A stretch of DNA of 63,383 bases, the filler included, from an uncultured Methanosarcinales archaeon (GTDB lineage: Archaea; Nanobdellota; Nanobdellia; Woesearchaeales; CAYXTQ01): NCBI GenBank assembly GCA_964608065.1. It is 3 parts of 3 records of this genome, joined end to end, with 100 filler letters (N's around TTAATTAATTAA, not from the genome) between each part and the next. Parts side by side here need not be neighbours in the genome. Positions count along the whole stretch, not along the records: positions 1 to 22,070 come from CAZSMA010000012.1; 2 more parts are not named here. One strand, written 5' to 3'. Below the pieces are notes generated by a model. That model ran no database searches. It saw nothing but the letters and a program-made list of their open reading frames with translations, and was not told the origin of the DNA. Shown one piece after another: positions 1 through 63,383 of this stretch. Numbering within the stretch: position 1 is the stretch's first letter; every line of letters starts with the position of its first letter. A program made the position numbers and the translations under genes.

Positions 1-2
1 AA

Positions 3-356
3 GAATATCCTTCAACAGGTGTTAGTTTTGGTGTAGACAGAATCTTTGATGCTTATAAGGAAAAAAATAAAATTGAACAAAAAACTGTTGCTAAAGTTTT
101 CATTATTCCAATACAAACCTTAAATGAAAGCCTGAAGATTGCAAAGAAATTAAGAGAAAATAACATTAAAGTTGATATTGATCTGCTTGGAAGAGGGCCT
201 TCAAAGAATTTACAGTATGCTAATAGTTTAGGAATTCCTTTTGTAATATTTATCGGAGAAGAAGAGTTAAAGCAGAAAAAATTAAAGTTAAGGGATATGA
301 AAACAGGAAACGAATCTTTATTAACAACCGAAGAAGTTGTTAAGAAATTAATCTAA
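3..356 (+). CDS. hisS: Histidyl-tRNA synthetase, C-terminal part (truncated by window start)
   Basis: Manual translation EYPSTGVSFGVDRIF...LQYANSLGIPFVIFIGEEELKQKKLKLRDMKTG...KKLI*: class II motif 3 plus HGTP anticodon-binding domain; TAA at 354-356. Not in the ORF track. Confidence 0.9.
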   Translation, partial: EYPSTGVSFGVDRIFDAYKEKNKIEQKTVAKVFIIPIQTLNESLKIAKKLRENNIKVDIDLLGRGPSKNLQYANSLGIPFVIFIGEEELKQKKLKLRDMKTGNESLLTTEEVVKKLI

Positions 357-1232
357 TTTTGTCGTAATTATTATTTTATCATCAACAATAACGGTGTGCT
401 CTGCCTGGCTAACCAACCCTTCTGATTTTTCAACTAAAGGAGCATAATCTTTAATTATCTCTAATTGTTTTAACTGTTTTAGAGCATAATTAACTTTAGG
501 CTTAGAAAACTTTGCAGTCAACCACCTTTTTGTAAAAGGCAATGATTGATAAGATTCAATTTGTTTCATAATATCCCTTACAAAACCAACTCTTACTGAT
601 TTTTTAACTACTTGAACAAAAACAGTAGCCTCTCCTTTTTCATGTATCAATCCTGCTCCTGGAGTTGCAAAAGGTTCTATTGCAATAACCTGTCCTTTCT
701 TTAACTCAGTTTCATCACCAGAATCAAAATTTGGAATTGTAGGTCTAGAATGAATATTATAAAGATCCAGGCCATGTCCTGATAAATTCCTTACAGGTTT
801 AAACCCAAAGCTTTCAATAGTCTTTCCTATAACCTTTCCAATATATCTTAACTTAGTTCCAATCTGAATTATTTTAATAGCTTCATTCAAAGCTTCTCTT
901 GAAGCCTTAACCAATTCTGAATTCTGTCCAGACAGATCAACAGTCAAAGCATTGTCTCCAATAGCTCCATCAACATGAACTCCAACATCTAGACAGCATA
1001 ACTGATCTTCAAAAACAGTTTTATCCTCAGAATCAGGACAGTAATGAGCTGCAGCATCATTCAAACTAATCTGAACTGGAAAAGCAGGCTCTGCTTTTAA
1101 CTCATATATTTTTTTTTCAATCTTATCAGTAACTTTAAGTAAAGATTCTCCTTTTTTAATCAATCCTTTACCGTACTGCAAAACTTCAGCAGCTATTTTA
1201 CCTGCTTTAATATAGTCATCCTTATTTTCCAT
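348..1232 (-). CDS. map: Methionine aminopeptidase type II (archaeal)
   Basis: AAHY, DVGVHVDGAIGD, LSGH, AIEPF and SQAEHT metal-ligand motifs with the type II helical insert. Confidence 0.95.
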   Translation of the reverse strand: MENKDDYIKAGKIAAEVLQYGKGLIKKGESLLKVTDKIEKKIYELKAEPAFPVQISLNDAAAHYCPDSEDKTVFEDQLCCLDVGVHVDGAIGDNALTVDLSGQNSELVKASREALNEAIKIIQIGTKLRYIGKVIGKTIESFGFKPVRNLSGHGLDLYNIHSRPTIPNFDSGDETELKKGQVIAIEPFATPGAGLIHEKGEATVFVQVVKKSVRVGFVRDIMKQIESYQSLPFTKRWLTAKFSKPKVNYALKQLKQLEIIKDYAPLVEKSEGLVSQAEHTVIVDDKIIITTKLD

Positions 1233-1342
1233 TTTAGGATTAGGTTTTATCCTGTTTATTTAAATTTTGTTATAACCCTTAGAGAAATCAATAAAAAGAA
1301 AAGAAAAACCTTTAAATACTTCCATAAATAAAATATCATAAA

Positions 1343-1690
1343 ATGAAACAAGAACAAAAAAAGAAAACACCCTCTACTCCAAAAGTCACACAAAAAGAGC
1401 TTGATAGATTAATAAGATATGCTACTTTAGTTCCTTCTAAAGCATTAGAATTCAAAAAAGAAGTAAGAAAAAATGTTCTAAAAGCAGTTTTAGCAGCATT
1501 TGCCTTTGTTATTGCATTAGTCTGGAGAGATGCAATCAAAGATTTTGTAAATGAAATAATAAAAAGAGCAGGTATTGAAGGCACAGGTTATATATATTCT
1601 ATAGTTACAGCTTTTATTGTAACATTGGTCTGTGTCATTGGAATAATGATTTTTTCTAGGATGAAATGTAATCAGGAAGTTAAAAAGTAA
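1343..1690 (+). CDS. Small two-TM membrane protein (DUF5654-like)
   Basis: AFAFVIALVWRDAIK motif and a second hydrophobic helix; TTTAAATA at 1311-1318 upstream. Confidence 0.65.
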   Translation: MKQEQKKKTPSTPKVTQKELDRLIRYATLVPSKALEFKKEVRKNVLKAVLAAFAFVIALVWRDAIKDFVNEIIKRAGIEGTGYIYSIVTAFIVTLVCVIGIMIFSRMKCNQEVKK

Positions 1691-1782
1691 ATTTTATAAT
1701 GTGTATATTAGTATACAAAAACGTAACATTTATATACTAGCTTTATTTCTATATTTATTAAATAAACTAAAGAGGTGTTAAA

Positions 1783-2850
1783 ATGGATTTTATTGTTCAG
1801 AACGCAATTAAACAAGCAGATGAAAATACATCTGATGTTAATATAGGACAGGCAAATATTAAAGTTGTTGGAGTTGGTGGAGCTGGTTCTAATATGGTTT
1901 CTTGGTTGTATCAAAAAGGTGTTAATGGAGCTGAAATTATAGCTGCTAACACAGATAAACAGCATTTGGATATTAGTCATTCTGACAGAAAAATCTTGAT
2001 AGGAAAAAACATCACAAGAGGTTTAGGCTGCGGAGGTTATCCTAATAAAGGAGCCGAATCAGCACAAGAATCATTACAAGAGCTAAAAGCATCATTAAAA
2101 GATTCTGACATGACTTTTATATGCGCTGGAATGGGAGGAGGAACAGGAACAGGCGCTGCTCCAGTCATAGCACAGATTGCAAAAGATACAGGATCAATTG
2201 TAATTGGAACTGTTACAATGCCTTTCAATATTGAAAGAGCAAGAATCGATAAAGCAGAATTTGGATTACAACAATTAAGACAAGTCACAGATACTGTAAT
2301 TGTAATTGATAATAACAGATTAGTAAATTTGGCAGGAAACCTACCAGTACAGCAGGCATTTGCAGTTGCAAACGAATTAATCTCAACTATGATCAGAGGA
2401 ATTGTAGAAACAATCGCAGTTCCTTCATTGGTTAACTTAGATTATGCAGATGTTAAAGCAATCATGACTAATGGAGATGTTGCTTGCATTGGTGTTGGCT
2501 CTAGTGATACTAATAACAGGGTCGAAGAAGCAGTAAAAGGATGTCTAAGCAACCCATTATTAGATGTTAAATATGATAATGCGTCAGGAGCCCTAATCCA
2601 TATTGAAGGAGGTCCAGATATGACATTAGACGAAGTAAGCAAAGCAGGAGAATTAGTTACTGAAAAACTCCATCCAGATGCTAATGTCATTTGGGGAGCA
2701 AGAGTTAGTGAAGAGATGAAAGGAAAAATAACTATAATGACAATTATGACAGGTGTCACATCACCATGGATATTAGGCAAGTTAGATGAAAAAACAAGAA
2801 AACAAGAAGCAGTAAGAACTTGCGATGAACTAGGCATTGAGATGGTTTAG
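1783..2850 (+). CDS. ftsZ: Cell division protein FtsZ (archaeal FtsZ2-like)
   Basis: GVGGAGSN, tubulin signature GMGGGTGTG, PFNIERAR and NLDYADV T7 loop; SD GAGGTG upstream. Confidence 0.97.
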   Translation: MDFIVQNAIKQADENTSDVNIGQANIKVVGVGGAGSNMVSWLYQKGVNGAEIIAANTDKQHLDISHSDRKILIGKNITRGLGCGGYPNKGAESAQESLQELKASLKDSDMTFICAGMGGGTGTGAAPVIAQIAKDTGSIVIGTVTMPFNIERARIDKAEFGLQQLRQVTDTVIVIDNNRLVNLAGNLPVQQAFAVANELISTMIRGIVETIAVPSLVNLDYADVKAIMTNGDVACIGVGSSDTNNRVEEAVKGCLSNPLLDVKYDNASGALIHIEGGPDMTLDEVSKAGELVTEKLHPDANVIWGARVSEEMKGKITIMTIMTGVTSPWILGKLDEKTRKQEAVRTCDELGIEMV

Positions 2851-2885
2851 TTTTCTTTCTTTTCTTTCTATTTTATTTATTTATT
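2851..2885 (+). terminator. T-rich archaeal terminator after ftsZ
   Basis: ttttctttcttttctttctattttattt directly after the TAG. Confidence 0.55.
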
Positions 2886-2958
2886 TAAAAACTATTGACT
2901 AATCTATTATTTCATAAGGTTTAAATAGGGTTTAATGTTCAGGTTCTGAGATAATATA

Positions 2959-3858
2959 ATGAAAATATGGATTTTAGGAAAAAAAGAATATTTTAGTATA
3001 TCTAATTTTGCTAGGTTTGTTGAAGTAGCTAAGCAGATGAATATTAACCTTAATTTAGTCTCGCCAGATGATTTTGATTTGATAATAACAAAAGATGGTA
3101 AGAAGGACATACTTCATAATGGTAAAAGTGTTGATTTGCCAGACTGTCTAATTCCAAGAACAGGTTCAGGAACATCATACTTTGCTCTTGCAGTCATTAG
3201 ATACATGGAGAATAAAAGGGTTCTAGTGCTGAATTCAAGTTCAAGCATTGAAATGGCAAAAGATAAATTAGCAACTATACAGAACCTTGTTTCAAACAAT
3301 ATTCCTGTTCCTAAAACAATGTTAGCAAAGTTTCCATTAAATATCGATATGTTTGAAAAAGAATTTACATATCCTGTGATTGTTAAAACAGTTGTAGGCT
3401 CTTATGGCAAAGGTGTTTTTTTGTGCGAAAAAAGGGCAAAGTTACAGGATGTTATGGACCTGATTGAAATCTCAAAGGATTATAGGGTCAATGTTATACT
3501 CCAGGAGTTTGTTTCAGCAAGCAAGGGAAAAGATATAAGGGTTATTGTGATAGGTGGAAGGGCAATTGGAGCAATATTAAGGACAGCAAAAAAAGGAAAA
3601 TATAAGGCAAATTATTCTGCTGGTGGAAATGTGTATCCTTTTGAATTAAACCCTTCTGTTGAATGGCTTGCAGTTGAATCAGCTAGATTATTAAATCTTG
3701 AGATTGCTGGGGTGGATATACTCTTCGATGGCAGGAGATATAAAGTATGTGAGGTGAATTCAGCTCCAGGTTATGAAGGTTTTGAGAAAGCAACTAAAAT
3801 TAATGTTCCAGAATTAATATTTGAATATGCTAAATTAAGATTAGGTAAGAAATCATAG
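2959..3858 (+). CDS. RimK/LysX-family ATP-grasp peptide ligase
   Basis: DKL, PKT, VKTVVGSYGKGV, QEFV, DIRV, ANYSAGG, GVD and EVNSAPG motifs. Confidence 0.9.
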   Translation: MKIWILGKKEYFSISNFARFVEVAKQMNINLNLVSPDDFDLIITKDGKKDILHNGKSVDLPDCLIPRTGSGTSYFALAVIRYMENKRVLVLNSSSSIEMAKDKLATIQNLVSNNIPVPKTMLAKFPLNIDMFEKEFTYPVIVKTVVGSYGKGVFLCEKRAKLQDVMDLIEISKDYRVNVILQEFVSASKGKDIRVIVIGGRAIGAILRTAKKGKYKANYSAGGNVYPFELNPSVEWLAVESARLLNLEIAGVDILFDGRRYKVCEVNSAPGYEGFEKATKINVPELIFEYAKLRLGKKS

Positions 3859-5142
3859 TTCTCTTAAATAACCCCAGTTATGCAGCCTATCACTATCTTC
3901 ATACCATCTGTCACCAATGTCTTTTCTGTAGTACATATGTGGTATTGAAATATTTCTAATTCTAGTATAAACTTGATTTTGAGTCTGCCTCATTGTCTGG
4001 CCACAACCACAAACAATCAAGACCACCCCTGAAGTTCCAGTTACAACCCATTCATCATTAACTTTCTTTACATCTTCTATATGAATCCCTTCAGTAGGTT
4101 TTTTAAAGAATATAACAGAGTCCTTTGACTTAACATCAAATGTTTTTTTATCAGTAAAAGGAAATGGAGGAACAACAATCCTTACTCCAATTTGAAAACC
4201 ATTTTTTACTTTAAGCTTAGGAGTATTTCCAGCAGCAAGCTCATATAGGAATTCTCCAATTGGGATTAACATCCCCTCATGCTGTATATTTATAGTAGGA
4301 TATCCAAAACGAGAAGTCCATTCTAAAGGATAGATGCCACTTTTATTCACAATGCAATTAATATCAATATATCCTACATAATTTTCTTCTGCAATCTTAG
4401 GTTCCATTTTTTTTAATGTCTGATTAAATATCTTGTTAGGGCCAGACCAGAACATGGCTGTTCCCATCTCTCCTGTTGAAGGCCCTAAATTTCCAGGAAA
4501 TAATTTCTTATGCTCAAAATTAACATTTATTGGATAAATAAATTCTTTTCCATTAAAGAAAGCTCCTACAGCAACCTCTACACCTATAATTTTTTTTTGT
4601 AACTGAAACAAAGGAATTTTTTTTGCCCAAGCATTTTTATAGTCATTAAGAACTTGAATAACATCCCTGCCATCATCTTCTTCTCCAATAAAAAGAAGTC
4701 CTTTAATGTTTGCTGCCTGTCCGCTTGGTTTTATAACATACTTATTTGGGTTTTCTTTAATAAAATTTATTGCATCATCAAATGAAGTAAAGTCTCTGTA
4801 CGGAATAATAGCTATTCCTGCTTTTTTTAGCTCTTCTTGACCAAAAGCTCTGTCATCTTCTAATTTATCTGTATAGGGAGTGCCCCCAATCACAAATTTT
4901 CCTTGGTCTCTAAGCTTTTTAGCTTCTGTCCCTTGTCCAAGAACATCATCAAAAACTATTACATCAGCCCAATCAACTTCTGCTTTCCAATCCTCTACTT
5001 TTGGAACAAAACCATCTGTTACTTCCTTCTCTTCCTTTTCCTTTATATAATATTTAACTTCATGACCTTCTTTAACAATTTGCCATGCAATATCCCCAAT
5101 AAGACCATCCCATGATACAAAAAGAAACTTTTTTGGCTCCAT
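3853..5142 (-). CDS. PurD-related ATP-grasp amide ligase (non-canonical N-terminus)
   Basis: LEDDRAFG, VIKPSG, EHKKLFPGNLGPSTGEMG and EWTSRFGYP resemble PurD, but the GxGGREH motif is absent. Confidence 0.75.
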   Translation of the reverse strand: MEPKKFLFVSWDGLIGDIAWQIVKEGHEVKYYIKEKEEKEVTDGFVPKVEDWKAEVDWADVIVFDDVLGQGTEAKKLRDQGKFVIGGTPYTDKLEDDRAFGQEELKKAGIAIIPYRDFTSFDDAINFIKENPNKYVIKPSGQAANIKGLLFIGEEDDGRDVIQVLNDYKNAWAKKIPLFQLQKKIIGVEVAVGAFFNGKEFIYPINVNFEHKKLFPGNLGPSTGEMGTAMFWSGPNKIFNQTLKKMEPKIAEENYVGYIDINCIVNKSGIYPLEWTSRFGYPTINIQHEGMLIPIGEFLYELAAGNTPKLKVKNGFQIGVRIVVPPFPFTDKKTFDVKSKDSVIFFKKPTEGIHIEDVKKVNDEWVVTGTSGVVLIVCGCGQTMRQTQNQVYTRIRNISIPHMYYRKDIGDRWYEDSDRLHNWGYLREL

Positions 5143-5195
5143 ATTTATAGTTTGTTTGTTCTAGTATTTTATCTTTTCTATTTTGATAACACTAA

Positions 5196-5360
5196 TTAGT
5201 ATTGATATGAGGTAATTTTTGTTTTGCTTTCTGATACATTCCATTTATTAGGGGCACATTTTTTGCAAATAAGTTCAAAACCTCTAGAGGTTTGAGTATA
5301 CCTCACTTCTTCAATCGGACACTTTTTCCTGCATTTGCAGCACATATATTGCATTTCCAT
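5196..5360 (-). CDS. 54-aa zinc-finger microprotein
   Basis: Manual translation MEMQYMCCKCRKKCPIEEVRYTQTSRGFELICKKCAPNKWNVSESKTKITSYQY*; two CxxC pairs; below the ORF-track size range. Confidence 0.65.
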   Translation of the reverse strand: MEMQYMCCKCRKKCPIEEVRYTQTSRGFELICKKCAPNKWNVSESKTKITSYQY

Positions 5361-5422
5361 TTTTTTTTTTTTTTTTTTTATAAAAAAAAAATATTAAATA
5401 GATTCACTTACATATTGTGGAT

Positions 5423-5459
5423 GGAAGGAAGGAAAGGAAGGAAGAAAAAAAAAAAAAAA
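5423..5459 (-). terminator. Poly-U/pyrimidine terminator of the micropeptide operon
   Basis: On the minus strand, T15 followed by CTTCCTTCCTTTCCTTCC immediately after the TAA of the 23-aa ORF. Confidence 0.55.
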
Positions 5460-5531
5460 TTAATCCCACTTATCATTGTCATCATTATCGTCCTGGTCAT
5501 CATCATATTCAGAGTATCTATACTCATTCAT
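5460..5531 (-). CDS. 23-aa acidic micropeptide MNEYRYSEYDDDQDDNDDNDKWD
   Basis: ATG preceded by SD GGAGGT at normal spacing; followed by a poly-T tract. Confidence 0.55.
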   Translation of the reverse strand: MNEYRYSEYDDDQDDNDDNDKWD

Positions 5532-5547
5532 TTTAAACCTCCAAAGA

Positions 5548-5586
5548 TTATTGTTCGTTTTTATCAGCTTTCTTTTTCTTTGCCAT
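5548..5586 (-). CDS. 12-aa basic micropeptide MAKKKKADKNEQ
   Basis: ATG preceded by GAGGTGA that overlaps the upstream TGA stop. Confidence 0.5.
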   Translation of the reverse strand: MAKKKKADKNEQ

Positions 5587-5597
5587 ATTGAATCACC

Positions 5598-5681
5598 TCA
5601 TTGAGCATATTTTGCTGCTAATGCAGCTTCTTTCTTTGCTTTTTTCAATTCTTTTGATTTTTTTTTTTGTTCTTTCGTCAT
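5598..5681 (-). CDS. 27-aa basic helical micropeptide MTKEQKKKSKELKKAKKEAALAAKYAQ
   Basis: ATG preceded by SD GAGGT just after the stop of the upstream ORF. Confidence 0.55.
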   Translation of the reverse strand: MTKEQKKKSKELKKAKKEAALAAKYAQ

Positions 5682-5693
5682 TTTTAACCTCTA

Positions 5694-5876
5694 TCAATTT
5701 ACTTTTGGTTTATTTTTTAGCAATCTTTCAAGTTCTTGTTTATAAAGTTTTAACATAAATTGTTTATGTGATTTTAGATTATCATTTTTGATATTTGGCA
5801 GATCATATTCTACTGTCAATATATCCTTCCTAAGAACTTCTATCCTCCTATCAAACTGTTGATGCATCTTAATCAC
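5694..5876 (-). CDS. 57-60-aa helical-hairpin-like hypothetical protein
   Basis: ORF track; GTG start at 5876 or ATG at 5867 after GGTGTGA; TTATAAA upstream at about 5896-5902. Confidence 0.6.
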   Translation of the reverse strand: MIKMHQQFDRRIEVLRKDILTVEYDLPNIKNDNLKSHKQFMLKLYKQELERLLKNKPKVN

Positions 5877-5906
5877 ACCAGAAGTATTATTTTGCTTTAT
5901 AACCCC

Positions 5907-6326
5907 TTATTCCCTGTGTTCTAAACCTATTTTATTATCTATATCTACAGCAACTTTTTTAATGTCTTCTAAAGTATTTTCAATATCTTTCTTTATTTCT
6001 TCTATTGTTGTTAAGAGGCTGTTCATCTTTAATTCGTATTTTCCATCTAATTTAACTACTAATCCTGCTTTTACCAATCTTTTCAAATGATATATGACAG
6101 AACCTATAGTTGGTTTTACTAAATCTGTTAATGCATCACTTGTTAATCCTGTATCTCCCTTTGCAGATTTAATTAAAGCTTTTAATATCTTAAAAGCTGT
6201 TTTGTCTTGGTCTCTAGGAGTAATGAAACCAAGACTATTACACAGCCATTCAATATCACGATCATTATCTTTGTCTGTTGTTTCTTTTAGTTTCCTTATA
6301 GTAAATTGTTTGAGTACTTTAACCAT
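5907..6326 (-). CDS. Winged-helix (ArsR/TrmB-like) transcriptional regulator
   Basis: LTSDALTDLV-KPTIGSVIYHLKRLVKAGLV HTH plus wing and C-terminal coiled coil; leaderless TATA at about 6352-6360. Confidence 0.8.
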   Translation of the reverse strand: MVKVLKQFTIRKLKETTDKDNDRDIEWLCNSLGFITPRDQDKTAFKILKALIKSAKGDTGLTSDALTDLVKPTIGSVIYHLKRLVKAGLVVKLDGKYELKMNSLLTTIEEIKKDIENTLEDIKKVAVDIDNKIGLEHRE

Positions 6327-6412
6327 ATTTTAATTATGATAGTAATCCATATATTTAAATCTTTCTAAAATCTTCAACCTTAAGTTAAATAATACATACA
6401 CCCTAAAATAAT

Positions 6413-6424
6413 AAAGCTTAAATA
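6413..6424 (+). promoter_or_regulatory. BRE/TATA-like promoter preceding the candidate ncRNA
   Basis: AAAGCTTAAATA ends about 23 nt before the structured segment, the same spacing seen for leaderless genes in this window. Confidence 0.5.
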
Positions 6425-6446
6425 TAATCTATTCTTTATATTTAAT

Positions 6447-6537
6447 AAAGGCGGAGCAACCCAGGAGGTGATGTACACTTCGGTGTCTTTACTATTGAAG
6501 GTTCTTAGAATTGTTCACTTGGGCTTTGACCCCTTTG
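6447..6537 (+). ncRNA. Candidate ~90-nt structured non-coding RNA, family unknown
   Basis: GC-richer island in AT-rich intergenic DNA; nested pairings AAAGG/CCTTT, AGC/GCT, CCCAG..GTGA/TCACTTGGG; ACAC-TTCG-GTGT cUUCGg hairpin; own TATA upstream and a separate TATA for mscS downstream. Confidence 0.45.
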
Positions 6538-6582
6538 TAATATTCCATAAAGTTTATAAGCATAGGCTTCTTGATTTATAAA

Positions 6583-7473
6583 ATGATAGATCTGGAAAAA
6601 ATACGGCAATTTATATCTATACCTGGATTAGGAACTGTAATCTTAATAGGCATTATCCTTTTTTTGACAGTAGCAACTCAAAAAATTTTAAAAGGACTGA
6701 TCCATAAATTCTTGGAAAAAAAAATTAGATTAATTCGGGTTGACCCAACAAGATATTCTTTTATAAAACACTTTTTATCGGCACTAATATACCTAATTGG
6801 AATAGGTATGGCCATATATATTGTTCCTTCATTAAGGTCACTGTCTGTTTCACTTTTTGCAGGAGCAGGAGTATTGGCTATAATACTAGGTTTTGCATCT
6901 CAACAAGCTTTTTCAAACATAATAAGCGGAATCTTTATCTCAGTTTCAAAACCATACAGGGTTGGAGATAAGATTAAAGTAGGAACTGATGTGGGTGTGG
7001 TAGAAGATATCACTTTGAGACACACAGTAATCAGAAACTTTGAAAATAAAAGGGTTATCATTCCAAATGCAACAATGAATAGTGAGAAAATAGAAAACTT
7101 TGATTTAGGAGACCCTAAGGTGTGCAAATTTGTTGAGTTTGGCATTAGCTATGATTCTGATGTTGATAAAGCCATAAAAATTATTCAAGAGGAATCAATG
7201 AAACATCCAGATTTCTTAGATATTAGAACTAAAGGAGATATTGAGGAAAAGAAACCAGCAGTGTCTGTTAGGGTCATTGGATATGGGGATTTTACTGTTA
7301 ATCTAAGAGCGTGGGTTTGGGCAAAAGATTCAGGAACAGCATGGAAACTTGGCACTGATTTAAATTACACCATTAAAAAAAGATTTGATAAAGAAGGCAT
7401 TGAAATACCTTTCCCATACAGAACAATAGTATACAAAAAAGATATTGTTAAGAAGAAAAATCTAAAAAAATGA
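6583..7473 (+). CDS. mscS: Small-conductance mechanosensitive channel (MscS family)
   Basis: GAGVLAIILGFASQQAFSNIISGIFI, PYRVGD, IPN, FDKEGIEIPFP; ATG 6583 preferred because TTTATAA lies at 6553-6559. Confidence 0.93.
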   Translation: MIDLEKIRQFISIPGLGTVILIGIILFLTVATQKILKGLIHKFLEKKIRLIRVDPTRYSFIKHFLSALIYLIGIGMAIYIVPSLRSLSVSLFAGAGVLAIILGFASQQAFSNIISGIFISVSKPYRVGDKIKVGTDVGVVEDITLRHTVIRNFENKRVIIPNATMNSEKIENFDLGDPKVCKFVEFGISYDSDVDKAIKIIQEESMKHPDFLDIRTKGDIEEKKPAVSVRVIGYGDFTVNLRAWVWAKDSGTAWKLGTDLNYTIKKRFDKEGIEIPFPYRTIVYKKDIVKKKNLKK

Positions 7474-8411
7474 TAGACTTATTTTACTTTGATAAAATAT
7501 TAAAAAAAGGAAACCTTAAAGATATACCCAAACTAAAAAATAAAAAAATTTGGATAGATATCACAGGTATTACAAAAGAAGAAGCAGAATTGATAAAAAA
7601 TAATTTTGATTTACACTCACTTACTATTGAGGATATTCTAAGTGACAAGGTAAGGGTAAAGGTTGAAGAGTTTCAAACTTATTTGTTTTGTGTTTTTTAT
7701 GGTATCCAAAAAACAAAAAATATTGAGTTGGTTGAAATTGACTTCATATTAGGAAAAAATTTTATAATTAGCAACCATAAAAAAGGGATTAATTCCTTAA
7801 CCGAATTGAAAAAAGATAGTGAAAAAATTGAAAGACTTTTGAGAAAAGGAGTTGACTTTGTATTCCATAGATTACTAGATAATGAAATTGATGATTATTT
7901 TCCTATATTAGAGACAATTGACGACCAGATTGAAGATATTGAAGAAGATGTAACAAAAAAACCAAGGCCGGAAATTCTATCAAAAATATTAGCATTGAAA
8001 AGACAGTTAGTATTAATAAAAAAAACAGTCTTTTCTCAAAGAGAAAAAATTTCTTTTATTGCTAAAAACCAATACAAATTCATACAGGATAAAACTATAC
8101 CTTATTTCAGGGATATTTATGACCACTCTATTAGAGTTTCAGACAGCATTGATAATTACAGAGAAGCTTTAAGTAATACTTTTGATGTTTATATGTCATC
8201 TGTCTCAAATAATATGAATGAGGTAATGAAAGTATTAAGCGTTATAGCAACTATTGCTTTGCCGTTGACAGTTATATCTAGCATATACGGAACAAACTTT
8301 GCAAATCTTCCAGGACAGCATTTTTTCTATGGTTTCTGGGTTATGATCTTGGCCATGGTTTTATTGTCTTTAGGTATGATTTATTATTTTAAGAAAAAAG
8401 GATGGTTCTAA
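7470..8411 (+). CDS. corA: CorA-family Mg2+/Co2+ transporter
   Basis: WIDI, LHSLTIED, MNEVMKVL and two C-terminal TMs; the GMN signature appears as GTN (YGTNF). Confidence 0.9.
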   Translation: MIDLFYFDKILKKGNLKDIPKLKNKKIWIDITGITKEEAELIKNNFDLHSLTIEDILSDKVRVKVEEFQTYLFCVFYGIQKTKNIELVEIDFILGKNFIISNHKKGINSLTELKKDSEKIERLLRKGVDFVFHRLLDNEIDDYFPILETIDDQIEDIEEDVTKKPRPEILSKILALKRQLVLIKKTVFSQREKISFIAKNQYKFIQDKTIPYFRDIYDHSIRVSDSIDNYREALSNTFDVYMSSVSNNMNEVMKVLSVIATIALPLTVISSIYGTNFANLPGQHFFYGFWVMILAMVLLSLGMIYYFKKKGWF

Positions 8412-8475
8412 AATGATAATAACCCCAATATTAATAATGAATAGATTTATTTAATACATATCATTTCTAAGCAAT

Positions 8476-10989
8476 ATGGTTAAGAAAATAAAGAAAGGAA
8501 TTAAGGTAAAAAAAAGTAAAAACAAGAAAACAAGAGAGAGAGAAAGAGAGAGAAAAAAAAAAGTAAAAAAACAGAAATGGATAGAATCCCATAAAATATT
8601 ATTTATATCTTTAATACTTTTCATTTCAATATTGCTGTTAATCTCTGGAACCAAATCCTGGCTGTATCTAAATCTTTTATTGGGTAATGATATAATCTTA
8701 AAACTTGATGTAGATAAAAGAGATATTAACATTTTGCACGGCCAAAATGATACAGTCAAGTTTGAAGCAAAGGTAACAACAAATCCTTTTTGCAACTCTA
8801 TCTGCACCTATTCTTTTATTGATATCAGCAATAATAATATCCTAGAGGAAGACCAATTTAAATTAAGACCTGGCTCTCCTTTTGAAAAGATATACTTTCT
8901 TAAGCCTAATATAAAAGGCGAGGGTTTGCTTTTATACAGGTTCGACATGGAATGCAATGGAATTAAAAATTTTTTTTGCCATACACATGAAGAACCATCT
9001 ACAAGGAGCATACTGATAACTTTATATTATGATTTAAACGAAGAAGAAGAAAAAATAAAACAAGAGTTTAAAGAAAAGACTGATAATTTATTGTTTAGAT
9101 TTAATAATCTTCAGAATGAACAAAATACTTTTGAGAATATTTCAAGTCAATTAGATATTTTGCTTTTTGAAGATGAAACAATCAATAATCAAGAAAAACT
9201 GGATATTCTAACACAAGAATTTAAGGACCTTCAAAAACTATGGGATAGCCAGGAATATTATAACTTATTAGAAGAATTAAAAAAAACAGATGAGGAAATT
9301 ACAGAAACAGAAAATATTTTTGAGGAATATGACAAAACTATAAACAATATTGTTTTAAAATACAATTCATTAGTGGATGATTTCACCAATATTAGAATTA
9401 AATTAGATGGAATGTCTTCTTTGTTTATTACTGATAACAAAACTTTCATTCAAATTAATGAATTTGTAGAAGATTTTAACCAGGCAACTGATGAATTTAA
9501 GATAAAATCTAATTTAAATAATAAGGAAGTTATTGTGCAGGATATTGACAATAGTGTAAATTTATTGAAAAGCCAATTAGAAACTACTATCAGGAAAGAA
9601 GTCTTAATAAAAGAGATGGAGCTTGATATTAATTATGATTCTTTATGTTTAATAATAGGTAACTGTTCTAATCATCCTAGTATCAGTGAGCGGGCTAATC
9701 AGTCATATTTTGATATGGGAAAAACATGCAGTAAAATTCAGGAGCTGAACAAAACCTTTAGCTTATTGAATGAATCATTATATCAGGATTATCTAAATGA
9801 AAATTATTCTGAGAGTCATGATTTCTGGAATAATATAAGCCAAAAACTAAAAAATATAAAAAATGATATAGTAATTGATTATTTAGAAAAAAATCCAGAA
9901 AATCAAATCAACACTGAAATTATTGAAGAGATTTTAACTGAGGAACAAGAGATTATAACAGAGGATTACAATGGTCTTAACATTACTTTGGCATTGTTTA
10001 TGGAATTAATAAGTAAAAAACCAGGAATTTGTAATATTGTAAATGAAACATTGCTTACTTTAGTTGAAGTTGATATCAATCAAGTAGTAATCGATAAACC
10101 TAAAGAAACTAGTTTAGATATCATTTTTAAAGAGCATGTCCCTGAATGCTGTTTTTTAAAAAAATGTAAAGATTGCTGCATTACAGAGGACTGCAATAAT
10201 AATAATTCATATTTCCCTGTGGTCTTCTTGCATGGCCACTCTATCAACGAGGGCACTTCAGCTGAGTACAGTCTTGAAGGTTTTAACAAAATTCAAAAAA
10301 AAATTGAACAAGATGGATACCTAAATGCAGGCACTATCACATTATTTTCAGGGACAGATTCACCACAAGGCATATGGGGTTTGCCTCAAATTCCATTGAC
10401 TATCAGGGCAAGTTATTATTTTGATGTTTTTAAACAGCCTGAAAACTATATAGTTGTTCAAACTAAAAGCGAGAATATTGATACTTATGCAATTAGGCTG
10501 AAAGATTTAATTGATACAATCAAATACAAAACCGGAAAACCTCAAGTAAACATTGTTGCTTTTAGCATGGGAGGATTAGTTGCAAGGAGATATATACAGA
10601 TATTTGGAATTGAAAGCACAAATAAATTAATAATGATAGGAACTCCAAATAAAGGCATTGTTGGAAACATATTAGATTATTGTCCAATAACTGGCGAAAA
10701 ATTGGAGTGCAGGGACATGAATTCTGAAAGTTTGTTTATAAATAAATTGAATTCAGGACCATTACCTAACATACCTATATACAATATTGTAGGGACAGGG
10801 TGCAAAATGGGTAAAAATCAAGGAGATGGTGCTGTGTTAGAGGAAAATGCCTATCTAGAAGGAGCTGAAAATTTTATTATTAATGGGACTTGCTCAACAA
10901 CAAAACCATTACATCTTAAGTTGAGAGATATTGATTTATATCAAAAAGTTTATTATATTATTATTGAAGCTTTAAAGGAAGAAATTTAA
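8476..10989 (+). CDS. Large membrane-anchored protein with coiled-coil stalk and C-terminal alpha/beta hydrolase (lipase/PGAP1-like)
   Basis: Basic N-tail plus TM, long helical region, Cys clusters, FLHGH oxyanion loop, AFSMGG nucleophile elbow, GTPNKG, GDG, late His. Confidence 0.75.
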   Translation: MVKKIKKGIKVKKSKNKKTRERERERKKKVKKQKWIESHKILFISLILFISILLLISGTKSWLYLNLLLGNDIILKLDVDKRDINILHGQNDTVKFEAKVTTNPFCNSICTYSFIDISNNNILEEDQFKLRPGSPFEKIYFLKPNIKGEGLLLYRFDMECNGIKNFFCHTHEEPSTRSILITLYYDLNEEEEKIKQEFKEKTDNLLFRFNNLQNEQNTFENISSQLDILLFEDETINNQEKLDILTQEFKDLQKLWDSQEYYNLLEELKKTDEEITETENIFEEYDKTINNIVLKYNSLVDDFTNIRIKLDGMSSLFITDNKTFIQINEFVEDFNQATDEFKIKSNLNNKEVIVQDIDNSVNLLKSQLETTIRKEVLIKEMELDINYDSLCLIIGNCSNHPSISERANQSYFDMGKTCSKIQELNKTFSLLNESLYQDYLNENYSESHDFWNNISQKLKNIKNDIVIDYLEKNPENQINTEIIEEILTEEQEIITEDYNGLNITLALFMELISKKPGICNIVNETLLTLVEVDINQVVIDKPKETSLDIIFKEHVPECCFLKKCKDCCITEDCNNNNSYFPVVFLHGHSINEGTSAEYSLEGFNKIQKKIEQDGYLNAGTITLFSGTDSPQGIWGLPQIPLTIRASYYFDVFKQPENYIVVQTKSENIDTYAIRLKDLIDTIKYKTGKPQVNIVAFSMGGLVARRYIQIFGIESTNKLIMIGTPNKGIVGNILDYCPITGEKLECRDMNSESLFINKLNSGPLPNIPIYNIVGTGCKMGKNQGDGAVLEENAYLEGAENFIINGTCSTTKPLHLKLRDIDLYQKVYYIIIEALKEEI

Positions 10990-11024
10990 AAAAAAAAAAA
11001 AACCTATTTGATTTGCCTTCAATT

Positions 11025-12011
11025 CTAATTAGATGAACTTTCCAATGCCTGATTAGCTATCTCTTCTGCAACATCTGCAGGTATGGCAAAACCCAAACCT
11101 TCTCCTGTTGAAATCTTAAATGTGTTTATTCCAACAACTTTTTTAGCTGCATTTACCAATGGTCCACCTGAATTTCCTTTGTTTATAGGAACATCTGTTT
11201 GAATATAACCAATTCCTGTATTATCAATCTTTCTTTCAATTGCGCTAATTATCCCTTCAGTAACAGTAAATGATAAACCTAATGGATTTCCAACAGCAAT
11301 CACTCTTTGTCCAACTTTGAAATCATCCTCAAATCTAAGATACTTAAATTCTTTTGAAGCAGTAATTTTAAGAACAGCAAGGTCAACATTTTTTGCAGCT
11401 CCAACTAATCTTGCTTCATATACTTGGGAATTATAATCAATAGCATAGATTTTATTTGCGCCTTCTATTACATGTTTGTTTGTCATAATGTAGCCTTCTT
11501 TGCTAAAAAAGAATCCGCTTCCCTGCACTTCATTTGTCTTTATGCTTACAACTGTCTGCATCACATCCTGTATAATACTTGAAAAATCGCTACTTTTTAC
11601 ATTTATACTATCAACCTTGTTTTCTATTTCATAATCCTTTTCTTCAAGACCTTTTATTTGTTTATCTACATTTGAAATTTGTGAATCTAAATCAAGCTGC
11701 AGTTTGTTTGTTTTTTGATTGATATAACCTTCAAGCCTTTCAAAATTATGTAGTGTTTTTTTCTCAAGCTCAAGCCTTTGTTCTTCGTTTAGTCTTTGCT
11801 GTTCTTCAATTTGTTTGATAACATGTGTAGTTGTCTGGTTAATTTTTAACATTGTTAATTCATTTTGTATTTCCATCTTTTTTTCTAGCTCTCTCTGGTC
11901 ATTTTTTATCATATTAAACTGATATACTTGTATAGAAATGAGTATTAAAAACAATAGAAAAACTATGATTCCTGCAACAATCCATCTTTTTTTACTATGC
12001 TTCATCTTCAT
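11025..12011 (-). CDS. HtrA/DegP-like trypsin serine protease, TM plus coiled coil, no PDZ
   Basis: GSGF, TNKHVI, DLAVLK, IQTDVPINKGNSGGPL. Confidence 0.9.
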   Translation of the reverse strand: MKMKHSKKRWIVAGIIVFLLFLILISIQVYQFNMIKNDQRELEKKMEIQNELTMLKINQTTTHVIKQIEEQQRLNEEQRLELEKKTLHNFERLEGYINQKTNKLQLDLDSQISNVDKQIKGLEEKDYEIENKVDSINVKSSDFSSIIQDVMQTVVSIKTNEVQGSGFFFSKEGYIMTNKHVIEGANKIYAIDYNSQVYEARLVGAAKNVDLAVLKITASKEFKYLRFEDDFKVGQRVIAVGNPLGLSFTVTEGIISAIERKIDNTGIGYIQTDVPINKGNSGGPLVNAAKKVVGINTFKISTGEGLGFAIPADVAEEIANQALESSSN

Positions 12012-12051
12012 GGTATCATTATCTATTAACTGTTTTTAAGCTTTTTCTTTT

Positions 12052-14838
12052 TTAATAAATTACTTGTGAAGCAACAACAGCAAAACTTTGTCCTCCGCTT
12101 ACTTTTATTTTTTTTGCTAGAACATTGATATTATAGTTACCTTCTTCTGCTTTAGGAATAATCACTCTTTCAACTACATTATTATCTAATCTAGAATCTT
12201 TTGCTATTGGGTTTTCCAAACTTTGTTTACCGTCTTTAGTAAACGTATTTCCAAAATACACTTTGCCTGAGGGTGAAACTACTTTCAAATCTAGATTATT
12301 CTGAAGAACCTCCGGAGCAGGGTCAGTCCAGGCCAAAGTTATTTTTATCGGTTTATTTTTTAAAAATTTAAGTGAAAATGTTACAACATCTCCTGTTTTA
12401 CTTACTAAATTATTGTCAGAAAACCATATATGTTTTTGATTATTTCCTGGAAATAAGGATTCTTCTATGTTTACAAGACCCCAACCTTCACACATATTAG
12501 GATAACCATTGCAATTAACTTCTTTCTGAGCTTTAAATTTAAGACCAGTATCTTGGTCAGGCAAATCTTTTGCACCATTTATTAATGTCGCTTTTATCAA
12601 AGCAGAGCTTGGATTTTTATGATTTTTAATTTTTTTGTAATATTCCCTAATAATAGCAACTAATCCTGCAACATGCGGTGTAGCCATACTTGTACCACTA
12701 TTAAACATATAAAAAGTATCTTTCTCTTTAGCGTTCAAATAACTTGGTAAACCTTTAGCAACACAGTTTTCATGAGTTACATTAACTTTCTTTTCATTAA
12801 TTTCATTTCCTATTACACTTTTTACTATTTTCCCGTCTAAACAAACACTTGATCTAGCTGATAAAATATAAGTTCCAGGAGCAACAACATCCGGCTTAAT
12901 TCTTCCTGATATATCATCTCCTTTACTACTAAAGCTTGCTACTTTGTTTGGATTATTTGTTGGAGAGCTTTTTCTTGATGTTTCTGTAGCACCAACAATT
13001 ATAGCGTTTTTTGATCTTGCAGGATTACCTAATGAATCACCGCCGCGCTGCATCACTTCTTTGTCATAAGACTTAAAATTAGCATAATTACCTGCTGCAA
13101 ACAAAACTACTGTATTTTTATTGTTCCATAAATAATCGTCAATATCAGCCACTTTTGGTGTATATTGTCCTTGACAAACACTCCAACTATTGCTATGTAT
13201 TGTTGCTCCTTTAAACATAGAAATATAATCTGATGGAACTCCTCCAAGACCCATTAATCCATAAGCTTTTTTAATATTTTTACCTTTTTCATCAACTTCA
13301 GCTTTACCAAAACAATAGTGTGGAGATTGTTTTGTTTCACCTTTATTTTTTACTTCATTACCAACAGCCTGGAAGATTAATTTTGCCTTAAAAGCAGACC
13401 CTTTTTGTTTACCTTGTGATGATTTACCTGTTCCAACTGCACTTGCAGCTACATGTGTGCCATGTCCAGATAGATCTTGTTTTATACCTGTGCCCATATC
13501 TAAAATATCAATGACTTGTCCTTTTAAATCAGGATGTAGTGTTTGTATATTGCCATTATCCAACCCAGAATCAGCTATTGTAATTATTTCTCCATCTCCT
13601 TGTAAACCAAACTTAGTATTAACTACATTAGCTTTAGTTATCATTCCAGTATATTCGTTTGTGTAATGTAATACTGGTTTAGGATTTATAAGATTTATAT
13701 CAGTAATCAATATTAAATCTATTAGTTTAGATTGACTTATTTCAACTTCTAACATATCTTCATTAGCCTTTATTATTTTTCCTTCTAATCCCTCTATATT
13801 TAATCTTACTTCATCTATGTTTTCATATACATAAACATCTAAAATTATAGGTTCCTTAGTATTAATCAGGCTTCCATTTTCATAAATAAATCTATTCAAA
13901 AATAATTCAGGTATTATTCTATTTGCTGGTTGATAAATCCCAACTGCTCTAACTTCTTTTTTAGCTTTTATTTGATCTTTAGTTAAATCGGATTTAACTA
14001 TATAAACATCCCCTTCAAACATATCCATCTTTTTGCTATTAGTTGATTTAAAGAAATTATCCAGATTAGAATAATCAAAATCTTCAACAAACTGAACAAA
14101 ATAATAACCAGTTTCTTCTGTTACAGTAATATTTGGTATATATTTTTCTTTTTCTGTCAAAGGATCAAAAATTCCTGCTCTAAGGAAGATATTATGGTCA
14201 CAAGCATAGCCTTTTCCATCTCCGTCTTTATCATATTGGTAGGGATTGAAATCTTGAACACAATTGTCAATATTATCTGGTACTTTATCACCATCTAAGT
14301 CTTCAATAATAGATTCGGCAGAATATTTAGGAGTACAACCAATTATTAAAAATATAAAAAAAATTAACAGAAATATCAAAACATTTTTCTTATTTCTTTC
14401 TCGGGTTTTCCTCCTCCTGTATAATCTAATAAGTCCCTTTACAATAAAATAACTCAAAGGTGAAATAACAACAGCTAAAATAAAATTACCAACTAAAAAC
14501 CTTCTAGAAAAATTGTAGATTTGATCCAATATAACTATATTATATTTAACAACAGGAACAGAACCAAAAAGTAAATCCCCTATCTTATAACTTAACCAGT
14601 ATATCGGTATTAACGTTAGTGTATTCCATACAGCCATTGCAATGAACAATGAAAATTTGTTTACTTTTTTATATATTAAAACAACCAATAAACCCAATAA
14701 AATATTAAATCCAGGTGTTGGTAAAATACTTATGAATGTTCCTATTGTAAACCCTAAAGCTATTGAATGCTCAGATTTCTTTGTCATCATAACTTCATGG
14801 AAGTGATGCTTTAATTTTTCTTTTAATTTATTAATCAT
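12052..14838 (-). CDS. DUF2062-like membrane domain fused to TSP3-like repeat and S8 subtilase (Kp43-like)
   Basis: N-terminal SIALGFTIGTFISILPTPG domain; DLDGDKVPDNIDNC..DKDGDGKGYACD; triad ADSG, GHGTHVA, SGTSMA; C-terminal TLAWTD..NNLDL jelly-roll. Confidence 0.85.
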   Translation of the reverse strand: MINKLKEKLKHHFHEVMMTKKSEHSIALGFTIGTFISILPTPGFNILLGLLVVLIYKKVNKFSLFIAMAVWNTLTLIPIYWLSYKIGDLLFGSVPVVKYNIVILDQIYNFSRRFLVGNFILAVVISPLSYFIVKGLIRLYRRRKTRERNKKNVLIFLLIFFIFLIIGCTPKYSAESIIEDLDGDKVPDNIDNCVQDFNPYQYDKDGDGKGYACDHNIFLRAGIFDPLTEKEKYIPNITVTEETGYYFVQFVEDFDYSNLDNFFKSTNSKKMDMFEGDVYIVKSDLTKDQIKAKKEVRAVGIYQPANRIIPELFLNRFIYENGSLINTKEPIILDVYVYENIDEVRLNIEGLEGKIIKANEDMLEVEISQSKLIDLILITDINLINPKPVLHYTNEYTGMITKANVVNTKFGLQGDGEIITIADSGLDNGNIQTLHPDLKGQVIDILDMGTGIKQDLSGHGTHVAASAVGTGKSSQGKQKGSAFKAKLIFQAVGNEVKNKGETKQSPHYCFGKAEVDEKGKNIKKAYGLMGLGGVPSDYISMFKGATIHSNSWSVCQGQYTPKVADIDDYLWNNKNTVVLFAAGNYANFKSYDKEVMQRGGDSLGNPARSKNAIIVGATETSRKSSPTNNPNKVASFSSKGDDISGRIKPDVVAPGTYILSARSSVCLDGKIVKSVIGNEINEKKVNVTHENCVAKGLPSYLNAKEKDTFYMFNSGTSMATPHVAGLVAIIREYYKKIKNHKNPSSALIKATLINGAKDLPDQDTGLKFKAQKEVNCNGYPNMCEGWGLVNIEESLFPGNNQKHIWFSDNNLVSKTGDVVTFSLKFLKNKPIKITLAWTDPAPEVLQNNLDLKVVSPSGKVYFGNTFTKDGKQSLENPIAKDSRLDNNVVERVIIPKAEEGNYNINVLAKKIKVSGGQSFAVVASQVIY

Positions 14839-14922
14839 ATTGTGGTAATGTTAGATATCTTAATATAACTAACCTATGTTTTAGAAAACTTTTTAAACAA
14901 ACGAATTCAACTTAATCAAGAA

Positions 14923-16143
14923 ATGGTATTAAGTACACAAATTATGGTTTTAGTTATTTTATTATTTTTCTCAGGTTTCTTCTCAGGCTCAGAAGTAGCT
15001 TTAATATCATTATCAAGGCACAGAGTAAGGATTATGGTTGAGAACAAAAAACTAGGTTCCTCATTTGTAAAAAAACTGAAAGACAACCCTCAGAGGATGC
15101 TTTCAACAATATTGATTGGAAACAATATAGCAAATATTGCAGCATCTGCAATAATGACTACTATAGCAATAGACTTGTTTGAAAGCTATGCAGTAGCTAT
15201 TGCAACAGGTATTATGACTTTTTTAATCCTGGTTTTTGGAGAAATAACACCAAAATCACTGGCAACAAAGCATAATGAATCAGTATCTCAGCTAACTGCA
15301 GCCCCCATATGGTATATTAGCATCATTCTCTTTCCAATCTTATTCATTCTGGACAAATTCATCAAAATCATAGGAATAAAAGCAAAAGAGCCATCAATAA
15401 CAGAAGATGAGATAATCAGCATGGTAAACACAGCAAAAGACGAAGGCTCTATAAACGATACTGAAAGAAATATGATAAACAAGATATTTGAATTTGATGA
15501 TATTAATGTAAATGAGATAGCAACTCCAAGAATAGATATGGTCACTATCTCTTTAAACTCAAATATCGATGATGCAATAAAAATAATGCAGAGAAAAAAA
15601 TATTCAAGAATACCTGTTTATGAAAAATCTAAAGACAAGATTGTTGGAATCATATATGGAAAAGACCTTATAAAATATGTTGGTAAAAAAATAATGATCA
15701 GCAAAGTCATGAAACCTCCTTATTTTGTTCCTGAAACAAAGAAAATAAGCAATTTATTGAGAAACTTCCAGAAAAGAAAAGAGCAAATGGCTATTGTTGT
15801 TGATGAACACGGTGCTATAACAGGATTAGTTACACTTGAAAATGTTCTTGAGGAAATTGTAGGAGAAATAATGGATGAAACAGAGAAGATAATGCCAAAT
15901 ATAAAGAAAATAAAAAAAAACACATGGATAGTTACAGGAAAATGTGATATTGATGAAGTCAATGAAAAACTTAAGATGAACATCAAAGATAATCCTCATT
16001 ACGACACTTTCAGCGGCTTTATACTGAATCATACTGGCAAAATTCCCAAAGAAGGAGAAGAAATAACCTATAACAAATTTAAATTAAAGATTGAAGAACT
16101 AACAGGCCAGAGAATTTCTAAGGTTAAGGTTGAACAGTTTTAA
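14923..16143 (+). CDS. CNNM/CorC-HlyC (DUF21-CBS) Mg2+ efflux-type protein
   Basis: FFSGSEVAL, ILIGNN, GEITPK, CBS pair (YSRIPVY, VVDEHG) and C-terminal CorC domain. Confidence 0.92.
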   Translation: MVLSTQIMVLVILLFFSGFFSGSEVALISLSRHRVRIMVENKKLGSSFVKKLKDNPQRMLSTILIGNNIANIAASAIMTTIAIDLFESYAVAIATGIMTFLILVFGEITPKSLATKHNESVSQLTAAPIWYISIILFPILFILDKFIKIIGIKAKEPSITEDEIISMVNTAKDEGSINDTERNMINKIFEFDDINVNEIATPRIDMVTISLNSNIDDAIKIMQRKKYSRIPVYEKSKDKIVGIIYGKDLIKYVGKKIMISKVMKPPYFVPETKKISNLLRNFQKRKEQMAIVVDEHGAITGLVTLENVLEEIVGEIMDETEKIMPNIKKIKKNTWIVTGKCDIDEVNEKLKMNIKDNPHYDTFSGFILNHTGKIPKEGEEITYNKFKLKIEELTGQRISKVKVEQF

Positions 16144-16787
16144 TTTTTCTTAAATAATTTAGGGTTTTCTTCTACAAAATGGTTTATCAAGTGCTTGAAT
16201 AGTAATGAAGGCCCACCTTTGACATAGAAATATCCTACTATTGCGGCTATCAAACCACCTATGCTGTTTACAATCAAGTCCCACATGGTATCTATAAGCC
16301 CTGATTTCTGCATGTTAAATCCAAAAAAAGAGTCAACAGCAAACTCATAAATCTCCCATGTGGCTCCTATTGCAAGGGCAAAGCAAAATGAAAATAATGC
16401 AATTAGGATAGGGCTAGTCTTTACTTTTTTTTCATGATATAGGACATACATTATCAAAAATCCAATAAAACCTAAAGCAATAGCTGATGCAAAATGTAAA
16501 ATAACATCCCACCACCATATACTGGTGTAATATCCTTTAATGCCCCCCAAGTATAAAGCAGCATAAATAAATAGTATTATTATGAATTCTAATTCTGCTG
16601 GGAGGTATATCTTGTAGTTCCTTTCTATTAGTGCAGGCAGGAAAGTAAGCCCAAGGGCTAATGAACTGAAGAAAACAACTTCCCAGTTTTTGTTCCATAT
16701 GGCACCAATTATAGCTATTATAATTGATAAACGCAGAATATATGATACTATAATCTGTATTTTTTCAGTTATAGGCTCTTTTTTCAT
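16140..16787 (-). CDS. Integral membrane protein (DUF2238-like)
   Basis: WWWDVILHF, WEIYEF, DTMWDL motifs; multiple TMs. Confidence 0.7.
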   Translation of the reverse strand: MKKEPITEKIQIIVSYILRLSIIIAIIGAIWNKNWEVVFFSSLALGLTFLPALIERNYKIYLPAELEFIIILFIYAALYLGGIKGYYTSIWWWDVILHFASAIALGFIGFLIMYVLYHEKKVKTSPILIALFSFCFALAIGATWEIYEFAVDSFFGFNMQKSGLIDTMWDLIVNSIGGLIAAIVGYFYVKGGPSLLFKHLINHFVEENPKLFKKN

Positions 16788-17455
16788 GTTTTTTTTATTA
16801 ATTTAGTTTTTTTTATTTCAAGTGTGCCGTAATAGTTTTTATAATACTTTTTTGTTTCTAATATTTTTATTTTGTATTTGTGTAAAGGGGAGTCTATTAC
16901 AAACGTCTCTAATTCTCCACCTTCTCCTGCAGGATTAATTATCTTTTTTATTTTTTCCAACTCTTTCAAAGTTTTATTATTAATCTCTTTGCCTAACCAT
17001 TCTTTGCCTAAAGGATAGCCTGCTACACCAATTATAATGACCTTGAATTTATTTTTAATAATCTCTTTCAACAACTCAATCTGATCATTTCCCCACAAAG
17101 GATTAACACATTTCAACTTCAACTCATCACAAATCTTCTGAACTCTTAGTTTTTGATAATTAGAAGCAACAGCACCTGTAACTATTCCTTCAATCTTATA
17201 TTTATCCTTAGCAATACGTATAGCTTTCTTCAGATCTTTCAATTCTTTTTCTTTCTCACCTTTGCTTTTAACTTTAACAATAGGAATCTCTAAAGCTTTA
17301 GCTTGAATATCAACTAACTCAATATTAGGAGTATGGAACATATAGCTTTCTTTATTCTCAGGAATAACACTGATTAAACATTTTATTTCTCCTTTAGCCT
17401 TGTACATAGCAAAACAAGAATCTTTACCTCCTGAAAACAAAACTCCTAGTTTCAT
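16784..17455 (-). CDS. dph6: Diphthine-ammonia ligase (Dph6 family PP-loop ATPase)
   Basis: SGGKDS, SYMFH, GAVASNYQ, PLW, GEGGELET. Confidence 0.9.
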   Translation of the reverse strand: MKLGVLFSGGKDSCFAMYKAKGEIKCLISVIPENKESYMFHTPNIELVDIQAKALEIPIVKVKSKGEKEKELKDLKKAIRIAKDKYKIEGIVTGAVASNYQKLRVQKICDELKLKCVNPLWGNDQIELLKEIIKNKFKVIIIGVAGYPLGKEWLGKEINNKTLKELEKIKKIINPAGEGGELETFVIDSPLHKYKIKILETKKYYKNYYGTLEIKKTKLIKKT

Positions 17456-17580
17456 AATTAAACTAAAATTTCAGAATGTTATATAAATATATTGGAATAT
17501 AACTTCAACTACAATTGAAGTGTAAATAATGTTTAAATACTACCTTTCTTTACTAATTCCTAACATAAACTTTAGTTGAG

Positions 17581-18009
17581 GTGAATAATATGAAAAAATA
17601 CATTATAATCGGATTGTTAATTTGTGCTTTAGTAGTTGGTTGTACTGAAACCGTAAAAACTGAAATCAACAGCTTTGAAGAATGCATTGCAGCAGGCAAC
17701 CCAGTTATAGAAGGTAATCAAAGGCAATGCAAAGACGGAGACAATATATTTATTGAAGATATTGATGAAACACCAAGCGAAATAACTATTGAACAAGCAG
17801 GGTCAATAGCACAAGACAGTGAATGCACAGAAAAAGGAACATTAACAGATATTTATATGTATAATGAAGTTACAAAAACATGGTGGATAGATTTAACAAT
17901 GAAGCCAGAGTTTGAGAACGAACTTTGCTTTCCAGCATGTGTTATATCAGAAGAAACCAAAACAGCAGAAATCAATTATAGGTGTACAGGAGCATTACTT
18001 CCTGAATAG
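17581..18009 (+). CDS. Cys-rich putative lipoprotein
   Basis: MKKY plus hydrophobic core and LVVGC lipobox; INSFEECIAAGNPV module; TWWIDL..CFPACVI..EINYRCTG. Confidence 0.7.
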   Translation: MNNMKKYIIIGLLICALVVGCTETVKTEINSFEECIAAGNPVIEGNQRQCKDGDNIFIEDIDETPSEITIEQAGSIAQDSECTEKGTLTDIYMYNEVTKTWWIDLTMKPEFENELCFPACVISEETKTAEINYRCTGALLPE

Positions 18010-18070
18010 TTTTTTTTATTTATTTAAATATATAAATTAAAATATAAAGAAATAAAAATAAAAAAAATAA

Positions 18071-18514
18071 TTACTTAACACACTTACAAGCCTTATAACC
18101 TTTGTTTACTGCTGCAGCTTTTGACTTGAATGTAAGCTTGCTCTTTGGCTTTATGTTCTGTGCAAATGGACAATGTGGTATATGGTAACCCTTACCTTCT
18201 TTTGAAGCAACAAATCTCTTCTTAGCATACTTTGTAATTGTTTTTACTATTGTTTTAGGTTTGCTTCTTATTGTCTTTATAATTGTTTTTGGTTTTGACC
18301 TTATAGTCTTGATTATTGTCTTTGGTTTAACATCTTTTTTAGAGATTATTTTAATATGCCCATATAGTTTTTCTTGATAAGTTTTTAACCCATCTAACAT
18401 CTCCATTATTCTTTCCTGAGCTTCGCTTAAAGAAACAATCTCATTCTTTACTTTTATAATATCGTTCTTACATAGTCTGAATGAATGCATAACATTTTCT
18501 TCTATTTTTTTCAT
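18071..18514 (-). CDS. Coiled-coil protein with basic tandem repeats and C-terminal Ada-like metal-binding domain
   Basis: YHIPHCPFAQNI...GYKACKC; KPKTIIKTIRS repeats. Confidence 0.7.
   Translation of the reverse strand: MKKIEENVMHSFRLCKNDIIKVKNEIVSLSEAQERIMEMLDGLKTYQEKLYGHIKIISKKDVKPKTIIKTIRSKPKTIIKTIRSKPKTIVKTITKYAKKRFVASKEGKGYHIPHCPFAQNIKPKSKLTFKSKAAAVNKGYKACKCVK
18236..18328 (-). repeat. Intragenic 33-bp (11-aa) tandem repeat, about 2.8 copies
   Basis: KPKTIIKTIRS-KPKTIIKTIRS-KPKTIVKTI, with synonymous divergence at DNA level. Confidence 0.8.
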
Positions 18515-18613
18515 ATTAATACCCCCTATATATTAGATTATTAATATCAGAATGAACTTCCATTTATAAACCTTTCGTTTTTGTATTATTTAATAGTAGT
18601 AACAAACCTAGAA

Positions 18614-20509
18614 TTACTTAACCCTAACAGTCTCTAAATTCCTTGGAGCTGTTGTTTCAATCCTGTCTGCTTTATGTATAGAACTAGCTAAATCTAAACA
18701 TCTTGAGTTCTCACCATGATTTACAATGACCTTTTTAGGCTTTGGGTTGCATCTATAAACAAAATTCATCAATTCTTTTCTTCCACTATGGCCTGTAAAC
18801 CCTTCAATAGTATTAATTTCCATTCTCAAAGGCATCACTTCCTGTTTCTGACCAGATCCAAAAATAATCTCTTTTTCTCCCCTTTGGATTCTTCTACCTA
18901 ATGAACCTTCTCCCTGATAACATACAAACACTAAACTGTTATTTGGATTATCACCTAAATGCTTTAGATACTCTACACTTGGACCTCCAACTAGCATACC
19001 TGATGTTGCCATTATCACACAAGGCCCACCCTCCTCTATAATTTCCATCCTTTCTTTCTGGCTTCCAACTCTTTTAAAACATTCTGATAAGAACGGATTT
19101 TGGTCTCTATGGAAAATCAATCTTCTAACACTGTTATTCAGATATTCTGGATAAGCTGTATGTATTGCAGTAACATCCCATACCATTCCATCTACAAAAA
19201 CAGGAATATCTTTAAATACTCCTTTCCTCATCATATTTTCAACTATCAACAAAACTTCCTGCGCTCTTCCTACTCCCAGAACAGGAACTAAAACTTTTCC
19301 TTTTCTTTTTATTGTCTTTTCTATAATGCTTTCAAATAATTCATCACACTCTCTTTTTGGCGGAAGCACATTATCCCTGCCACCATAAGTCCCTTCAATT
19401 ATCAAAGTCTCTAATCTTGGAAAGCTTGTTACAGCAGGCTCTAATAAATGTGTTCTTCCATATTTCATATCACCTGTATAAAGAAGATTATGCAATCCAT
19501 TTCCAATATGCATGTGAACCATGCTGCTTCCTAAAATATGGCCTGCATTATACAAAGTGATCCTCACATCAGGAGTTACATCAGTTACTTCATCATATTG
19601 CAGACATATTGTATGTTTTACCATCTCTTTAATTTCATCAGAAGTATAAATTGGCTCTTTACCTTCACTCCTCTGGATCTTAACCAGATCTAATTGAAGT
19701 AAAGCCATGACATCTCTTGTAGGAGCAGTACAATAAACAGGGCCCTTATAACCATATTTAAATAAATAAGGGACAAATCCAGAATGATCTAAATGAGCGT
19801 GACTTACAATAACAGCATCTAAATCTTTAATATTAAATTCAGGAGCATCTAAATAAGGATACGCATCCTGGCCAGTTGTAGCAACATTAATTCCGCAATC
19901 TAATAACACCCTTGATTCAGGGGTCTGCAAAAACAAACAACTTCTTCCTACCTGCCTGCCCCCTCCTAAAAAACTCAATCTTACCCATTCATGCTTTTTC
20001 TCTCTGATCCATCCATCATATATCCTATGCCCTGTTTTATCCAGAAATTTTCTTCTGTAATCCGAATTCTGATAAAGAACAGCTCTGGTATTCTCAATTA
20101 TCTTTGATTTTATAGCAGGAGTCCTTCTTATTAAAGGAACCCACAGGGTTTTATTCCTTATCTCCCTTAATACTGCTCCTTGCTTTCCAATAGCTAATCC
20201 TGGCTTCTCAGCCTCAATTATAACCCTACTTCTTTGAGTATCAAAAATAATGTCAGCAACACCAGCTTCTTTTGGTATTATCTTATTCATCTCTTTTTTA
20301 GCTTTTTCCATATCCATAGCAATACTAGGATCTGGCCTTAGCTCAACTCTTTTCTTTATACTGTCAACTACTTGTTTTATTAATCCATTATTATCCATGA
20401 AAAAATCTTTATCCTTTGTATACAATACAATATTAGCTCCTTCGAAACAAGCTTCACTTATTTTTTTCTCTGGTAATTGTTTTAGAACTTCTTTTATTAT
20501 GTCAGTCAT
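18614..20509 (-). CDS. fttA: Archaeal CPSF1/FttA beta-CASP ribonuclease (transcription termination factor)
   Basis: Two KH domains (KPGLAIGKQG), SHAHLDHSG, AGHILGS, GFTGHS, NHGE. Confidence 0.96.
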   Translation of the reverse strand: MTDIIKEVLKQLPEKKISEACFEGANIVLYTKDKDFFMDNNGLIKQVVDSIKKRVELRPDPSIAMDMEKAKKEMNKIIPKEAGVADIIFDTQRSRVIIEAEKPGLAIGKQGAVLREIRNKTLWVPLIRRTPAIKSKIIENTRAVLYQNSDYRRKFLDKTGHRIYDGWIREKKHEWVRLSFLGGGRQVGRSCLFLQTPESRVLLDCGINVATTGQDAYPYLDAPEFNIKDLDAVIVSHAHLDHSGFVPYLFKYGYKGPVYCTAPTRDVMALLQLDLVKIQRSEGKEPIYTSDEIKEMVKHTICLQYDEVTDVTPDVRITLYNAGHILGSSMVHMHIGNGLHNLLYTGDMKYGRTHLLEPAVTSFPRLETLIIEGTYGGRDNVLPPKRECDELFESIIEKTIKRKGKVLVPVLGVGRAQEVLLIVENMMRKGVFKDIPVFVDGMVWDVTAIHTAYPEYLNNSVRRLIFHRDQNPFLSECFKRVGSQKERMEIIEEGGPCVIMATSGMLVGGPSVEYLKHLGDNPNNSLVFVCYQGEGSLGRRIQRGEKEIIFGSGQKQEVMPLRMEINTIEGFTGHSGRKELMNFVYRCNPKPKKVIVNHGENSRCLDLASSIHKADRIETTAPRNLETVRVK

Positions 20510-20543
20510 CAGAATTTACCTTTTTGTTGAATTTATAATTTAT

Positions 20544-21182
20544 TTAAATCTGGACCTTAAAACTAAGGTCTCTTTCTAATACATTCTTAACTCCATCTTT
20601 AGTTATGGCAAAAACATCTATTCCAGAACCTGAAGCTGAATCTCTCTGCAAAGCTGCATTTATACATTTTACACCTAGTTTTACAGCTTCATCTACAGTC
20701 ATATCTTTCTTGAATAATGTTTCTAAAACTCCATAAGCCATAACTGAACCTGAGCCAGAACCAATAAAATCATCTACTTCTACTATAGAACCATCTGGGC
20801 TTAGATCAAATATGTGAAAACCCGATTTGTCTTTCCCCCCTAGAACAAAGTGGCTTATTCCAGGAATCATGCTCATCTTTCTTATATTATTATAAACCAT
20901 TCTTCCTAATAAATTAGCAGCTTCTTTTGCAGTTGGCTCCTGCCCTGTTCTTATCTTTTTTAATCTTAACTCAGCTTGTATGTACTTTACCAATAACTGC
21001 ACATCACTTACCATTCCTGCTGTAGTAACTGCTATATTGTCTGTTATTTTAAGAATCTTAGCCATATTTTTATTAGCTATAAAATTTCCAGCAGTTGCTC
21101 TTCTGTCTGCAGCTAAAATAATGCCATCTTTACAAACTATTCCTACTGTGGTTGTACCAGTTTTCAAATATTCATCTTTCAT
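20544..21182 (-). CDS. psmB: Proteasome beta subunit
   Basis: KTG|TTTVG autocleavage site, AADRR, GSGS, RDSASG; conserved archaeal psmB-aCPSF1 synteny. Confidence 0.96.
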   Translation of the reverse strand: MKDEYLKTGTTTVGIVCKDGIILAADRRATAGNFIANKNMAKILKITDNIAVTTAGMVSDVQLLVKYIQAELRLKKIRTGQEPTAKEAANLLGRMVYNNIRKMSMIPGISHFVLGGKDKSGFHIFDLSPDGSIVEVDDFIGSGSGSVMAYGVLETLFKKDMTVDEAVKLGVKCINAALQRDSASGSGIDVFAITKDGVKNVLERDLSFKVQI

Positions 21183-21363
21183 TTTTAGAATTCCTCTTTC
21201 AGAATTATATCATTAAGGATATATAAGCCCTATATAAAGTTTTCGGAAATGTTTATTTATTTTCTATATTGAAAGTAAATAATATAATATTAGATTGAAA
21301 TTGTTTAATTATTATTTATTATATTGATGTTTTATATTGAATTCAGAAAAATAAAAAAAAAAT

Positions 21364-22068
21364 TTACTTCTTGAACAATCTTACTAAGACTAAGATTCCG
21401 ATTAAGATCACTACAATGTATGCTGCTACTATCAATGCTAGTCCATATTTGTCCCAGAATGTTTCTTCCTGTGTTATGATTACTGGTGGTGTTACTACTT
21501 CCTCTTCCTCAGGAATTATTACTTCAACTTCTTCTTCCTCTTCCTCAGGTTCTTCAACAACTGGACAAGGTTCTACTACTAAGTCTACTTTCTTTGTATC
21601 TTCTAGTCTGTCTGTGCTATAGTAAACTTTGACTTCAATTGGATATGTTCCTGCTGCTAAAGTTTCTGAAACATCTATAACATAAGATTCTCTGAATCTT
21701 GCGTCATCATCATCTCCAGCATCTATTTCTAGTTCTTCTTTTTTGTTGAAGTTAAGATCACTGTTCTTTAATGTTACAACAACCTCTTCCTCATCTTCTG
21801 AACCGATGTTGATAACATCTAAATCCAAGGTAGCATCTTTTCCACAGCTGACTGTTTCTGGTGTTAATAGTGCTTTGTTAATAACTAATGCATGAGTTTC
21901 TTTCTTCACTTCAAGCTCAATTGTCCAGCTGAAATCTGGGTCTGGGCTTGTTCTATTCTCATCGTTTCCTTCAACTTCTATTAAAACATCAAAAGTGCCT
22001 TCATCTACAATTAATGGAATTTTAAAATCTATTGTTGCTGTCTTATCTTTACCTGCTCTTATCTTTGA
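21364..22068 (-). CDS. Putative S-layer/CARDB-like cell-surface protein, C-terminal part (5' end lost at contig end)
   Basis: Frame stays open upstream of the ORF-track start up to the gap (..KIPLIVDEGTFDVLIEVEG..); Ig-like strands, Glu/Pro linker, C-terminal TM plus KK. Confidence 0.65.
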   Translation of the reverse strand, partial: SKIRAGKDKTATIDFKIPLIVDEGTFDVLIEVEGNDENRTSPDPDFSWTIELEVKKETHALVINKALLTPETVSCGKDATLDLDVINIGSEDEEEVVVTLKNSDLNFNKKEELEIDAGDDDDARFRESYVIDVSETLAAGTYPIEVKVYYSTDRLEDTKKVDLVVEPCPVVEEPEEEEEEVEVIIPEEEEVVTPPVIITQEETFWDKYGLALIVAAYIVVILIGILVLVRLFKK

Positions 22069-22070
22069 TA

Positions 22071-22170
22071 NNNNNNNNNNNNNNNNNNNNNNNNNNNNNN
22101 NNNNNNNNNNNNNNTTAATTAATTAANNNNNNNNNNNNNNNNNNNNNNNNNNNNNNNNNNNNNNNNNNNN
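22071..22170. other. Artificial contig linker N44-TTAATTAATTAA-N44
   Basis: Six-frame stop linker at 22115-22126 flanked by Ns. Confidence 0.97.
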
Positions 22171-22290
22171 AATAAAAAAGGTTTTGTAACACATCCAGTC
22201 ACTTTATTTATATTTGGAGTTATAGTTGGCATTGCCTTAATAGTTCTGATTATAAAAGGAGTAATCAACATTAACTTAGGTCTTTGCTGA
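22171..22290 (+). CDS. Short class III signal peptide (pilin-like) protein, start lost in gap
   Basis: NKKG|FVTHPVTLFIFGVIVGIALIVLIIKGVININLGLC*: KKG motif followed by a hydrophobic helix. Confidence 0.5.
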   Translation, partial: NKKGFVTHPVTLFIFGVIVGIALIVLIIKGVININLGLC

Positions 22291-22291
22291 T

Positions 22292-22341
22292 CCAACGAAG
22301 TTGGTGCCGAAAATCTGTGATTTTCGAGCATTTTTTCTTTT
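22292..22341 (+). terminator. Hairpins plus T-tract between convergent genes
   Basis: CCAAC-gaa-GTTGG and TGC-CGAAAATC-tgt-GATTTTCG-a-GCA followed by TTTTTTCTTTT. Confidence 0.5.
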
Positions 22342-23556
22342 CTACAAAACAAAAAACAAAATAACAGGCAGCAACAAACAACCCATTGAATGAGTTCTTT
22401 TAACACCTAATGAAGGAGCAATTATACCAATAGAAGTAGATGTGATTAATATTAACAAGCCAGTCCATGAAGAAAGGATTATTACTAATAAAACTATTAA
22501 AGAGATAACACCAATAATTAACATGTTATAGTTTACTTTATTTATCATTCTTGAAAAGATTTTACTCAGATTCAAAGCTAAATAAGTTGCTATAGAGCCT
22601 GTAATCAAAGCAGCTGCTACTAAAACAATTAATTCTGTTAGGGAAATTGATTTTATTATTTCCATAACAGCAACAATTGCTCCATTACGTGCTTTTTGTA
22701 AAGTATAAAAAGTTACTAAGCTAAAAAGAAAATTTACAGTGTTAATCCCTCCAATCAAAACCATAAAAGCATACATCCCTATGTTGCCAACAAACTGCAT
22801 TGCAATAACAGCTGCCTGCGCTGCTCCTAATCCTGGAAACAATCCTGTTAAAGAGCCAGAAAAAACAGCTGCTGAGATTGCTTTAAATTTATTTTTTTTA
22901 GATATGCTTATTGTTTCAGTTATTTTTTGTTCTGGTAATAAAACTTTTTGGTTTAAGGAAATTAATAAGACACTAACTCCAAATAATCCAGATAAAAGAG
23001 GAAATAAAGGCTGTTTTAAGTTAGGCATTGTCAGAACAATCATCCCTAAAATTCCTGATAAAGAAAAAACAATAAAACTGCCAAATATTTTTTTAATCTT
23101 TTTTTCTATTAATATCATGTATAGGACAATTGCGATTAAAATATAGCCTATGTATGGTTGAAGTAATTTGTAGATCAAAGGAGCTAATGGAATCATCAAT
23201 GGAATTAAGACAACACATGCTATTAATGAGAGTAATGAGCCAATAACTGTTAATTTTACAGCTTCATAACCTTTACCTTCCATCAATAATCTATGACCTG
23301 GTAAGACAGCTAAAGCCATGTCTGCGTCAGGGGCTCCTAGGAAAACAGAAGGTATTGAGTCAAGGAAAGTATGGGTAATGCTCATTGCAATAACAAAGAC
23401 TGCTAATATTAAAGGAGAGGTAAATCCTAACAAATAACCTGAAATACTTATTAAAACAATGGAGATAAGGTTGACATGTATTCCTGGAATAAGGCCTGTA
23501 ATAATCCCGGCGGACACACCAGCTAATATTGCTATTAAGATTTGTAAGAATATCAA
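22342..23556 (-). CDS. Tripartite tricarboxylate transporter TctA-family permease (archaeal type)
   Basis: GLIPGIHVN, FLDSIPSVFLGAPD, VLPGH, PGLG internal repeat; many TMs. Confidence 0.85.
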   Translation of the reverse strand: MIFLQILIAILAGVSAGIITGLIPGIHVNLISIVLISISGYLLGFTSPLILAVFVIAMSITHTFLDSIPSVFLGAPDADMALAVLPGHRLLMEGKGYEAVKLTVIGSLLSLIACVVLIPLMIPLAPLIYKLLQPYIGYILIAIVLYMILIEKKIKKIFGSFIVFSLSGILGMIVLTMPNLKQPLFPLLSGLFGVSVLLISLNQKVLLPEQKITETISISKKNKFKAISAAVFSGSLTGLFPGLGAAQAAVIAMQFVGNIGMYAFMVLIGGINTVNFLFSLVTFYTLQKARNGAIVAVMEIIKSISLTELIVLVAAALITGSIATYLALNLSKIFSRMINKVNYNMLIIGVISLIVLLVIILSSWTGLLILITSTSIGIIAPSLGVKRTHSMGCLLLPVILFFVL

Positions 23557-23900
23557 TCTAACACCCTTATTCTTTGTGCTATCACCTCTAGTTCACCTTC
23601 ATATTCGTCAATTTCTCCAATAACTTCTATATTGTCGCCTTTGTATAAACTTAAATTTTCATCTTTGAATACAATAATAGTCATTTTGGCAGGCTGCTCT
23701 AATTCTATAAATGCTACTTTGTCTAATTGAGTTATTTTAGAAATAATTCCTTTTAATTTAACATCTTCTTCAATATTAGCTTTATTTATCTTGTCAATGT
23801 TTGTTTCATTAATTTCTAAATTATCTGAAATTATGAATAGAATGATTATTCCTATAATTCCTGAGATTAATGCTATTTTTAGTATGTTTTTTTCTTTCAT
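23553..23900 (-). CDS. Membrane-anchored OB-fold protein
   Basis: N-terminal TM; VKLKGII..GDNIEVIGEIDEYEGELEVIA OB-fold pattern. Confidence 0.75.
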   Translation of the reverse strand: MKEKNILKIALISGIIGIIILFIISDNLEINETNIDKINKANIEEDVKLKGIISKITQLDKVAFIELEQPAKMTIIVFKDENLSLYKGDNIEVIGEIDEYEGELEVIAQRIRVLD

Positions 23901-24006
23901 TAAAGGTTGAGATTACTTTTGGTTTTAAGAAGTTTTCTATTAAATGTTTGTAATTACAGTTTCAAACACAAACTTTTTAAATAAAACTATATTACAGCAG
24001 GTTCTA

Positions 24007-25893
24007 ATGGCAGAATTAAAGTTTAAGTCAACTAAAGACATAAAGATTAGTCCTAATATTGCAGACCAGGTTATTGGCCAGGATATTGCTGTTAAAGTAA
24101 TCAGGAAAGCAGCAGAACAAAGAAGACATGTTTTATTGATTGGAGAGCCAGGAACTGGAAAATCTATGCTGGGATTAGCTATAGCAGAATTATTGCCAAA
24201 GGAAAAATTAGTTGACTTAGTCTCTTTTCCAAACCCAAATGATGAAAACGCTCCTTTGATAAGATCTGTTTCTGCTGGTCAGGGCAGGGATATAATAGCC
24301 AAAGCAAGAGTACAAGGCTCACAGGTTTTTAAAAATCAAAACATTCTAATGATGGTATTAGTTCTTATTGCTCTAATAGCACCTTACTGGATATGGAGGG
24401 CTAATATATTCGAATTAGGAGAAACAGCTAATGCAATAGTTTATGCAGCTTCAATGGTCACATTTATTATTGTAGCAATAGGATTTTTATTTTCAATGTC
24501 TGTTGGAAAAAGGATGGGTGGAAACTCAAAAGTCAGTGTTCCAAAACTAATTGTCGATAATTTCAAGAAAAAACAAGCACCTTTTTTTGATGCAACAGGG
24601 GCGCATGCTGGAGCACTTCTCGGCGATGTACTTCATGACCCCTTCCAATCAGGAGGATTAGGAACTCCAGCGCATGAAAGAGTAGTTGCAGGAATGATCC
24701 ATAAGGCGAACAAAGGAGTTTTATTTGTTGATGAAATTGCAACTTTACAACCACACACACAACAAGAGTTATTGTCATCTTTACAAGAAAGAAAATTCTC
24801 AATAACAGGACAAAGTGAACGTTCTGCTGGAGCAATGGTCAGAACAGAAGCAGTTCCTTGCGATTTTATCTTAGTTGCAGCAGGCAATTATGAAACAGTA
24901 AAAAATATGCATCCTGCTTTAAGATCCAGGATAAGAGGATATGGTTATGAAGTATATATGAAAGAAACAATAAAAGATACGCCTGAAAACAGAAATAAAT
25001 TAGCAATTTTTGTTGCACAGGAGATTGTCAAAGACAAAAAGATTCCCCACTTTTCAAAAGAAGCAGTAGATGCTATTATTGAAGAAGCCCAAAGAAGAGC
25101 AGACAGAAAAGGACACTTAACTTTAAGATTAAGAGACTTAGGAGGACTGATAAGAGCTGCTGGAGATTTAGCTCTTGAACAAAAATCAAAATTAGTTATG
25201 AGATTTCATGTTATGGAAGCAAAGAATATAGCAAGAACATTAGAACAGCAGATTGCTGATAAATATATTGAGCAGAAAAAAGAATACCAGGTTATAGTCA
25301 CAACTGGAAATAAAGTAGGAAGAGTTAATGGTTTAGCAGTTTTAGGGGGAACACCACCTTTTTCCGGAATTATATTGCCTATTGAATCAGCAGTAACACC
25401 CGGTGGTAAAGAAAGAGAGATTGTAGCTACAGGAAAACTTGGAGATATAGCAAAAGAAGCAATAAAAAACGTTGCAGCTATAATCAAAAAATATTTTGGA
25501 GAAGATCTAAGAGAGAAGTATGATGTATATGTTCAGTTCCTGCAAACTTATGAAGGTGTTGAAGGAGATTCAGCTTCTATAGCAGTTGCTGCATCTATTA
25601 TATCCGCTTTCAAACAAATACCTGTAAGGCAAGACACTGCAATGACTGGATCATTATCTGTTAGAGGAGATGTATTACCAATTGGAGGAGTTATTGCTAA
25701 GATTGAAGCTGCAATTGAAGCTGGAGTCAAAAGAGTTATTATCCCTAAATCTAATCTTAAAGATATTGTTATTGGTGCTGATAAATTAAAGAAAGTTAAA
25801 ATCATTCCTGTTGAAAGCATAGAAGAAGTTCTGAAAGAAGCTTTAGTCTGGAAAGGAAAAGAAAGTGTATTGAAGAAGATTGTTAGAGGATAA
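24007..25893 (+). CDS. lonB: Membrane-bound ATP-dependent Lon protease (LonB)
   Basis: Walker [11 protein letters not shown] insert, Walker B VLFVDE, EGDSAS catalytic Ser, IGGVIAK Lys; start moved to MAELK because TATA lies at 23974-23983. Confidence 0.95.
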
Positions 25894-25934
25894 AAACATA
25901 AACTTTATAAACAATTTAAACTGATTTCTTTACT

Positions 25935-26204
25935 ATGGTAATAAAAGATATACACGAAGTAAAAGAATGTCCTGAATGTGCTAGTATGAACGTTGTTTAC
26001 AACGAAAGCAAAGAACAGGTGATATGCAAAGACTGTGGATTAATCTATGAACCCTTAATACTAGGAGAAGAAGAAAAGTTTGAAAGAGTAAGCGGAATAT
26101 TTAACAAAGCAAAGCAATTACTGAAAAGAAAGAGAAAAAAAATAAAGAAACCTAAGAAAAAGAAAGGAAAAAAGAAGAAAACAGTAAAGAAAAAGAAGAA
26201 GTAA
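25935..26204 (+). CDS. TFIIB-type zinc-ribbon protein with Lys-rich tail
   Basis: CPECAS-x-ICKDCGLIYE; C-terminus mostly Lys; TATA 25904-25911. Confidence 0.75.
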   Translation: MVIKDIHEVKECPECASMNVVYNESKEQVICKDCGLIYEPLILGEEEKFERVSGIFNKAKQLLKRKRKKIKKPKKKKGKKKKTVKKKKK

Positions 26205-26269
26205 AAGCACATTAGACTGTTTCTATATATCTTGCTCTATAAATTAAAAACAACAAACTTTTTAAACAA

Positions 26270-26409
26270 CGGAATTCCACCAATCTATAATCGATGGAAT
26301 GAGTAGTGCTCAAAAACCATCCACTATTGGTAGAATTCCGAGAATCAAAAACCGCCTGAAAGTGGGGCTAATAAAATCATGCCACCTATATTTGAAAGGC
26401 GGTTTTTGA
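26270..26409 (+). promoter_or_regulatory. Structured 5' leader of thrS (two long stem-loops)
   Basis: CGGAATTC..CCAAT..GATGG..TGAG-tagtg-CTCA..CCATC..ATTGG..GAATTCCG (26270-26340); perfect 13-bp IR TCAAAAACCGCCT/AGGCGGTTTTTGA (26345-26357, 26397-26409). Confidence 0.6.
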
Positions 26410-26435
26410 CAGATAGCAATTTTAAGAACTATAAA

Positions 26436-28343
26436 ATGTCAAAAATCAAAGTAACTATTGATGGAAAACAAAAAGAATACCAAAAAGGAATAACAGCTTT
26501 AGAGATAGTCAAAGACTTAAAGAAAGAAAAAGAAGCAATAGTAGCTAAGACAGATAAAGGATTTGTTGATTTAAGCACAAAAATAAACAAAGACACTGAA
26601 TTCAAAGTCATAACATTCAAAGATACTGAAGGTAAAAAAGTATTCTGGCACAGCGCATCCCACCTTATGACACAAGCCGTTTTAAGGATATTTAAAAATC
26701 AGAATATTGGTTTGGGTGTAGGCACAGCCACAGATGACGGCTATTATCAGGATTATGATATAAAAAATATACATTCTGATGATTTAAAAAGAATTGAGAA
26801 AGAAATGAAAAAAATTGTTCATGAAAAATTAGATATTACTCAAAAAGATATCACAAAAAAGAAAGCACTTGAATTTTACAAAAAAGATCCTTATAAGATT
26901 GAACTGGCTAACGCTGTTCCAGGTGAGAATGTAAGCATGTATTCACAGGGTGAGTTTGATAACTTATGTAAAGGCCCACATGTTCCAAACACATCTTATA
27001 TCAAATCTTTCAAATTAATGAAAATAGCAGGAGCTTATTGGAGAGGAGATTCAAATAATAAGATGCTTACAAGAATTTATGGTATAGCATTCCCAGATAA
27101 AACAGAATTAAAAGAATATTTACATTTACTGGAAGAAGCAGAAAAAAGAGACCATAGAAAATTAGGCAAACAATTAGATCTATTCTCTATACACGAAGAA
27201 GCTCCTGGAATGCCATTCTTCCACAACAAAGGAACACACATCTATAACAAGTTAACTGAGTTTATGAGATTCCAATTAGAAAAGAGAAATTATGAGGAAA
27301 ATAAAACTCCAATAATATTAAACAAGGATTTATGGTTGAGGTCAGGCCATTGGGATCATTATAAGGAAAATATGTATTTTACTAAAATTGATGACAAAGA
27401 CTTTGCTGTAAAGCCAATGAACTGCCCAGGCAATCTATTAATCTATAAATCAAAAGCACACTCTTACAGAGACTTGCCTCTAAAGGCAGGAGAATTTGGA
27501 TTAGTACATAGACATGAACTATCTGGTGTTTTATCAGGACTTTTCAGAGTAAGGGTCTTCACACAAGATGATGCACATGTTTTCTGCACAGAAGAACAAC
27601 TGCAGGACCAAATAATTGAACTTATAGAATTAGTTGATGAAGTTTATTCTACATTTGATTTCAAGTATGATATTGAACTATCAACAAGGCCAGAAAAAGC
27701 TATGGGAGATAAAAAATTGTGGGATAAAGCAGAATCTGCTTTACAAAAAGCATTAGAAAAAAAGAAATTAAAATACAAGATCAATGAAGGAGAAGGAGCT
27801 TTCTATGGCCCTAAGATTGATTATCATATTAAAGATGCAATTGGAAGAAGCTGGCAATGCGGCACAATCCAGGTTGATTTCTCAATGCCAGAGAAATTTG
27901 ATTTAACTTATCAGGCTAAAGATGGAAAAAAACACAGGCCTGTAATGCTTCACAGAGCTATTTACGGAAGTATAGAAAGATTCTTAGGGATATTAATAGA
28001 ACATTTTGCTGGAAAATTCCCATTATGGATAGCTCCAGTCCATGCTCGTGTGTTAACTATTACAAATAGCTTTGATAAATATGGAGAAGAAATTGCAAAA
28101 AAGCTTGAAAAGGATTTAATTGTTGAAAGAGATTACAGAGCAGAATCTTTAGGCTATAAAATAAGAGAAGCTCAATCAAAGAAAATCCCTTTAATAATAA
28201 TTGTTGGAGAAAAAGAACAGCAAAACAAAACAATAGCAGTAAGGACATTGGATAATAAAGTCCATTATGGTGTAAAAACAGAAGATTTACTGAAAAAAGT
28301 TCTAAAGAATATTGAGGATAAGGAAGTTGGGTTTGGGATGTGA
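26436..28343 (+). CDS. thrS: Threonyl-tRNA synthetase, bacterial type (TGS plus HxxxH editing domain)
   Basis: WHSASHL, LCKGPH, RDHRKLG, KPMNCP, HRHE, FYGPKID, HRAIYGSIERF; start at MSKIK. Confidence 0.96.
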   Translation: MSKIKVTIDGKQKEYQKGITALEIVKDLKKEKEAIVAKTDKGFVDLSTKINKDTEFKVITFKDTEGKKVFWHSASHLMTQAVLRIFKNQNIGLGVGTATDDGYYQDYDIKNIHSDDLKRIEKEMKKIVHEKLDITQKDITKKKALEFYKKDPYKIELANAVPGENVSMYSQGEFDNLCKGPHVPNTSYIKSFKLMKIAGAYWRGDSNNKMLTRIYGIAFPDKTELKEYLHLLEEAEKRDHRKLGKQLDLFSIHEEAPGMPFFHNKGTHIYNKLTEFMRFQLEKRNYEENKTPIILNKDLWLRSGHWDHYKENMYFTKIDDKDFAVKPMNCPGNLLIYKSKAHSYRDLPLKAGEFGLVHRHELSGVLSGLFRVRVFTQDDAHVFCTEEQLQDQIIELIELVDEVYSTFDFKYDIELSTRPEKAMGDKKLWDKAESALQKALEKKKLKYKINEGEGAFYGPKIDYHIKDAIGRSWQCGTIQVDFSMPEKFDLTYQAKDGKKHRPVMLHRAIYGSIERFLGILIEHFAGKFPLWIAPVHARVLTITNSFDKYGEEIAKKLEKDLIVERDYRAESLGYKIREAQSKKIPLIIIVGEKEQQNKTIAVRTLDNKVHYGVKTEDLLKKVLKNIEDKEVGFGM

Positions 28344-28393
28344 GTTCTAATATTACAGAAAAATTTATATATCTTAAATTCTAAATCCAAGTT

Positions 28394-29926
28394 ATGGAAG
28401 ATAAAACCGGGAGTGAAGATAAAAACATAGAAAAAGGATTGCTTACATTCTATAATTTTTTAAAAAAAGCCGGAGAGAATGAAGATTTTCTAGCTGTTAT
28501 TAAGGATTTGAAAGAAGTCTGGGATTTAATCAATAACTTCTTTGAGAAGCATAGAGAAAAAAGTGCAGAACTTAGACATGCAATTAGTCTATGGCATGGT
28601 AAAAGTAACAGGGATGTTGCTGACTCATTAAGATATGTTAAGAAAATTCCTAGTATTAATGATATGTTAAAAGAAATTATTGCTAAGGTATTGGATAAGA
28701 TTAAGGAAGATAATAAGGCATATAGAAAACTATACTTACCTTTGGTATCAAATCAAGATATTGAGAGAAGAAGGCAATTGAATAATTCTCTAAAATCATA
28801 TTTTAAGCATATAAAAGAGAATTTTAGGCATTTAAAAAAATTATATAGGCAACAGAACCGTCATTTATTATCACGATCACCTGGACAGATTGAAGAAGAG
28901 CTTAGTGAATATTCTTTCTTATATAGATTGTTTACTGATGAAGCCGAGTTAGATAAAAGATTAAAGCTGAATATCAGAGATTTAATTACAACTATCCAAA
29001 CTCATTTAAGCAATATTGAAAAAGAGAAATATGAGAAAAAGATGAGAATTATTTCTAGGTTGAATATACATGAAATAATGAATCCAAGTGATTATCAGAT
29101 GAAACATTTTTATAAAGATATTATGCAAGTCTATTTTCCTGAACCTGATGAATTAGATCCAGTTGAAACATATAAAAAAGCAGCGCAAATGAGATATAAA
29201 AAAAGGGATTTTGGATATTATAATTTTCATTTGTTTTTGTTGAAATATGGTACTGAGATTGTAGGCTCTTTATTAATGGATTTTTTAGGAGATGAAAAGC
29301 AGGAAAATTGTATAGCAATATTGTGGTTTATAGCAGTAAAAGAACAGTTTAGGAATGAAGGGTTTCCTATGTTAATAGAAGCAGCAAGAAAAGCTGCAAT
29401 TCACGATAAAGATGTTGGGATTTATAAAGAATTAGTTGGAGCTTTTTTTGAGATTGAAAATTATAAATTAGTTCCTAAGGATGTTAAAGTATCTTCAAAA
29501 AAATGTATCCCATTATATAAGAGAAGTTTGCTAAAGGATTATTTCAAAGATGAAGAAATACAATATATGCTTAATCTAAAACCTAATGAAATCCCTAAAA
29601 ATATGTTAGATAGAATTCCTACTAAGTTGATTGACTTATTTTTGATTATGAGGGAAAGACGTTATAGACAACTGGGTTGTAAAAAAATTGATATTAAATA
29701 TATACAACCTCAACTTGATGAAGAAGGAGAACCTGTACATTATCTTAATTGGTATTTTTATCCAATGAAAAAAGAATGGGCTAAAGAAATACCTAGTGAA
29801 AAATTCTTACATGTATATGACTTGTTCTATGAAGGGTATAGTGCTTATTTAGATAAAGAAGAAGACCCAACATACAAAACTATGGTAGAAAGAATAAAGA
29901 AAAAGAAAAGCATTAAATTAATTTAA
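28394..29926 (+). CDS. Hypothetical protein with helical N-half and possible GNAT-like C-half
   Basis: LWFIAVKEQFRNEGF resembles GNAT motif A; FFEIE and YIQPQL segments. Confidence 0.5.
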   Translation: MEDKTGSEDKNIEKGLLTFYNFLKKAGENEDFLAVIKDLKEVWDLINNFFEKHREKSAELRHAISLWHGKSNRDVADSLRYVKKIPSINDMLKEIIAKVLDKIKEDNKAYRKLYLPLVSNQDIERRRQLNNSLKSYFKHIKENFRHLKKLYRQQNRHLLSRSPGQIEEELSEYSFLYRLFTDEAELDKRLKLNIRDLITTIQTHLSNIEKEKYEKKMRIISRLNIHEIMNPSDYQMKHFYKDIMQVYFPEPDELDPVETYKKAAQMRYKKRDFGYYNFHLFLLKYGTEIVGSLLMDFLGDEKQENCIAILWFIAVKEQFRNEGFPMLIEAARKAAIHDKDVGIYKELVGAFFEIENYKLVPKDVKVSSKKCIPLYKRSLLKDYFKDEEIQYMLNLKPNEIPKNMLDRIPTKLIDLFLIMRERRYRQLGCKKIDIKYIQPQLDEEGEPVHYLNWYFYPMKKEWAKEIPSEKFLHVYDLFYEGYSAYLDKEEDPTYKTMVERIKKKKSIKLI

Positions 29927-29928
29927 TT

Positions 29929-30324
29929 TTAATGCATAAAAGGAAAATAAATTAACCAGAACACGCTGCTTATTATAAAGAAAATACCTATCCCTAACAT
30001 TACTTCTGGTCTGTCAAGGAAGGGATTAAGAAATGCTGAGATTCTAGGTATTTCAAAACCTAAGAACTTGGCAGCTAATGCTATTTCAATAATCGCATCT
30101 GCAGCATTGTTAATAAAAAGTATCATTAACATAACTATATGGCCTCCTATATCTGAAAATGTGTGTATAACATCAAGTATAGTCATTATAAAAGAAAAAA
30201 AGAAAGCAATACCCCACAACACACCCCATTCAGGAACAGTATAATACTTTCCAGATAAACCAACTATCAATAACCCAATACCTATTCCAACAAGACAGTC
30301 TTCTGCTTCAAATAATAGCTTCAT
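29929..30324 (-). CDS. Hypothetical membrane protein (about 4 TM)
   Basis: ORF track; hydrophobic segments. Confidence 0.6.
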   Translation of the reverse strand: MKLLFEAEDCLVGIGIGLLIVGLSGKYYTVPEWGVLWGIAFFFSFIMTILDVIHTFSDIGGHIVMLMILFINNAADAIIEIALAAKFLGFEIPRISAFLNPFLDRPEVMLGIGIFFIISSVFWLIYFPFMH

Positions 30325-30357
30325 ATAGAATAGTTTTAATTAATTTCTTTATAAATT

Positions 30358-31122
30358 TTACTTTTTTAACCTAAATAGCATAACCAACCCAACAATAAAC
30401 ATAGGAATGCTCAACATCTGACCCATTGTCAAAGGTCCAACCATAACTTCTGGTTGTCTTACTAATTCCATCAAACTTCTTAACAAACCATACATAGTCA
30501 CAAACAACCAAAACATAAATCCCCTAGGTAAATGTTTATTCCTGACAAACCATAATACAAAGAACATAACCAAATTCTTCAAACTTTCATATATCTGAGA
30601 AGGATGTCTGAATACAGATTTCCCTCCAACAACCTCATTATTGAAGTTCACACCCCATGGTAAATTAGTAACTCTTCCAACCAACTCACTATTCAAAAAA
30701 TTAGCAATCCTTCCAAAACACAATCCTATAGCTAAAGGAATAACAACCATATCTGCTAAATCATAGAAATTTAGTTTCTTCTTCCTAGCAAACAAAAATC
30801 CAGCTATTACAGCTCCAACCAAACCACCATGAAAACTTAAGCCGCCATTCCAGATAGCAAATATCTCCAAAGGATTTGCTAAATAATACATAGGGTCATA
30901 AAACAAAACCAGGAATAACCTTGCACCAACTATAACTCCAATAATTAAATAGAAAAGCAGGTCTGCAACATCATCCTTCTTTAACCCTAATTTCTTTTCT
31001 TTAGCTATTTTATATATCAGAAAATAAGCAATAATAAAACCTAAGACAAATATAATCCCATAATACCTTATTTCAAAAGGCCCCACATTCAATAATACAG
31101 GATTTATATTGTTAAAAAACAT
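30358..31122 (-). CDS. lgt: Prolipoprotein diacylglyceryl transferase
   Basis: IRYYG, GARL, GGLSFHGG, GRIANFLNSEL, RHPSQIYE, YGLLRSLMELVRQP, TMGQMLS. Confidence 0.93.
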   Translation of the reverse strand: MFFNNINPVLLNVGPFEIRYYGIIFVLGFIIAYFLIYKIAKEKKLGLKKDDVADLLFYLIIGVIVGARLFLVLFYDPMYYLANPLEIFAIWNGGLSFHGGLVGAVIAGFLFARKKKLNFYDLADMVVIPLAIGLCFGRIANFLNSELVGRVTNLPWGVNFNNEVVGGKSVFRHPSQIYESLKNLVMFFVLWFVRNKHLPRGFMFWLFVTMYGLLRSLMELVRQPEVMVGPLTMGQMLSIPMFIVGLVMLFRLKK

Positions 31123-31163
31123 TTTAGAATAAATGAAGAACAGAACTATTTAATATTTTTGAT

Positions 31164-32342
31164 TTAACCAAACGAAAGCAAAGCAGGCTTCAACAACAAA
31201 ATCAATCCTAATGCAAGCATCAACAATCCGCCAACTAACTTCAAAATCCTTCCCTGCTTCTCAGTAAACTTATGAGCACTCCTTGTGTATCCAAATATTC
31301 CTACAACAACTGCCAAGGGTATTACATATACTAAGTTATACAGAACTAAATAACCATAATAAGCAAAAGAGGATAAATTATTTAATGTCAATATTCTTGT
31401 ATAAATTGCTGGAAACCCTGCAGTACACAATAATTCAAAAGTATTTGCAGTAAAAGCTAAAACAATTGTTCCTAAAATCATAGCTGGAAGTGCCTGTGCA
31501 TAAACTAAGCTTCTCATCTTCTTGAATAGCTTTGACTTTGCTTTTTCAGGTATTGTTAAAGAAAGACCTTTTTTAAAAAAAAAGAAGTCTTTCATATTGA
31601 TAAGACCCATAACAACTGCAACTACAGCAATTATTATCCTTAAAATATTTACATAACCTACTAAAAGGAAGAAATTAAGCCAAGCAGCCATAAAAATAAA
31701 ATAAACTAATCCAGAAGCAAAAACAAATATGCCTCCAATCAAAAATATCTTCTTCCTTGATTTTGCATGCATCAATAAAGTAAGCAAGAAACATAAAACC
31801 CATATTGCGCATGGGTTAAATCCATCTAAAAAGCCTATTACAACTGTAAAAAATGGTAATGAAATCTTTTTTGCATCAACGTTTCCAATAACAGGAACAT
31901 CTATTATTCCGTTATTTTCCTCTTCTTCAGGCTCACAACTTGGTTCATGTCCAATAAGCATATGCATTGGATCATCGCAGCCATTTGCAATACACCTCCT
32001 AACTGCATTCTCAATCCTTAAACCTATGCCCTCATCATTATCAAAGCCAACAATTGCCTCTTCACCTATAAAAGTAGTTGGAACACCCATTGCTTTTGTA
32101 TTGCAAGCTTCACTTAATTTAACAAATAAATCAGCATTCTCTTTATTATAGTATGTTTCATACTTTATAACTTCTAACTGAGGATATTTCTGCTCTAATT
32201 TATCAAGAAATTTTTTTTCTGTAGCACAATGAGGACAACCATCTCCATAAAAAAAATACATCTTAATATTATCCTGAGCACTAACAGAAATAAGCATAAT
32301 CAAAAACATTACAAACATTATGATTAAAATTTTTGTTTTCAT
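31164..32342 (-). CDS. Secreted glutaredoxin/thioredoxin domain fused to DsbD/CcdA-like membrane domain
   Basis: Signal peptide, CPHC, GVPT cis-Pro, membrane Cys pair DGFNPC and ELLCTAG. Confidence 0.85.
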   Translation of the reverse strand: MKTKILIIMFVMFLIMLISVSAQDNIKMYFFYGDGCPHCATEKKFLDKLEQKYPQLEVIKYETYYNKENADLFVKLSEACNTKAMGVPTTFIGEEAIVGFDNDEGIGLRIENAVRRCIANGCDDPMHMLIGHEPSCEPEEEENNGIIDVPVIGNVDAKKISLPFFTVVIGFLDGFNPCAIWVLCFLLTLLMHAKSRKKIFLIGGIFVFASGLVYFIFMAAWLNFFLLVGYVNILRIIIAVVAVVMGLINMKDFFFFKKGLSLTIPEKAKSKLFKKMRSLVYAQALPAMILGTIVLAFTANTFELLCTAGFPAIYTRILTLNNLSSFAYYGYLVLYNLVYVIPLAVVVGIFGYTRSAHKFTEKQGRILKLVGGLLMLALGLILLLKPALLSFG

Positions 32343-32383
32343 ATTTCATAGAAATTAAAAATAAAAAAAAAAAAAAATATGAT

Positions 32384-33553
32384 TTAACACTGGGCGTTTG
32401 TAGATGATCCTGTTGTTTCAAAACCAAATCCAGGACTTGGACTTGCCGAACTTAACACAGTGTCACACTCTTCAGGCGCTTCGTTAAAAGCTCCGCAGAT
32501 TGTTTTTAATAAAGATGCTGAATCTCTTCCACTATTCACGTTCTGCCCATTAATTGCTAATGAAGGAGATCCAGATATACCATACTCTTTGTTTTCTGCG
32601 TCATGTATCAAAAATGGTGGGAATCTGCCTCCAGACCACTTTTCTTTGTCTTCTAAGTTTTCCATAATTGCAAACTCTTCATCTGCTGCTGCTTTACATG
32701 TTTCTAATGCTGCTGTATCAACACCAACTTCTGTTAAACATTCATCTCCTTTACCTTCTTTTAAGAAGCACTTTAAGTAAGGTAAAAACTTGTCATTTTG
32801 CTCTTTATCTATACAGTACTGGTTTAATTGCTCTAATACTTCTTTTTCACCATGCATTGCATAGTTTACAAACTTAATCTGAATATTAGCTTTGTCACCT
32901 AAAGTTTCCATTACAGGTATGATTCCTTTTTCCATCTGTGTACCATACGGACAATGGCTCATAACAAAAACCTCTACATCTGGCACATCCTTCTTCTCTG
33001 TAACTTCTACTACAGGTTGTGTTGGAGTTTCAGGAACTTCTGGTGTTTTTGAAACATCAATACCTTGTGGAAATAGATATTTTCCATCATTTGTTATATA
33101 TGAATCATACTCCTGTCCATTTATGCTCATTTTCACAACATACAAGTTGCCTTCTTCTTTAACCTCTTTTAATTCCGCAGAACCAGCCCCTTGCATTAAA
33201 TAAGTGTTGATATATTCAACAGCATCATTAGCTGCTTTGTCTTTATCAACAGCACCAGAACTTGTTGATTTTCCAGAAAATCCGTTTGTAAAAATAGATA
33301 CTATAAATAACACACCTAATATTAAAGTAAGTATTTTCCACATATCTGTTTTTTTTACTTTAATCTTTTTATGTACTTCATGTTTATGTTCAACATGCTT
33401 ATGCTCTGTTTTATGATGTTCATGTTTATCTTCTTTTTTATGATCTTCCATATTTTTAACCTCTGTTTTATGTTCTTCTTTATGAGGAGGTTTATGTTGT
33501 TCTTTAGAGCTATGCTCTGTTTTATGTTCTTCAGTCAATATATTCACCCCCAA
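32384..33553 (-). CDS. Membrane-anchored DsbA/DsbG-like thioredoxin-fold protein with His-rich N-terminal tail
   Basis: 14 His in about 55 N-terminal residues, TM, FVMSHCPYG, GISGSPS; probable TTG start near 33538 after GGGGTGA. Confidence 0.75.
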   Translation of the reverse strand: MGVNILTEEHKTEHSSKEQHKPPHKEEHKTEVKNMEDHKKEDKHEHHKTEHKHVEHKHEVHKKIKVKKTDMWKILTLILGVLFIVSIFTNGFSGKSTSSGAVDKDKAANDAVEYINTYLMQGAGSAELKEVKEEGNLYVVKMSINGQEYDSYITNDGKYLFPQGIDVSKTPEVPETPTQPVVEVTEKKDVPDVEVFVMSHCPYGTQMEKGIIPVMETLGDKANIQIKFVNYAMHGEKEVLEQLNQYCIDKEQNDKFLPYLKCFLKEGKGDECLTEVGVDTAALETCKAAADEEFAIMENLEDKEKWSGGRFPPFLIHDAENKEYGISGSPSLAINGQNVNSGRDSASLLKTICGAFNEAPEECDTVLSSASPSPGFGFETTGSSTNAQC

Positions 33554-33584
33554 TTGGTAAGTTTAGGAATAATCCCTATTATAT

Positions 33585-33618
33585 AAAGCTTTTGGAAACT
33601 TAGGTTTCCAAGAGCTTT
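33585..33618. promoter_or_regulatory. 15-bp inverted repeat (operator or hairpin) abutting a TATA box
   Basis: AAAGCTTTTGGAAAC-ttag-GTTTCCAAGAGCTTT with one mismatch. Confidence 0.55.
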
Positions 33619-33663
33619 CTACTTAGAAATGCTATGCATCTCTCTTGTTTAAAGCTTTTCCTT

Positions 33664-35889
33664 TTAAATCTTGATTCTTCTCAATAAATTAGCGTTTGTT
33701 ACAACAGTAATTGAGCTGAATGCCATTGCAGCTTCTGCTATTGCTGGATGCAATAATCCAAGCATAGCAATTGGTATTGCTACTATATTATAGAAGAATG
33801 CCCAGAACAAATTCTGTTTTATTTTCCTGAATGTAGCTTGTGATAATCTTACAGCAGAAACAACTGCAGATAGATTGCCGCTCACTAAAGTTATATCAGA
33901 GCTTTCTATTGCAATATCTGTTCCAGTTCCAATAGCAATTCCGATTTCTGCTTGTGTCAAAGCAGGAGCATCATTAATACCATCACCAACCATAGCTACT
34001 ATCCCTTCTTTTTGCAGCCTTTTAACTTCATCTACTTTTCCATCAGGCAAAACCTCTGCTAAAACCTTCTTAATTCCAACCTTTTTTGCTATTGCATTAG
34101 CAGTTCTCTTATTATCTCCTGTTATCATTACAGTTTCAAAGCCCATTTTATTCAATTCTTTGATTGCTTTAGCAGAATCATCTTTTATTGCATCAGCAAT
34201 TGCAATGATTCCAGCAGGCTTTTTATCAATTGCAACTATAATAGCAGTTTTTGCCTCATTTTCTAATCTTTCTAGTTCTTTTTGAAGATCTGAATAATTA
34301 ATATTACTATCTTTCAATAATCTGTTTCCAATCAAAACTTGTTTCCCATCAACTTTAGCTTTAACACCTTTTCCAGTAACAGACATAAAGTTTTTTGCTT
34401 TCTTCAGTTTTAATTTCATTGATTTTGATTTGTCAACTATTGCCTGCGCTAATGGGTGCTCAGAAGCATGCTCAACACTTGCTGCTAATGTCATTAATTG
34501 TTTATTTGTAAATTTGTTTGCAGTTATAATATCAGTTACTTCAGGCTTTCCTTTAGTTATTGTTCCTGTTTTATCAAAAACAATAGTCTTAGCATTTTTC
34601 ATTAACTGGATAGCACTGCCTTGCCTTATCAATATTCCATTTTCTGCCCCTTTTCCAGAGCCAACCATCAAAGCAGTTGGTGTAGCTAACCCTAAAGAAC
34701 AAGGGCATGCAATAACCAATACAGCAATAGTTGCAAACAATGCTAATGAGAAAATGCTTAAGTCAGGATTGATCCATGGCAAAAATGACTGTGCCCATAT
34801 AATAATGGATTTAAAGAATCCTGGAAATATCATCCAGGATATAAAAGTCAATATTGAAATGCCTATAACAACTGGAACAAATATTGAAGTTACTTTATCA
34901 GCAAAAACCTGTATAGGCACTTTTGTTCCTTGTGCTTCCTCAACCATCTTGATAACCTGGCTTAAGAAAGTATCTTTACCAATCTTAGTTGCCTTTATCC
35001 TCAACATACCTCTTTGGTTGATAGTAGCTCCAATAACTTCATCCCCCTTTTTCTTTTTCACAGGAATAGATTCACCTGTTGCCATGCTTTCATCAACAGC
35101 ACTGTTTCCATCAACAACAACACCATCTGTTGGTATTTTTTCACCAGGCCTTACAATCATAACATCATTAATTATAACTTCACTGACAGGAACTTCAATT
35201 TCTTTTTTATTCCTTATAACTTTTGCAGTCTTTGCACCTAACTGCAACAATTTCTTTATTGCCTGAGAAGCTCTTCCTTTTGCTTTAGTTTCAATATACC
35301 TTCCAGTCAGGTGTATTGCCATGATCATAGCAGCAACTCCTGCATAGTTTGCTACAGGCAAGAAAAATCTGGCTATTCCTATAAGAAAAGCAGCTAAAGT
35401 ACCCATTGCAATCAAAACATCCATATTAGCGCTTTTATGCATAACAGAATTAAACGCAGATTTTAAAGTAGTAGCTCCTGTTATAAAAATAACAGGAAAT
35501 GCTAATATCAAAAAAGAAACATGGAACCATATTCCAGGAATAAGCATTATTCCAAAAAGCATATCAGGAATCATCAATACAATGATAGGTATAGTGAAAT
35601 ACCATGCAGCCCACATCTTCCTTGATGCTGTTTTTAAATTTTTAATATCTTCATCTAATTTGCTTTCTTTTTCATCTCCAATATCCTTTGGATTGTATCC
35701 AGTATCTTTAATTATTTTTCTTATTCCTTTTTCATCAACTATTTTCTCATCAAACTTTACAGTAGCTTTCTCAGTAGCAAGATTAACATTAGCTTCAGTT
35801 ACACCTTCAGATTTGTTCAATGCTTTCTCAATCCTTTGAGAACATGCAGCACAGTGCATACCTCCTATATCTATTATTGATTTTTCCAT
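33664..35889 (-). CDS. copA: Cu(I)-translocating P1B-1 ATPase
   Basis: GMHCAAC HMA, TGES, CPC, DKTGT, SEHP, GDGIND, YN, MAFSS. Confidence 0.96.
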
Positions 35890-35897
35890 TTTATAGC

Positions 35898-35966
35898 TTA
35901 TATTTCACATCCTGATAAAGATATGGATACTAACATTAAACATCTTATTAATATTTCCTTCTTCAT
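35898..35966 (-). pseudogene. Lipoprotein signal-peptide remnant or micro-lipopeptide [22 protein letters not shown]
   Basis: Manual translation; MKK plus hydrophobic core and LSGC lipobox, with a stop two residues after Cys. Confidence 0.4.
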
Positions 35967-35968
35967 TT

Positions 35969-36121
35969 TTATTTTTGTACACACTCATCACAACAATATA
36001 ATCTAATAGTATCCTTATGACGCACCCTTATTGGATTTAATCCAATATCCATACCGCATGTATTACAGAATAGGTCACTTCCATATGTTATATCACTGAA
36101 TTTTGAAACACATTTCATCAT
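35969..36121 (-). CDS. 50-aa TRASH/YHS-like metal-binding microprotein
   Basis: MMKCVSKFSDITYGSDLFCNTCGMDIGLNPIRVRHKDTIRLYCCDECVQK*; ATGA overlap with upstream stop; CxxCGM...YCCxxC. Confidence 0.75.
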   Translation of the reverse strand: MMKCVSKFSDITYGSDLFCNTCGMDIGLNPIRVRHKDTIRLYCCDECVQK

Positions 36122-37671
36122 CTACCTCCTCCACAACCACAGCTTCCGCCTTTTGCAGCTCCGCAAGTACTGCTTCCGCAACTTCCACCACAGCTTCCTC
36201 TCTGTCGTTCTGGAACAGCATCAAGCTCTTTTTGTATTTCCTGTTGATTGCTTAAATCAAGATCATCTTTAACAATAAAAACACCTGGTATCATTCCCAT
36301 CCAGCAGCTCCATGAAATAGTTCCAGATTCTGTTGGAGTAAACTCTATTATCTGTTCACCATATTCTATATCAAAATTCAAACCTAATTTTGGAACCTGT
36401 ATAGCATTATTACATCCATTAATATGTTTTCCATCTATAATCCATTTGACAGGAACACCTTTTTTTAAGATAAACTTATCAGGTTCCCAGCCATATCTGT
36501 TGACTTCCATTCTTATTTCCTGGTAGCCATCTTTTAAAATAGTGTCAACACCTGCAGCTGCACCAGTAATACTGTCATCTTTTGCAGAAACTGAAGCTAG
36601 AAGTGTGTTAACATCATATCCTGTCCCAGTTAAAGTAAGACCTCTGTTTATCATAACACCACCCATTATAATAATAATCACTGCAGAAACCTTTAATATT
36701 TTTTTAGTGAATTTAGAGCTAATAACTGTAGCTATTGAGCCAAACCCAAGCATTAAAGGCAATGTTCCTAATCCAAAAACAAGCATAGATAATGCTCCCT
36801 GCAACATACTTCCAGTACCTGCAGCAAATATAAGCATTGCCTGCAACGGACCGCATGCAATCATTAACCCATTCAATAAACCGATTGTAAAAGGCCCTTT
36901 GTTTCCTTTAACAGCACTAGCATTTATTTTGCTCAAGAACTTTGGTCCCCTATACTGTAATTTCCTTAGCCATGGAAATGCATTGATCATATTTAATCCA
37001 TATATTACCAAGAAAGCTCCAGCAACTAATCCCGCAATACCTTTAAATTTTGGTGTGAATGTAACAAAGCTTCCTAGTAATCCAAACAACGCTCCTAAAA
37101 TAACATAAGTTATTGTTTTTCCACTGCCATATTTCAGATGAGATATAAACTTTGATTTCTTGTTTTGTTCTTTATTCATAGCTTCTTTTGTAGTGTATGA
37201 CAAAACAAAACCACCACACATTCCAATACAATGAAAACTTGTTAATAATCCAACTATAAAAATTACAGCAAGGCCCATTCCTGGTGTGATTGTTGGGAAA
37301 TTGAAACTGAATGAATATTTTATTATCCAGAACAGCCCTAATAAAAATAGAATAGACCCTGCTATCATCATATATTTTGAATTTATCTTAGGTAAAGAAA
37401 AACTATAATAATTTTCATCTTGTATATCCTCTGACCTTACTTCTTTTTCATTAACCTCTTCTTTCTCACAAACACACTCATAACCTTTTTTCTTTATTGC
37501 ATTGCTTATCTTATCTAAATTAGTTATATTTTCATCAAACTCAATCTCTGTTTCTTCACTTGCAAAATTAGATTTTGTTGATTTAACACCATCAACACTT
37601 AAAGCAGCGTTTTCAATAATTTTTTCACAACTAGGACAATGCATTCCTTTTGTCTTAATATTTTCTATCAT
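36118..37671 (-). CDS. HMA + DsbD_2/TauE-like membrane domain + cupredoxin fusion with Cys/Gly tail
   Basis: GMHCPSC; HCIGMCGG and GLMIACGPLQ; GCNNAI..SCWMGM; GSCGGSCGSSTCG..SCGCGG tail. Confidence 0.88.
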   Translation of the reverse strand: MIENIKTKGMHCPSCEKIIENAALSVDGVKSTKSNFASEETEIEFDENITNLDKISNAIKKKGYECVCEKEEVNEKEVRSEDIQDENYYSFSLPKINSKYMMIAGSILFLLGLFWIIKYSFSFNFPTITPGMGLAVIFIVGLLTSFHCIGMCGGFVLSYTTKEAMNKEQNKKSKFISHLKYGSGKTITYVILGALFGLLGSFVTFTPKFKGIAGLVAGAFLVIYGLNMINAFPWLRKLQYRGPKFLSKINASAVKGNKGPFTIGLLNGLMIACGPLQAMLIFAAGTGSMLQGALSMLVFGLGTLPLMLGFGSIATVISSKFTKKILKVSAVIIIIMGGVMINRGLTLTGTGYDVNTLLASVSAKDDSITGAAAGVDTILKDGYQEIRMEVNRYGWEPDKFILKKGVPVKWIIDGKHINGCNNAIQVPKLGLNFDIEYGEQIIEFTPTESGTISWSCWMGMIPGVFIVKDDLDLSNQQEIQKELDAVPERQRGSCGGSCGSSTCGAAKGGSCGCGGGR

Positions 37672-37886
37672 TGTTTCACCTTGTATCCTTCCTTTTCAAT
37701 TAATTTTACTATCTCATCCTCTTTTAATTTTGAATCATCAAAAACTGCAATTACCAACCCTTTCTTGTGATTTACTTTAGATTTCTTTACACCAATTTCT
37801 TTTAAAGAATCATTAATCAACATCTCACAGCTTGTACAGCGCATTCCATCCACATTGAATTTCATTTTTTTCATGAACATCACCAA
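37668..37886 (-). CDS. CopZ-like HMA copper chaperone
   Basis: VDGMRCTSC...IEKEGY. Confidence 0.85.
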   Translation of the reverse strand: MVMFMKKMKFNVDGMRCTSCEMLINDSLKEIGVKKSKVNHKKGLVIAVFDDSKLKEDEIVKLIEKEGYKVKQ

Positions 37887-38011
37887 TATAACAATTGGAA
37901 ATATGCTTATTGATATATAATTTAGCTATGAAACCGTTGCTTTAATACAACCTATTTTTACTATTAGAAGCCTCTTTATGTTCTTTACCGTTCTTAAAGC
38001 CTTATTTGGCT

Positions 38012-38521
38012 TTATTTCAGGTAAATTTCCATAGTTTTTCCTTTTGGAACCCTTTTTATAAGTCCTTTACTCTCGAAATCAGATAAAATTGAGCTGAGTT
38101 TTGATTTTGATAGGTCTGTTCTATACCTTAATGTTGACTGAGTAACTCCATCCTGTTCCCTTATAGCTTTCAAAACTTTTTTCTCATATTCATCCATAGC
38201 TTTAGTCATGATATCAAATTTTTCATCTTCTGTCTGAATCTTCTTGTGGTTTTCTAAAGTTTGTATTATCTCTTTCTGACTTTTCTCAAAGAATATTAAA
38301 TAAAATCCTAAAGCAAGCATTGAGAATATGATACCTAAAGCGACAAAGTCTATAGTTCCATAATTATTTTGTTCAGCAGAACACACACCTCCATCTTGCA
38401 TTTCTTCACATGTGCAACTAGACTCATTCATATCTTTAAGTTGATTTTTAAAACTAAAAAAAATTACAGCAATAAATATACAAAAAACAACCATTATTAT
38501 TCCTAATTTTTTATTGTCCAT
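38012..38521 (-). CDS. Two-TM membrane-anchored winged-helix regulator with Cys-containing loop
   Basis: TM, SCTCEEMQDGGVC loop, TM, then GVTQSTLRYRTDLSKSKLSSILSDFESKGLI wHTH. Confidence 0.8.
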   Translation of the reverse strand: MDNKKLGIIMVVFCIFIAVIFFSFKNQLKDMNESSCTCEEMQDGGVCSAEQNNYGTIDFVALGIIFSMLALGFYLIFFEKSQKEIIQTLENHKKIQTEDEKFDIMTKAMDEYEKKVLKAIREQDGVTQSTLRYRTDLSKSKLSSILSDFESKGLIKRVPKGKTMEIYLK

Positions 38522-38562
38522 TTTTAGTTTGTAGTTTTTAGCTTATATATAAAATTTTGTTT

Positions 38563-39048
38563 TTACAGCTCTTCAATCCTTTTCTTTAGTAACTCTATGG
38601 GTGAGTTTTTCATTAAACCTACATCTGAGAAAATGTTCATCTTTTGTATTTCAATAAGACCAGAGTATTTTTTCTTTATTGTTGCAAAATAATTATCAAG
38701 CTCTTCCAAAGATTTAAAGCCAGCAATAAAGATATTAGTTATGTTGGTTTCCGGCAATCTAAAAGAGCCAATAATATTTGGGCTGTCAAATAAGTCCATT
38801 TTTGTCTTTAAGCCTTTCTCAGTTATTTTTAGCTGAACTATTGCAAATGCCTTTATTCCAATTTTTTCATAATCTATTATTGTAGTGTATCTTTTAATAA
38901 TTCCGTTATTCTCAAATTTTTTTCTTATTTTTCTAACAGCTTGTACAGAAACCTTAAGCTTCTTAGCAATAGAACTATCACTAGCCCTTCCATTATCAAT
39001 AAGCCCTTTTAGAACAAATTTTTCGTTTTTTGTTAGTTTTAGTTCCAT
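38563..39048 (-). CDS. Lrp/AsnC-family transcriptional regulator
   Basis: NGRASDSSIAKKLKVSVQAVRKIRKKFENNGII HTH plus RAM-like domain. Confidence 0.85.
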   Translation of the reverse strand: MELKLTKNEKFVLKGLIDNGRASDSSIAKKLKVSVQAVRKIRKKFENNGIIKRYTTIIDYEKIGIKAFAIVQLKITEKGLKTKMDLFDSPNIIGSFRLPETNITNIFIAGFKSLEELDNYFATIKKKYSGLIEIQKMNIFSDVGLMKNSPIELLKKRIEEL

Positions 39049-39123
39049 TTTATATTAATAGAATAATGATTGGTTTAAATATTTAACGGAAATTTTTTAT
39101 AAATAAGAAAATAAGTTTAAAAT

Positions 39124-40521
39124 ATGAACATAATTGATGAAGAAAGAATAAACAAAGCACTGAAAGAAAATATAAACCCCCCTAATGAGAAAATAAGGAG
39201 GATCTTAAAAAAAAGTCTGAAACTAAAAGGGCTGGATTTAGACGATACCTCATCTTTATTGAGTATAGATTCTAAAAATAAGGCTCTGATGGAAGAGCTT
39301 TTTACTACTGCATTTAAAATTAAAAATGCAATATACGGCAACAGACTTGTGTTATTTGCGCCACTTTATGTTTCAAACTATTGTTCTAATGATTGTTTGT
39401 ATTGCGGGTTTAGGAGAAGCAATAAATATATGAAAAGAAAAATATTAACAGAAGATGAAATTAGGCAGGAGGTTGAGTTTTTAGAAAAACAAGGTCACAA
39501 AAGAATATTAATGTTAATGGGTGAGGCTTTTAAAGAATACAGTTTTGATGATTTTTTAAGAGCTATAAAGACTGCTTATTCTGTTATTACTAAACCAAGA
39601 GGGGAAATTAGAAGGATTAATGTTGAAATTCCGCCGTTAAGTATGGAACAATTTAGGAAACTAAAAGAAGCAAAGATCGGGACTTTTACAATGTTTCAGG
39701 AAACATATCACAAGGAAACTTATGAAAAAATGCACCCCTCTGGAAAAAAAAAGGACTATTACTGGAGGTTAGAAACGATGGATAGGGCACAGAAAGCCGG
39801 AATAGATGATGTTGGTATTGGTGTTTTATTTGGCCTTTATGACTATAAATTTGAGGTCTTAGCTTTATTAATGCACGCACAACATTTGGATAAAACATTT
39901 GGTACAGGACCACACACAATCTCTATACCAAGAATAGAGCCTGCACAAAATGCACCAGTAGCAAACAACATTCCTTGTCCTGTTTCTGATGAAGATTTCA
40001 AAAAATTAGTAGCTGTTATAAGATGTTCTGTACCTTATACTGGAATGATTTTATCAACAAGAGAATCTCCTAAAATTAGGAGAGAATTATTTTATTTAGG
40101 TGTAAGCCAAATTTCTGCTGGTTCAAAAACAAATCCTGGGGGTTATAAAGAATCAAAAATTAATCCTGAAAATGAAGAACAGTTTGCTTTAAGTGATACA
40201 AGATCAACTAAAGTGGTGATTAAGGATATGATGAAACATGGCTTTATCCCCTCTTTTTGTACTGCGTGTTATAGGATTGGAAGAACAGGCAAGGATTTTA
40301 TGGATTTAGCAAAACCAGGCTTAATACAAAATTACTGTCAGCCGAATGCTTTGCTGACATTACAGGAATATCTTGGAGACTATGCTGATGAAGAAGCAAA
40401 AAGAATTGGGGGGGATTTAATCGAGAAAGAAATGAAAAAAATAAAGAATAAAAAAATTAAAGGAGAATTTTATAAGAAATTAAAGAGAATTAAAAATGGT
40501 AAAAGAGACTTATATTTCTGA
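39124..40521 (+). CDS. hydG: [FeFe]-hydrogenase H-cluster radical SAM maturase HydG
   Basis: FAPLYVSNYCSNDCLYC, FQETY, GPHTIS, STRE, C-terminal CTAC-x22-C (absent from ThiH). Confidence 0.95.
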   Translation: MNIIDEERINKALKENINPPNEKIRRILKKSLKLKGLDLDDTSSLLSIDSKNKALMEELFTTAFKIKNAIYGNRLVLFAPLYVSNYCSNDCLYCGFRRSNKYMKRKILTEDEIRQEVEFLEKQGHKRILMLMGEAFKEYSFDDFLRAIKTAYSVITKPRGEIRRINVEIPPLSMEQFRKLKEAKIGTFTMFQETYHKETYEKMHPSGKKKDYYWRLETMDRAQKAGIDDVGIGVLFGLYDYKFEVLALLMHAQHLDKTFGTGPHTISIPRIEPAQNAPVANNIPCPVSDEDFKKLVAVIRCSVPYTGMILSTRESPKIRRELFYLGVSQISAGSKTNPGGYKESKINPENEEQFALSDTRSTKVVIKDMMKHGFIPSFCTACYRIGRTGKDFMDLAKPGLIQNYCQPNALLTLQEYLGDYADEEAKRIGGDLIEKEMKKIKNKKIKGEFYKKLKRIKNGKRDLYF

Positions 40522-41563
40522 ACTTGATTATATTTTGAATAAAGAACTTACTAAAAAGAATATTATTTTTTTATTAGGATTAGGAAAAAAAGATGAGTTG
40601 AACAAATTATTTAAAAAAGCTGATGAAATAAGAAAAAAATATATTGGTGATGATATTCATATAAGAGGCATTCTTGAATTCTCCAACTACTGCAAAAATG
40701 ATTGTTTATATTGCGGAATAAGAAGATCAAATTTAAAATTAAAGAGATACAGAATTAAACCACAAGAAATAGTAAAAATTGCAGAAAATGCTGTAAAGAA
40801 TCTTGGTTTTAAGACAGTTCTTCTTCAGTCAGGAGAGGATGATTTTTATACAATAGAAATTATGGAAGAAATTATAAAAAACATTTTAAAAAAATGTGAT
40901 TGTAGAATTGCCCTAAGTATTGGTGAAAGGGATATTGCTGAATATAAAAAATTTTATGAAGCAGGAGCAAGAAGGTGTTTGATAAGGTTTGAGACGTCAA
41001 ACAAAGAATTGTTTAAGAAATTACACCCAAAATCTTCTTTAACAAAAAATAATTTTGAGGAAAGAATAGAGTTAATAAAAAAATTAAAGAAAATTGGTTA
41101 TCAAGTTGGAACTGGTCCTATGATTGGTTTGCCTGGACAAAAAATAAAGGATTTAGTAGAAGATGTCTTGTTTTACAATAAATTAAACATTAATATGGCT
41201 GGTATGGGTCCTTTTATTTGCCATCCTAATACACCCCTTGCTGGCAATTTAGACGGTAAATTTGAAATGAGTTTAAAGATGATTGCTGTTACAAGAATAG
41301 TTTGTAAAGATATATTTATTTCTGCAACAACTGCTTTACAGACTTTAAATAAGTTAAATGGGAGGGAACTTGCTTTGCAAGCAGGGGCTAATCTTCTTAT
41401 GCCAAATATAACTCCGAAAAGATACAGGGAGTTTTATCAGTTGTATCCCAATAAAGTTTGTATTTATGAAAACCCATATGATTGTGCTAATTGTGTTAAA
41501 GGGGTTGTTCAATCAGTTGGAAGAACTATTGGAAAAAGCTATGGAGATACCATAAGAAAATGA
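40496..41563 (+). CDS. hydE: [FeFe]-hydrogenase radical SAM maturase HydE
   Basis: RGILEFSNYCKNDCLYC, LQSGED, ATTAL, MPNITP, YQLYPNK, Cx7Cx2C. Confidence 0.93.
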   Translation: MVKETYISELDYILNKELTKKNIIFLLGLGKKDELNKLFKKADEIRKKYIGDDIHIRGILEFSNYCKNDCLYCGIRRSNLKLKRYRIKPQEIVKIAENAVKNLGFKTVLLQSGEDDFYTIEIMEEIIKNILKKCDCRIALSIGERDIAEYKKFYEAGARRCLIRFETSNKELFKKLHPKSSLTKNNFEERIELIKKLKKIGYQVGTGPMIGLPGQKIKDLVEDVLFYNKLNINMAGMGPFICHPNTPLAGNLDGKFEMSLKMIAVTRIVCKDIFISATTALQTLNKLNGRELALQAGANLLMPNITPKRYREFYQLYPNKVCIYENPYDCANCVKGVVQSVGRTIGKSYGDTIRK

Positions 41564-42810
41564 TTGAGCGAGATAATATTGGAATTTTTGGAAAAGTCAA
41601 CTCAGGCAAAAGTAGTTTGATGAACCTCTTGACACAGCAGGAATGTTCAATTGTTGATTCTAAGCCAGGTACTACAGCTGATTCAAAGATAACTTTATGT
41701 GAGATACATGGGGTGGGGCCAGTTAAGTTGTTTGATACTGCTGGGATGGATGAAAAAGGGAGATTAGGTAATAAGAAAAGAAAGAAAGCACTAAATGACT
41801 TAAAAGAATGTGATTTAATATTACTTATAATTGATCCGAGAACAAATAATTTTGAAACAGAGAATTATATAATCTCTAAAGCAAGGGAGTATAATAAGCA
41901 ACTTTTTATTGTTTGTAATATCTTTAAAGATAATTCAGATATTACATCTGTTGAATCAAAGTTAAAATATTCACAATTCTACAAGAAAATACAGCTTAAA
42001 GCAATTAACATTAATGATAGACAGAGGTTATTAAACTTTATACTTGATAATTTTGAATCTAAAAATAAAAAAATAAAATTATTACCTTTTGTTGAGCGTG
42101 ATGAATACTATCTGTTAAATATTCCAATGGATGCAGAAACTCCGCCTGGAAGATATTTAAGGCCACAGGCAATGGCTGAGGAATTTATTACAAGAAATTT
42201 TGCGTTTCCTATTTCTTATAGGATGGATTTAAGCATAGCAAGAAGTAAAAACTTTGAAACTGAGAAAAAAAGATATCTAAATGTGCTTAAAGGTTTGAAA
42301 ATAAAAAAGATTAAATGTATTATAACAGATTCACAGGCAATGGATGTTATTGATAAGTGGACTCCTAAGGAGTATGGACTTACGACATTCTCCATTATGA
42401 TGATTAATTACATGAGCAAAGGTAAATTAAAATTATTTGTAGATGGCATTAAAGCGTTAAAGGGTTTAAGACGAGGAGACAAAATTTTAATTGCAGAAGC
42501 TTGCAACCATTCACGTATAGAAGAAGATATTGGGACTGTTCAGATACCTAGATATATAAAAAAGAATTATCCTGGTGTAATAGTTGATCATAATTTTGGC
42601 AGAGAATTTAAGGACAATGAAAAACTTTCTGAATATAAATTGATAATCCACTGCGGGGGCTGTATGATTGATTCACAAAAACTAAAAGCAAGGTTGTATG
42701 ATCTAGAAGCAATAGGCGTGCCAATAACTAACTATGGAATATTTTTATCTTATATGCAATGTGAAGAAACATTAAGAAGAGTGCTAAAACCATGGAGAAT
42801 TAATTTTTAA
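41560..42810 (+). CDS. hydF: [FeFe]-hydrogenase maturation GTPase HydF
   Basis: GKVNSGKS, GTT, DTAG, TDSQ, FSI, ACNH...HCGGC, TNYG. Confidence 0.93.
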   Translation: MIERDNIGIFGKVNSGKSSLMNLLTQQECSIVDSKPGTTADSKITLCEIHGVGPVKLFDTAGMDEKGRLGNKKRKKALNDLKECDLILLIIDPRTNNFETENYIISKAREYNKQLFIVCNIFKDNSDITSVESKLKYSQFYKKIQLKAININDRQRLLNFILDNFESKNKKIKLLPFVERDEYYLLNIPMDAETPPGRYLRPQAMAEEFITRNFAFPISYRMDLSIARSKNFETEKKRYLNVLKGLKIKKIKCIITDSQAMDVIDKWTPKEYGLTTFSIMMINYMSKGKLKLFVDGIKALKGLRRGDKILIAEACNHSRIEEDIGTVQIPRYIKKNYPGVIVDHNFGREFKDNEKLSEYKLIIHCGGCMIDSQKLKARLYDLEAIGVPITNYGIFLSYMQCEETLRRVLKPWRINF

Positions 42811-42821
42811 ATTCTTAACTT

Positions 42822-43784
42822 CTATATCTCTTTATCTTTGAGCTGGTTAACAACAACTTGTTTATTTAATTTTCCTTTTCCGTATTTAACTATGACTTTA
42901 TTTTCTTTTGCATCAGAATATCTTGCTGTTAATGAAGCAGCTAATTCAAGGCCTTTTTTTTCCGGCTTACCTTTTAATATTGTTGTTGGGCCAACATAGT
43001 CTTTTACTTCAAGCACAATATCTGATTTTTGTTTTAATTTTAATAGTGCTTTGTTTTCTTTTTCGTTTCTTCCTACAATTATTTTATTTTTTTTTATTCT
43101 AAAGTGCCTGCCTAAGTTTAATAATTTGATGTCATTAATGCTTACTTTTTTTTTTGTGTCTAATAGATCCCTCATTTTTTTTGCATATTCCCTGTCTGTT
43201 AGCCTGCAGCCAGAACCTCCGCACATAAAACCATCTATTTTGTATTTTTTGGCTAAATCAAGCTGTGGAGTTCTTCTTCTTCCTTCAAATTTTAATGTTT
43301 TTTTTCTGTCAATCCATCCATGTTTTTCTGCTTCTGTTTCAGGCAGCAATCCTGCACAAAGGGGTCTTACTAATTTTCCTTTTAATCCGCTTTCTTTTTC
43401 TATCAGCATCAATGTTTTATAATGTTGGGACATTGGTCTTTGGCCTAAAACTTCACCTGTGAAAACAAATTTTGCTCCAATCTCTTTTGCATATTTCTTT
43501 GCTTTTTTCATGATATATATTTTACAATCAATACAAGGATTAATATTTTTTCCATAACCATGTTTCGGATGCCGTATTATTTTCAAATAGTCTTTTCCTT
43601 TGTTCATTAATTTGATAGGAACATTAAGTTTTTTAGCTAAACCAGCTATAGAGCACCCTTCTCCAACACAAGTACAGAATGGGCTGACAAAGTTTAATGC
43701 AATTACTTCTATGCCTTGGTCTTGCACTATTTTTATAGCTAAAGCTGAGTCTAAACCACCAGAAAATAATCCTACTGCTTTCAT
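42822..43784 (-). CDS. ThiI-related PP-loop sulfurtransferase-like protein (no THUMP; DUF814-like C-terminus)
   Basis: SGGLDS, NPCIDCK, TGEVLGQRPMSQ, GCRLT, GRHFR, VGRNEKEN. Confidence 0.75.
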   Translation of the reverse strand: MKAVGLFSGGLDSALAIKIVQDQGIEVIALNFVSPFCTCVGEGCSIAGLAKKLNVPIKLMNKGKDYLKIIRHPKHGYGKNINPCIDCKIYIMKKAKKYAKEIGAKFVFTGEVLGQRPMSQHYKTLMLIEKESGLKGKLVRPLCAGLLPETEAEKHGWIDRKKTLKFEGRRRTPQLDLAKKYKIDGFMCGGSGCRLTDREYAKKMRDLLDTKKKVSINDIKLLNLGRHFRIKKNKIIVGRNEKENKALLKLKQKSDIVLEVKDYVGPTTILKGKPEKKGLELAASLTARYSDAKENKVIVKYGKGKLNKQVVVNQLKDKEI

Positions 43785-43828
43785 ATTGTGTTATTAGATT
43801 TAATGAATGCTTTTAAAGTTTTCTATGT

Positions 43829-43928
43829 NNNNNNNNNNNNNNNNNNNNNNNNNNNNNNNNNNNNNNNNNNNNTTAATTAATTAANNNNNNNNNNNNNNNN
43901 NNNNNNNNNNNNNNNNNNNNNNNNNNNN
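43829..43928. other. Artificial contig linker N44-TTAATTAATTAA-N44
   Basis: Linker at 43873-43884. Confidence 0.97.
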
Positions 43929-44660
43929 CTCATCATTGTCGATCTTAGTTATATTGTTATAAACCCTAACACTTTCATTAAATTTATTGAACTTTAAAAC
44001 ATAGTCATCATAAATTTCTTTTAATAGATTGTAATCTGTTGAAGTATCTGGAGAACCAAGTGCGTCGTTCCATCTAATAACTGCATCATCAACTTGTATT
44101 TGTTGTTTATTTATATTATCAATTAAGTAGGTTTGGTTTGTAATACTGCCTAAATAGTTTTGGAATGTAATCTTATTTCCAACATAAACCCCCATCATTC
44201 TATCTAGCTCACTTTTATCATTGACGACATTTTCATTAATAATACTAAATATACTTGGATTATCATAATCAATACTAACTATACTGTCATATATCCCAAC
44301 ACCCTCACTAAATTTATTGAACTTTAAAACATAGTCATCATAAATTTCTTTTAATAGATTGTAATCTGTTGAAGTATCTGGAGAACTAAGTGCGTCGTTC
44401 CATCTTACAGTAACATCATCTACTTGTATTTGCTGTTTGGTTAAATAATCAATTAAGCTATCATATGTTCTGAGAAGTTCAAATTCATAAGATTTAACTT
44501 CTTTTTTTAGAATATTGTTTTTTGATGATTGGTACAGATAAGATGATACTAAGAGTATTATTAAGATTAACACTATAATTGCATACTTATTTCTAAAAAT
44601 AGAATTTCTTGTAGATTCCTGCTTTTTAAATGATCCCCCATTCATGTTACAATATAACAT
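43929..44660 (-). CDS. Membrane-anchored helical repeat protein (3' end lost at contig end)
   Basis: N-terminal TM; duplicated KQQIQVDD..RWNDAL.SPDTSTDYNLLKEIYDDYVLKFNKF unit. Confidence 0.7.
43979..44405. repeat. Intragenic direct repeat, period 330 bp
   Basis: 43979-44075 versus 44309-44405: about 97 bp with one mismatch, flanks more diverged. Confidence 0.9.
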
Positions 44661-44695
44661 AATACTGACTTTATAAACTTTCTTATTTTTATTAC

Positions 44696-44708
44696 GAAAG
44701 TTTTATAA
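44696..44708 (+). promoter_or_regulatory. Archaeal BRE-TATA promoter of the first radical SAM gene
   Basis: (C)GAAAG-TTTTATAA ending 24 nt before ATG 44733. Confidence 0.6.
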
Positions 44709-44732
44709 CTTTATTATGATATAAAAGAAATT

Positions 44733-46208
44733 ATGAAAATACTACTTATAAATCCGCCAACATTGCATACAAAATGGAATATCATAGGAGCTGTAAATCC
44801 TCCTTTGAGTATTATGTATCTAAGTGCAGTTGCGAAGCAAAAAGGTTATGAGGTTGAGATATTGGATGCTTTAGCAGAGGCTCCTAGCAATGTTAATAGC
44901 TATAATGGATTTGAATATAAGGGAATGTCTTTTAAGGAAATAGCAGAGCATTGTAAAAAGTTTGATATTGTCGGTATAACAAATCTTTTTTCATATTCTT
45001 TTCCAATAGTTTCAGCGCTTTCTTCAGAAATAAAGAATAAAATAAATATTCCCATTGTGGTTGGAGGTACACATGCAAGCGCTTTGCCAGAATATTCACT
45101 GAAAAATTCAGAGATAGATTATGTTTTAATTGGAGAGGGTGAGGATAGTTTTATTGAACTTTTAGATTCTTTAAAGAATGGAGAAAATGTCAAAAGTATT
45201 AAAGGCATAGGATATAAGAAAGGTAAAGGTGTATTTGTGAATAAAGAGATAAGGTTTGTAAAGAATCTTGATAAATTGCCATTTCCTGACAGAGATGGAA
45301 TAGACTTAGAGCTTTATTATAAAGCAAAAGAAGCACATGGTCCTGTTTCTGGAAAATGGACTCCTATAATGTCCTCCAGGGGCTGCTCATTTAAATGCAC
45401 TTATTGCACTTCCCCTAATTTCAATAATAAGTATAGGTCAAGATCTCCAGAGAATTTTGTCAGAGAGATAGAAGAATGCATAGAAAAGTACGGGATTAAG
45501 GAGTTTATGATTGAGGATGAAAATTTTACACTAGAGAAAAAAAGAGTTATTGAGATATGCAAATTAATATTGAAAAAAAAGTTGAAGATAAAGTGGCAGT
45601 TACCAAATGGCATAAGAGCTAGTGTTACTGACAGAGAAACATTAGAATATATGAAGAAAGCTGGTTGTTTTTATTTGTGTATTGCTCCTGAGTCTGGTTC
45701 AGAGAGAATTTTAGAAGAGGTTATTAATAAAAAACAAAATCTTGATAAGGTTTTGCAAGTTGCTAAAGATTGTGTAGATTTAGGAATCAAAGTTGGTGCT
45801 TTTTTTATCTTAGGATTTCCAACTGAGAAGAAAGAAGATATTAAAAAAACATTAAACTTTGCATTAAAGTTGGCTAGGGTTGGTGTAGATGATGTTATAG
45901 TTTCTAATTTGGGTATGCTGCCTGGATCTGAGATGTTTTATAAGTTCATAAAAGATAAAAGTATTGTTATAGATGATAAATTTTTTACAAGTTTAGTTAC
46001 AATCAGTGATTTTGCTTCAAGAGCGTCATGGTCTGAATATGTTTCTGGAGACTATATTATGAGAATGAGAGGGAGAATAACCTTTTTGTTCCATTTAAAT
46101 AAATTATTTTACCATCCTTTAAAAACAATGAAGTCATTTTTTAATATATTGACTTTAAAGCAAGAGACAAAAACAGAAAAAGCTGCGATAAACCTTATCA
46201 AAAGATAA
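44733..46208 (+). CDS. Cobalamin-binding radical SAM protein 1
   Basis: PPLSIMYL, GGTHAS, GEGE, SSRGCSFKCTYC, PESGS. Confidence 0.92.
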   Translation: MKILLINPPTLHTKWNIIGAVNPPLSIMYLSAVAKQKGYEVEILDALAEAPSNVNSYNGFEYKGMSFKEIAEHCKKFDIVGITNLFSYSFPIVSALSSEIKNKINIPIVVGGTHASALPEYSLKNSEIDYVLIGEGEDSFIELLDSLKNGENVKSIKGIGYKKGKGVFVNKEIRFVKNLDKLPFPDRDGIDLELYYKAKEAHGPVSGKWTPIMSSRGCSFKCTYCTSPNFNNKYRSRSPENFVREIEECIEKYGIKEFMIEDENFTLEKKRVIEICKLILKKKLKIKWQLPNGIRASVTDRETLEYMKKAGCFYLCIAPESGSERILEEVINKKQNLDKVLQVAKDCVDLGIKVGAFFILGFPTEKKEDIKKTLNFALKLARVGVDDVIVSNLGMLPGSEMFYKFIKDKSIVIDDKFFTSLVTISDFASRASWSEYVSGDYIMRMRGRITFLFHLNKLFYHPLKTMKSFFNILTLKQETKTEKAAINLIKR

Positions 46209-46210
46209 AA

Positions 46211-47617
46211 TCATTTTTTAATAGCTTCTATAAGAACTCTTGCATTAGCTTGTTTTGGATACCTGATATTAAGCAAGTAACAGATTGTAGGGCATATGTC
46301 TGTGATTGAAGGTGTATAGTCGAGAACTTTGTTTTTACTGATGCCTTTTCCAACCATTAACAATGGGACTTCTGTTTCTGATTTTGAAGCATAACCATGG
46401 TCCATAACTGTCTGGCCATGGTCTGAGCTGATTATGACTATAGTATCATTTAGAACCTTGTTTTTAGTAAGGAAATTAAAGAAATCCCCCAGTCTTTTAT
46501 CAGTCTCTGTTAATGCTTCAAGATATTTTTTTGAATTACTACCATAAGAGTGACCTATCATATCAATTAGACTTATGTCCACTATAAATAATCTTGAGCT
46601 TTTTTCTAAAATGTCTTTTTTTAGTTTTTGAAATAAAATATCATCAACTTTAAAACCATATTTTGATATAGGTACAACATGTGTATCCCAATTTTTTCTA
46701 CTGATGTCATTGAAGTGTATGTTTCCATAATTAGATGTTTTGACTAAATCAGGTAATGCTTCAAATTTGTGCTCTTTTTTGTAGTTGTTATTCCTTACTT
46801 TATGTTTCTCAGGAGTTGTTCCTGTAAGTATGCTTATGAAAGCAGGGTTAGTCATGGTTGGGTAAACTGATTTTACGCCATATCTGAAATAGGTTCCTTG
46901 TTTTTTTAATTTATCTAAGAAAGGTGTTTTAGCAGCATTAAATTTATCTAATCTTACACCATCAAGATTTAGATAAATGACTCTATTTGCAATTTTTTTT
47001 CTTTGTTTTGGCATAAATCTTTTAGATTTGTGTGATTTAGGCAGAAATAATAGGGTTACAATAAATGCAACTAAAACAAAAAATAATAACAAACCAGCAT
47101 AGATATCATTAAATGGATTTGGTGTAAAAAACGCAAAATAAGAAAAAAAAGTTGAGTAAAATACACATACTATAAGGCTAGAGTTATTTGGTGTTATTGT
47201 AAAAATGCTGTTAAATATAACTCTAAAAATTATACTGATTTTTCCTCTTGAAATTATTTGATAAGGAATATGGTAAACAAACAGATGTGAAAAAAAGAAA
47301 AGTAATATGTTAATGATTAGAAGCTGTACAGCTATTGTTGCATTAAAATTGTTTACATTGAGGAATAAATATAAAAAAACCGGCAAAAATAATATGAAAT
47401 AAGGAAAAAAATTGATTTTTCTCAGAATGATTGATAGGAATAAAATATAAAATATTGAAAAAAAAAAAAAAGGTATATTGAAAATGTTAATGTTCATGAT
47501 AAAACTTAAAATAAGTACACTTGCTAGACCAAAGATTATAAAATAGGTGTCAATAACATTAATTAAGTATATTACTTTGCTTGTATATTTTTCGAATTTA
47601 TGTATTAGGTTTGCCAT
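46211..47617 (-). CDS. Membrane protein with C-terminal alkaline-phosphatase-superfamily (NPP/phosphodiesterase-like) domain
   Basis: Several N-terminal TMs; LDGVR, YPTMTNP (Thr nucleophile region), DMIGHSYG, SSDHG, DHG. Confidence 0.85.
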   Translation of the reverse strand: MANLIHKFEKYTSKVIYLINVIDTYFIIFGLASVLILSFIMNINIFNIPFFFFSIFYILFLSIILRKINFFPYFILFLPVFLYLFLNVNNFNATIAVQLLIINILLFFFSHLFVYHIPYQIISRGKISIIFRVIFNSIFTITPNNSSLIVCVFYSTFFSYFAFFTPNPFNDIYAGLLLFFVLVAFIVTLLFLPKSHKSKRFMPKQRKKIANRVIYLNLDGVRLDKFNAAKTPFLDKLKKQGTYFRYGVKSVYPTMTNPAFISILTGTTPEKHKVRNNNYKKEHKFEALPDLVKTSNYGNIHFNDISRKNWDTHVVPISKYGFKVDDILFQKLKKDILEKSSRLFIVDISLIDMIGHSYGSNSKKYLEALTETDKRLGDFFNFLTKNKVLNDTIVIISSDHGQTVMDHGYASKSETEVPLLMVGKGISKNKVLDYTPSITDICPTICYLLNIRYPKQANARVLIEAIKK

Positions 47618-48696
47618 TTGAAAATATTTTTTATTTTGTAATATATGTTAAAACCAAGATTATATACCAAATAATTTGTAATAGGCATAACAATTCTTGG
47701 TTCAATATAACACACAAACATGTCTTTTTGACAAAGTTTGCAATTTTTTATTTCTTTTAGTTTATTTTTATAATCCTTGCTTTTAAATATTTTTTTTATT
47801 CCATTATCAGCTGGAAAACCATCTTGCCAGTTAAAATAATTTAAGCAAGGATAAAGTTTGTTGTCTTCTTTAAATTCAATAAAGAATGAAGGGTTGATAC
47901 ATTTTTGCTTGAAGATTCCTTTGTTTAGATTTCCTTTGAAATAGTTTGGAATATTAGTTAAATAGTATTTGCTGTTTACTACATTTTTCTTTTCTAATAA
48001 TTTTTTGACTAATTTTTGTGACTTTGATATAAATTCATTATCAAAATCAGTAAATTCAGCTTTTGTTTTTTGGTTCTTGAATGTAGGATGTTTCTGTATT
48101 GGCTGGAATTGTTGTCCTACTCTAAGTTTTTCTATGAAATTTGTGAATTCAGGAAGTTCGTCAATGTTTGAGGGAGAGATTATCGTGTTGACTACTACAT
48201 TAACACCTGCTTGTTTTAGAAGCTTTACAGCGTTTATAGCTTTATCATACGAGCCTTTGCCTCTGATTTTATCATGTGTTTCTTTAAAGCCGTCAATACT
48301 TACTGAAACTTCATTTATTTTTGTTTCAGCAAGTTTAGCAGCAATGTTTTTATCTATTGTGGTACCATTGGTCACTAGGTGCACAAATGGGATTTTTTTT
48401 TTTGAGTATGTTATCATCTCCATTATATCTTTATGTAATAATGGGTCTCCACCAGTAAAGCTTAGGTAATAACATCCTTTTAATTGATCAACAGTTTTGA
48501 AGAATAATTCTTTATTGAAATCTGATTTATCCTTATTTCTCCAGATATTGCACATATTGCAATGCAGATTGCATTTGTTGGTTATGTAGAAACCTGTTGC
48601 AAGTGGAAATGGTTTTTTAAGTAAGTAATAGTTGATATGCCACTTTAAAACCCTTCTTATTAGGATTTTTTTTTTTTTAATTTTTATTTTTCTCAT
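47605..48696 (-). CDS. Radical SAM protein with SPASM/twitch-like C-terminus
   Basis: ITNKCNLHCNMC, TGGDP, SIDG; C-terminal Cys in CINP, YPC, CKLC..C. Confidence 0.88.
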   Translation of the reverse strand: MRKIKIKKKKILIRRVLKWHINYYLLKKPFPLATGFYITNKCNLHCNMCNIWRNKDKSDFNKELFFKTVDQLKGCYYLSFTGGDPLLHKDIMEMITYSKKKIPFVHLVTNGTTIDKNIAAKLAETKINEVSVSIDGFKETHDKIRGKGSYDKAINAVKLLKQAGVNVVVNTIISPSNIDELPEFTNFIEKLRVGQQFQPIQKHPTFKNQKTKAEFTDFDNEFISKSQKLVKKLLEKKNVVNSKYYLTNIPNYFKGNLNKGIFKQKCINPSFFIEFKEDNKLYPCLNYFNWQDGFPADNGIKKIFKSKDYKNKLKEIKNCKLCQKDMFVCYIEPRIVMPITNYLVYNLGFNIYYKIKNIFKWQT

Positions 48697-48697
48697 T

Positions 48698-50122
48698 CTA
48701 GGCTTTATCTTTTACTAAAAATCTTTTTACTGTTGAAAACCATTGCGATGGTGTTAGTTTCATTGGAAATATAAATTGATGGGTGTAACCATACCATAAT
48801 CTGTACATTATCTCATAGATCTTAGTAAGGGGTAATTTGATTAGTAACTTTGTTATAGGGTATAGTCTTGGAAAACTAACTGTGATTGCAAAAAGTTTTT
48901 GCAAGTTTTCTGTTTGTATCTTCTCAGATTTGCTTCTGAATTTCAATGCAGATTTCATGTAATAGTTGTAGTCAAGTTTATTATAGTTTCCATCGAAATA
49001 CCCATTTTTAACTGCAAAATCTCCTAATGGTGTTTTAGGATATGGTTGGAATAAAGTTACCCATGAATAAGCTGGTTTACATTTAATATTAATTTCTAGT
49101 GTTTTGAAAATGCTATTTAGATTTTCACCAGGGTATCCTATTATATTATCAAGTATAACTAAAATATGGTGTTTTCTCAAAAGATTACATGCATTTATAT
49201 GTTGTTCATTCGTGTTTGGTTTTTTTAATACTTTTTTACGCATTATATCGCTGCCAGTTTCAATGCCTAACTGCACACTCACACATCCTGCTTTTTTTAA
49301 TAGTTGTACTCTTTCTTCTGTTGCCATATCGGCAGAGAATCTGCAATGGAAAGGGATATTTATCTTTGATTTATATTTATCACAGAATTCTTTTAGCCAT
49401 TTTAAGTCAACTCCAAAAAAATCATCATCAAATCTTACTAATCCTAGAGGATATTTACTCTTAACAAGTTCTATCTCTTCTATTACACTATTAACACTCC
49501 TTGTACGGACCATTTTTCCTTTTCCTTGATACATATCTAAGTAAGCAGCATTATGGCAGAAAGTGCATCTGTAAGGGCAACCCCTAGTTACTATAAATGT
49601 TTTTTGAGGGTTGTTTTTTAGAAATTTGTCTTTGTTGTACAATAGTTCACGGTCCCATAAAGGGATTGAATCAAGGTCTTCAATTAAATGTCTCACTTCA
49701 TTTTTGTATATTTTACCGTCAGTTTTAACCCACCAGTTTGGGATATGTTTTATTTTTTCTGTGCCAAACATATTGATAAAATCTAGTATTGCTAGTTCAC
49801 CTTCACCAACACAAACAGAGTCAACACCATAGTCATTTATTATTTCAGGAAAATAAGTTGCATGCGGCCCTCCATAGATTGTAAATATGTTATGTTTTTT
49901 TTTCAACTTTCTTCCTAGGTTAATGTAGTATTTATGAAATCCAGTTGTAATGCTGAATCCCACTATTTTTGGTTTCCATTCTCTGATAATTTTGTCAATG
50001 TCTTCTCTTTCAGCAAAAGCTAATTTAACTTCATGACCATGTTTTTTTAGAACTGCAGATAATTGAGGTAATGCTTTAAATTCATAGATGTATATATTCT
50101 TGTAGATGAATAGTATCTTCAT
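48698..50122 (-). CDS. Cobalamin-binding radical SAM protein 2
   Basis: GGPHAT, GEGE, TRGCPYRCTFC, GIETGS. Confidence 0.92.
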   Translation of the reverse strand: MKILFIYKNIYIYEFKALPQLSAVLKKHGHEVKLAFAEREDIDKIIREWKPKIVGFSITTGFHKYYINLGRKLKKKHNIFTIYGGPHATYFPEIINDYGVDSVCVGEGELAILDFINMFGTEKIKHIPNWWVKTDGKIYKNEVRHLIEDLDSIPLWDRELLYNKDKFLKNNPQKTFIVTRGCPYRCTFCHNAAYLDMYQGKGKMVRTRSVNSVIEEIELVKSKYPLGLVRFDDDFFGVDLKWLKEFCDKYKSKINIPFHCRFSADMATEERVQLLKKAGCVSVQLGIETGSDIMRKKVLKKPNTNEQHINACNLLRKHHILVILDNIIGYPGENLNSIFKTLEINIKCKPAYSWVTLFQPYPKTPLGDFAVKNGYFDGNYNKLDYNYYMKSALKFRSKSEKIQTENLQKLFAITVSFPRLYPITKLLIKLPLTKIYEIMYRLWYGYTHQFIFPMKLTPSQWFSTVKRFLVKDKA

Positions 50123-51637
50123 TTAGTTGCCTCCTAAAAATTCATTAGACTTTCTTTTTATCTGCCATAAATAATACTTTAGATATGTAAGACCTTCCAG
50201 GTCTTTTTTTTTTATTGAGACTAAAATATCAATGGTCCAAAGAGCAAGATATTTCGGGATATATTTTAAAATACGTTGAAGTTTGTGTTTTAATACGAAT
50301 CTTATAAATCTTCCTGGCAATAATGGAATGGCTCTCATCAATATATTGTATGAGTTTAATGCCTTAATCTTTTTCTTGTCTTTAAGAGAGCCCGTTTTAA
50401 GGTAAAAGCAGTTATCTTCAACATTATTTATCTTTTCAACATCTTTGTCTGTAAGTATGTTCATTTTTCTTGCAATATCAACAATCTCTGTTCCAGGAAA
50501 ATATGCAAGCCAGAAGCATGTAATTCTCATTAGAGATTTGCAGTAGGAGTATATGTAAGTTGATTTTATATGGTCTTGTTCAGATTCTCCTGGAAGATTG
50601 AAGATATGATCAATAGAGTATGGAATCTTTGCTTTGTCACAAGCTTTAAATCCATCTATGATTCTTTCATTCGAGAAAGGTCTATGAAGCACTTCTTTTC
50701 TTATTTTTTCATTCATTGTTTGAACTCCGAACTGGCATTTAAAACATCCTGCTTTTTTTAGTGCTGAAGCAACTTCATAGTCAATAGTTGCAGGGTGTGT
50801 CATTACTTTGAATGGTGTTTTTATGTCTTTTTGATATTTTTTGCAGAAGTCTAAAGCCCATTTTTTGTCTATTGTGAATGTGTTGTCCCTTATATCTAGG
50901 GTTCTGAATTTGTATTTTTGCTTCATTTCTTTTAACTCAGTTATTACAATATCAACATCTTTTCTTACAAAGTATCTTCCTGTTTTAGGTTCATATATCG
51001 GCTGTAGAAAAGATTCAGAGCAGTAAGTGCATTTGAATGGACAGCCTTTTGTTGTAACTATTATGAAGCTGTTGTTCATAGGAATGACTTTTTCAAAAAG
51101 TGATTTATCATATCTAGGAAAATCACACCCTTTCATCGGAGGCCTTATTGGGTTTTTGATAATCTTCTTTTCTTTTTTGAACCATAGGTTTTCGATTTTG
51201 TAGTTGATGTTGCCTTTAGACATACTTTCAAGAAGTTCAAGTAGAGGTTGTTCACCCTCACCTCTACAGATGATATCAACCCATGCCTTTTTTATCAGAT
51301 TTTCAGGATTTGATGTAGGGTATATGCCTCCACAAACTATTGGAATGTTTGGTGCTTTCTTCTTTAGTAAGATTGCTATTTTTTCTGTCCAATTTAGTGT
51401 GTCAGTTATAATGTAGAAACCAATAATGTCTGGATTTGTTTTAAGAATTTTGTTTACGATTTTTTTTTGGTTTATTCTGAATATTTTTGCCAAGGTTTTG
51501 TTATGGAAATAAACTTTATCGTCGAATAATGATGGATCAAAAACTAAGGAAACTTTGTGTTTTTTTCTTTTTAGGGCTGTGGATAATGCCTCTAAGCCTA
51601 AAAGTTCACAACCCATTGCAGCAAAAGTTATATTCAT
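50123..51637 (-). CDS. Cobalamin-binding radical SAM protein 3
   Basis: LGLEALS, GGIYPT, GEGE, TKGCPFKCTYC, GVQT. Confidence 0.92.
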   Translation of the reverse strand: MNITFAAMGCELLGLEALSTALKRKKHKVSLVFDPSLFDDKVYFHNKTLAKIFRINQKKIVNKILKTNPDIIGFYIITDTLNWTEKIAILLKKKAPNIPIVCGGIYPTSNPENLIKKAWVDIICRGEGEQPLLELLESMSKGNINYKIENLWFKKEKKIIKNPIRPPMKGCDFPRYDKSLFEKVIPMNNSFIIVTTKGCPFKCTYCSESFLQPIYEPKTGRYFVRKDVDIVITELKEMKQKYKFRTLDIRDNTFTIDKKWALDFCKKYQKDIKTPFKVMTHPATIDYEVASALKKAGCFKCQFGVQTMNEKIRKEVLHRPFSNERIIDGFKACDKAKIPYSIDHIFNLPGESEQDHIKSTYIYSYCKSLMRITCFWLAYFPGTEIVDIARKMNILTDKDVEKINNVEDNCFYLKTGSLKDKKKIKALNSYNILMRAIPLLPGRFIRFVLKHKLQRILKYIPKYLALWTIDILVSIKKKDLEGLTYLKYYLWQIKRKSNEFLGGN

Positions 51638-52479
51638 TTTTTTAGTACAGCGCTAAATAGGCTGCCTTGATTTCCAGCTAATTTGAATATTATTTTGTCT
51701 TGGATGAAATTTATGAATGGAATTTTTGATTTATATGCGAAAGTTGATTTTGTTTTATATTCTAATAGTTTGTAGCCATTAAAAGCAGTTTGATTTAGCA
51801 GTTCTTTTATTGAAAAGCCTTTGTTCTTGAATGATCTGTGTTCTGCAACTGAGTTATATTCTATTAGTTCGAGAATTTTTTGTTGTGAAATATCTTTGTT
51901 TATTATTTTTTTCTCTTTTAATTTTTTATTAATGATATTTGCAACTGATTTATCTATTTTCATGCCAAATCCAAAAAGATTGTATGTTTTTACTAAGAAT
52001 CTGATGATAGAGGATTTGAAGAAGTTTTTATTAGGTTCATGTGATAATAGAACTAGGCCTTCTGGTTTGAGTATTCTGTTGATTTCGTTTATTAGTTGTA
52101 GGTGGTCTGGGACATGATGCAAAACACTGTTCATTGTTATGATATCTATACTGTTGTTTTCTAATGGAATATTTTGGGCGTCACATACAAAGCAAGTAAA
52201 ATCATTTATGTTTTTTATCATCTCTGTACTTATGTCACAACCCATAATTTTATCTTTTTTTTTTATGTATTTGGAGATTATTTTTAGTACAAATCCTGTT
52301 CCTGTTCCAATATCAAGAACTGTAATATTTCTAGAATCTGACATTGGCTTTATATGTTTGATAGATGCTTGTTCCCACCATTTTTTTTCTCCTTTAATAA
52401 TTTCAGGGTGCTTTCTATCATAATCATTAGCAATAGTGTTGTAATATATTCTATTTGCAGCTTTAATTAATTCTTTCAT
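51634..52479 (-). CDS. Class I SAM-dependent methyltransferase
   Basis: VLDIGTGTG, CDIS, SVLHHV, LKPEG. Confidence 0.9.
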   Translation of the reverse strand: MKELIKAANRIYYNTIANDYDRKHPEIIKGEKKWWEQASIKHIKPMSDSRNITVLDIGTGTGFVLKIISKYIKKKDKIMGCDISTEMIKNINDFTCFVCDAQNIPLENNSIDIITMNSVLHHVPDHLQLINEINRILKPEGLVLLSHEPNKNFFKSSIIRFLVKTYNLFGFGMKIDKSVANIINKKLKEKKIINKDISQQKILELIEYNSVAEHRSFKNKGFSIKELLNQTAFNGYKLLEYKTKSTFAYKSKIPFINFIQDKIIFKLAGNQGSLFSAVLKK

Positions 52480-53672
52480 CTTTTTGTTTTTGCTGAAAAA
52501 AGACTTTTAATTAAGTTTGGATTAGAGATTAGGGCTTTCCATGCATGTATATCTTTTATTTTTTTTATTAAGTATGATGGCCTCATATAAAATTCTCTGT
52601 ACGCTTTTGCTACCCACCATTTTGTGCCTTTGACCATATAAGGAAGAGTGTCATGCCTTAAATTCAATGAATATTCTTTCCAGTAATTTGAGTCGATAAT
52701 ACCATCTTTAACAGCTAATTCATGAAAACTAGTCATAGGTAATGGGGTGGCAAGATAAAACATTGCAAAATCTAGATTAAGATTTTTAGCAAGATCAATA
52801 GTCTGTCTTATTGTATGTTTGTTTTCCCTTACATAACCTATAATAAAATAGGCCCCTGTTCTAATACCTGCTTTTTTTGTGATTTTTATAGCTTTTTTTA
52901 TTTGCGGAATAGTTATGTTCTTATTCATTAAATCCAGGATTTCTTGAGAACCAGATTCAACTCCGAATTTAATCTGTTTACATCCTGCTTTTTTCATAAG
53001 TTTAAGAAGAGATTCATCAACACAATCTACNNNNNNNNNNNNNNNNNNNNNNNNNNNNNNNNNNNNNNNNNNNNNNNNNNNNNNNNNNNNNNNNNNNNNN
53101 NNNNNNNNNNNNNNNNNNNNNNNNNNNNNNCTTCTATCTGGAAAAGGAAGTTCATCAAGGTCTTTTACTATGCTGCAACCGTTGATTATTATTTTCTTTT
53201 CCTTTTTGTATACTAAGCCTTTAATGTCTTTTAAATTAGGACTTTTATTTTCAAGATAATTTACTAGTTCTAAAAAAGGTTTTTCTCCATCTCCTTTTAT
53301 CCCATAGTCAACAAAATCAAAAGATAAAGTTTCTTTAGGAAAAATAGATAGGTGAGGACCTCCAAGGACTACAGTTTTGTTACATTCTTTAGCAATCTTT
53401 GCTACTGCTAGAACGTCCTGGATTTCAGGTGTTGTCACAGTTATTCCAACAATATCTGGGTTGAGTTCAATTATTTTTTTTCTTGTTTGCTCTTCATTAA
53501 GGCCCAGCATTAATGAATCAAGAAGTTTGACACCATGTCCAAATTTTTTTAGGTAAGAAGCAATATACATAAGTCCTAAGGGTGGCCAAAAACCTAGGTT
53601 CCCCATAACACTAGGCACTTCTCTTGAATTTATGTTTGTTTTGTTGTTGCATCTAACGAGTAATATTTTCAT
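52476..53672 (-). CDS. Cobalamin-binding radical SAM protein 4 (interrupted by assembly gap)
   Basis: PPLGLMYIAS, GGPHLS, GDGE, LPFPDR | gap | GVESGS; the CxxxCxxC region falls in the N gap. Confidence 0.85.
   Translation of the reverse strand: MKILLVRCNNKTNINSREVPSVMGNLGFWPPLGLMYIASYLKKFGHGVKLLDSLMLGLNEEQTRKKIIELNPDIVGITVTTPEIQDVLAVAKIAKECNKTVVLGGPHLSIFPKETLSFDFVDYGIKGDGEKPFLELVNYLENKSPNLKDIKGLVYKKEKKIIINGCSIVKDLDELPFPDRXXXXXXXXXXXXXXXXXXXXXXXXXXXXXXXXXXVDCVDESLLKLMKKAGCKQIKFGVESGSQEILDLMNKNITIPQIKKAIKITKKAGIRTGAYFIIGYVRENKHTIRQTIDLAKNLNLDFAMFYLATPLPMTSFHELAVKDGIIDSNYWKEYSLNLRHDTLPYMVKGTKWWVAKAYREFYMRPSYLIKKIKDIHAWKALISNPNLIKSLFSAKTKR
53031..53130. other. Scaffold gap (100 N)
   Basis: N run without linker; true length unknown. 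Confidence 0.97.
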
Positions 53673-53678
53673 TTTAGT

Positions 53679-54854
53679 TTACGTCCTCCCTCTTTTTTTA
53701 TTATTATTATTAACAGCATTAAAAACCTCATCAACAGTTATAAATTCCATACACATTGCATTAGTGCTAGTGCATGTGGCTTTTTTTGAGTTAGATACTG
53801 TGATGCATGGGCTGCAGCTTGGTTTTTTATAGAAAATTATATGTTGGTCGCCTATAGGACCGTATAAAACCGGTGTTTCAGGGCCGAAAAAAGAGATTGT
53901 AGGAGTATTTTCAGCAGCTGCTATATGTAATGGTCCAGAATCATTTGAAATAAAGACTGTACATTTCTTTAGAAGAGCTGCGAGTTCTTCCAGGTTTGTT
54001 TTTCCTGCTAGATTTAATGCAGGGTTCTTCATCATATCTATTGTGGATTGGACTTCTGCCATGTCAGCTTTAGAACCTATGAATACTACATTTTCTTTAA
54101 GTTTACCTACTATCATGTCAGCTAACTTTGCAAAGTTCTCTTTAGGCCATCTTCTTGCTATTGCGAAATTACTTGAGTTAATGTTGATTGCAACAATGGG
54201 TTTTTTTTTTCTAATTCTATTTTGACTTAGAATTTTATCAATATATAATATTGAGTCTTTTTGAACAGGTACTTTAACAAGCTCTGTGTTATAGTTGTTA
54301 ATACCTAATTGTTTAGTAATATTCAAGAAGTTTTTAGTCATATGGATATTATTATCAAAAGGAACTTTTGTTGTATATAACATATCTCTATATTTTTTTT
54401 TCGATTTAAATCCTATCCTAATTTTAGCTCCACTTAAATAACTGATTATACTTGAGAATTTTGAGAATTGTTCAAAATCTACTGCAAGTTTTATTTTTTC
54501 TTTTCTTAGGAAAGAGATTATCTTAAAAAAATCAAAAAATACTTTTATTAGATTTCTGAATTCATAATATTTAATTGCGTCAAATAGCTCAGCTTTGTCA
54601 TATATTCCCTTGTTCCTAGCCATAGTCAGAAATATGACCTTTGCTTTTGGAAATCTTTCTCTAATTGCATTGAAAGAAGGAGATGCAAGTATAGTGCTTC
54701 CAATGCCCCAGAACCTTATTATTAATATCTTGTTTATTTGAACTTTATCTTTAGATATCTTAAATAGATGAGTTAATCTGCTATAAACACTAAATATAAA
54801 ACAAAGTATCCCTCCAATATAATTATCAATAAACCTTATTAAGTTGTAATTCAT
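53679..54854 (-). CDS. GT9 (WaaF/WaaQ-like) heptosyltransferase-like glycosyltransferase 1
   Basis: ILIIRFWGIGS, RRWP..F..L, NDSGPLHIAAA, FGP, CSPC..C..C. Confidence 0.9.
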   Translation of the reverse strand: MNYNLIRFIDNYIGGILCFIFSVYSRLTHLFKISKDKVQINKILIIRFWGIGSTILASPSFNAIRERFPKAKVIFLTMARNKGIYDKAELFDAIKYYEFRNLIKVFFDFFKIISFLRKEKIKLAVDFEQFSKFSSIISYLSGAKIRIGFKSKKKYRDMLYTTKVPFDNNIHMTKNFLNITKQLGINNYNTELVKVPVQKDSILYIDKILSQNRIRKKKPIVAININSSNFAIARRWPKENFAKLADMIVGKLKENVVFIGSKADMAEVQSTIDMMKNPALNLAGKTNLEELAALLKKCTVFISNDSGPLHIAAAENTPTISFFGPETPVLYGPIGDQHIIFYKKPSCSPCITVSNSKKATCTSTNAMCMEFITVDEVFNAVNNNNKKRGRT

Positions 54855-54933
54855 TCTTACCCCACTAATAAACTATTATGAATAAATAAAGAAGTATTTA
54901 TAAATCATTGTGTTATAGGGGGGTACGTATAAA

Positions 54934-56577
54934 ATGGGATATAAAAAAAAATATAAATTCATAACCAAATCGGGGTTACATCTATTTATAATCATACTTC
55001 TAGTACTCGTATCTTATGTTAATATGCTTGATAACGAATTTATTGATGTTGGATTAGATGATAGCCAGTTTCCTGTTTTAGAACCACATTTAAAAGATTG
55101 GAGCAATATAATATCTTTTTTTAAAGGTCAGAAAACAGCAGAACATGGTAGACTGTATGAGGCTTATAGACCTCTTGCGTACACCTCTCATCTTATTACT
55201 TATAAAATGTGGGGGCTTAGCCCTTTTGGATATCATTTAAATGCACTAATTGTTTATCTTATTGTTATTGTTTTGGTTTACTTTGTTGTTAAACACATCA
55301 CAAATTCTATGATAGCATTTCTGACAACATTGTTGTTTGGAGTTCATGCTGTTCATACTGAAGTAGTTTCTTATGCATTTAATGGAGCTTTTATGGGATT
55401 AAGTTTCCTTTTCCTTTTCCTTTCTTTTTATTTGTATATTAGATCAGAAGTTTCTAAAAATAAGTTATTAATGTATCTTGGATCTTTATTATTTGCTTTA
55501 CTTGCTTTTTTTACTTATGAAATTACAATAGTTTTACCTTTATTGATAATCTTTTATGATATTTGTTTTAAAAAAATCAAAAAATATAATTTAAAGAGTA
55601 AAATTAAACAATATCTACCTTATTTTTTAGCAGTAATTTTTTATTTTTTTATGAAGTTTGTTGTGTTAGGTTTTGGAGCAAAAACCCAGGGAGGATGGCC
55701 ATTCTATAAAAAAATGCTTGTAATGAGTTATGCTTTTTTTAGGTATATTTTTTATGCGATTTTGCCAATTAATCTAGGAGAGGTTTGGTTTTGGAAATAT
55801 ATAGATGTTTCAATTTTAAACCCCAAATCATTTCTTCCTATAATTTTGTTTATTGCGCTTGTATGGCTTGTTTTTAAGTTTTTAAGGAAACAACCAGTAA
55901 TATCTTTTGGCATAGGCTGGTTTATTATTTCTTTGTTGCCTGTATCGAATATCTTTCCAGTAGGAACTGTAATGGCAGAGAGATATATGTATATTGCATT
56001 ATTTGGTTATTGTTTGTTAATGGGTTATTTAGTTTATAAATTTTTTAGTAATAAGTCTAAAATTATAAAGTACGTTGCTGTTATTGCATATTTATTTTTG
56101 GTTATATTCAATACAGGCGCAACAATATCCAGGAATAATGATTGGCAAGATGGAATTACTATGTGGGAAAAAACAATTGAGCAGTCTCCAGAATCTTCTG
56201 CAGCCAGGTTATCAATGGGATTAACATATTTAGGTTTTGGTGAATATGATAAAGGTGTAATTGCTTTAAAAAAAAGCCTTCAATTAGAACTACAAGATAT
56301 TGGTGATTTAAATTCTTTAGATAGAGTGTACTCTAATCTGGCTTATGCTTATTCTTTAAAAGGAGACTATGATTTAACAATACATTATAATAAGAAGGCA
56401 ATAGAAGTTAATCCTAATAATTATAGATATTATAACAACATTGGTTGGACTTATTTTAACAAAGGAGATTATGAAGAAGCAGAAGTTAATCTAAAAAAAA
56501 GCCTTGAGATTAATCCAAATTTTGAGTTAGCAAAAAATAATCTTGAGTATTTGTATTTAGTGATGAATAAAACGTAA
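54934..56577 (+). CDS. TMTC-like GT-C membrane glycosyltransferase with C-terminal TPR repeats
   Basis: DD in first loop, YRPL, HLNA, HAVHTEVV, AERYMY, RNNDW, TPR repeats. Confidence 0.82.
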   Translation: MGYKKKYKFITKSGLHLFIIILLVLVSYVNMLDNEFIDVGLDDSQFPVLEPHLKDWSNIISFFKGQKTAEHGRLYEAYRPLAYTSHLITYKMWGLSPFGYHLNALIVYLIVIVLVYFVVKHITNSMIAFLTTLLFGVHAVHTEVVSYAFNGAFMGLSFLFLFLSFYLYIRSEVSKNKLLMYLGSLLFALLAFFTYEITIVLPLLIIFYDICFKKIKKYNLKSKIKQYLPYFLAVIFYFFMKFVVLGFGAKTQGGWPFYKKMLVMSYAFFRYIFYAILPINLGEVWFWKYIDVSILNPKSFLPIILFIALVWLVFKFLRKQPVISFGIGWFIISLLPVSNIFPVGTVMAERYMYIALFGYCLLMGYLVYKFFSNKSKIIKYVAVIAYLFLVIFNTGATISRNNDWQDGITMWEKTIEQSPESSAARLSMGLTYLGFGEYDKGVIALKKSLQLELQDIGDLNSLDRVYSNLAYAYSLKGDYDLTIHYNKKAIEVNPNNYRYYNNIGWTYFNKGDYEEAEVNLKKSLEINPNFELAKNNLEYLYLVMNKT

Positions 56578-56598
56578 TTAATCTATGAATGAACAAAA

Positions 56599-58044
56599 AT
56601 GGCAGATGTTATACTTGTACAACCTAAGCTAGGGTATATGGATTCAATTAGGACCAAGCCGTTTTTACCATTAGGTCTAATTTCTAGCGCAACATTGATA
56701 GCTCAAGAATATGATGTCGTATTGATAGACCAAAGGATGGAAGGCTGGCAGACTAAGCTTAAGAATGAGTTAAAGAAAAACCCATTGTGTGTTGCAACTA
56801 CAGCAATAACTGGTTCACAGATTAAACATGCTCTTGAGATAAGCAGATTTGTTAAAGCAAATTCAGAAAGTAAGATGATATGGGGAGGGATTCATGCAAG
56901 TATATTGCCTAGGCAAACTTTAAGAAACGAAAATGTTGATATAGTTATTGAAGGAGAAGGCGAAATAACCCTATATGAACTTGTAAAATCCTTAAAAAAA
57001 GAAAATAAAGAAATTAGAGGTATAAAAGGAACATATTGTAAAAACAAAAATAAGATTACTGCTAATAAACCTAGGGGATTTGTTAATTTAGATAAATTAC
57101 CTGGTTTGCCATATCGTTTAGTTGATATTAGAGATTATATGCCTTTATATCAGGGAAAAAAGTCTGTATCAATACAATCTTCAAGGGGGTGTATACATCA
57201 GTGTGCGTATTGCTATAATACCCCTTTTAATAAAGGCTGTTGGCGGCCAGTGCCTGTAAAAAAAGTAATAGAACAAATGAACTTTTTAGTTGAGAATGGC
57301 GCTGAAAATTTGTATTTTGTTGATGATAATTTTTTTGTAGATTTAAAGAGAGGAATGGAAATTGCAAAGGAAATAAAGAAAATTGGAGTTAATTGGGGGC
57401 TTCAAGGAGTAACTCATTTTTCATTAAAAAAAATGAATAAAGACCATTTAGAATTTTTAGGAAAAACAAACTTAGGAAGGATGTCAATTGGTATTGAAAG
57501 CGGTTCTGAGAGAATAAGGCAGATGATCGGCAAATTGGAAAAACCAAAGGAGCTTATAGAATTAAACAAAAAACTTTCAAAATTCAATATTATTCTATAT
57601 TATACGTTTATGATGGGGTTTCCAACAGAAACAGAAGCTGAAATAATGCAAACAGTAAATTTGCTTTTTAGGTTGCTGAAGGATAATAAAAATGCAAGAA
57701 ATTCACCAATATACAATCTTATGCCATATCCTGGGACAAAGATTTTGGAAATAGCAAAAGAACATGGATTTAAAGAGCCACAAAGTCTTGAAGGATGGGC
57801 TAATTATGAGCACCATAATGTAAATGTTCCATATATTAAAGATAAGGAAAAATTTAAGAGAATATATTTTAGCTCAATATTCCTAGATAATAAATTTGAT
57901 GAGTATAATACTTCTTTTCTATTCAAGATGTTTAGCAGGATTTACAGACCAATAGCAAGATATCGTTTAAAGCACCAGTTTTTTGATTTTATGATAGCAA
58001 AAAAAATGGCAGATGTTTTTATGAATAACTCAAATTACAAATAA
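56599..58044 (+). CDS. Cobalamin-binding radical SAM protein 5
   Basis: LPLGL, WGGIHAS, GEGE, SSRGCIHQCAYC, GIESGS. Confidence 0.92.
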   Translation: MADVILVQPKLGYMDSIRTKPFLPLGLISSATLIAQEYDVVLIDQRMEGWQTKLKNELKKNPLCVATTAITGSQIKHALEISRFVKANSESKMIWGGIHASILPRQTLRNENVDIVIEGEGEITLYELVKSLKKENKEIRGIKGTYCKNKNKITANKPRGFVNLDKLPGLPYRLVDIRDYMPLYQGKKSVSIQSSRGCIHQCAYCYNTPFNKGCWRPVPVKKVIEQMNFLVENGAENLYFVDDNFFVDLKRGMEIAKEIKKIGVNWGLQGVTHFSLKKMNKDHLEFLGKTNLGRMSIGIESGSERIRQMIGKLEKPKELIELNKKLSKFNIILYYTFMMGFPTETEAEIMQTVNLLFRLLKDNKNARNSPIYNLMPYPGTKILEIAKEHGFKEPQSLEGWANYEHHNVNVPYIKDKEKFKRIYFSSIFLDNKFDEYNTSFLFKMFSRIYRPIARYRLKHQFFDFMIAKKMADVFMNNSNYK

Positions 58045-58057
58045 AATTATACAATTT

Positions 58058-59473
58058 TTACTTTCCTTTCAGTACATTCAAAAATCCTTTAAATCCTTTA
58101 ATGACTTCTAAAGTGTTTTTTGGACTAAGTAATCTTTTAGCATAGAAAAAAATTTGTTTAGGCCTGAGATAGAATTTTCTGTAAGCAATTTTATAATATT
58201 TTTTTAATATGTCTTTTGAAAGATCTTTTGGAATAAAGTTAGGTTCATAGAACTTAAAATGTTCTGGATTATTGAATATTCCATATTCTTGATAGTTTTC
58301 ATATAATGGTGCTCCTGGGACTGGTGTGAAGTAGTTTAAATACATTTCATCAAGAGGTAATTCAAGCATGAATTTTAATGTCTTTTTTATATCCTCTTCT
58401 GTTTCCCCAGGTAAACCAATCATAAAAAATCCACGGGCATTTATACCTGCCTTTTTTGCCATATAAACTGCTTTTTTGATTTGATCTAAACTTATGTTTT
58501 TTTTCAGTATGTCTAATATTCTTTGTGAACCAGATTCAATACCATACATTATCTCCCAGCAGCCGCTTTTTTTCATTAATTTTAAAATGTTATAGTTAAC
58601 CTGGTCTACTCGCGCATCACATGACCATGTGATGTCTATTTTTTCTTTTATTATTCTGTTGCATATTTCTTCAACTCTTTTTCTTGATAAAAGAAAGTTA
58701 TCTTCATAAAAACAGATATCTTTTATCTTGTACTTTTTTATTAGGAATTTTATTAATCTGATTACATAATCTGCACTAAAGAATCTGCATGTGCTTCCGT
58801 ATATTGCTTTTGAGCAGAAAGCGCATTTTCCAAAACAACCACGGGAGGTTATTATTGAAAAAGTTGGTGATCTCTTGTAGTTTGTAATAGCAGGCTTGTA
58901 ATATTTATCAACATTCTCCAGAAGGTCGTAAGCAGGAAATGGCAGTTCATCAAGGTTTTTTATATATTCGCGAGGTTTAGTTTTTATAAGCTTTCCATTA
59001 TGTCTGAATATAATACCATCTATTTTTATAAGTTTATCATATTTTGCATCAGATTCCATAAGTTCTAGAATAGTAATTTCTCCTTCTTGGAGAACACCAA
59101 AATCTATGCTTTTACATTTTTCCATTGTTTCTTCAGGCAATGCAGTTATATGTGCACCGCCCAGAACAGTTTTTATGTTAGGATTCATATTCTTAACAAG
59201 ATCCATAAACTTAAATGTGCTTATTATAAGTCTTGATGTAGCACTTATACCTATAAAATCAGGATTTTCTTTTTTTATTATCTCAATTAAATCTTCAGAA
59301 GTTAGTTTAGCAGGTAAAGGATCAATTATTTTTACTTCATGGTTGGCTTTTCTGATAACTGCAGCGAGACTTGCTAAGTTGTGTGGAGGAATCATACTGC
59401 CAGCTTCTTCAAAAGCCCCCCAAAATTTTGAATTGTCTGGAGGGGGAGTCATTAAAATTATTTTTTTTCCCAT
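58058..59473 (-). CDS. Cobalamin-binding radical SAM protein 6
   Basis: PPHNLASL, GGAHIT, EGE, TSRGCFGKCAFC, GIESGS. Confidence 0.92.
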   Translation of the reverse strand: MGKKIILMTPPPDNSKFWGAFEEAGSMIPPHNLASLAAVIRKANHEVKIIDPLPAKLTSEDLIEIIKKENPDFIGISATSRLIISTFKFMDLVKNMNPNIKTVLGGAHITALPEETMEKCKSIDFGVLQEGEITILELMESDAKYDKLIKIDGIIFRHNGKLIKTKPREYIKNLDELPFPAYDLLENVDKYYKPAITNYKRSPTFSIITSRGCFGKCAFCSKAIYGSTCRFFSADYVIRLIKFLIKKYKIKDICFYEDNFLLSRKRVEEICNRIIKEKIDITWSCDARVDQVNYNILKLMKKSGCWEIMYGIESGSQRILDILKKNISLDQIKKAVYMAKKAGINARGFFMIGLPGETEEDIKKTLKFMLELPLDEMYLNYFTPVPGAPLYENYQEYGIFNNPEHFKFYEPNFIPKDLSKDILKKYYKIAYRKFYLRPKQIFFYAKRLLSPKNTLEVIKGFKGFLNVLKGK

Positions 59474-59496
59474 TTTAATTTTTTTTTTTTTAATTT

Positions 59497-60468
59497 CTAA
59501 ATCATCTTTTTTCTTAGTTTTAATAAATTGCCTATATTAGCATCAACTTGCCAGCCAGTGCATTCTCTGCAGATAGGATAATCTTTAAAGTCTAGGTTAA
59601 GATGAGCTCTTCTGAATTTTTTAAATGCTCCATTGTTCCAGATCTCTTCAATAGTGTTGTTATTTACATTACCCATTATCAGGCTGGAGTTATAATCAAG
59701 GCAGCATGGTGATACATTACCCTGATAGTCAATAGTCATCCAATACCATGGATAGTTGCAGACATAACGTTTATTATCCTTATGATTAGATTTTAAATCT
59801 AAGTCTTCTATATCCCCCCATTTAAAGAAGCAGCTGGTTTCAACCCAATCTGCTTTGTTTTTCCATTTTATTATGAATTCTTTTTCTTCGTTATGGTTTT
59901 CCTCTAGTTTCAGGAATTTTACCCTCACAAAAGGTTTTTTTAATTTGTTTTCATTTCTTAGCTTTAAAAAATCATTAACATTTTTTTCAACTTTTTCCAG
60001 ATAGTCATGTCCTTTTAGTTTTTTGTAAGTATCTGGGTTGACAGCATCTATACTTATCCTTAAATCATCAAGACCGCTGTTTAAAATCTTTTTACTCATT
60101 CCTTCATTTAGTAAAGAAGCGTTTGTAGTTATTTGTATTATGTGTGCTGCTTTTTTATCGTTAGCATATTTTATCAATTCATCAATTTTTGGATGTAGTA
60201 ATGGTTCTCCGTCTTTAGCCAGTCCAATAACACCCCTTTTTCCATATTTGACACTTTCATCAATCAGTTTTTTGTAAAGATTAAAATCAAGATAGCCTAA
60301 TTTTCTGTTTCCCTGCAGTCTTGGACAGAATCTGCAGCTTGAGTTACAGTTATTTGTAGCTTCAACAAACAAAAATAAAGGAAATTTTGATGAGATAAAT
60401 GTGTTTAGGAAAAGGCCTCTGGCTAATTTGCTTGTTTTTAACACCCTGATAAAGTCAGTTACCCTCAT
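59497..60468 (-). CDS. Radical SAM/SPASM-twitch protein (BtrN-like architecture)
   Basis: EATNNCNSSCRFC, GEPLL; CNYPW..SPCC..GN..ICREC. Confidence 0.9.
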   Translation of the reverse strand: MRVTDFIRVLKTSKLARGLFLNTFISSKFPLFLFVEATNNCNSSCRFCPRLQGNRKLGYLDFNLYKKLIDESVKYGKRGVIGLAKDGEPLLHPKIDELIKYANDKKAAHIIQITTNASLLNEGMSKKILNSGLDDLRISIDAVNPDTYKKLKGHDYLEKVEKNVNDFLKLRNENKLKKPFVRVKFLKLEENHNEEKEFIIKWKNKADWVETSCFFKWGDIEDLDLKSNHKDNKRYVCNYPWYWMTIDYQGNVSPCCLDYNSSLIMGNVNNNTIEEIWNNGAFKKFRRAHLNLDFKDYPICRECTGWQVDANIGNLLKLRKKMI

Positions 60469-61682
60469 TTTAAACTTTTGATGACCTCTTTGTAAACATC
60501 TTCTACTTTAATGTTTTTTATGCATAAATTATTTTTGCATTGCGATAATCTTTGATTATAGCCTGTTAGACATGGGCTACAAGCATAACCTAAACAAAAG
60601 GTTTTTAAATTTTTCCCAAGTTGCCCATATAATTCAGGAGTTCCTGGACCGAAGAAGATTAATGATTTGATGTTTGTTAATGAAGCAAAATGCGCTGGAC
60701 CGCAGTCACATGATACAAATACGTTGGATATGTTGAATAAATGGATTAATTCTGCCATATTGGTTGTTTGACCTGTGAAATCAATGCATCTGCTGTCTTT
60801 AATATAATCTTGTATCTTGATTGCTGCTTGTTTTTCATTTGCAAGCCCTATTATAACAACAAATAGATTATTGTTATTTTTTAAAATTTTATTTGTAAGT
60901 TCGCAATAGTTTTTAAGTGTCCAGTTTCTAAGAGACATCTGCATAGAAGGGTTAGGATTAATGATAATTATTTTGCTATTTGGGTTGATTTTGTTGTTTA
61001 TGTTCTTTAGTTTTGAATATATGTGCTTTTTATCTTTTTTATTGGATTTAATTGTTTGTAGTGAGTAGTCCTGGTCTTTAACATTTTTTTTTAATAATGG
61101 AATATCATTTAAGCTAGATTTTAATGACATGATCATTGCCATATAGCTTTTGCTTATATGTGTATGTTCTGTGTATTGTATTTTGTGGGTTTGGAAGTTT
61201 CCTATGTAAAGTCCTTTTAGATTATAAGGATGAAATCCAACCTTGTTTTTAGCACCACACCAAAAACCAAGCAATGTATTGAATCTTACAAATGGTTCAA
61301 GGTTGATTACTGTGTCAATATTTTTTATTCTAGCAGAAACTAGGAAATTTAAAGTGCTTAATATAAATGAAAATGGGTTTTTTGGGTTTATTGAGAAAAT
61401 ATTATTTAATCCTAGTGCCTTAAGGCCGTGTTCATTTCCTTTGAAAACAAGGAAGAATAGTTTTGAGTTTGGGAACAATCTTTTAGCTTTTTCAATAGCT
61501 GGTTTTGAGAGAACAATAATACCCATTTCAGCAAGGGATATGAACAATATGTTCTTAGGCTGTGTTTTTCCATGTTTTCTGTAAAATCCAAGAAATTTCC
61601 AAAAAGAAAGCCACATAGATGTAATGAAACATAAAGGAATACCTACATACATATCTATGAATCTTACCATCCCCTCATTCAT
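60465..61682 (-). CDS. GT9 heptosyltransferase-like glycosyltransferase 2
   Basis: ILFISLAEMG, RNW, DCGPAHFA, FGP, CSPC..C..C. Confidence 0.88.
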   Translation of the reverse strand: MNEGMVRFIDMYVGIPLCFITSMWLSFWKFLGFYRKHGKTQPKNILFISLAEMGIIVLSKPAIEKAKRLFPNSKLFFLVFKGNEHGLKALGLNNIFSINPKNPFSFILSTLNFLVSARIKNIDTVINLEPFVRFNTLLGFWCGAKNKVGFHPYNLKGLYIGNFQTHKIQYTEHTHISKSYMAMIMSLKSSLNDIPLLKKNVKDQDYSLQTIKSNKKDKKHIYSKLKNINNKINPNSKIIIINPNPSMQMSLRNWTLKNYCELTNKILKNNNNLFVVIIGLANEKQAAIKIQDYIKDSRCIDFTGQTTNMAELIHLFNISNVFVSCDCGPAHFASLTNIKSLIFFGPGTPELYGQLGKNLKTFCLGYACSPCLTGYNQRLSQCKNNLCIKNIKVEDVYKEVIKSLK

Positions 61683-61778
61683 AATTTAATTAAAATGACA
61701 GCATACTTATAAATATTTTGTGAAATAAACCTAAAAAAAAGAGAAAACTTAATAAATTAATAAATAAAAATCAGTATA

Positions 61779-62642
61779 ATGGGGTTGAGTATGGAAAAAG
61801 ACAGTATAGTCATTGCAGCAGACCATAATGGTGTAGAGTTAAAAGCACATATAAAGGTGCATTTAAAGGAATTAGGCTATAATTGTGTAGATTTAGGACC
61901 TTATACTGGGGGGAAGAAGGTTGATTATGTTGATTATGCTAATCAGGTTGGAGAGATTGTAAACCAAGGAGATGTAAAAAAAGGAATCCTGATCTGCGGT
62001 ACTGGGGTTGGTATGAGTATTGTTGTCAATAAGTTTCCTAATGTAAGGGGCGCTTTGGTTCATAATGTAGATACTTCAATAAAGTCTAGGGAGCATAATG
62101 ATTCAAATGTGCTGTGCTTCGGATCATGGGTTATTAATAAAGAATTAGCTGTTAAGATTGTGGATAGTTGGCTTAATGGTTCTTTTAGTGAAGGAAGGCA
62201 TGTAAAAAGGCTTGAGAAGATTGTTCCACACAGTAAGGAAAAGATAATATTTACTAATGGAATATTTGATGTTTTACATACAGGCCATATAGAGCTGTTG
62301 AAATTCTGTAAAAGTCTTGGAGGCATGTTGATTGTTGGTATAAATTCAGACAGAGCAGTTAAAGAACTGAAAGGACCTGGAAAGCTGATAAATAATGAAG
62401 AAGATAGAAAGATGGTTTTAGAGTCTGTAGGGTTTGTTGATGAGGTTGTTACTTTTGATGATATTGGGACTAAAAGTATAATAGATGAAATAAAGCCGAA
62501 TATAGTTGTTAAAGGTGGAGATTGGACAGCAGAAGAAGTAAGGAAGAGAGATAATATCCCTGATGATATAGAAGTTAAGGTCTTTCCGTTTGTTGATGAT
62601 ATCTCCACAATAAATAACAAAGTATTGAACCTAAGAAAATGA
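61779..62642 (+). CDS. RpiB/LacAB sugar-phosphate isomerase fused to HldE(RfaE) domain II-type nucleotidyltransferase
   Basis: ADHNG, DYVD, ICGTGVG, REHNDSN, GRHVKR; then TNGIFDVLHTGH (HIGH), GINSD, VKGGDW. Confidence 0.9.
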   Translation: MGLSMEKDSIVIAADHNGVELKAHIKVHLKELGYNCVDLGPYTGGKKVDYVDYANQVGEIVNQGDVKKGILICGTGVGMSIVVNKFPNVRGALVHNVDTSIKSREHNDSNVLCFGSWVINKELAVKIVDSWLNGSFSEGRHVKRLEKIVPHSKEKIIFTNGIFDVLHTGHIELLKFCKSLGGMLIVGINSDRAVKELKGPGKLINNEEDRKMVLESVGFVDEVVTFDDIGTKSIIDEIKPNIVVKGGDWTAEEVRKRDNIPDDIEVKVFPFVDDISTINNKVLNLRK

Positions 62643-63383
62643 GTATAAAGAAAAAAAAAGTTTTGTTAGTTGGAGATTTAATTCTTGATGTATATGTGCA
62701 TGGAACATATATTGGTGAATCATTGGAGACTCCAACAATTGTTGCTAAAGAGGATAAAAAAGAAAAATTCTTTGGGGGCTCAAGTCTTGTTGCAAGGAAT
62801 CTTTTGGAATTGGGTGCAGAAGTATGCTATATTTCTGTTTTAGGAGGAGATGAAGAGTCAAAACATTATGATAATTTTGAACACAAGAACCTTAAAAAGA
62901 ATTTTATATTAGATAAAAGCAGAAAGACAACAGTAAAAAAAAGGTTTTGGGTAGATGGCTATAAGATGCTGCAGTTTGATAATCTGGATAATAAGGATAT
63001 TGAAGAGAAAATAGAAAAACAAGTTATTGATTTGTTTAGAAAAAATATTGATTGGTGTGATGTTGTTGTAGTAGCAGATTACAGGCATGGTATGATGACA
63101 AAGAAACTGATTTCTGATATGAAAAAAATTGCAGAAGAGAATAATAAAATGATAATTGTTGATTCACAAGTTAGCCATAGGGAAAGTGTGCATGAACTTT
63201 ATAAGGATTTTTATTTGGTATGCTTGAGTGAAAAAGAAGCAAAAGAGATTGATCCAAACTATTTACCTAGTTTAGATTTGCAATCTTTTGATGTGTTAAA
63301 AAGCAAACTAGGAAATTCTAATATTTGTGTTAAATTAGGAGAAAAAGGTTCTATAAGTTTAATAGATGGAGCTGTTTATGAGA
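62639..63383 (+). CDS. HldE(RfaE) domain I-like PfkB sugar-phosphate kinase (truncated by window end)
   Basis: Manual translation MSIKKKKVLLVGDLILDVYVHG..SLETPT..GGSSLVARNLLELG..TTVKKRF..ADYRHG..KLGEKG; ATGA overlap with upstream stop. Confidence 0.88.
   Translation, partial: MSIKKKKVLLVGDLILDVYVHGTYIGESLETPTIVAKEDKKEKFFGGSSLVARNLLELGAEVCYISVLGGDEESKHYDNFEHKNLKKNFILDKSRKTTVKKRFWVDGYKMLQFDNLDNKDIEEKIEKQVIDLFRKNIDWCDVVVVADYRHGMMTKKLISDMKKIAEENNKMIIVDSQVSHRESVHELYKDFYLVCLSEKEAKEIDPNYLPSLDLQSFDVLKSKLGNSNICVKLGEKGSISLIDGAVYE

Follow-up and report, generated by a model that had tools for sequence, protein, structure and literature searches.

A candidate operon of charged micro-proteins next to a helical-hairpin protein in an order of DPANN-type archaea

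DSS1/Sem1 of eukaryotes is a short, disordered and acidic protein of about 70–90 residues, in which Trp, Phe and Tyr are embedded in runs of Asp and Glu, and it is thought to mimic nucleic acids and to glue complexes together. A related theme is found in the oppositely charged disordered pair formed by histone H1 and prothymosin-α and in protamine-like polycations, and also in translation initiation, where the K-boxes of eIF2-β bind the acidic and aromatic AA-boxes of eIF5 and eIF2B-ε. Here we describe a locus from an uncultured groundwater archaeon in which reading frames for lysine-rich and for acidic, aromatic micro-proteins follow the gene of a small helical protein, and whose organization recurs without annotation in many relatives of this organism. 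The locus is contained in a stretch of 63,383 nucleotides, which constitutes the entire analysed DNA and is referred to as the window. Comparison with relatives makes it very probable, as far as can be judged from sequence, that these are genuine small genes belonging to a conserved module. With lengths of 9–36 residues, its peptides are too short for gene callers to report, which accounts for the fact that the module has stayed unannotated in at least ten families.

Organization of the locus and signatures of translation

The features of the locus are all encoded on the minus strand, where they extend from a gene coding for a winged-helix (wHTH) regulator of 139 residues (5907..6326), which matches the Pfam families HTH_24 and HTH_20 and resembles models of Lrs14 and Sta1 only faintly. 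The sequence TTATAAA (5896..5902), located 28 nucleotides upstream of the ATG of ORF1, is TATA-like, a putative promoter box. ORF1 (5694..5867) encodes 57 residues from its ATG, or 60 if translation would start from a GTG at 5876, and it is preceded by the SD-like sequence GGTGTGAT (5872..5879) ending four nucleotides upstream of the ATG. It terminates with TGA TAG and is followed in the same frame by ORF2 (5598..5681), a basic micro-protein of 27 residues belonging to the ..LKKAKKEAALAAKYQ family, which we also term P2 and whose SD (GAGGT, 5687..5691) is separated from the start by five nucleotides. The same spacing is found for the SD GAGGTGAT (5592..5599) of ORF3, which overlaps the stop codon of ORF2 (TGAGGTGAT), and for the SD GGAGGT (5537..5542) of ORF4. 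ORF3 (5548..5586) is a lysine-rich frame of 12 codons (MAKKKKADKNEQ), and ORF4 (5460..5531) encodes an acidic-aromatic micro-protein of 23 residues with a net charge of –9. A run of 15 T (5445..5459) likely serves as an archaeal oligo-T terminator at the end of the unit. The four ORFs, their SDs, the TATA-like box and the T15 run lie where they had been placed in a previous sequence-only reading of the window, which had proposed a polycistronic unit of micro-proteins with SD-coupled frames and an oligo-T end, a view that is supported here and extended to homologous cassettes in relatives. The sequence itself was confirmed: a public run, assembled independently, covers 5470–5876 without any difference, and contigs from four DNA runs contain no variants within 5445–5902.

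The use of SD motifs was related to the ribosomal RNA of these organisms. In two genomes of the same order, the 3' end of the 16S rRNA reads GGATCACCTCCT, which defines AGGAGGTGATCC as the SD consensus, and the motifs in the cassette are thus truly complementary. Motifs of the GGTGAT type, equally complementary to this end, are located 3–5 nucleotides upstream of the ATG in most ORF1 homologues, and at two of these loci (L092 and L098) the succession of a TATA-like box, about 18 nucleotides, GGTGAT, four nucleotides and the ATG reproduces the layout of the window. With the first ATG taken as start, a core SD precedes 151 of 1008 long ORFs, SD use therefore being a minority mode in this genome, as had been presumed in the earlier reading, to which many other genes looked leaderless. 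Among 5000 dinucleotide-preserving shuffles of the region 5700–5440, a single one contained at least three chained SD-led ORFs of eight or more residues, which bears out the earlier notion that three spaced SDs would hardly arise by chance. Throughout the 1.4-Mb genome, small ORFs with an SD follow one another in a row of three only in the cassette, and five pairs were found. The coding strand of the cassette is rich in purines (0.61–0.77), a bias that inflates both SD-like motifs and codons for Lys, Glu and Asp.

Further support for the reading frames comes from substitution patterns. For the P3 frame of the G314 clade, we count 6, 2 and 12 variable columns at the three codon positions (29 columns each) and indels of 6, 9 and 15 nucleotides, compared to 11, 4 and 26 variable columns (45 each) in the ribosomal gene rps17e that was used as control. 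In the same clade, the spacer between P3 and P5 varies in 23 of 31 columns while its SD is kept, and P5 varies in 5 of 33. The acidic ORFs of two pairs of close relatives differ mostly at third codon positions (1, 1 and 6 of 30 each; 0, 0 and 3 of 20 each) and contain a single indel, which comprises one whole codon of three nucleotides, whereas 9 of 33 and 16 of 81 positions are variable in the flanking spacers. At the C-terminus of ORF2, where Leu and other codons have undergone synonymous changes, pS ranges from 0.50 to 0.74 and pN from 0.07 to 0.19, values that are subject to ascertainment bias since the sequences originate from protein-level searches. Collectively, the bias in codon position, the codon-sized indels and the fast-evolving spacers with retained SDs indicate that these frames are likely translated. 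We found no excess of RNA structure (folding z = +0.44), and no Rfam family reached its gathering threshold in the window.

The reading had also anticipated that gene callers would overlook small frames, and in a public protein collection ORF1 is indeed present as called protein, whereas ORF2 and ORF4 have no entries. No family in Pfam or NCBIfam fits any of the small proteins, a sequence search of the PDB returned matches at chance level only, and full-text searches yielded nothing on such a module in the parts of the literature they gave access to. On balance, the region 5902–5445 would form the downstream portion of a small operon wHTH-ORF1-ORF2-ORF3-ORF4-T15 in which all four small frames are translated, an assignment that we favour with some reservation. 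The wHTH gene is probably either the first gene of this unit or located just upstream of it, and its orthologues directly precede the cassette or ORF1 in G005 (69% identity), G021 (53%) and G065 (62%).

Distribution of ORF1 and its charged companions

ORF1 defines a family of small proteins (46–95 residues) with the core L-[KR]-[KR]-x-I-x-x-L-E-W-D-L...I-x-N...L-x-x-L-x-x-E-L. The protein from the window aligns over its full length with the other members of the 24-sequence family alignment A8, matches the derived HMM with an E-value of 3e-20 and carries EYDL in place of EWDL. It is a 57-residue hairpin of two helices according to its AlphaFold model (pLDDT 90.7), which places the helices at residues 2–25 and 29–52. 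The earlier description of four tiny charged peptides thus holds for the lysine-rich and acidic micro-proteins but has to be revised for ORF1, which is predicted to be a folded protein. A Foldseek search with the model retrieved generic helical hairpins, none of them at E ≤ 0.001, and the Protein Atlas offered no usable lead for either ORF1 or the P2 protein of G005. We have also considered a relationship to translin (PF01997) and discarded it as too weak, with the resemblance confined to the last translin helix (hhalign probability of 27.9% over 26 columns). Of 401 genomes sampled from the order, about 28 carry the family, namely 26 that contain small frames matching at E ≤ 1e-4 and additionally G340 and G175, while weak HMM matches of about 190 residues, which are true translins, were left out of this count. 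All 12 matches in a sample of the phylum belong to the same order, and among the sampled genomes the family is thus confined to a single order of the DPANN type, labelled Woesearchaeota or Nanoarchaeota.

Homologous cassettes were identified in G001, a member of the same genus, in G005, in the G314 clade together with seven metagenome contigs, and in G186. An initial DNA search at E ≤ 10 had mostly returned low-complexity noise and, as syntenic matches, only those in G001 and G005. In line with the comparison that the sequence-only reading had suggested, these relatives retain the SDs, start codons, frames and charge pattern, while the spacers diverge. When extending the analysis to 23 further ORF1 loci, we found SD-led micro-ORFs of the lysine-rich and/or acidic-aromatic type downstream of ORF1 in 14. 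Thirteen of them contain at least one SD-led charged micro-ORF between –30 and +300 nucleotides of the ORF1 stop, and L090, which was missed at first because the matched frame carries an in-frame TGA, is the fourteenth. The window shows the same arrangement, with the SD-led ORF3 and ORF4 following ORF1 on its own strand, no more than about 300 nucleotides downstream. The loci are not independent by kinship, with four of the positive ones originating from one family. Nine loci, including all five of family f133, contain no micro-ORF by these thresholds, and the sequence of two of the nine ends 67 and 108 nucleotides past ORF1. SD-led charged micro-ORFs are about 100-fold denser near ORF1 than elsewhere in these loci (2.65 versus 0.025 per kb, both strands considered), and in 15 of 18 modules the last micro-ORF is followed within 45 nucleotides by a run of at least five T, a definition that also applies to the T15 of the window. 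The comparison thus shows, at the level of sequence, that at least ten families of the order encode ORF1 followed by predicted SD-led micro-ORFs on the same strand and a T-run.

The micro-ORFs of the module encode lysine-rich peptides of 9–16 residues (MAKKK...) and/or Asp/Glu-rich peptides of 12–36 residues with embedded Trp, Tyr or Phe. The SD, ATG and first codons of ORF3 are conserved in G001, and SD-led lysine-rich ORFs of 9–16 residues follow ORF1 at L078, L087, L089, L091 and L093. G001 has also retained the GGAGGT preceding ORF4, and a 23-residue ORF of G005 shares 10 of 23 residues with the latter in an ungapped alignment made by eye. In alignment A10, which comprises 12 acidic micro-proteins, aromatic residues occupy conserved positions, and no Pfam family matched any of the nine acidic peptides that were scanned at E ≤ 10. 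At L095, in G005 and in the G314 clade, a single peptide of 28–35 residues combines a lysine-rich with an acidic part. In the window (net charges of +7, +3 and –9) and in G005 the charges are balanced, and the acidic peptide occurs alone or in excess at most of the remaining loci. This imbalance disfavours a simple 1:1 pair of cation and anion, and stoichiometric charge neutralization was rejected as a general rule. We also rejected the idea that the lysine-rich peptides are chromatin components substituting for missing histones, since all five carrier genomes contain genes with a histone fold.

It is ORF1 that anchors the module across families. ORF2 is an add-on, a basic micro-protein that is conserved in its own right and encountered less often. 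As defined by sequence, the P2 family consists of stand-alone proteins of 24–39 residues with the C-terminus ..LKKA[KR]K[EA]AA[LIM]AA[KR]YQ, and it includes ORF2 of the window (alignments A3 and A5, HMM E-value 3.2e-9). Homologues are found in G005, G314, G186, metagenome contigs and, in frameshifted form, G001, and a search of 1.84 billion representatives gave six matches at E ≤ 1e-3, all of them stand-alone proteins of 33–39 residues. The abutment of the P2 stop and the next SD is shared by G001, G314, L054 and G186 and is looser in G005. ORF2 is disrupted in four of the eight compared lineages, by a frameshift in a run of 15 A in G001 and by a common frameshift in L054, L057 and L059, with L054 having in addition lost the ATG; it may therefore be dispensable, or the disruptions may be assembly errors. 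In G001, the remnant of ORF1 is itself frameshifted by an insertion of two nucleotides, and the whole copy of the cassette may thus be in decay.

Alternative explanations and proposed role

The genomic surroundings could point to a module of the translation apparatus, in which the lysine-rich peptides and ORF2 would associate with the ribosome much like tiny basic r-proteins. The cassette is directly followed by rps17e in G001 and the G314 clade, and in G065 a wHTH gene, ORF1, a basic ORF of the 92-residue type and rps17e succeed each other with rps3Ae nearby (the last two assigned partly by eye). Further neighbours are LigT, TruD and a gene for diphthamide synthesis, and the strong SDs suggest high expression. 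Still, we regard a ribosomal role as unlikely, since in the genome of the window rps17e resides on another contig without a cassette beside it, and the module is found sporadically, in about 7% of the sampled genomes, unlike a ribosomal component. Moreover, the peptides are rich in Lys and Glu but not in Arg, poorly conserved in sequence and without match to any ribosomal Pfam family. Alternatively, the peptides could act as generic disordered protectants, comparable to hydrophilins or 'Hero'-like shields, that have no specific partner. Their extreme charge and low complexity, the preservation of composition despite fast sequence turnover and the variable number and order of micro-ORFs would suit such a role, which we nevertheless find rather improbable in view of the tight linkage to one folded family, ORF1, the conserved C-terminal motif of ORF2 and the conserved aromatic positions of the acidic peptides.

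The sequence-only reading had proposed the peptides as substrates of the neighbouring ATP-grasp ligases. Such a role could consist in RimK-type C-terminal glutamylation, in a LysW-like carrier or in graspetide-type cross-links between Lys/Thr and Asp/Glu. Genes of a RimK-family ligase (1.6 kb from the cassette; 225 bits, above the TIGR00768 cut-off of 143.4) and of a PurD-like ATP-grasp protein are both located within 2.6 kb, and Lys, Asp and Glu abound in the peptides. This proximity, however, is not conserved: no RimK-like gene was matched in G001, the relatives in G005 and G314 are only about 30% identical and reside on other contigs, the PurD-like orthologue in G314 (77%) is found on a contig different from that of the cassette, and there is no ATP-grasp protein among the 38 genes flanking the scanned ORF1 loci. 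The claim is weakened by this lack of synteny, and we consider a substrate role very unlikely. A graspetide or other RiPP precursor with an ATP-grasp maturase was discarded for the same lack of co-location across relatives, and the RimK-like protein reaches 26.5 bits against TIGR04187, whose cut-off is 350. We also dismissed ORF4 as a RimK substrate or a LysW/ArgW carrier, since the C-termini differ between homologues (..KWD, ..EWD, ..DDDD, ..DDY, ..KED) and ORF4 contains no Cys; it has neither a zinc ribbon nor an end of the EDWGE type, the LysW motif.

Regulatory uORFs or leader peptides, acting for example as sensors of Lys or Asp codons for a downstream gene, could explain why Lys codons (AAA/AAG) and Asp codons occur in runs and why the frames are located 5' of rps17e in some genomes. 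Their probability is very low, given the T-run right after the last micro-ORF in most modules, downstream genes that differ or are convergent, peptide sequences conserved beyond their codons and no sign of an alternative RNA structure. A non-coding origin, with ORFs arising by chance in a purine-rich untranslated RNA or in the degraded remains of a longer gene, would agree with the composition of the strand and with the frameshifts in G001 and part of the G314 clade, but it is highly improbable in light of the shuffled controls, the codon periodicity and codon-sized indels, the synonymous changes in ORF2, whose relatives always stand alone, and the negative results for Rfam and folding. Finally, a toxin–antitoxin-like system, in which a polyanionic peptide would neutralize a toxic polycationic one, could draw on the opposite charges, coupled genes, sporadic distribution and varied genomic context, but is highly improbable given that the acidic peptide lacks a lysine-rich partner at most loci, that the partners are sometimes fused, that the context is not that of mobile elements and that the P2 DNA pattern was not found in viral contigs.

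We consider it most likely that the module encodes a set of electrostatic partners. Its acidic-aromatic member would serve as a mimic or chaperone and function alongside the hairpin protein, whether polylysine peptides take part or not. A charge-complementary pair and nucleic-acid binders, both raised in the sequence-only reading, are likewise candidate roles. In the mechanism we envisage, translation would be coupled through SDs lying directly at, or overlapping with, the stop codon in front of them, and all products would be synthesized jointly and in large amounts. As the most constant partner of ORF1, the acidic-aromatic peptide might be a disordered mimic of nucleic acids or a chaperone for basic surfaces. 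Such surfaces would be provided by polylysine peptides and ORF2 at loci that encode them and otherwise by cellular DNA- or RNA-binding proteins. The part of a folded adaptor would fall to ORF1, and that of the regulator to the wHTH protein at those loci that have one. As a whole, this mechanism of coupled translation, acidic chaperone or mimic and ORF1 adaptor is tentative. Bolder and rather doubtful is the proposal that the order encodes an operonic polyelectrolyte system, in which the hairpin adaptor, a DSS1/prothymosin-like acidic-aromatic micro-protein, H1/protamine-like polylysine micro-proteins and the ORF2 helix would assemble into very tight disordered complexes or condensates that could buffer, chaperone or displace basic proteins binding nucleic acids, such as histones, Alba or ribosomal proteins.

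Comparison with known systems

In either case, the module offers natural examples of operonic, coupled polylysine and polyaspartate/aromatic micro-proteins that are tied to one folded protein, and its peptides are directly testable in synthetic form. Chains of SD and ATG in archaeal genomes that are poor in SDs also provide a usable signal for hidden genes. In this respect, the module resembles the small proteins of Haloferax and Methanosarcina, which likewise comprise at most 50 codons and were overlooked by annotation, although, in the portions of these reports accessible to us, none is described as a lysine- or aspartate-rich micro-ORF coupled to a hairpin protein. With RimK and S6 or LysX and LysW, the locus shares the RimK-family ligase in its vicinity and the acidic character of ORF4, but it differs in its unconserved neighbourhood, its varying C-termini and the missing zinc ribbon. 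The pairing of lysine runs with acidic-aromatic segments is reminiscent of eIF2-β and eIF5, with the difference that these are segments of large eukaryotic factors, whereas in the archaeal module they are separate or fused micro-proteins whose binding is putative. Histone H1 and prothymosin-α similarly bring opposite charges together, and the Lys/Ala/Pro-rich peptide of L093 resembles the tail of H1, but the peptides of the module are ten times shorter, their charges are usually unbalanced and they have the folded ORF1 as constant partner. Like DSS1/Sem1, the acidic peptides are short, presumably disordered and strongly acidic with embedded aromatic residues, yet they comprise only 12–36 residues, are archaeal, operon-encoded and SD-led, and do not match DSS1/Sem1 in sequence. 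If binding takes place as proposed, recognition by disordered segments of extreme charge, which so far has mainly been a eukaryotic and nuclear phenomenon, would extend to minimal symbiotic archaea, and if the polyelectrolyte reading holds, the module would be the first gene-linked prokaryotic counterpart of systems of the H1/prothymosin-α or DSS1 type, realized in peptides of 9–36 residues.

Anatomy of the window cassette

On the minus strand of the window, the TATA element, four small frames, Shine-Dalgarno (SD) motifs and T15 run claimed in the sequence-only reading are all found exactly as described. A TTATAAA sequence (5902-5896) precedes ORF1 (57 aa counted from its ATG, 5867..5694), with GGTGTGAT ending 4 nt 5' of that ATG. 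ORF1 is closed by the double stop TGA TAG and followed in the same frame by ORF2 (27 aa, 5681..5598), which is preceded by GAGGT, by the Lys-rich ORF3 (12 aa, 5586..5548), whose upstream GAGGTGAT overlaps the ORF2 stop, and by the acidic-aromatic ORF4 (23 aa, 5531..5460), which is preceded by GGAGGT and trailed by the T15 run (5459-5445). Positions 1-22,070 correspond to contig C12 of a 1.4 Mb genome (131 contigs, 31% G+C), and a separate assembly built from a public run matches 5470-5876 with 0 differences.

Upstream lies a winged-helix regulator gene (wHTH, 5907-6326) and downstream a 54-aa zinc-ribbon ORF (5196-5360) and a PurD-like ATP-grasp gene, with a RimK-family ligase on the opposite strand. 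The interval 5361-5444 contains a CT-rich (CTTCC-like) stretch after the T15 run and T10 then A20 homopolymers directly 5' of the zinc-ribbon ATG. The PurD-like protein (3853-5142, minus), which has a 77% orthologue in genome G314, is probably not a true PurD, since it matches GARS_A and GARS_C domains only and scores 107 bits against TIGR00877, below the cut-off of 288.

Given that two complete genomes from this order have GGATCACCTCCT at the 16S 3' end, the SDs of ORF2, ORF3 and ORF4 pair with 5, 8 and 6 of its bases, each across a 5-nt spacer. A core SD is found on just 151 of 1008 long ORFs in this genome, and the cassette is its sole three-ORF chain of SD-led small ORFs. The view that such spacing is unlikely by chance was borne out by dinucleotide shuffles of 5700-5440, where a comparable chain emerged once in 5000. 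As to a non-coding RNA, the purine content of the coding strand (61-77%) was counted against a coding reading; RNA structure of the cassette is not above that of shuffles (z = +0.44), and Rfam gave zero matches in the window.

Conservation of the cassette in relatives

The SDs and frames also hold up in relatives, with SDs kept in G001, of the same genus, and at a 10-aa Lys ORF of the G314 clade, and SD-led ORFs in G005, of another family. The syntenic G001 copy, located upstream of rps17e and ending in a T-run, comprises an ORF1 remnant with a 2-nt insertion, an ORF2 homologue frameshifted within an A15 run, a 27-aa peptide (MARGRKKK..) and an acidic ..EEEWD peptide. In G005, four SD-led ORFs behind a 69% wHTH orthologue encode a Lys peptide of 22 aa, an ORF2 of 39 aa, a peptide of 35 aa that starts Lys-rich and ends acidic, and an Asp peptide of 23 aa sharing 10 of 23 residues, ungapped, with window ORF4; we judge this set to be coding. 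In the G314 clade, ORF2 (39 aa) is succeeded by a Lys-then-Glu peptide of 28-34 aa and MAKKAKEKKK, then by a hairpin, and finally by a basic ORF of 92 aa and rps17e. G186 combines a 24-aa ORF2 and an acidic 19-mer with a T-run, a homologue of ORF1 and a Lys peptide of 10 aa. A degenerate DNA pattern of the ORF2 motif matched contigs of both genomes (3) and metagenomes (7).

The G005 cassette (L053/L073) is located between a gyrase A gene and a ScpB-like gene, and that of G314 (L072) shares its contig with a gene for an SMC-like protein of 1163 aa (all identified by eye from translations); these chromosome-organisation neighbours could be coincidence. A conserved basic ORF (86-94 aa, MAKMHTRIKRR.GLSTHL..), immediately upstream of and overlapping rps17e at L052 (minus, 1456-1740), L054, L057-L059, L081 and L084, fits no Pfam family and varies at 14, 12 and 17 of 72 columns per codon position.

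An ORF2 profile retrieved six proteins from 1.84 billion representatives at E<=1e-3, all of 33-39 aa and all six with the motif at the C-terminus. Across four lineages, ORF2 displays a pS of 0.50-0.74 (near saturation) versus a pN of 0.07-0.19, a comparison that is biased because the matches came from protein similarity, with chance matches excluded by synteny; Leu is retained across TTG, CTG and CTT codons. The Lys-then-Glu peptide varies at 6, 2 and 12 of 29 columns per codon position, a third-position bias like that of the rps17e control (11, 4 and 26 of 45), and its indels measure 6, 9 and 15 nt. Variation affects 5 of 33 columns in the 10-aa Lys ORF and 23 of 31 in its 5' spacer, yet a GGGGGT or GGAGGT SD is retained. 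In two close-relative pairs, acidic ORFs show changes by codon position of 1, 1, 6 (of 30) and 0, 0, 3 (of 20) and one whole-codon indel, the flanking spacers changing at 9/33 and 16/81 positions. ORF2 is disrupted in 4 of 8 lineages compared; L054, L057 and L059 have a common frameshift, and L054 has also lost the ATG. On these sequence comparisons, the four small frames are very probably real genes.

The AALAA codons of ORF2 (5614-5627) make a GCUGC-N4-GCAGC hairpin, and the Ala codon choice GCT..GCA GC[AG] is constant across all homologues compared, which could reflect RNA-level constraint or plain codon bias.

ORF1 and charged micro-ORFs across the order

An initial ORF1 search of a 5.8-billion collection returned 2 proteins, and at E<=0.01 an HMM including the G186 copy gave matches in 61 of the order's 401 sampled genomes. 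Many weak matches fall on the last helix of genuine translins and were left out of the count; in the order's translin-family proteins (L116-L119, from G034, G032, G074 and G316) this helix (..LRKKFDGIKYDL.K.E..) looks like helix 1 plus the turn of ORF1, at an hhalign probability of only 27.9%. Small-frame matches at E<=1e-4 occur in 26 genomes, counting the window's own and the unpublished G132, and those in G340 and G175 also look real, for a total of about 28/401. All 12 genomes with an ORF1 match in a phylum-wide sample fall in the same order, relatives being labelled 'Candidatus Woesearchaeota archaeon' or 'Nanoarchaeota archaeon'. ORF1 is predicted with high confidence to form two antiparallel helices (pLDDT 90.7), the conserved EWDL segment closing helix 1 beside the turn, and fold and sequence searches with it returned generic hairpins only. 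Most homologues have a GGTGAT-type SD 3-5 nt 5' of the ATG, and the window's TATA-to-SD layout recurs at L092 and L098.

We surveyed 23 further ORF1 loci (the unpublished L085 and three long-frame matches omitted) for SD-led micro-ORFs 8-45 aa long in which charged residues make up 50% or more, located -30 to +300 nt from the ORF1 stop. At least one was found at 13, and L090 is a 14th positive, overlooked because its matched frame has an in-frame TGA. Micro-ORF density is 2.65 per kb near ORF1 versus 0.025 per kb in the remainder of the loci (both strands). Of the 14 families represented, 10 include positives. No micro-ORF passed these thresholds at any of the five f133-family loci, at G065 or G274, or at two loci whose sequence stops 67 and 108 nt past ORF1. 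Five or more consecutive T trail 15 of 18 modules. The Lys-rich peptide precedes the acidic one wherever both are present (window, L087, L089, L091, L093), and the two are fused in L095, G005 and the G314 clade. Acidic peptides have Asp runs, an aromatic at about position 4-6 and in many cases another aromatic close to the C-terminus. In the window, ORF1 has a net charge of +5, and the +7, +3 and -9 of ORF2, ORF3 and ORF4 balance; charges also cancel in G005, the acidic peptide (-10 to -20) being alone or in excess at other loci.

Elsewhere in the window's genome, contig C8 (21521-21745) contains two more SD-led Lys-rich micro-ORFs, MAKKKAKRKITKKKVTRKKTAKRKKRR (27 aa) and MAKKKKKEKKKKTTKKKGCCCC (22 aa, four Cys at its end), each followed by a long T-run, just 5' of genes for an ArsR-like wHTH protein and a cysteine-desulfurase-like protein (both identified by eye). 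A genome-wide scan located an SD-led, strongly acidic 57-aa ORF (MVDADDVYDEEKRNEAVDDGEMSPEEAGF..) on contig C34 (14238-14411).

Possible mode of action and relation to known systems

The module constitutes a conserved SD-coupled gene set ending in a terminator-like T-run. As the most likely mode of action, though one that we hold to be less probable than not, we propose that its products would be made together, with the acidic-aromatic peptide as core partner of the ORF1 hairpin acting on basic surfaces, either the co-encoded Lys-rich peptides and ORF2 if present, or cellular nucleic-acid-binding proteins. That the two charge types would work together is suggested by the fused Lys-plus-acidic forms, following Rosetta-stone logic. 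Histones are encoded in all five of five carrier genomes. Ribosome-associated peptides, generic protectants, leader peptides, a non-coding RNA and a toxin-antitoxin-like pair were weighed as rivals. The proposal that the peptides are substrates of the neighbouring ATP-grasp ligases fails the synteny test, the large genes flanking ORF1 loci differing among relatives (LigT, diphthamide synthesis, CYTH, ParA, TruD, S3Ae and others) and including no ATP-grasp gene.

As no family in Pfam, NCBIfam, PDB or Rfam fits any cassette part, and no such module was found in the portions of the full-text literature covered, we rate the module, whose function is putative, as outside the known kinds of system within that coverage. 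By composition, we take it to resemble DSS1/Sem1, H1 with prothymosin-alpha, and K-box/AA-box recognition, likenesses that may point to a possible mode of working rather than to family membership.

Follow-up and report, generated by a model that had tools for sequence, protein, structure and literature searches.

A candidate cell-surface glycan island rich in radical SAM genes in a DPANN-type archaeon

Contigs C18 and C113 of assembly GCA_964608065.1 probably constitute a strain-variable cell-surface glycoconjugate island of a DPANN-type archaeon, a reading drawn from sequence to which we assign a probability of roughly 70%. The island most likely builds an unusual cell-surface sugar chain and modifies it chemically with eight radical enzymes. 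The source is an uncultured Methanosarcinales archaeon, a tiny DPANN-type archaeon from groundwater with an assembly of 1.40 Mb. The window, that is, the whole stretch of 63,383 nucleotides that was analysed, consists of three contigs of one bin (C12, 1-22070; C13, 22171-43828; C18, 43929-63383) that are joined by N spacers. Because these contigs are separate, the archaeal marker genes upstream in the window do not lie on the DNA molecule of C18 as assembled; C18 itself contains no archaeal marker gene and has no physical link to a marker-bearing contig. The island fills the whole of C18, and the cluster continues past position 63383 into C113 through an exact 55-base overlap. C113, the only contig linked to C18 in an overlap check, extends the locus to at least 22.4 kb. 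The genes of the two contigs are as follows.

43929..44660, minus strand: truncated gene at the start of C18 and possible member of the island, membrane-anchored product with two repeats of ~110 aa
44733..46208, plus strand: rS1, class-B-type radical SAM protein, 491 aa (PF02310 62.9 bits, PF04055 98.3 bits)
46211..47617, minus strand: membrane-anchored alkaline-phosphatase (AlkP)-superfamily enzyme, 468 aa (Phosphodiest 107.6 bits, Sulfatase 73.2 bits)
47605..48696, minus strand: rS2, radical SAM protein with a C-terminal 5-Cys region (twitch/SPASM-like), 363 aa (PF04055 99.8 bits, Fer4_12)
48698..50122, minus strand: rS3, class-B-type radical SAM protein, 474 aa (Pfam domains, motif CPYRCTFC)
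50123..51637, minus strand: rS4, class-B-type radical SAM protein, 504 aa (Pfam domains, motif CPFKCTYC)
51634..52479, minus strand: class I SAM-dependent methyltransferase, 281 aa (Methyltransf_11 75.5 bits)
52476..53672, minus strand: rS5, class-B-type radical SAM protein, gap-interrupted (B12 domain and C-terminal half of the radical SAM core)
53679..54854, minus strand: GT9a, family 9 glycosyltransferase, 391 aa (PF01075 133 bits, cut-off 22)
54934..56577, plus strand: GT-C-type membrane glycosyltransferase with C-terminal TPR repeats, 547 aa (TM prediction, TPR families)
56599..58044, plus strand: rS6, class-B-type radical SAM protein, 481 aa (Pfam domains, motif CIHQCAYC)
58058..59473, minus strand: rS7, class-B-type radical SAM protein, 471 aa (Pfam domains)
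59497..60468, minus strand: rS8, SPASM/twitch radical SAM protein, 323 aa (Pfam SPASM 66.3 bits)
60465..61682, minus strand: GT9b, divergent family 9 glycosyltransferase, 405 aa (PF01075 44.2 bits, cut-off 22)
61779..62642, plus strand: RpiB fused to an HldC-like nucleotidyltransferase, 287 aa, first gene of the sugar-activation cassette
62639..63383, plus strand: PfkB-family kinase, HldE domain I-like (rfaE_dom_I 141.6 bits, cut-off 345), split by the end of C18, with the remainder on C113
C113 252-968: cupin (bicupin; profile match)
C113 1041-1748: AraD-like epimerase (L-ribulose-5-phosphate 4-epimerase subfamily model 329 bits, cut-off 257)

All of the genes listed in the first-pass annotation (six B12-type and two SPASM/twitch radical SAM genes, a methyltransferase, two GT9 genes, a GT-C/TPR gene, an AlkP gene, the fusion and the kinase) are found in their places. 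The overlapping or abutting gene ends that it described are likewise present, with five such junctions and intergenic gaps of -13 to +96 nt. The tight cluster therein described stands, but its setting consists of three N-joined contigs, a 100-N scaffold gap (53031-53130) inside the rS5 gene and a continuation into C113. The truncated gene has no family match in a profile search. Its product has a TM helix at residues 27-45, its coding region carries a 181-nt direct repeat (43950-44127 and 44280-44457, 88% identical), and the ORF listed for it (43881-44660) extends into the N spacer.

The most conspicuous feature of C18 is its eight radical SAM genes, six encoding a B12-binding domain with the radical SAM domain and two encoding a C-terminal Cys cluster. 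The assembly contains 16 B12-type radical SAM genes, from which 0.22 would be expected in 19.5 kb against the six observed (Poisson 1.4e-7); their clustering far exceeds chance. The canonical motif is seen as CSFKCTYC at residue 218 of rS1 and CNLHCNMC at residue 42 of rS2, which also has Cys 266, 284, 319, 322 and 329. The rS5 gene keeps its B12 domain and the C-terminal half of its radical SAM core in collinear order on a single strand, with profile positions 169-263 absent, and no CxxxCxxC is visible because the gap covers the segment that would hold the motif. No island radical SAM reaches the cut-off of a characterised family in an NCBIfam search. The best match of rS1 is the Sden_1168 P-methyltransferase (201 bits, cut-off 575), and rS7 matches HpnJ (239 bits, cut-off 578) and BchE (207 bits). 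Given that all scores lie below curated cut-offs, any chemistry assigned to an individual enzyme is a guess.

As judged by alignment scores, the closest solved relatives of the island radical SAMs act on sugars or peptides. The top PDB matches are the cytosylglucuronate decarboxylase BlsE for rS2 (66 bits) and BtrN for rS8 (61.6 bits, spanning the C-terminal cluster region), and rS7 matches AprD4 (83 bits) and QCMT (9ccb, 78 bits). The resemblance to sugar-tailoring antibiotic enzymes extends to identical domain architectures and would extend to carbohydrate substrates (AprD4 83 and 64 bits, BtrN 62, BlsE 66, DesII weak) in a comparison with these four enzymes. The antibiotic enzymes catalyse C-methylation (GenK/GenD1), diol dehydration (AprD4), oxidation (BtrN) and decarboxylation (BlsE). 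In contrast to them, the island enzymes occur eight per cluster in an envelope-glycan locus, and none reaches a family cut-off. AprD4, the best-scoring solved relative, binds no cobalamin, and thus B12 use by the island's B12-type enzymes is putative. A genome search for cobamide synthesis or BtuC-type uptake found no CobS, CbiB, FecCD or PduO-type gene. The scavenged cobamide proposed in the first-pass annotation is likewise putative.

The gene neighbourhoods of these enzymes point to glycans. In the genome itself, 15 of the 16 B12-type radical SAM genes lie among GT2, GT4, GT9, GT87, NDP-sugar, Wzx flippase or deacetylase genes. Class-B radical SAM genes are present in glycan loci of 28 of 40 same-order genomes, and 9 of 11 multi-copy class-B stretches from relatives include glycosyltransferase genes, in a sample that was picked for several radical SAM or GT9 genes and is not random. 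These neighbourhoods support the first-pass idea that radical SAM enzymes tailor the product of a glycan locus. In 7 of 40 relatives, a GT9 and a class-B gene are no more than 15 kb apart; the two are direct neighbours in G023, G024, G014 and G008, and a GT9 gene adjoins an rS8-like twitch radical SAM gene in G113 and G115. One operon of G113, carried on a contig of 327 kb, runs GT9, GmhA, epimerase, HldE, GT9, GT9 and then the rS8-like gene. G008 and G026 share with the island a module in which two GT9 genes accompany a methyltransferase and a GT-C gene. Among all fetched sequences, the nearest relatives are on the organism's own contig C41 for rS1 (288 bits) and rS3 (372 bits, with a G014 ORF at 347 bits), in G023 for rS4 (200 bits, directly adjoining a GT9 gene) and in G030 for rS6 (349 bits). 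Homologs of rS8 occur in 24 of 200 relatives, and rS7 has 2546 homologs at E<=1e-30, with identities of 40-48% among the best 120 of these. An orthologous island was not found in the same-genus genome G001 (91% complete), which counts against the island reading.

Could the radical SAMs instead remodel membrane lipids? They would then modify archaeal core lipids, either the cell's own or host-scavenged, with the glycosyltransferases adding head groups, or in a variant convert a lipid-bound hexose to a carbocycle, as HpnJ and archaeal calditol synthase do. HpnJ, the class-B radical SAM of a hopanoid cyclitol-ether branch that also comprises the GT2 enzyme HpnI and the deacetylase HpnK, acts on a lipid-bound sugar. 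HpnJ is the top NCBIfam match of rS7, and GT2/class-B and deacetylase/class-B neighbours occur in the genome and its relatives; such neighbours, including at least nine GT2/class-B pairs with overlapping ends, would suit radical chemistry on a lipid-linked sugar. However, the rS7 score is far under the HpnJ cut-off, neither a GT2 nor a deacetylase is encoded on C18 itself, and hopanoid or calditol lipid genes are absent. According to PMC11214058, archaeal GDGT-modifying clusters pair class-B enzymes (GrsA/B and Gmm, which bind B12) with SPASM/twitch enzymes such as Gms, and DPANN archaea have 39 Gms and 6 Gmm homologs. The island shares this pairing, and Tes (7tol) is a weak match for rS2 (35 bits) and rS8 (30 bits), but these scores are far below those of BlsE and BtrN. 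The GDGT enzymes use lipid cores as substrates, whereas the island neighbours are glycan genes. Moreover, C18 and C113 have no isoprenoid or ether-lipid gene, and the genes around the paralogs encode NDP-sugar enzymes, glycosyltransferases and Wzx, not lipid synthesis. Remodelling of core lipids is thus unlikely, and its lipid-linked-sugar version overlaps with the surface-glycan reading rather than opposing it.

The remaining enzymes of C18 fit assembly of a surface glycan. GT9a opens an 8.6-kb minus-strand operon (54854 to 46211), falls slightly short of heptosyltransferase II in NCBIfam (130.8 bits, cut-off 134.6) and has homologs in 17 of 40 relatives. GT9b, whose gene overlaps that of rS8 by 4 nt, has one ortholog in G008 (309 bits) and another in G026 (276 bits); next to each lie a further GT9 gene, a class I methyltransferase gene and a GT-C-like gene. 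The island methyltransferase gene overlaps each of its two neighbours by 4 nt. The GT-C protein has ~10 TM segments within residues 14-395 and scores just 20 bits with GtrII; its homologs have PF13231 and PF08409. All 34 sequences in an alignment share D42, D43, R79, P80, H101, E196, R400 and W404. The invariant DD motif in the first loop and the C-terminal TPR repeats resemble those of TMTC-type enzymes; the nearest known systems are the three-part GtrA/B/C and ArnC/D/E/F/T systems, which alter envelopes by way of lipid-linked sugars, and the PMT/TMTC protein O-mannosyltransferases. Loci of relatives additionally bring a small GT2, an LPG_synthase_TM flippase-like protein and a Polysacc_deac_1 deacetylase, which parallels ArnD. 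In contrast to these systems, the island GT-C scores under the PMT_2 and TMTC Pfam cut-offs, and C18 lacks a GT2 or flippase gene. The AlkP-type protein has 5-6 TM helices within residues 25-192, followed by an NPP/sulfatase-like domain that matches sulfatases and NPPs in the PDB. Its homologs are rare (3 of 200 relatives), and the one in G115 shares its locus with GT2, GT4 and PMT_2 genes. The GT-C and AlkP-type proteins are multi-pass, whereas no TM segment was found in any of the radical SAMs or in the methyltransferase, kinase or nucleotidyltransferase.

The predicted "heptose" module differs from the canonical ADP-L-glycero-beta-D-manno-heptose pathway (GmhA, HldE or HldA + HldC, GmhB, HldD). 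The PfkB kinase and the cytidylyltransferase-fold nucleotidyltransferase match HldE domains I and II best, and the two GT9 genes parallel the heptosyltransferases WaaC, WaaF and WaaQ. The fusion passes the rpiB equivalog cut-off (142.9 bits, cut-off 138.65) but not that of rfaE_dom_II (130.5 bits, cut-off 181.5). The heptose-type activation proposed earlier is only partly supported, by HldE-like kinase and nucleotidyltransferase genes: both are under equivalog cut-offs, the (F/L)xxGxSTT motif is degenerate, and C18 and C113 have an RpiB domain, a bicupin and an AraD-like epimerase instead of GmhA, GmhB and HldD, none of which they encode. In addition, there is no lipid A acceptor here, unlike in LPS. 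A near-canonical ADP-heptose set sits elsewhere in the genome, on C11, with a kinase of 365 bits against the cut-off of 345. Heptose-making enzymes are functional in archaea according to a commentary on Tang et al. 2024 (PMC11461863).

The module is a conserved and mobile cassette that lacks GmhA and also occurs in bacteria and viruses. The same fusion occurs in all of the best 120 database matches listed, and all 3 cellular and all 10 viral loci keep the order of fusion, PfkB, then cupin and/or AraD-like gene. A transaldolase-type gene joins the cassette in the three cellular loci, and the Pelagibacter locus has a GT9 gene immediately upstream. The lincomycin route leads from octose-8-phosphate to GDP-octose via the transaldolase LmbR, the isomerase LmbN, LmbP, LmbK and LmbO. 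The cassette as found elsewhere resembles it in combining an aldolase/transaldolase-type enzyme, a ketose/aldose isomerase, an anomeric kinase and a nucleotidyltransferase, but the enzyme families differ and no TAL/FSA gene was found in the organism's own genome.

The spread of the cassette raises the question of whether C18 and C113 are mis-binned from a co-occurring low-GC bacterium (CPR or Omnitrophota) or a large virus that infects such cells, in which case they would still be a glycan locus. C18 is joined to C113 alone and lacks a marker gene, 10 viral contigs carry the cassette at 55-61% identity, Bryobacterales and Pelagibacter have it too, and the named homologs of GT-C and rS7 are chiefly bacterial. 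The fused form is absent among 150 matches listed from 200 sampled genomes of the order, so that parts of the island are imports. However, C18 correlates with the remainder of the bin at 0.989 in tetranucleotide frequencies (0.90-0.996 for 68 contigs of at least 8 kb) and its GC content of 30.0% fits the bin. The best fetched matches of rS1, rS3 and rS7 lie on the bin's own contigs C41, which also encodes RtcB and Sua5, and C44. Equivalent same-order archaeal loci are found on long contigs (G113:C2, 327 kb; G025, a single contig of 774 kb), the top cellular match of the fusion is from an archaeon MAG (68%), and 10 of 10 viral cassette loci have no viral structural or B12-type gene within 10 kb. 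Composition, paralogs and the loci of relatives tie C18 to the DPANN-type lineage and speak against a mis-binned LPS locus, and a foreign origin of the contigs is quite improbable.

A small-molecule or peptide natural-product cluster (aminoglycoside-like, phosphonate or RiPP) in place of a surface polymer is very improbable: the best NCBIfam matches include the RiPP enzymes ApyD (rS3, rS4) and StsB (rS2) and the P-methyltransferases Sden_1168 and PhpK (rS1), and AprD4 and BtrN belong to aminoglycoside pathways, but all of the RiPP and P-methyltransferase scores are far under cut-offs, gaps of at most 96 nt are too short for a precursor-peptide gene, the locus has no protease, exporter or cyclase gene, PEP mutase was not found in the genome, and the GT9, GT-C/TPR and membrane AlkP-type genes are hallmarks of envelope glycoconjugate assembly.

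For the surface-glycan island, the gene content, the operon packing, the recurrence of the gene combinations in relatives and the conserved cassette are observed, whereas we infer the product, the acceptor and each individual reaction. The repeated methylation, epimerisation, phospho-substitution and camouflage suggested in the first-pass annotation are hypothetical. The GmhA-less cassette of fusion, PfkB anomeric kinase, bicupin and AraD-like epimerase would activate a sugar, most likely converting pentose-phosphate-pathway intermediates to a nucleotide-activated seven- or eight-carbon or other unusual sugar. Judging from their families, the two soluble GT9 enzymes would attach the activated sugar at the cytoplasmic side, and the GT-C/TPR and membrane-anchored AlkP-type enzymes would act on a protein or lipid acceptor at the outer face. 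The six class-B-type and two twitch-type radical SAMs and the class I methyltransferase, all soluble, may tailor the sugars at the nucleotide-sugar or lipid-linked stage, with C-methylation, dehydration, ring contraction, oxidation or epimerisation as candidate chemistries. No published description of a radical-SAM-rich glycan island was found in the literature searched. The radical-SAM/glycan theme recurs in relatives of this archaeon.

The third contig of the window (C18), together with a short contig that continues it (C113), is a real radical-SAM-rich surface-glycan island joined to a mobile, GmhA-free sugar-activation cassette. Every gene listed for this stretch in the first-pass annotation is present, and its overall observation is confirmed with corrections to the assembly: three contigs are joined in the window, a run of N's interrupts the island, and the last gene continues into C113. 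Its interpretation, a heptose-like surface glycan tailored by radical SAM enzymes, survives in part. The radical-SAM-rich surface-glycan island stands, but the activation module is not a canonical heptose pathway.

Genes of the island (window coordinates; C113 in locus coordinates where given)
44733-46208, plus: class-B-type radical SAM rS1
46211-47617, minus: AlkP-type protein
47605-48696, minus: twitch/SPASM-type radical SAM rS2
48698-50122, minus: class-B-type radical SAM rS3
50123-51637, minus: class-B-type radical SAM rS4
51634-52479, minus: methyltransferase
52476-53672, minus: class-B-type radical SAM rS5
53679-54854, minus: family 9 glycosyltransferase GT9a
54934-56577, plus: GT-C/TPR membrane protein
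56599-58044, plus: class-B-type radical SAM rS6
58058-59473, minus: class-B-type radical SAM rS7
59497-60468, minus: twitch/SPASM-type radical SAM rS8
60465-61682, minus: family 9 glycosyltransferase GT9b
61779-62642, plus: RpiB-nucleotidyltransferase fusion
62639-63383, plus: PfkB kinase, completed on C113
C113 (L066:1745-2965), minus: 406-residue protein with transmembrane segments at both ends, cut by the contig end; the last island gene seen

The genome assembly (G000) comprises 1.40 Mb in 131 contigs and is 96.8% complete with 2% contamination. BLAST of the window against G000 assigns positions 1-22070 to contig C12, 22171-43828 to C13 and 43929-63383 to C18, and the island within the window is all of C18 (19,455 bp). 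Three stretches of N's are present:

22071-22170: spacer between contigs
43829-43928: spacer between contigs
53031-53130: 100-N scaffold gap inside C18

Features read across such places are artefacts, as exemplified by an open reading frame at 43881-44660. The first 55 bases of C113 (2,967 bp) are identical to the last 55 of C18, and no other contig end of G000 links to either contig. C113 adds the rest of the PfkB kinase, a 238-residue bicupin, an AraD-like epimerase (329 bits with the L-ribulose-5-phosphate 4-epimerase subfamily model, cut-off 257) and the 406-residue protein on the opposite strand, which has no family match. At the other edge of C18, positions 43929-44660 (minus strand) encode a cut membrane-anchored protein that contains two repeats of ~110 residues (88% identical as DNA) and likewise has no family match; it may be exposed at the cell surface and might then be a target of glycosylation.

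Does C18 belong to the archaeal genome? The archaeal signature genes of the window (the FttA KH domain, a proteasome subunit, the LonB LID domain and diphthamide synthase) are confined to C12 and C13, with none on C18, and no physical link from C18 or C113 to a marker contig was found in G000. In tetranucleotide usage, C18 correlates with the remainder of the bin at 0.989, compared with a span of 0.90-0.996 for the 68 contigs of at least 8 kb; its GC content is 30.0%. Among all fetched open reading frames, rS1, rS3 and rS7 are matched best (288, 372 and 355 bits) by genes on contigs C41 and C44 of the same genome, compared with only 119-178 bits between these three genes and their siblings on C18, and C41 additionally holds RtcB and Sua5. 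Equivalent loci occur in genomes of the same order, some of them on long contigs. The evidence is consistent with C18 being a member of the archaeal bin, and mis-binning is improbable. Groundwater metagenome runs also contain the stretch: three quarters of the words sampled from it occur in two runs of one study, and fractions of 0.35 and 0.22 occur in runs of two further studies. Exact look-up of ten window proteins returned no named member; the collection contains seven of them, six forming singleton clusters, and lacks the other three.

C12 and C13 contain additional genes of interest. C13 encodes a bacterial-type prolipoprotein diacylglyceryl transferase, LGT (30358-31122, minus strand, 267 bits), on the same contig as the archaeal LonB and ThrRS. 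Two radical SAM genes followed by HydF (PF18133, 131 bits) lie in a row at 39124-42810 (plus strand), the order expected for [FeFe]-hydrogenase maturases (HydG or HydE, HydE or HydG, HydF), and the gene at 42822-43784 (minus strand) encodes a fusion of a ThiI-like PP-loop domain with an NFACT-R_2 RNA-binding domain. The FtsZ gene of C12 (1769-2786) has a second copy at G000:C23:13299-14318 with 77% DNA identity.

Gaps between island genes range from -13 to +96 nt, and the genes are organized in four blocks:

54854 to 46211, minus strand: block 1, seven genes
54934 to 58044, plus strand: block 2
61682 to 58058, minus strand: block 3
61779 onward, plus strand: block 4

A RiPP or small-molecule pathway has little support, and a RiPP pathway is rejected because gaps of at most 96 nt leave no room for a precursor gene. 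A hydropathy scan of all 15 island gene products identifies strong multiple transmembrane segments only in the GT-C/TPR protein (~10) and the AlkP-type protein (5-6), one weak segment in each GT9 protein, and none in the radical SAM enzymes, methyltransferase, kinase or nucleotidyltransferase.

All six class-B genes match PF02310 and PF04055 above the Pfam cut-offs (PF02310 at 41.9-79 bits, cut-off 32.1), and five of them display the CxxxCxxC motif. In rS5 (52476-53672) the motif is not visible because the N gap sits where it would be, which points to an assembly defect rather than a degenerate gene. None of the eight radical SAMs reaches any NCBIfam cut-off. The characterised class-B families scored include HpnJ, BchE, PhpK/Sden_1168, ApyD, AprD4, QCMT, HpnR and BzaD, and the closest approaches among the class-B enzymes are those of rS7 to HpnJ (239 bits, cut-off 578) and rS1 to Sden_1168 (201 bits, cut-off 575). 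The two remaining enzymes had been annotated as SPASM/twitch radical SAMs. This assignment is firm for rS8, which exhibits a SPASM match (PF13186, 66.3 bits, cut-off 21.5), CxxxCxxC and about 5-6 C-terminal cysteines, but weaker for rS2, which shows CxxxCxxC, five C-terminal cysteines and full-length alignments to SPASM families with no SPASM Pfam match. The solved structures closest to rS7 and rS1 are AprD4, QCMT (9ccb), OxsB and TokK; the closest to rS8 is BtrN (61.6 bits over the C-terminal region only, below equivalog level), and the closest to rS2 are SkfB and BlsE (66 bits by PDB; 77 bits with the NCBIfam model, cut-off 400).

Among these relatives, AprD4 is a sugar diol dehydratase, and QCMT is a cobalamin-dependent C-methyltransferase. 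Cobalamin use among the closest solved relatives of the class-B enzymes is split, absent from AprD4 and present in QCMT (9ccb). A 2026 review (PMC12931638) reports that AprD4 and ArsL bind no cobalamin and counts the C-methylation of carbohydrates as a class-B reaction; its text nowhere uses the word 'polysaccharide'. No CobS, CbiB, FecCD or PduO-type adenosyltransferase was found in the 96.8%-complete G000, which suggests that cobamide enters by an unrecognised route or that many class-B enzymes do without it. The six C18 paralogs are mutually only 24-33% identical and each is closer to a relative elsewhere, and they are therefore old subfamilies assembled together rather than recent duplicates. 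At E<=1e-30 the rS7 family numbers at least 2546 members; identity is 37-48% for the best 120 homologs listed, and most of those with a named source belong to anaerobic bacteria. Four of the 120 (P0267, P0296, P0336, P0354) are fused to a class I methyltransferase, echoing the separate methyltransferase gene of the island. No relative was found when rS8 was used as a query in metagenome contigs.

Remodelling of lipid cores by the radical SAM enzymes is the serious alternative because pairs of class-B and SPASM radical SAMs modify GDGTs (PMC11214058). However, the neighbours in the island are sugar genes, and in a comparison that covered Tes (7tol) among the GDGT-modifying enzymes, the Tes matches of rS8 (29.8 bits) and rS2 (35 bits) are weak and lie below those to BtrN and BlsE. 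A phosphonate pathway was also considered, given that the best matches of rS1 are P-methyltransferases and that a related genome (G013) contains a suggestive fusion; it is rejected for the present genome, in which no PEP mutase was found. In G013, an rS1-like gene directly precedes a fusion of cytidylyltransferase-like and class V aminotransferase domains (G013:C4, L039:7471-10518), a layout that we take to resemble phosphonate-tailoring enzymes. By this analogy, it may mark phosphonate-decorated glycans in G013.

A surface-glycan role is in line with the distribution of class-B genes beyond C18. A profile of the six paralogs detects 16 B12-type genes in the genome, ~1.6% of the 1.4-Mb assembly, distributed over contigs as follows:

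C18: six genes
C41: four genes
C44, C52, C27, C28, C80 and C5: one gene each

Pfam detects no B12 domain in a weaker profile match on C59. From these 16 genes, 0.22 would be expected in the 19.5 kb of C18 and six are seen. Glycan-type neighbours accompany 15 of the 16, namely GT2, GT4, GT87 and GT9 glycosyltransferases, NDP-sugar epimerases and dehydratases, UDP-glucose dehydrogenases, nucleotidyltransferases, a Wzx-type flippase and a deacetylase-methyltransferase fusion; the exception, on C5, is located among housekeeping genes. Of 40 relatives, each representing a different family of the order, 28 have class-B genes (E<=1e-20), and in several the genes are clustered, with ten matches in 20 kb of G030:C3 and six in 14 kb of G014:C4 as examples. 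Glycosyltransferases are nearby by Pfam in nine of 11 multi-copy stretches of relatives, which were picked for several class-B copies and are not a random sample. Other neighbours in these stretches are PMT_2 GT-C proteins, LPG_synthase_TM flippase-like proteins, class I methyltransferases, polysaccharide deacetylases, DegT aminotransferases, carbamoyltransferases, NeuB and Wzx. A small GT2 gene (~230-290 residues) adjoins a class-B gene, often with overlapping ends, in at least nine pairs from seven genomes (loci L027, L028, L035, L039, L040, L041, L042 and L044). Class-B radical SAM genes are a genome-wide and lineage-wide glycan theme in this archaeal order, and the island is one instance of it. 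Judging from named homologs, the theme is probably present in several bacterial phyla too.

The exact island was not found in any other genome examined. In G001, a member of the same genus that is 91% complete, GT9a has only a partial match (37% identity), AlkP-type and rS8-type proteins have none, and no fused RpiB gene is among the matches listed. PF01075 matches both GT9a (133 bits) and GT9b (44.2 bits) above the cut-off of 22, and both fall below the 134.6-bit NCBIfam cut-off for LPS heptosyltransferases I/II/III (GT9a just under, at 130.8 bits, and GT9b at 46.6 bits). GT9a homologs are present in 17 of the 40 relatives, often several per genome, including the single-contig G025 and the three-contig G028. 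By coordinate comparison, a GT9 gene lies within 15 kb of a class-B gene on one contig in seven of the 40 (G001, G008, G014, G023, G024, G025 and G038; six of these loci were fetched and confirmed), and the two directly adjoin in G023, G024, G014 and G008. The first 15 GT9a stretches fetched had no class-B gene within 10 kb; other GT9 loci had them. GT9b orthologs in G008 and G026 are accompanied by another GT9 gene, a GT-C-like gene and a class I methyltransferase. Of 200 genomes of the order, 24 encode rS8-type twitch enzymes. One such gene in G113 comes after an operon of GT9, GmhA, epimerase, fused HldE, GT9 and GT9 on a 327-kb contig, and one in G115 lies divergently beside a GT9 gene. 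The AlkP-type protein, with an N-terminal transmembrane anchor and matches above the cut-offs for PF01663 (107.6 bits) and PF00884 (73.2 bits), is rare (three of 200 genomes), and its use as a query in metagenome contigs found no relative. Its best homolog, in G115, resides among GT2, GT4, flippase-like and PMT_2 genes.

The GT-C/TPR protein combines ~10 transmembrane segments with C-terminal TPR families. D42, D43, R79, P80, H101, E196, R400 and W404 are invariant in all 34 aligned GT-C sequences, and this conservation is compatible with a GT-C active site located in the first outer loop. The protein had been likened to TMTC O-mannosyltransferases. Its multi-pass topology, invariant DD and TPR agree with this assignment, but the protein itself has no PF13231 or PF08409 match, and only GtrII is found, at 20.2 bits (cut-off 30). 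Its homologs are mostly bacterial and at most 39% identical, and many match PF13231 (PMT_2) or PF08409 (TMTC_DUF1736). A Protein Atlas look-up of the GT-C part provided leads only, TPR membrane proteins of which some are named GT87 or PMT.

What does the activation cassette make? The first-pass annotation had read it as HldE-like heptose activation. HldE-type kinase and nucleotidyltransferase domains are indeed present, but they score below equivalog cut-offs, the STT motif is degenerate, and neither GmhA nor GmhB accompanies them. The cut kinase reaches 141.6 bits and a 65%-identical ortholog 185 bits, compared with 345 for HldE domain I, and the nucleotidyltransferase reaches 130.5 bits against 181.5. 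The nucleotidyltransferase retains HxGH and has ..DDISTI.. at the motif defined as (F/L)xxGxSTT in PMC11461863, for which the copy on contig C11 reads MVKGKSTT. The RpiB domain of the fusion (residues 10-148) scores 142.9 bits with TIGR01120, above the rpiB equivalog cut-off of 138.65; a second, stand-alone RpiB is encoded on C33. SIS (GmhA) and HAD (GmhB) domains were not found on C18 or C113, and both are found on C11. C11 encodes a near-canonical ADP-heptose set of GmhA, an HldD-like epimerase (269.9 bits, cut-off 274.6), a kinase (365, cut-off 345), a nucleotidyltransferase fused to GmhB (173.7, cut-off 181.5), GT9 and GT2, and near-canonical sets occur in relatives too. A set on C28 resembles the GDP-heptose route with all scores below cut-offs and adjoins a class-B radical SAM gene. 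The C18/C113 module is a third, different heptose-type system in the same 1.4-Mb genome, beside those of C11 (L024, G000:C11:5000-22479) and C28 (L031).

The fusion is no local accident, because the best 120 database matches all contain both domains, at 55-70% identity; the named ones belong to Nanoarchaeota, Woesearchaeota, Pacearchaeota, Doudnabacteria and a deltaproteobacterium. In 200 order genomes, including the unpublished G112 and G132, only separate domains were found among the best 150 matches listed (28 weaker ones lie beyond). In all three cellular loci (Bryobacterales, Pelagibacter and a MAG of an archaeon), PfkB comes after the fusion, then a bicupin or AraD-like gene and then transaldolase/FSA, with a GT9 gene directly upstream in Pelagibacter. 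All ten viral contigs display the order fusion, PfkB, AraD-like and cupin, and no B12-type gene lies within 10 kb of these viral cassettes. Conservation of the cassette extends across domains and to viruses. A TAL/FSA gene was looked for and not found in the present genome, which has its transketolase on C14. In G026, one operon (G026:C26, L018:12178-18564) holds GmhA, fused HldE, GmhA, split transketolase, RpiB, Rpe and transaldolase, indicating that pentose-phosphate genes are wired to heptose synthesis. RpiB and the AraD-like enzyme of the cassette would direct pentose phosphates into formation of a higher ketose phosphate; this would then be converted, by the cupin or by RpiB, to an aldose phosphate that the kinase and nucleotidyltransferase may activate.

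No paper was found that describes such loci in literature searches on B12-type radical SAMs or heptosyltransferases in DPANN or O-antigen loci, on RpiB with HldE or heptose, or on cobalamin radical SAMs with polysaccharide. A preprint on anammox S-layers shows that surface proteins can bear chains of oligo-heptose, a use of heptose outside LPS (10.1101/2020.12.03.409086). NDP-heptose-making enzymes were recently reported to be functional in archaea and viruses, with the use of the sugar left open (PMC11461863). GT9, GT-C and radical SAM genes adjoin heptose-type modules in the island and in relatives' loci, and this adjacency makes the proposal of 'building blocks of surface glycans' directly testable.

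We tentatively propose, at odds of roughly one in four, that ultra-small archaea of this order possess a toolkit of old, divergent class-B-type subfamilies, mixed and matched to introduce C-methyl, deoxy, ring-contracted or branched sugars into heptose-like units that are either lipid-linked or nucleotide-activated. The named homologs hint that bacteria of the CPR, Omnitrophota and Elusimicrobia may share the same toolkit. Many of its enzymes may be cobalamin-free or use cobamide from an unrecognised uptake route, given that no cobamide synthesis or BtuC-type uptake genes were found. If true, the toolkit would add radical chemistry as a new layer to the hypervariation of surface glycans, directed against viruses or serving host contact. 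For radical SAM enzymology, the loci provide several large, uncharacterised class-B subfamilies, the one represented by rS7 among them, with a probable substrate class, and a genome that lacks recognisable cobamide genes is a natural setting in which to test whether they depend on cobalamin. For DPANN biology, a strain-specific glycan island would, speculatively, fit a role in cell-cell and cell-virus recognition.
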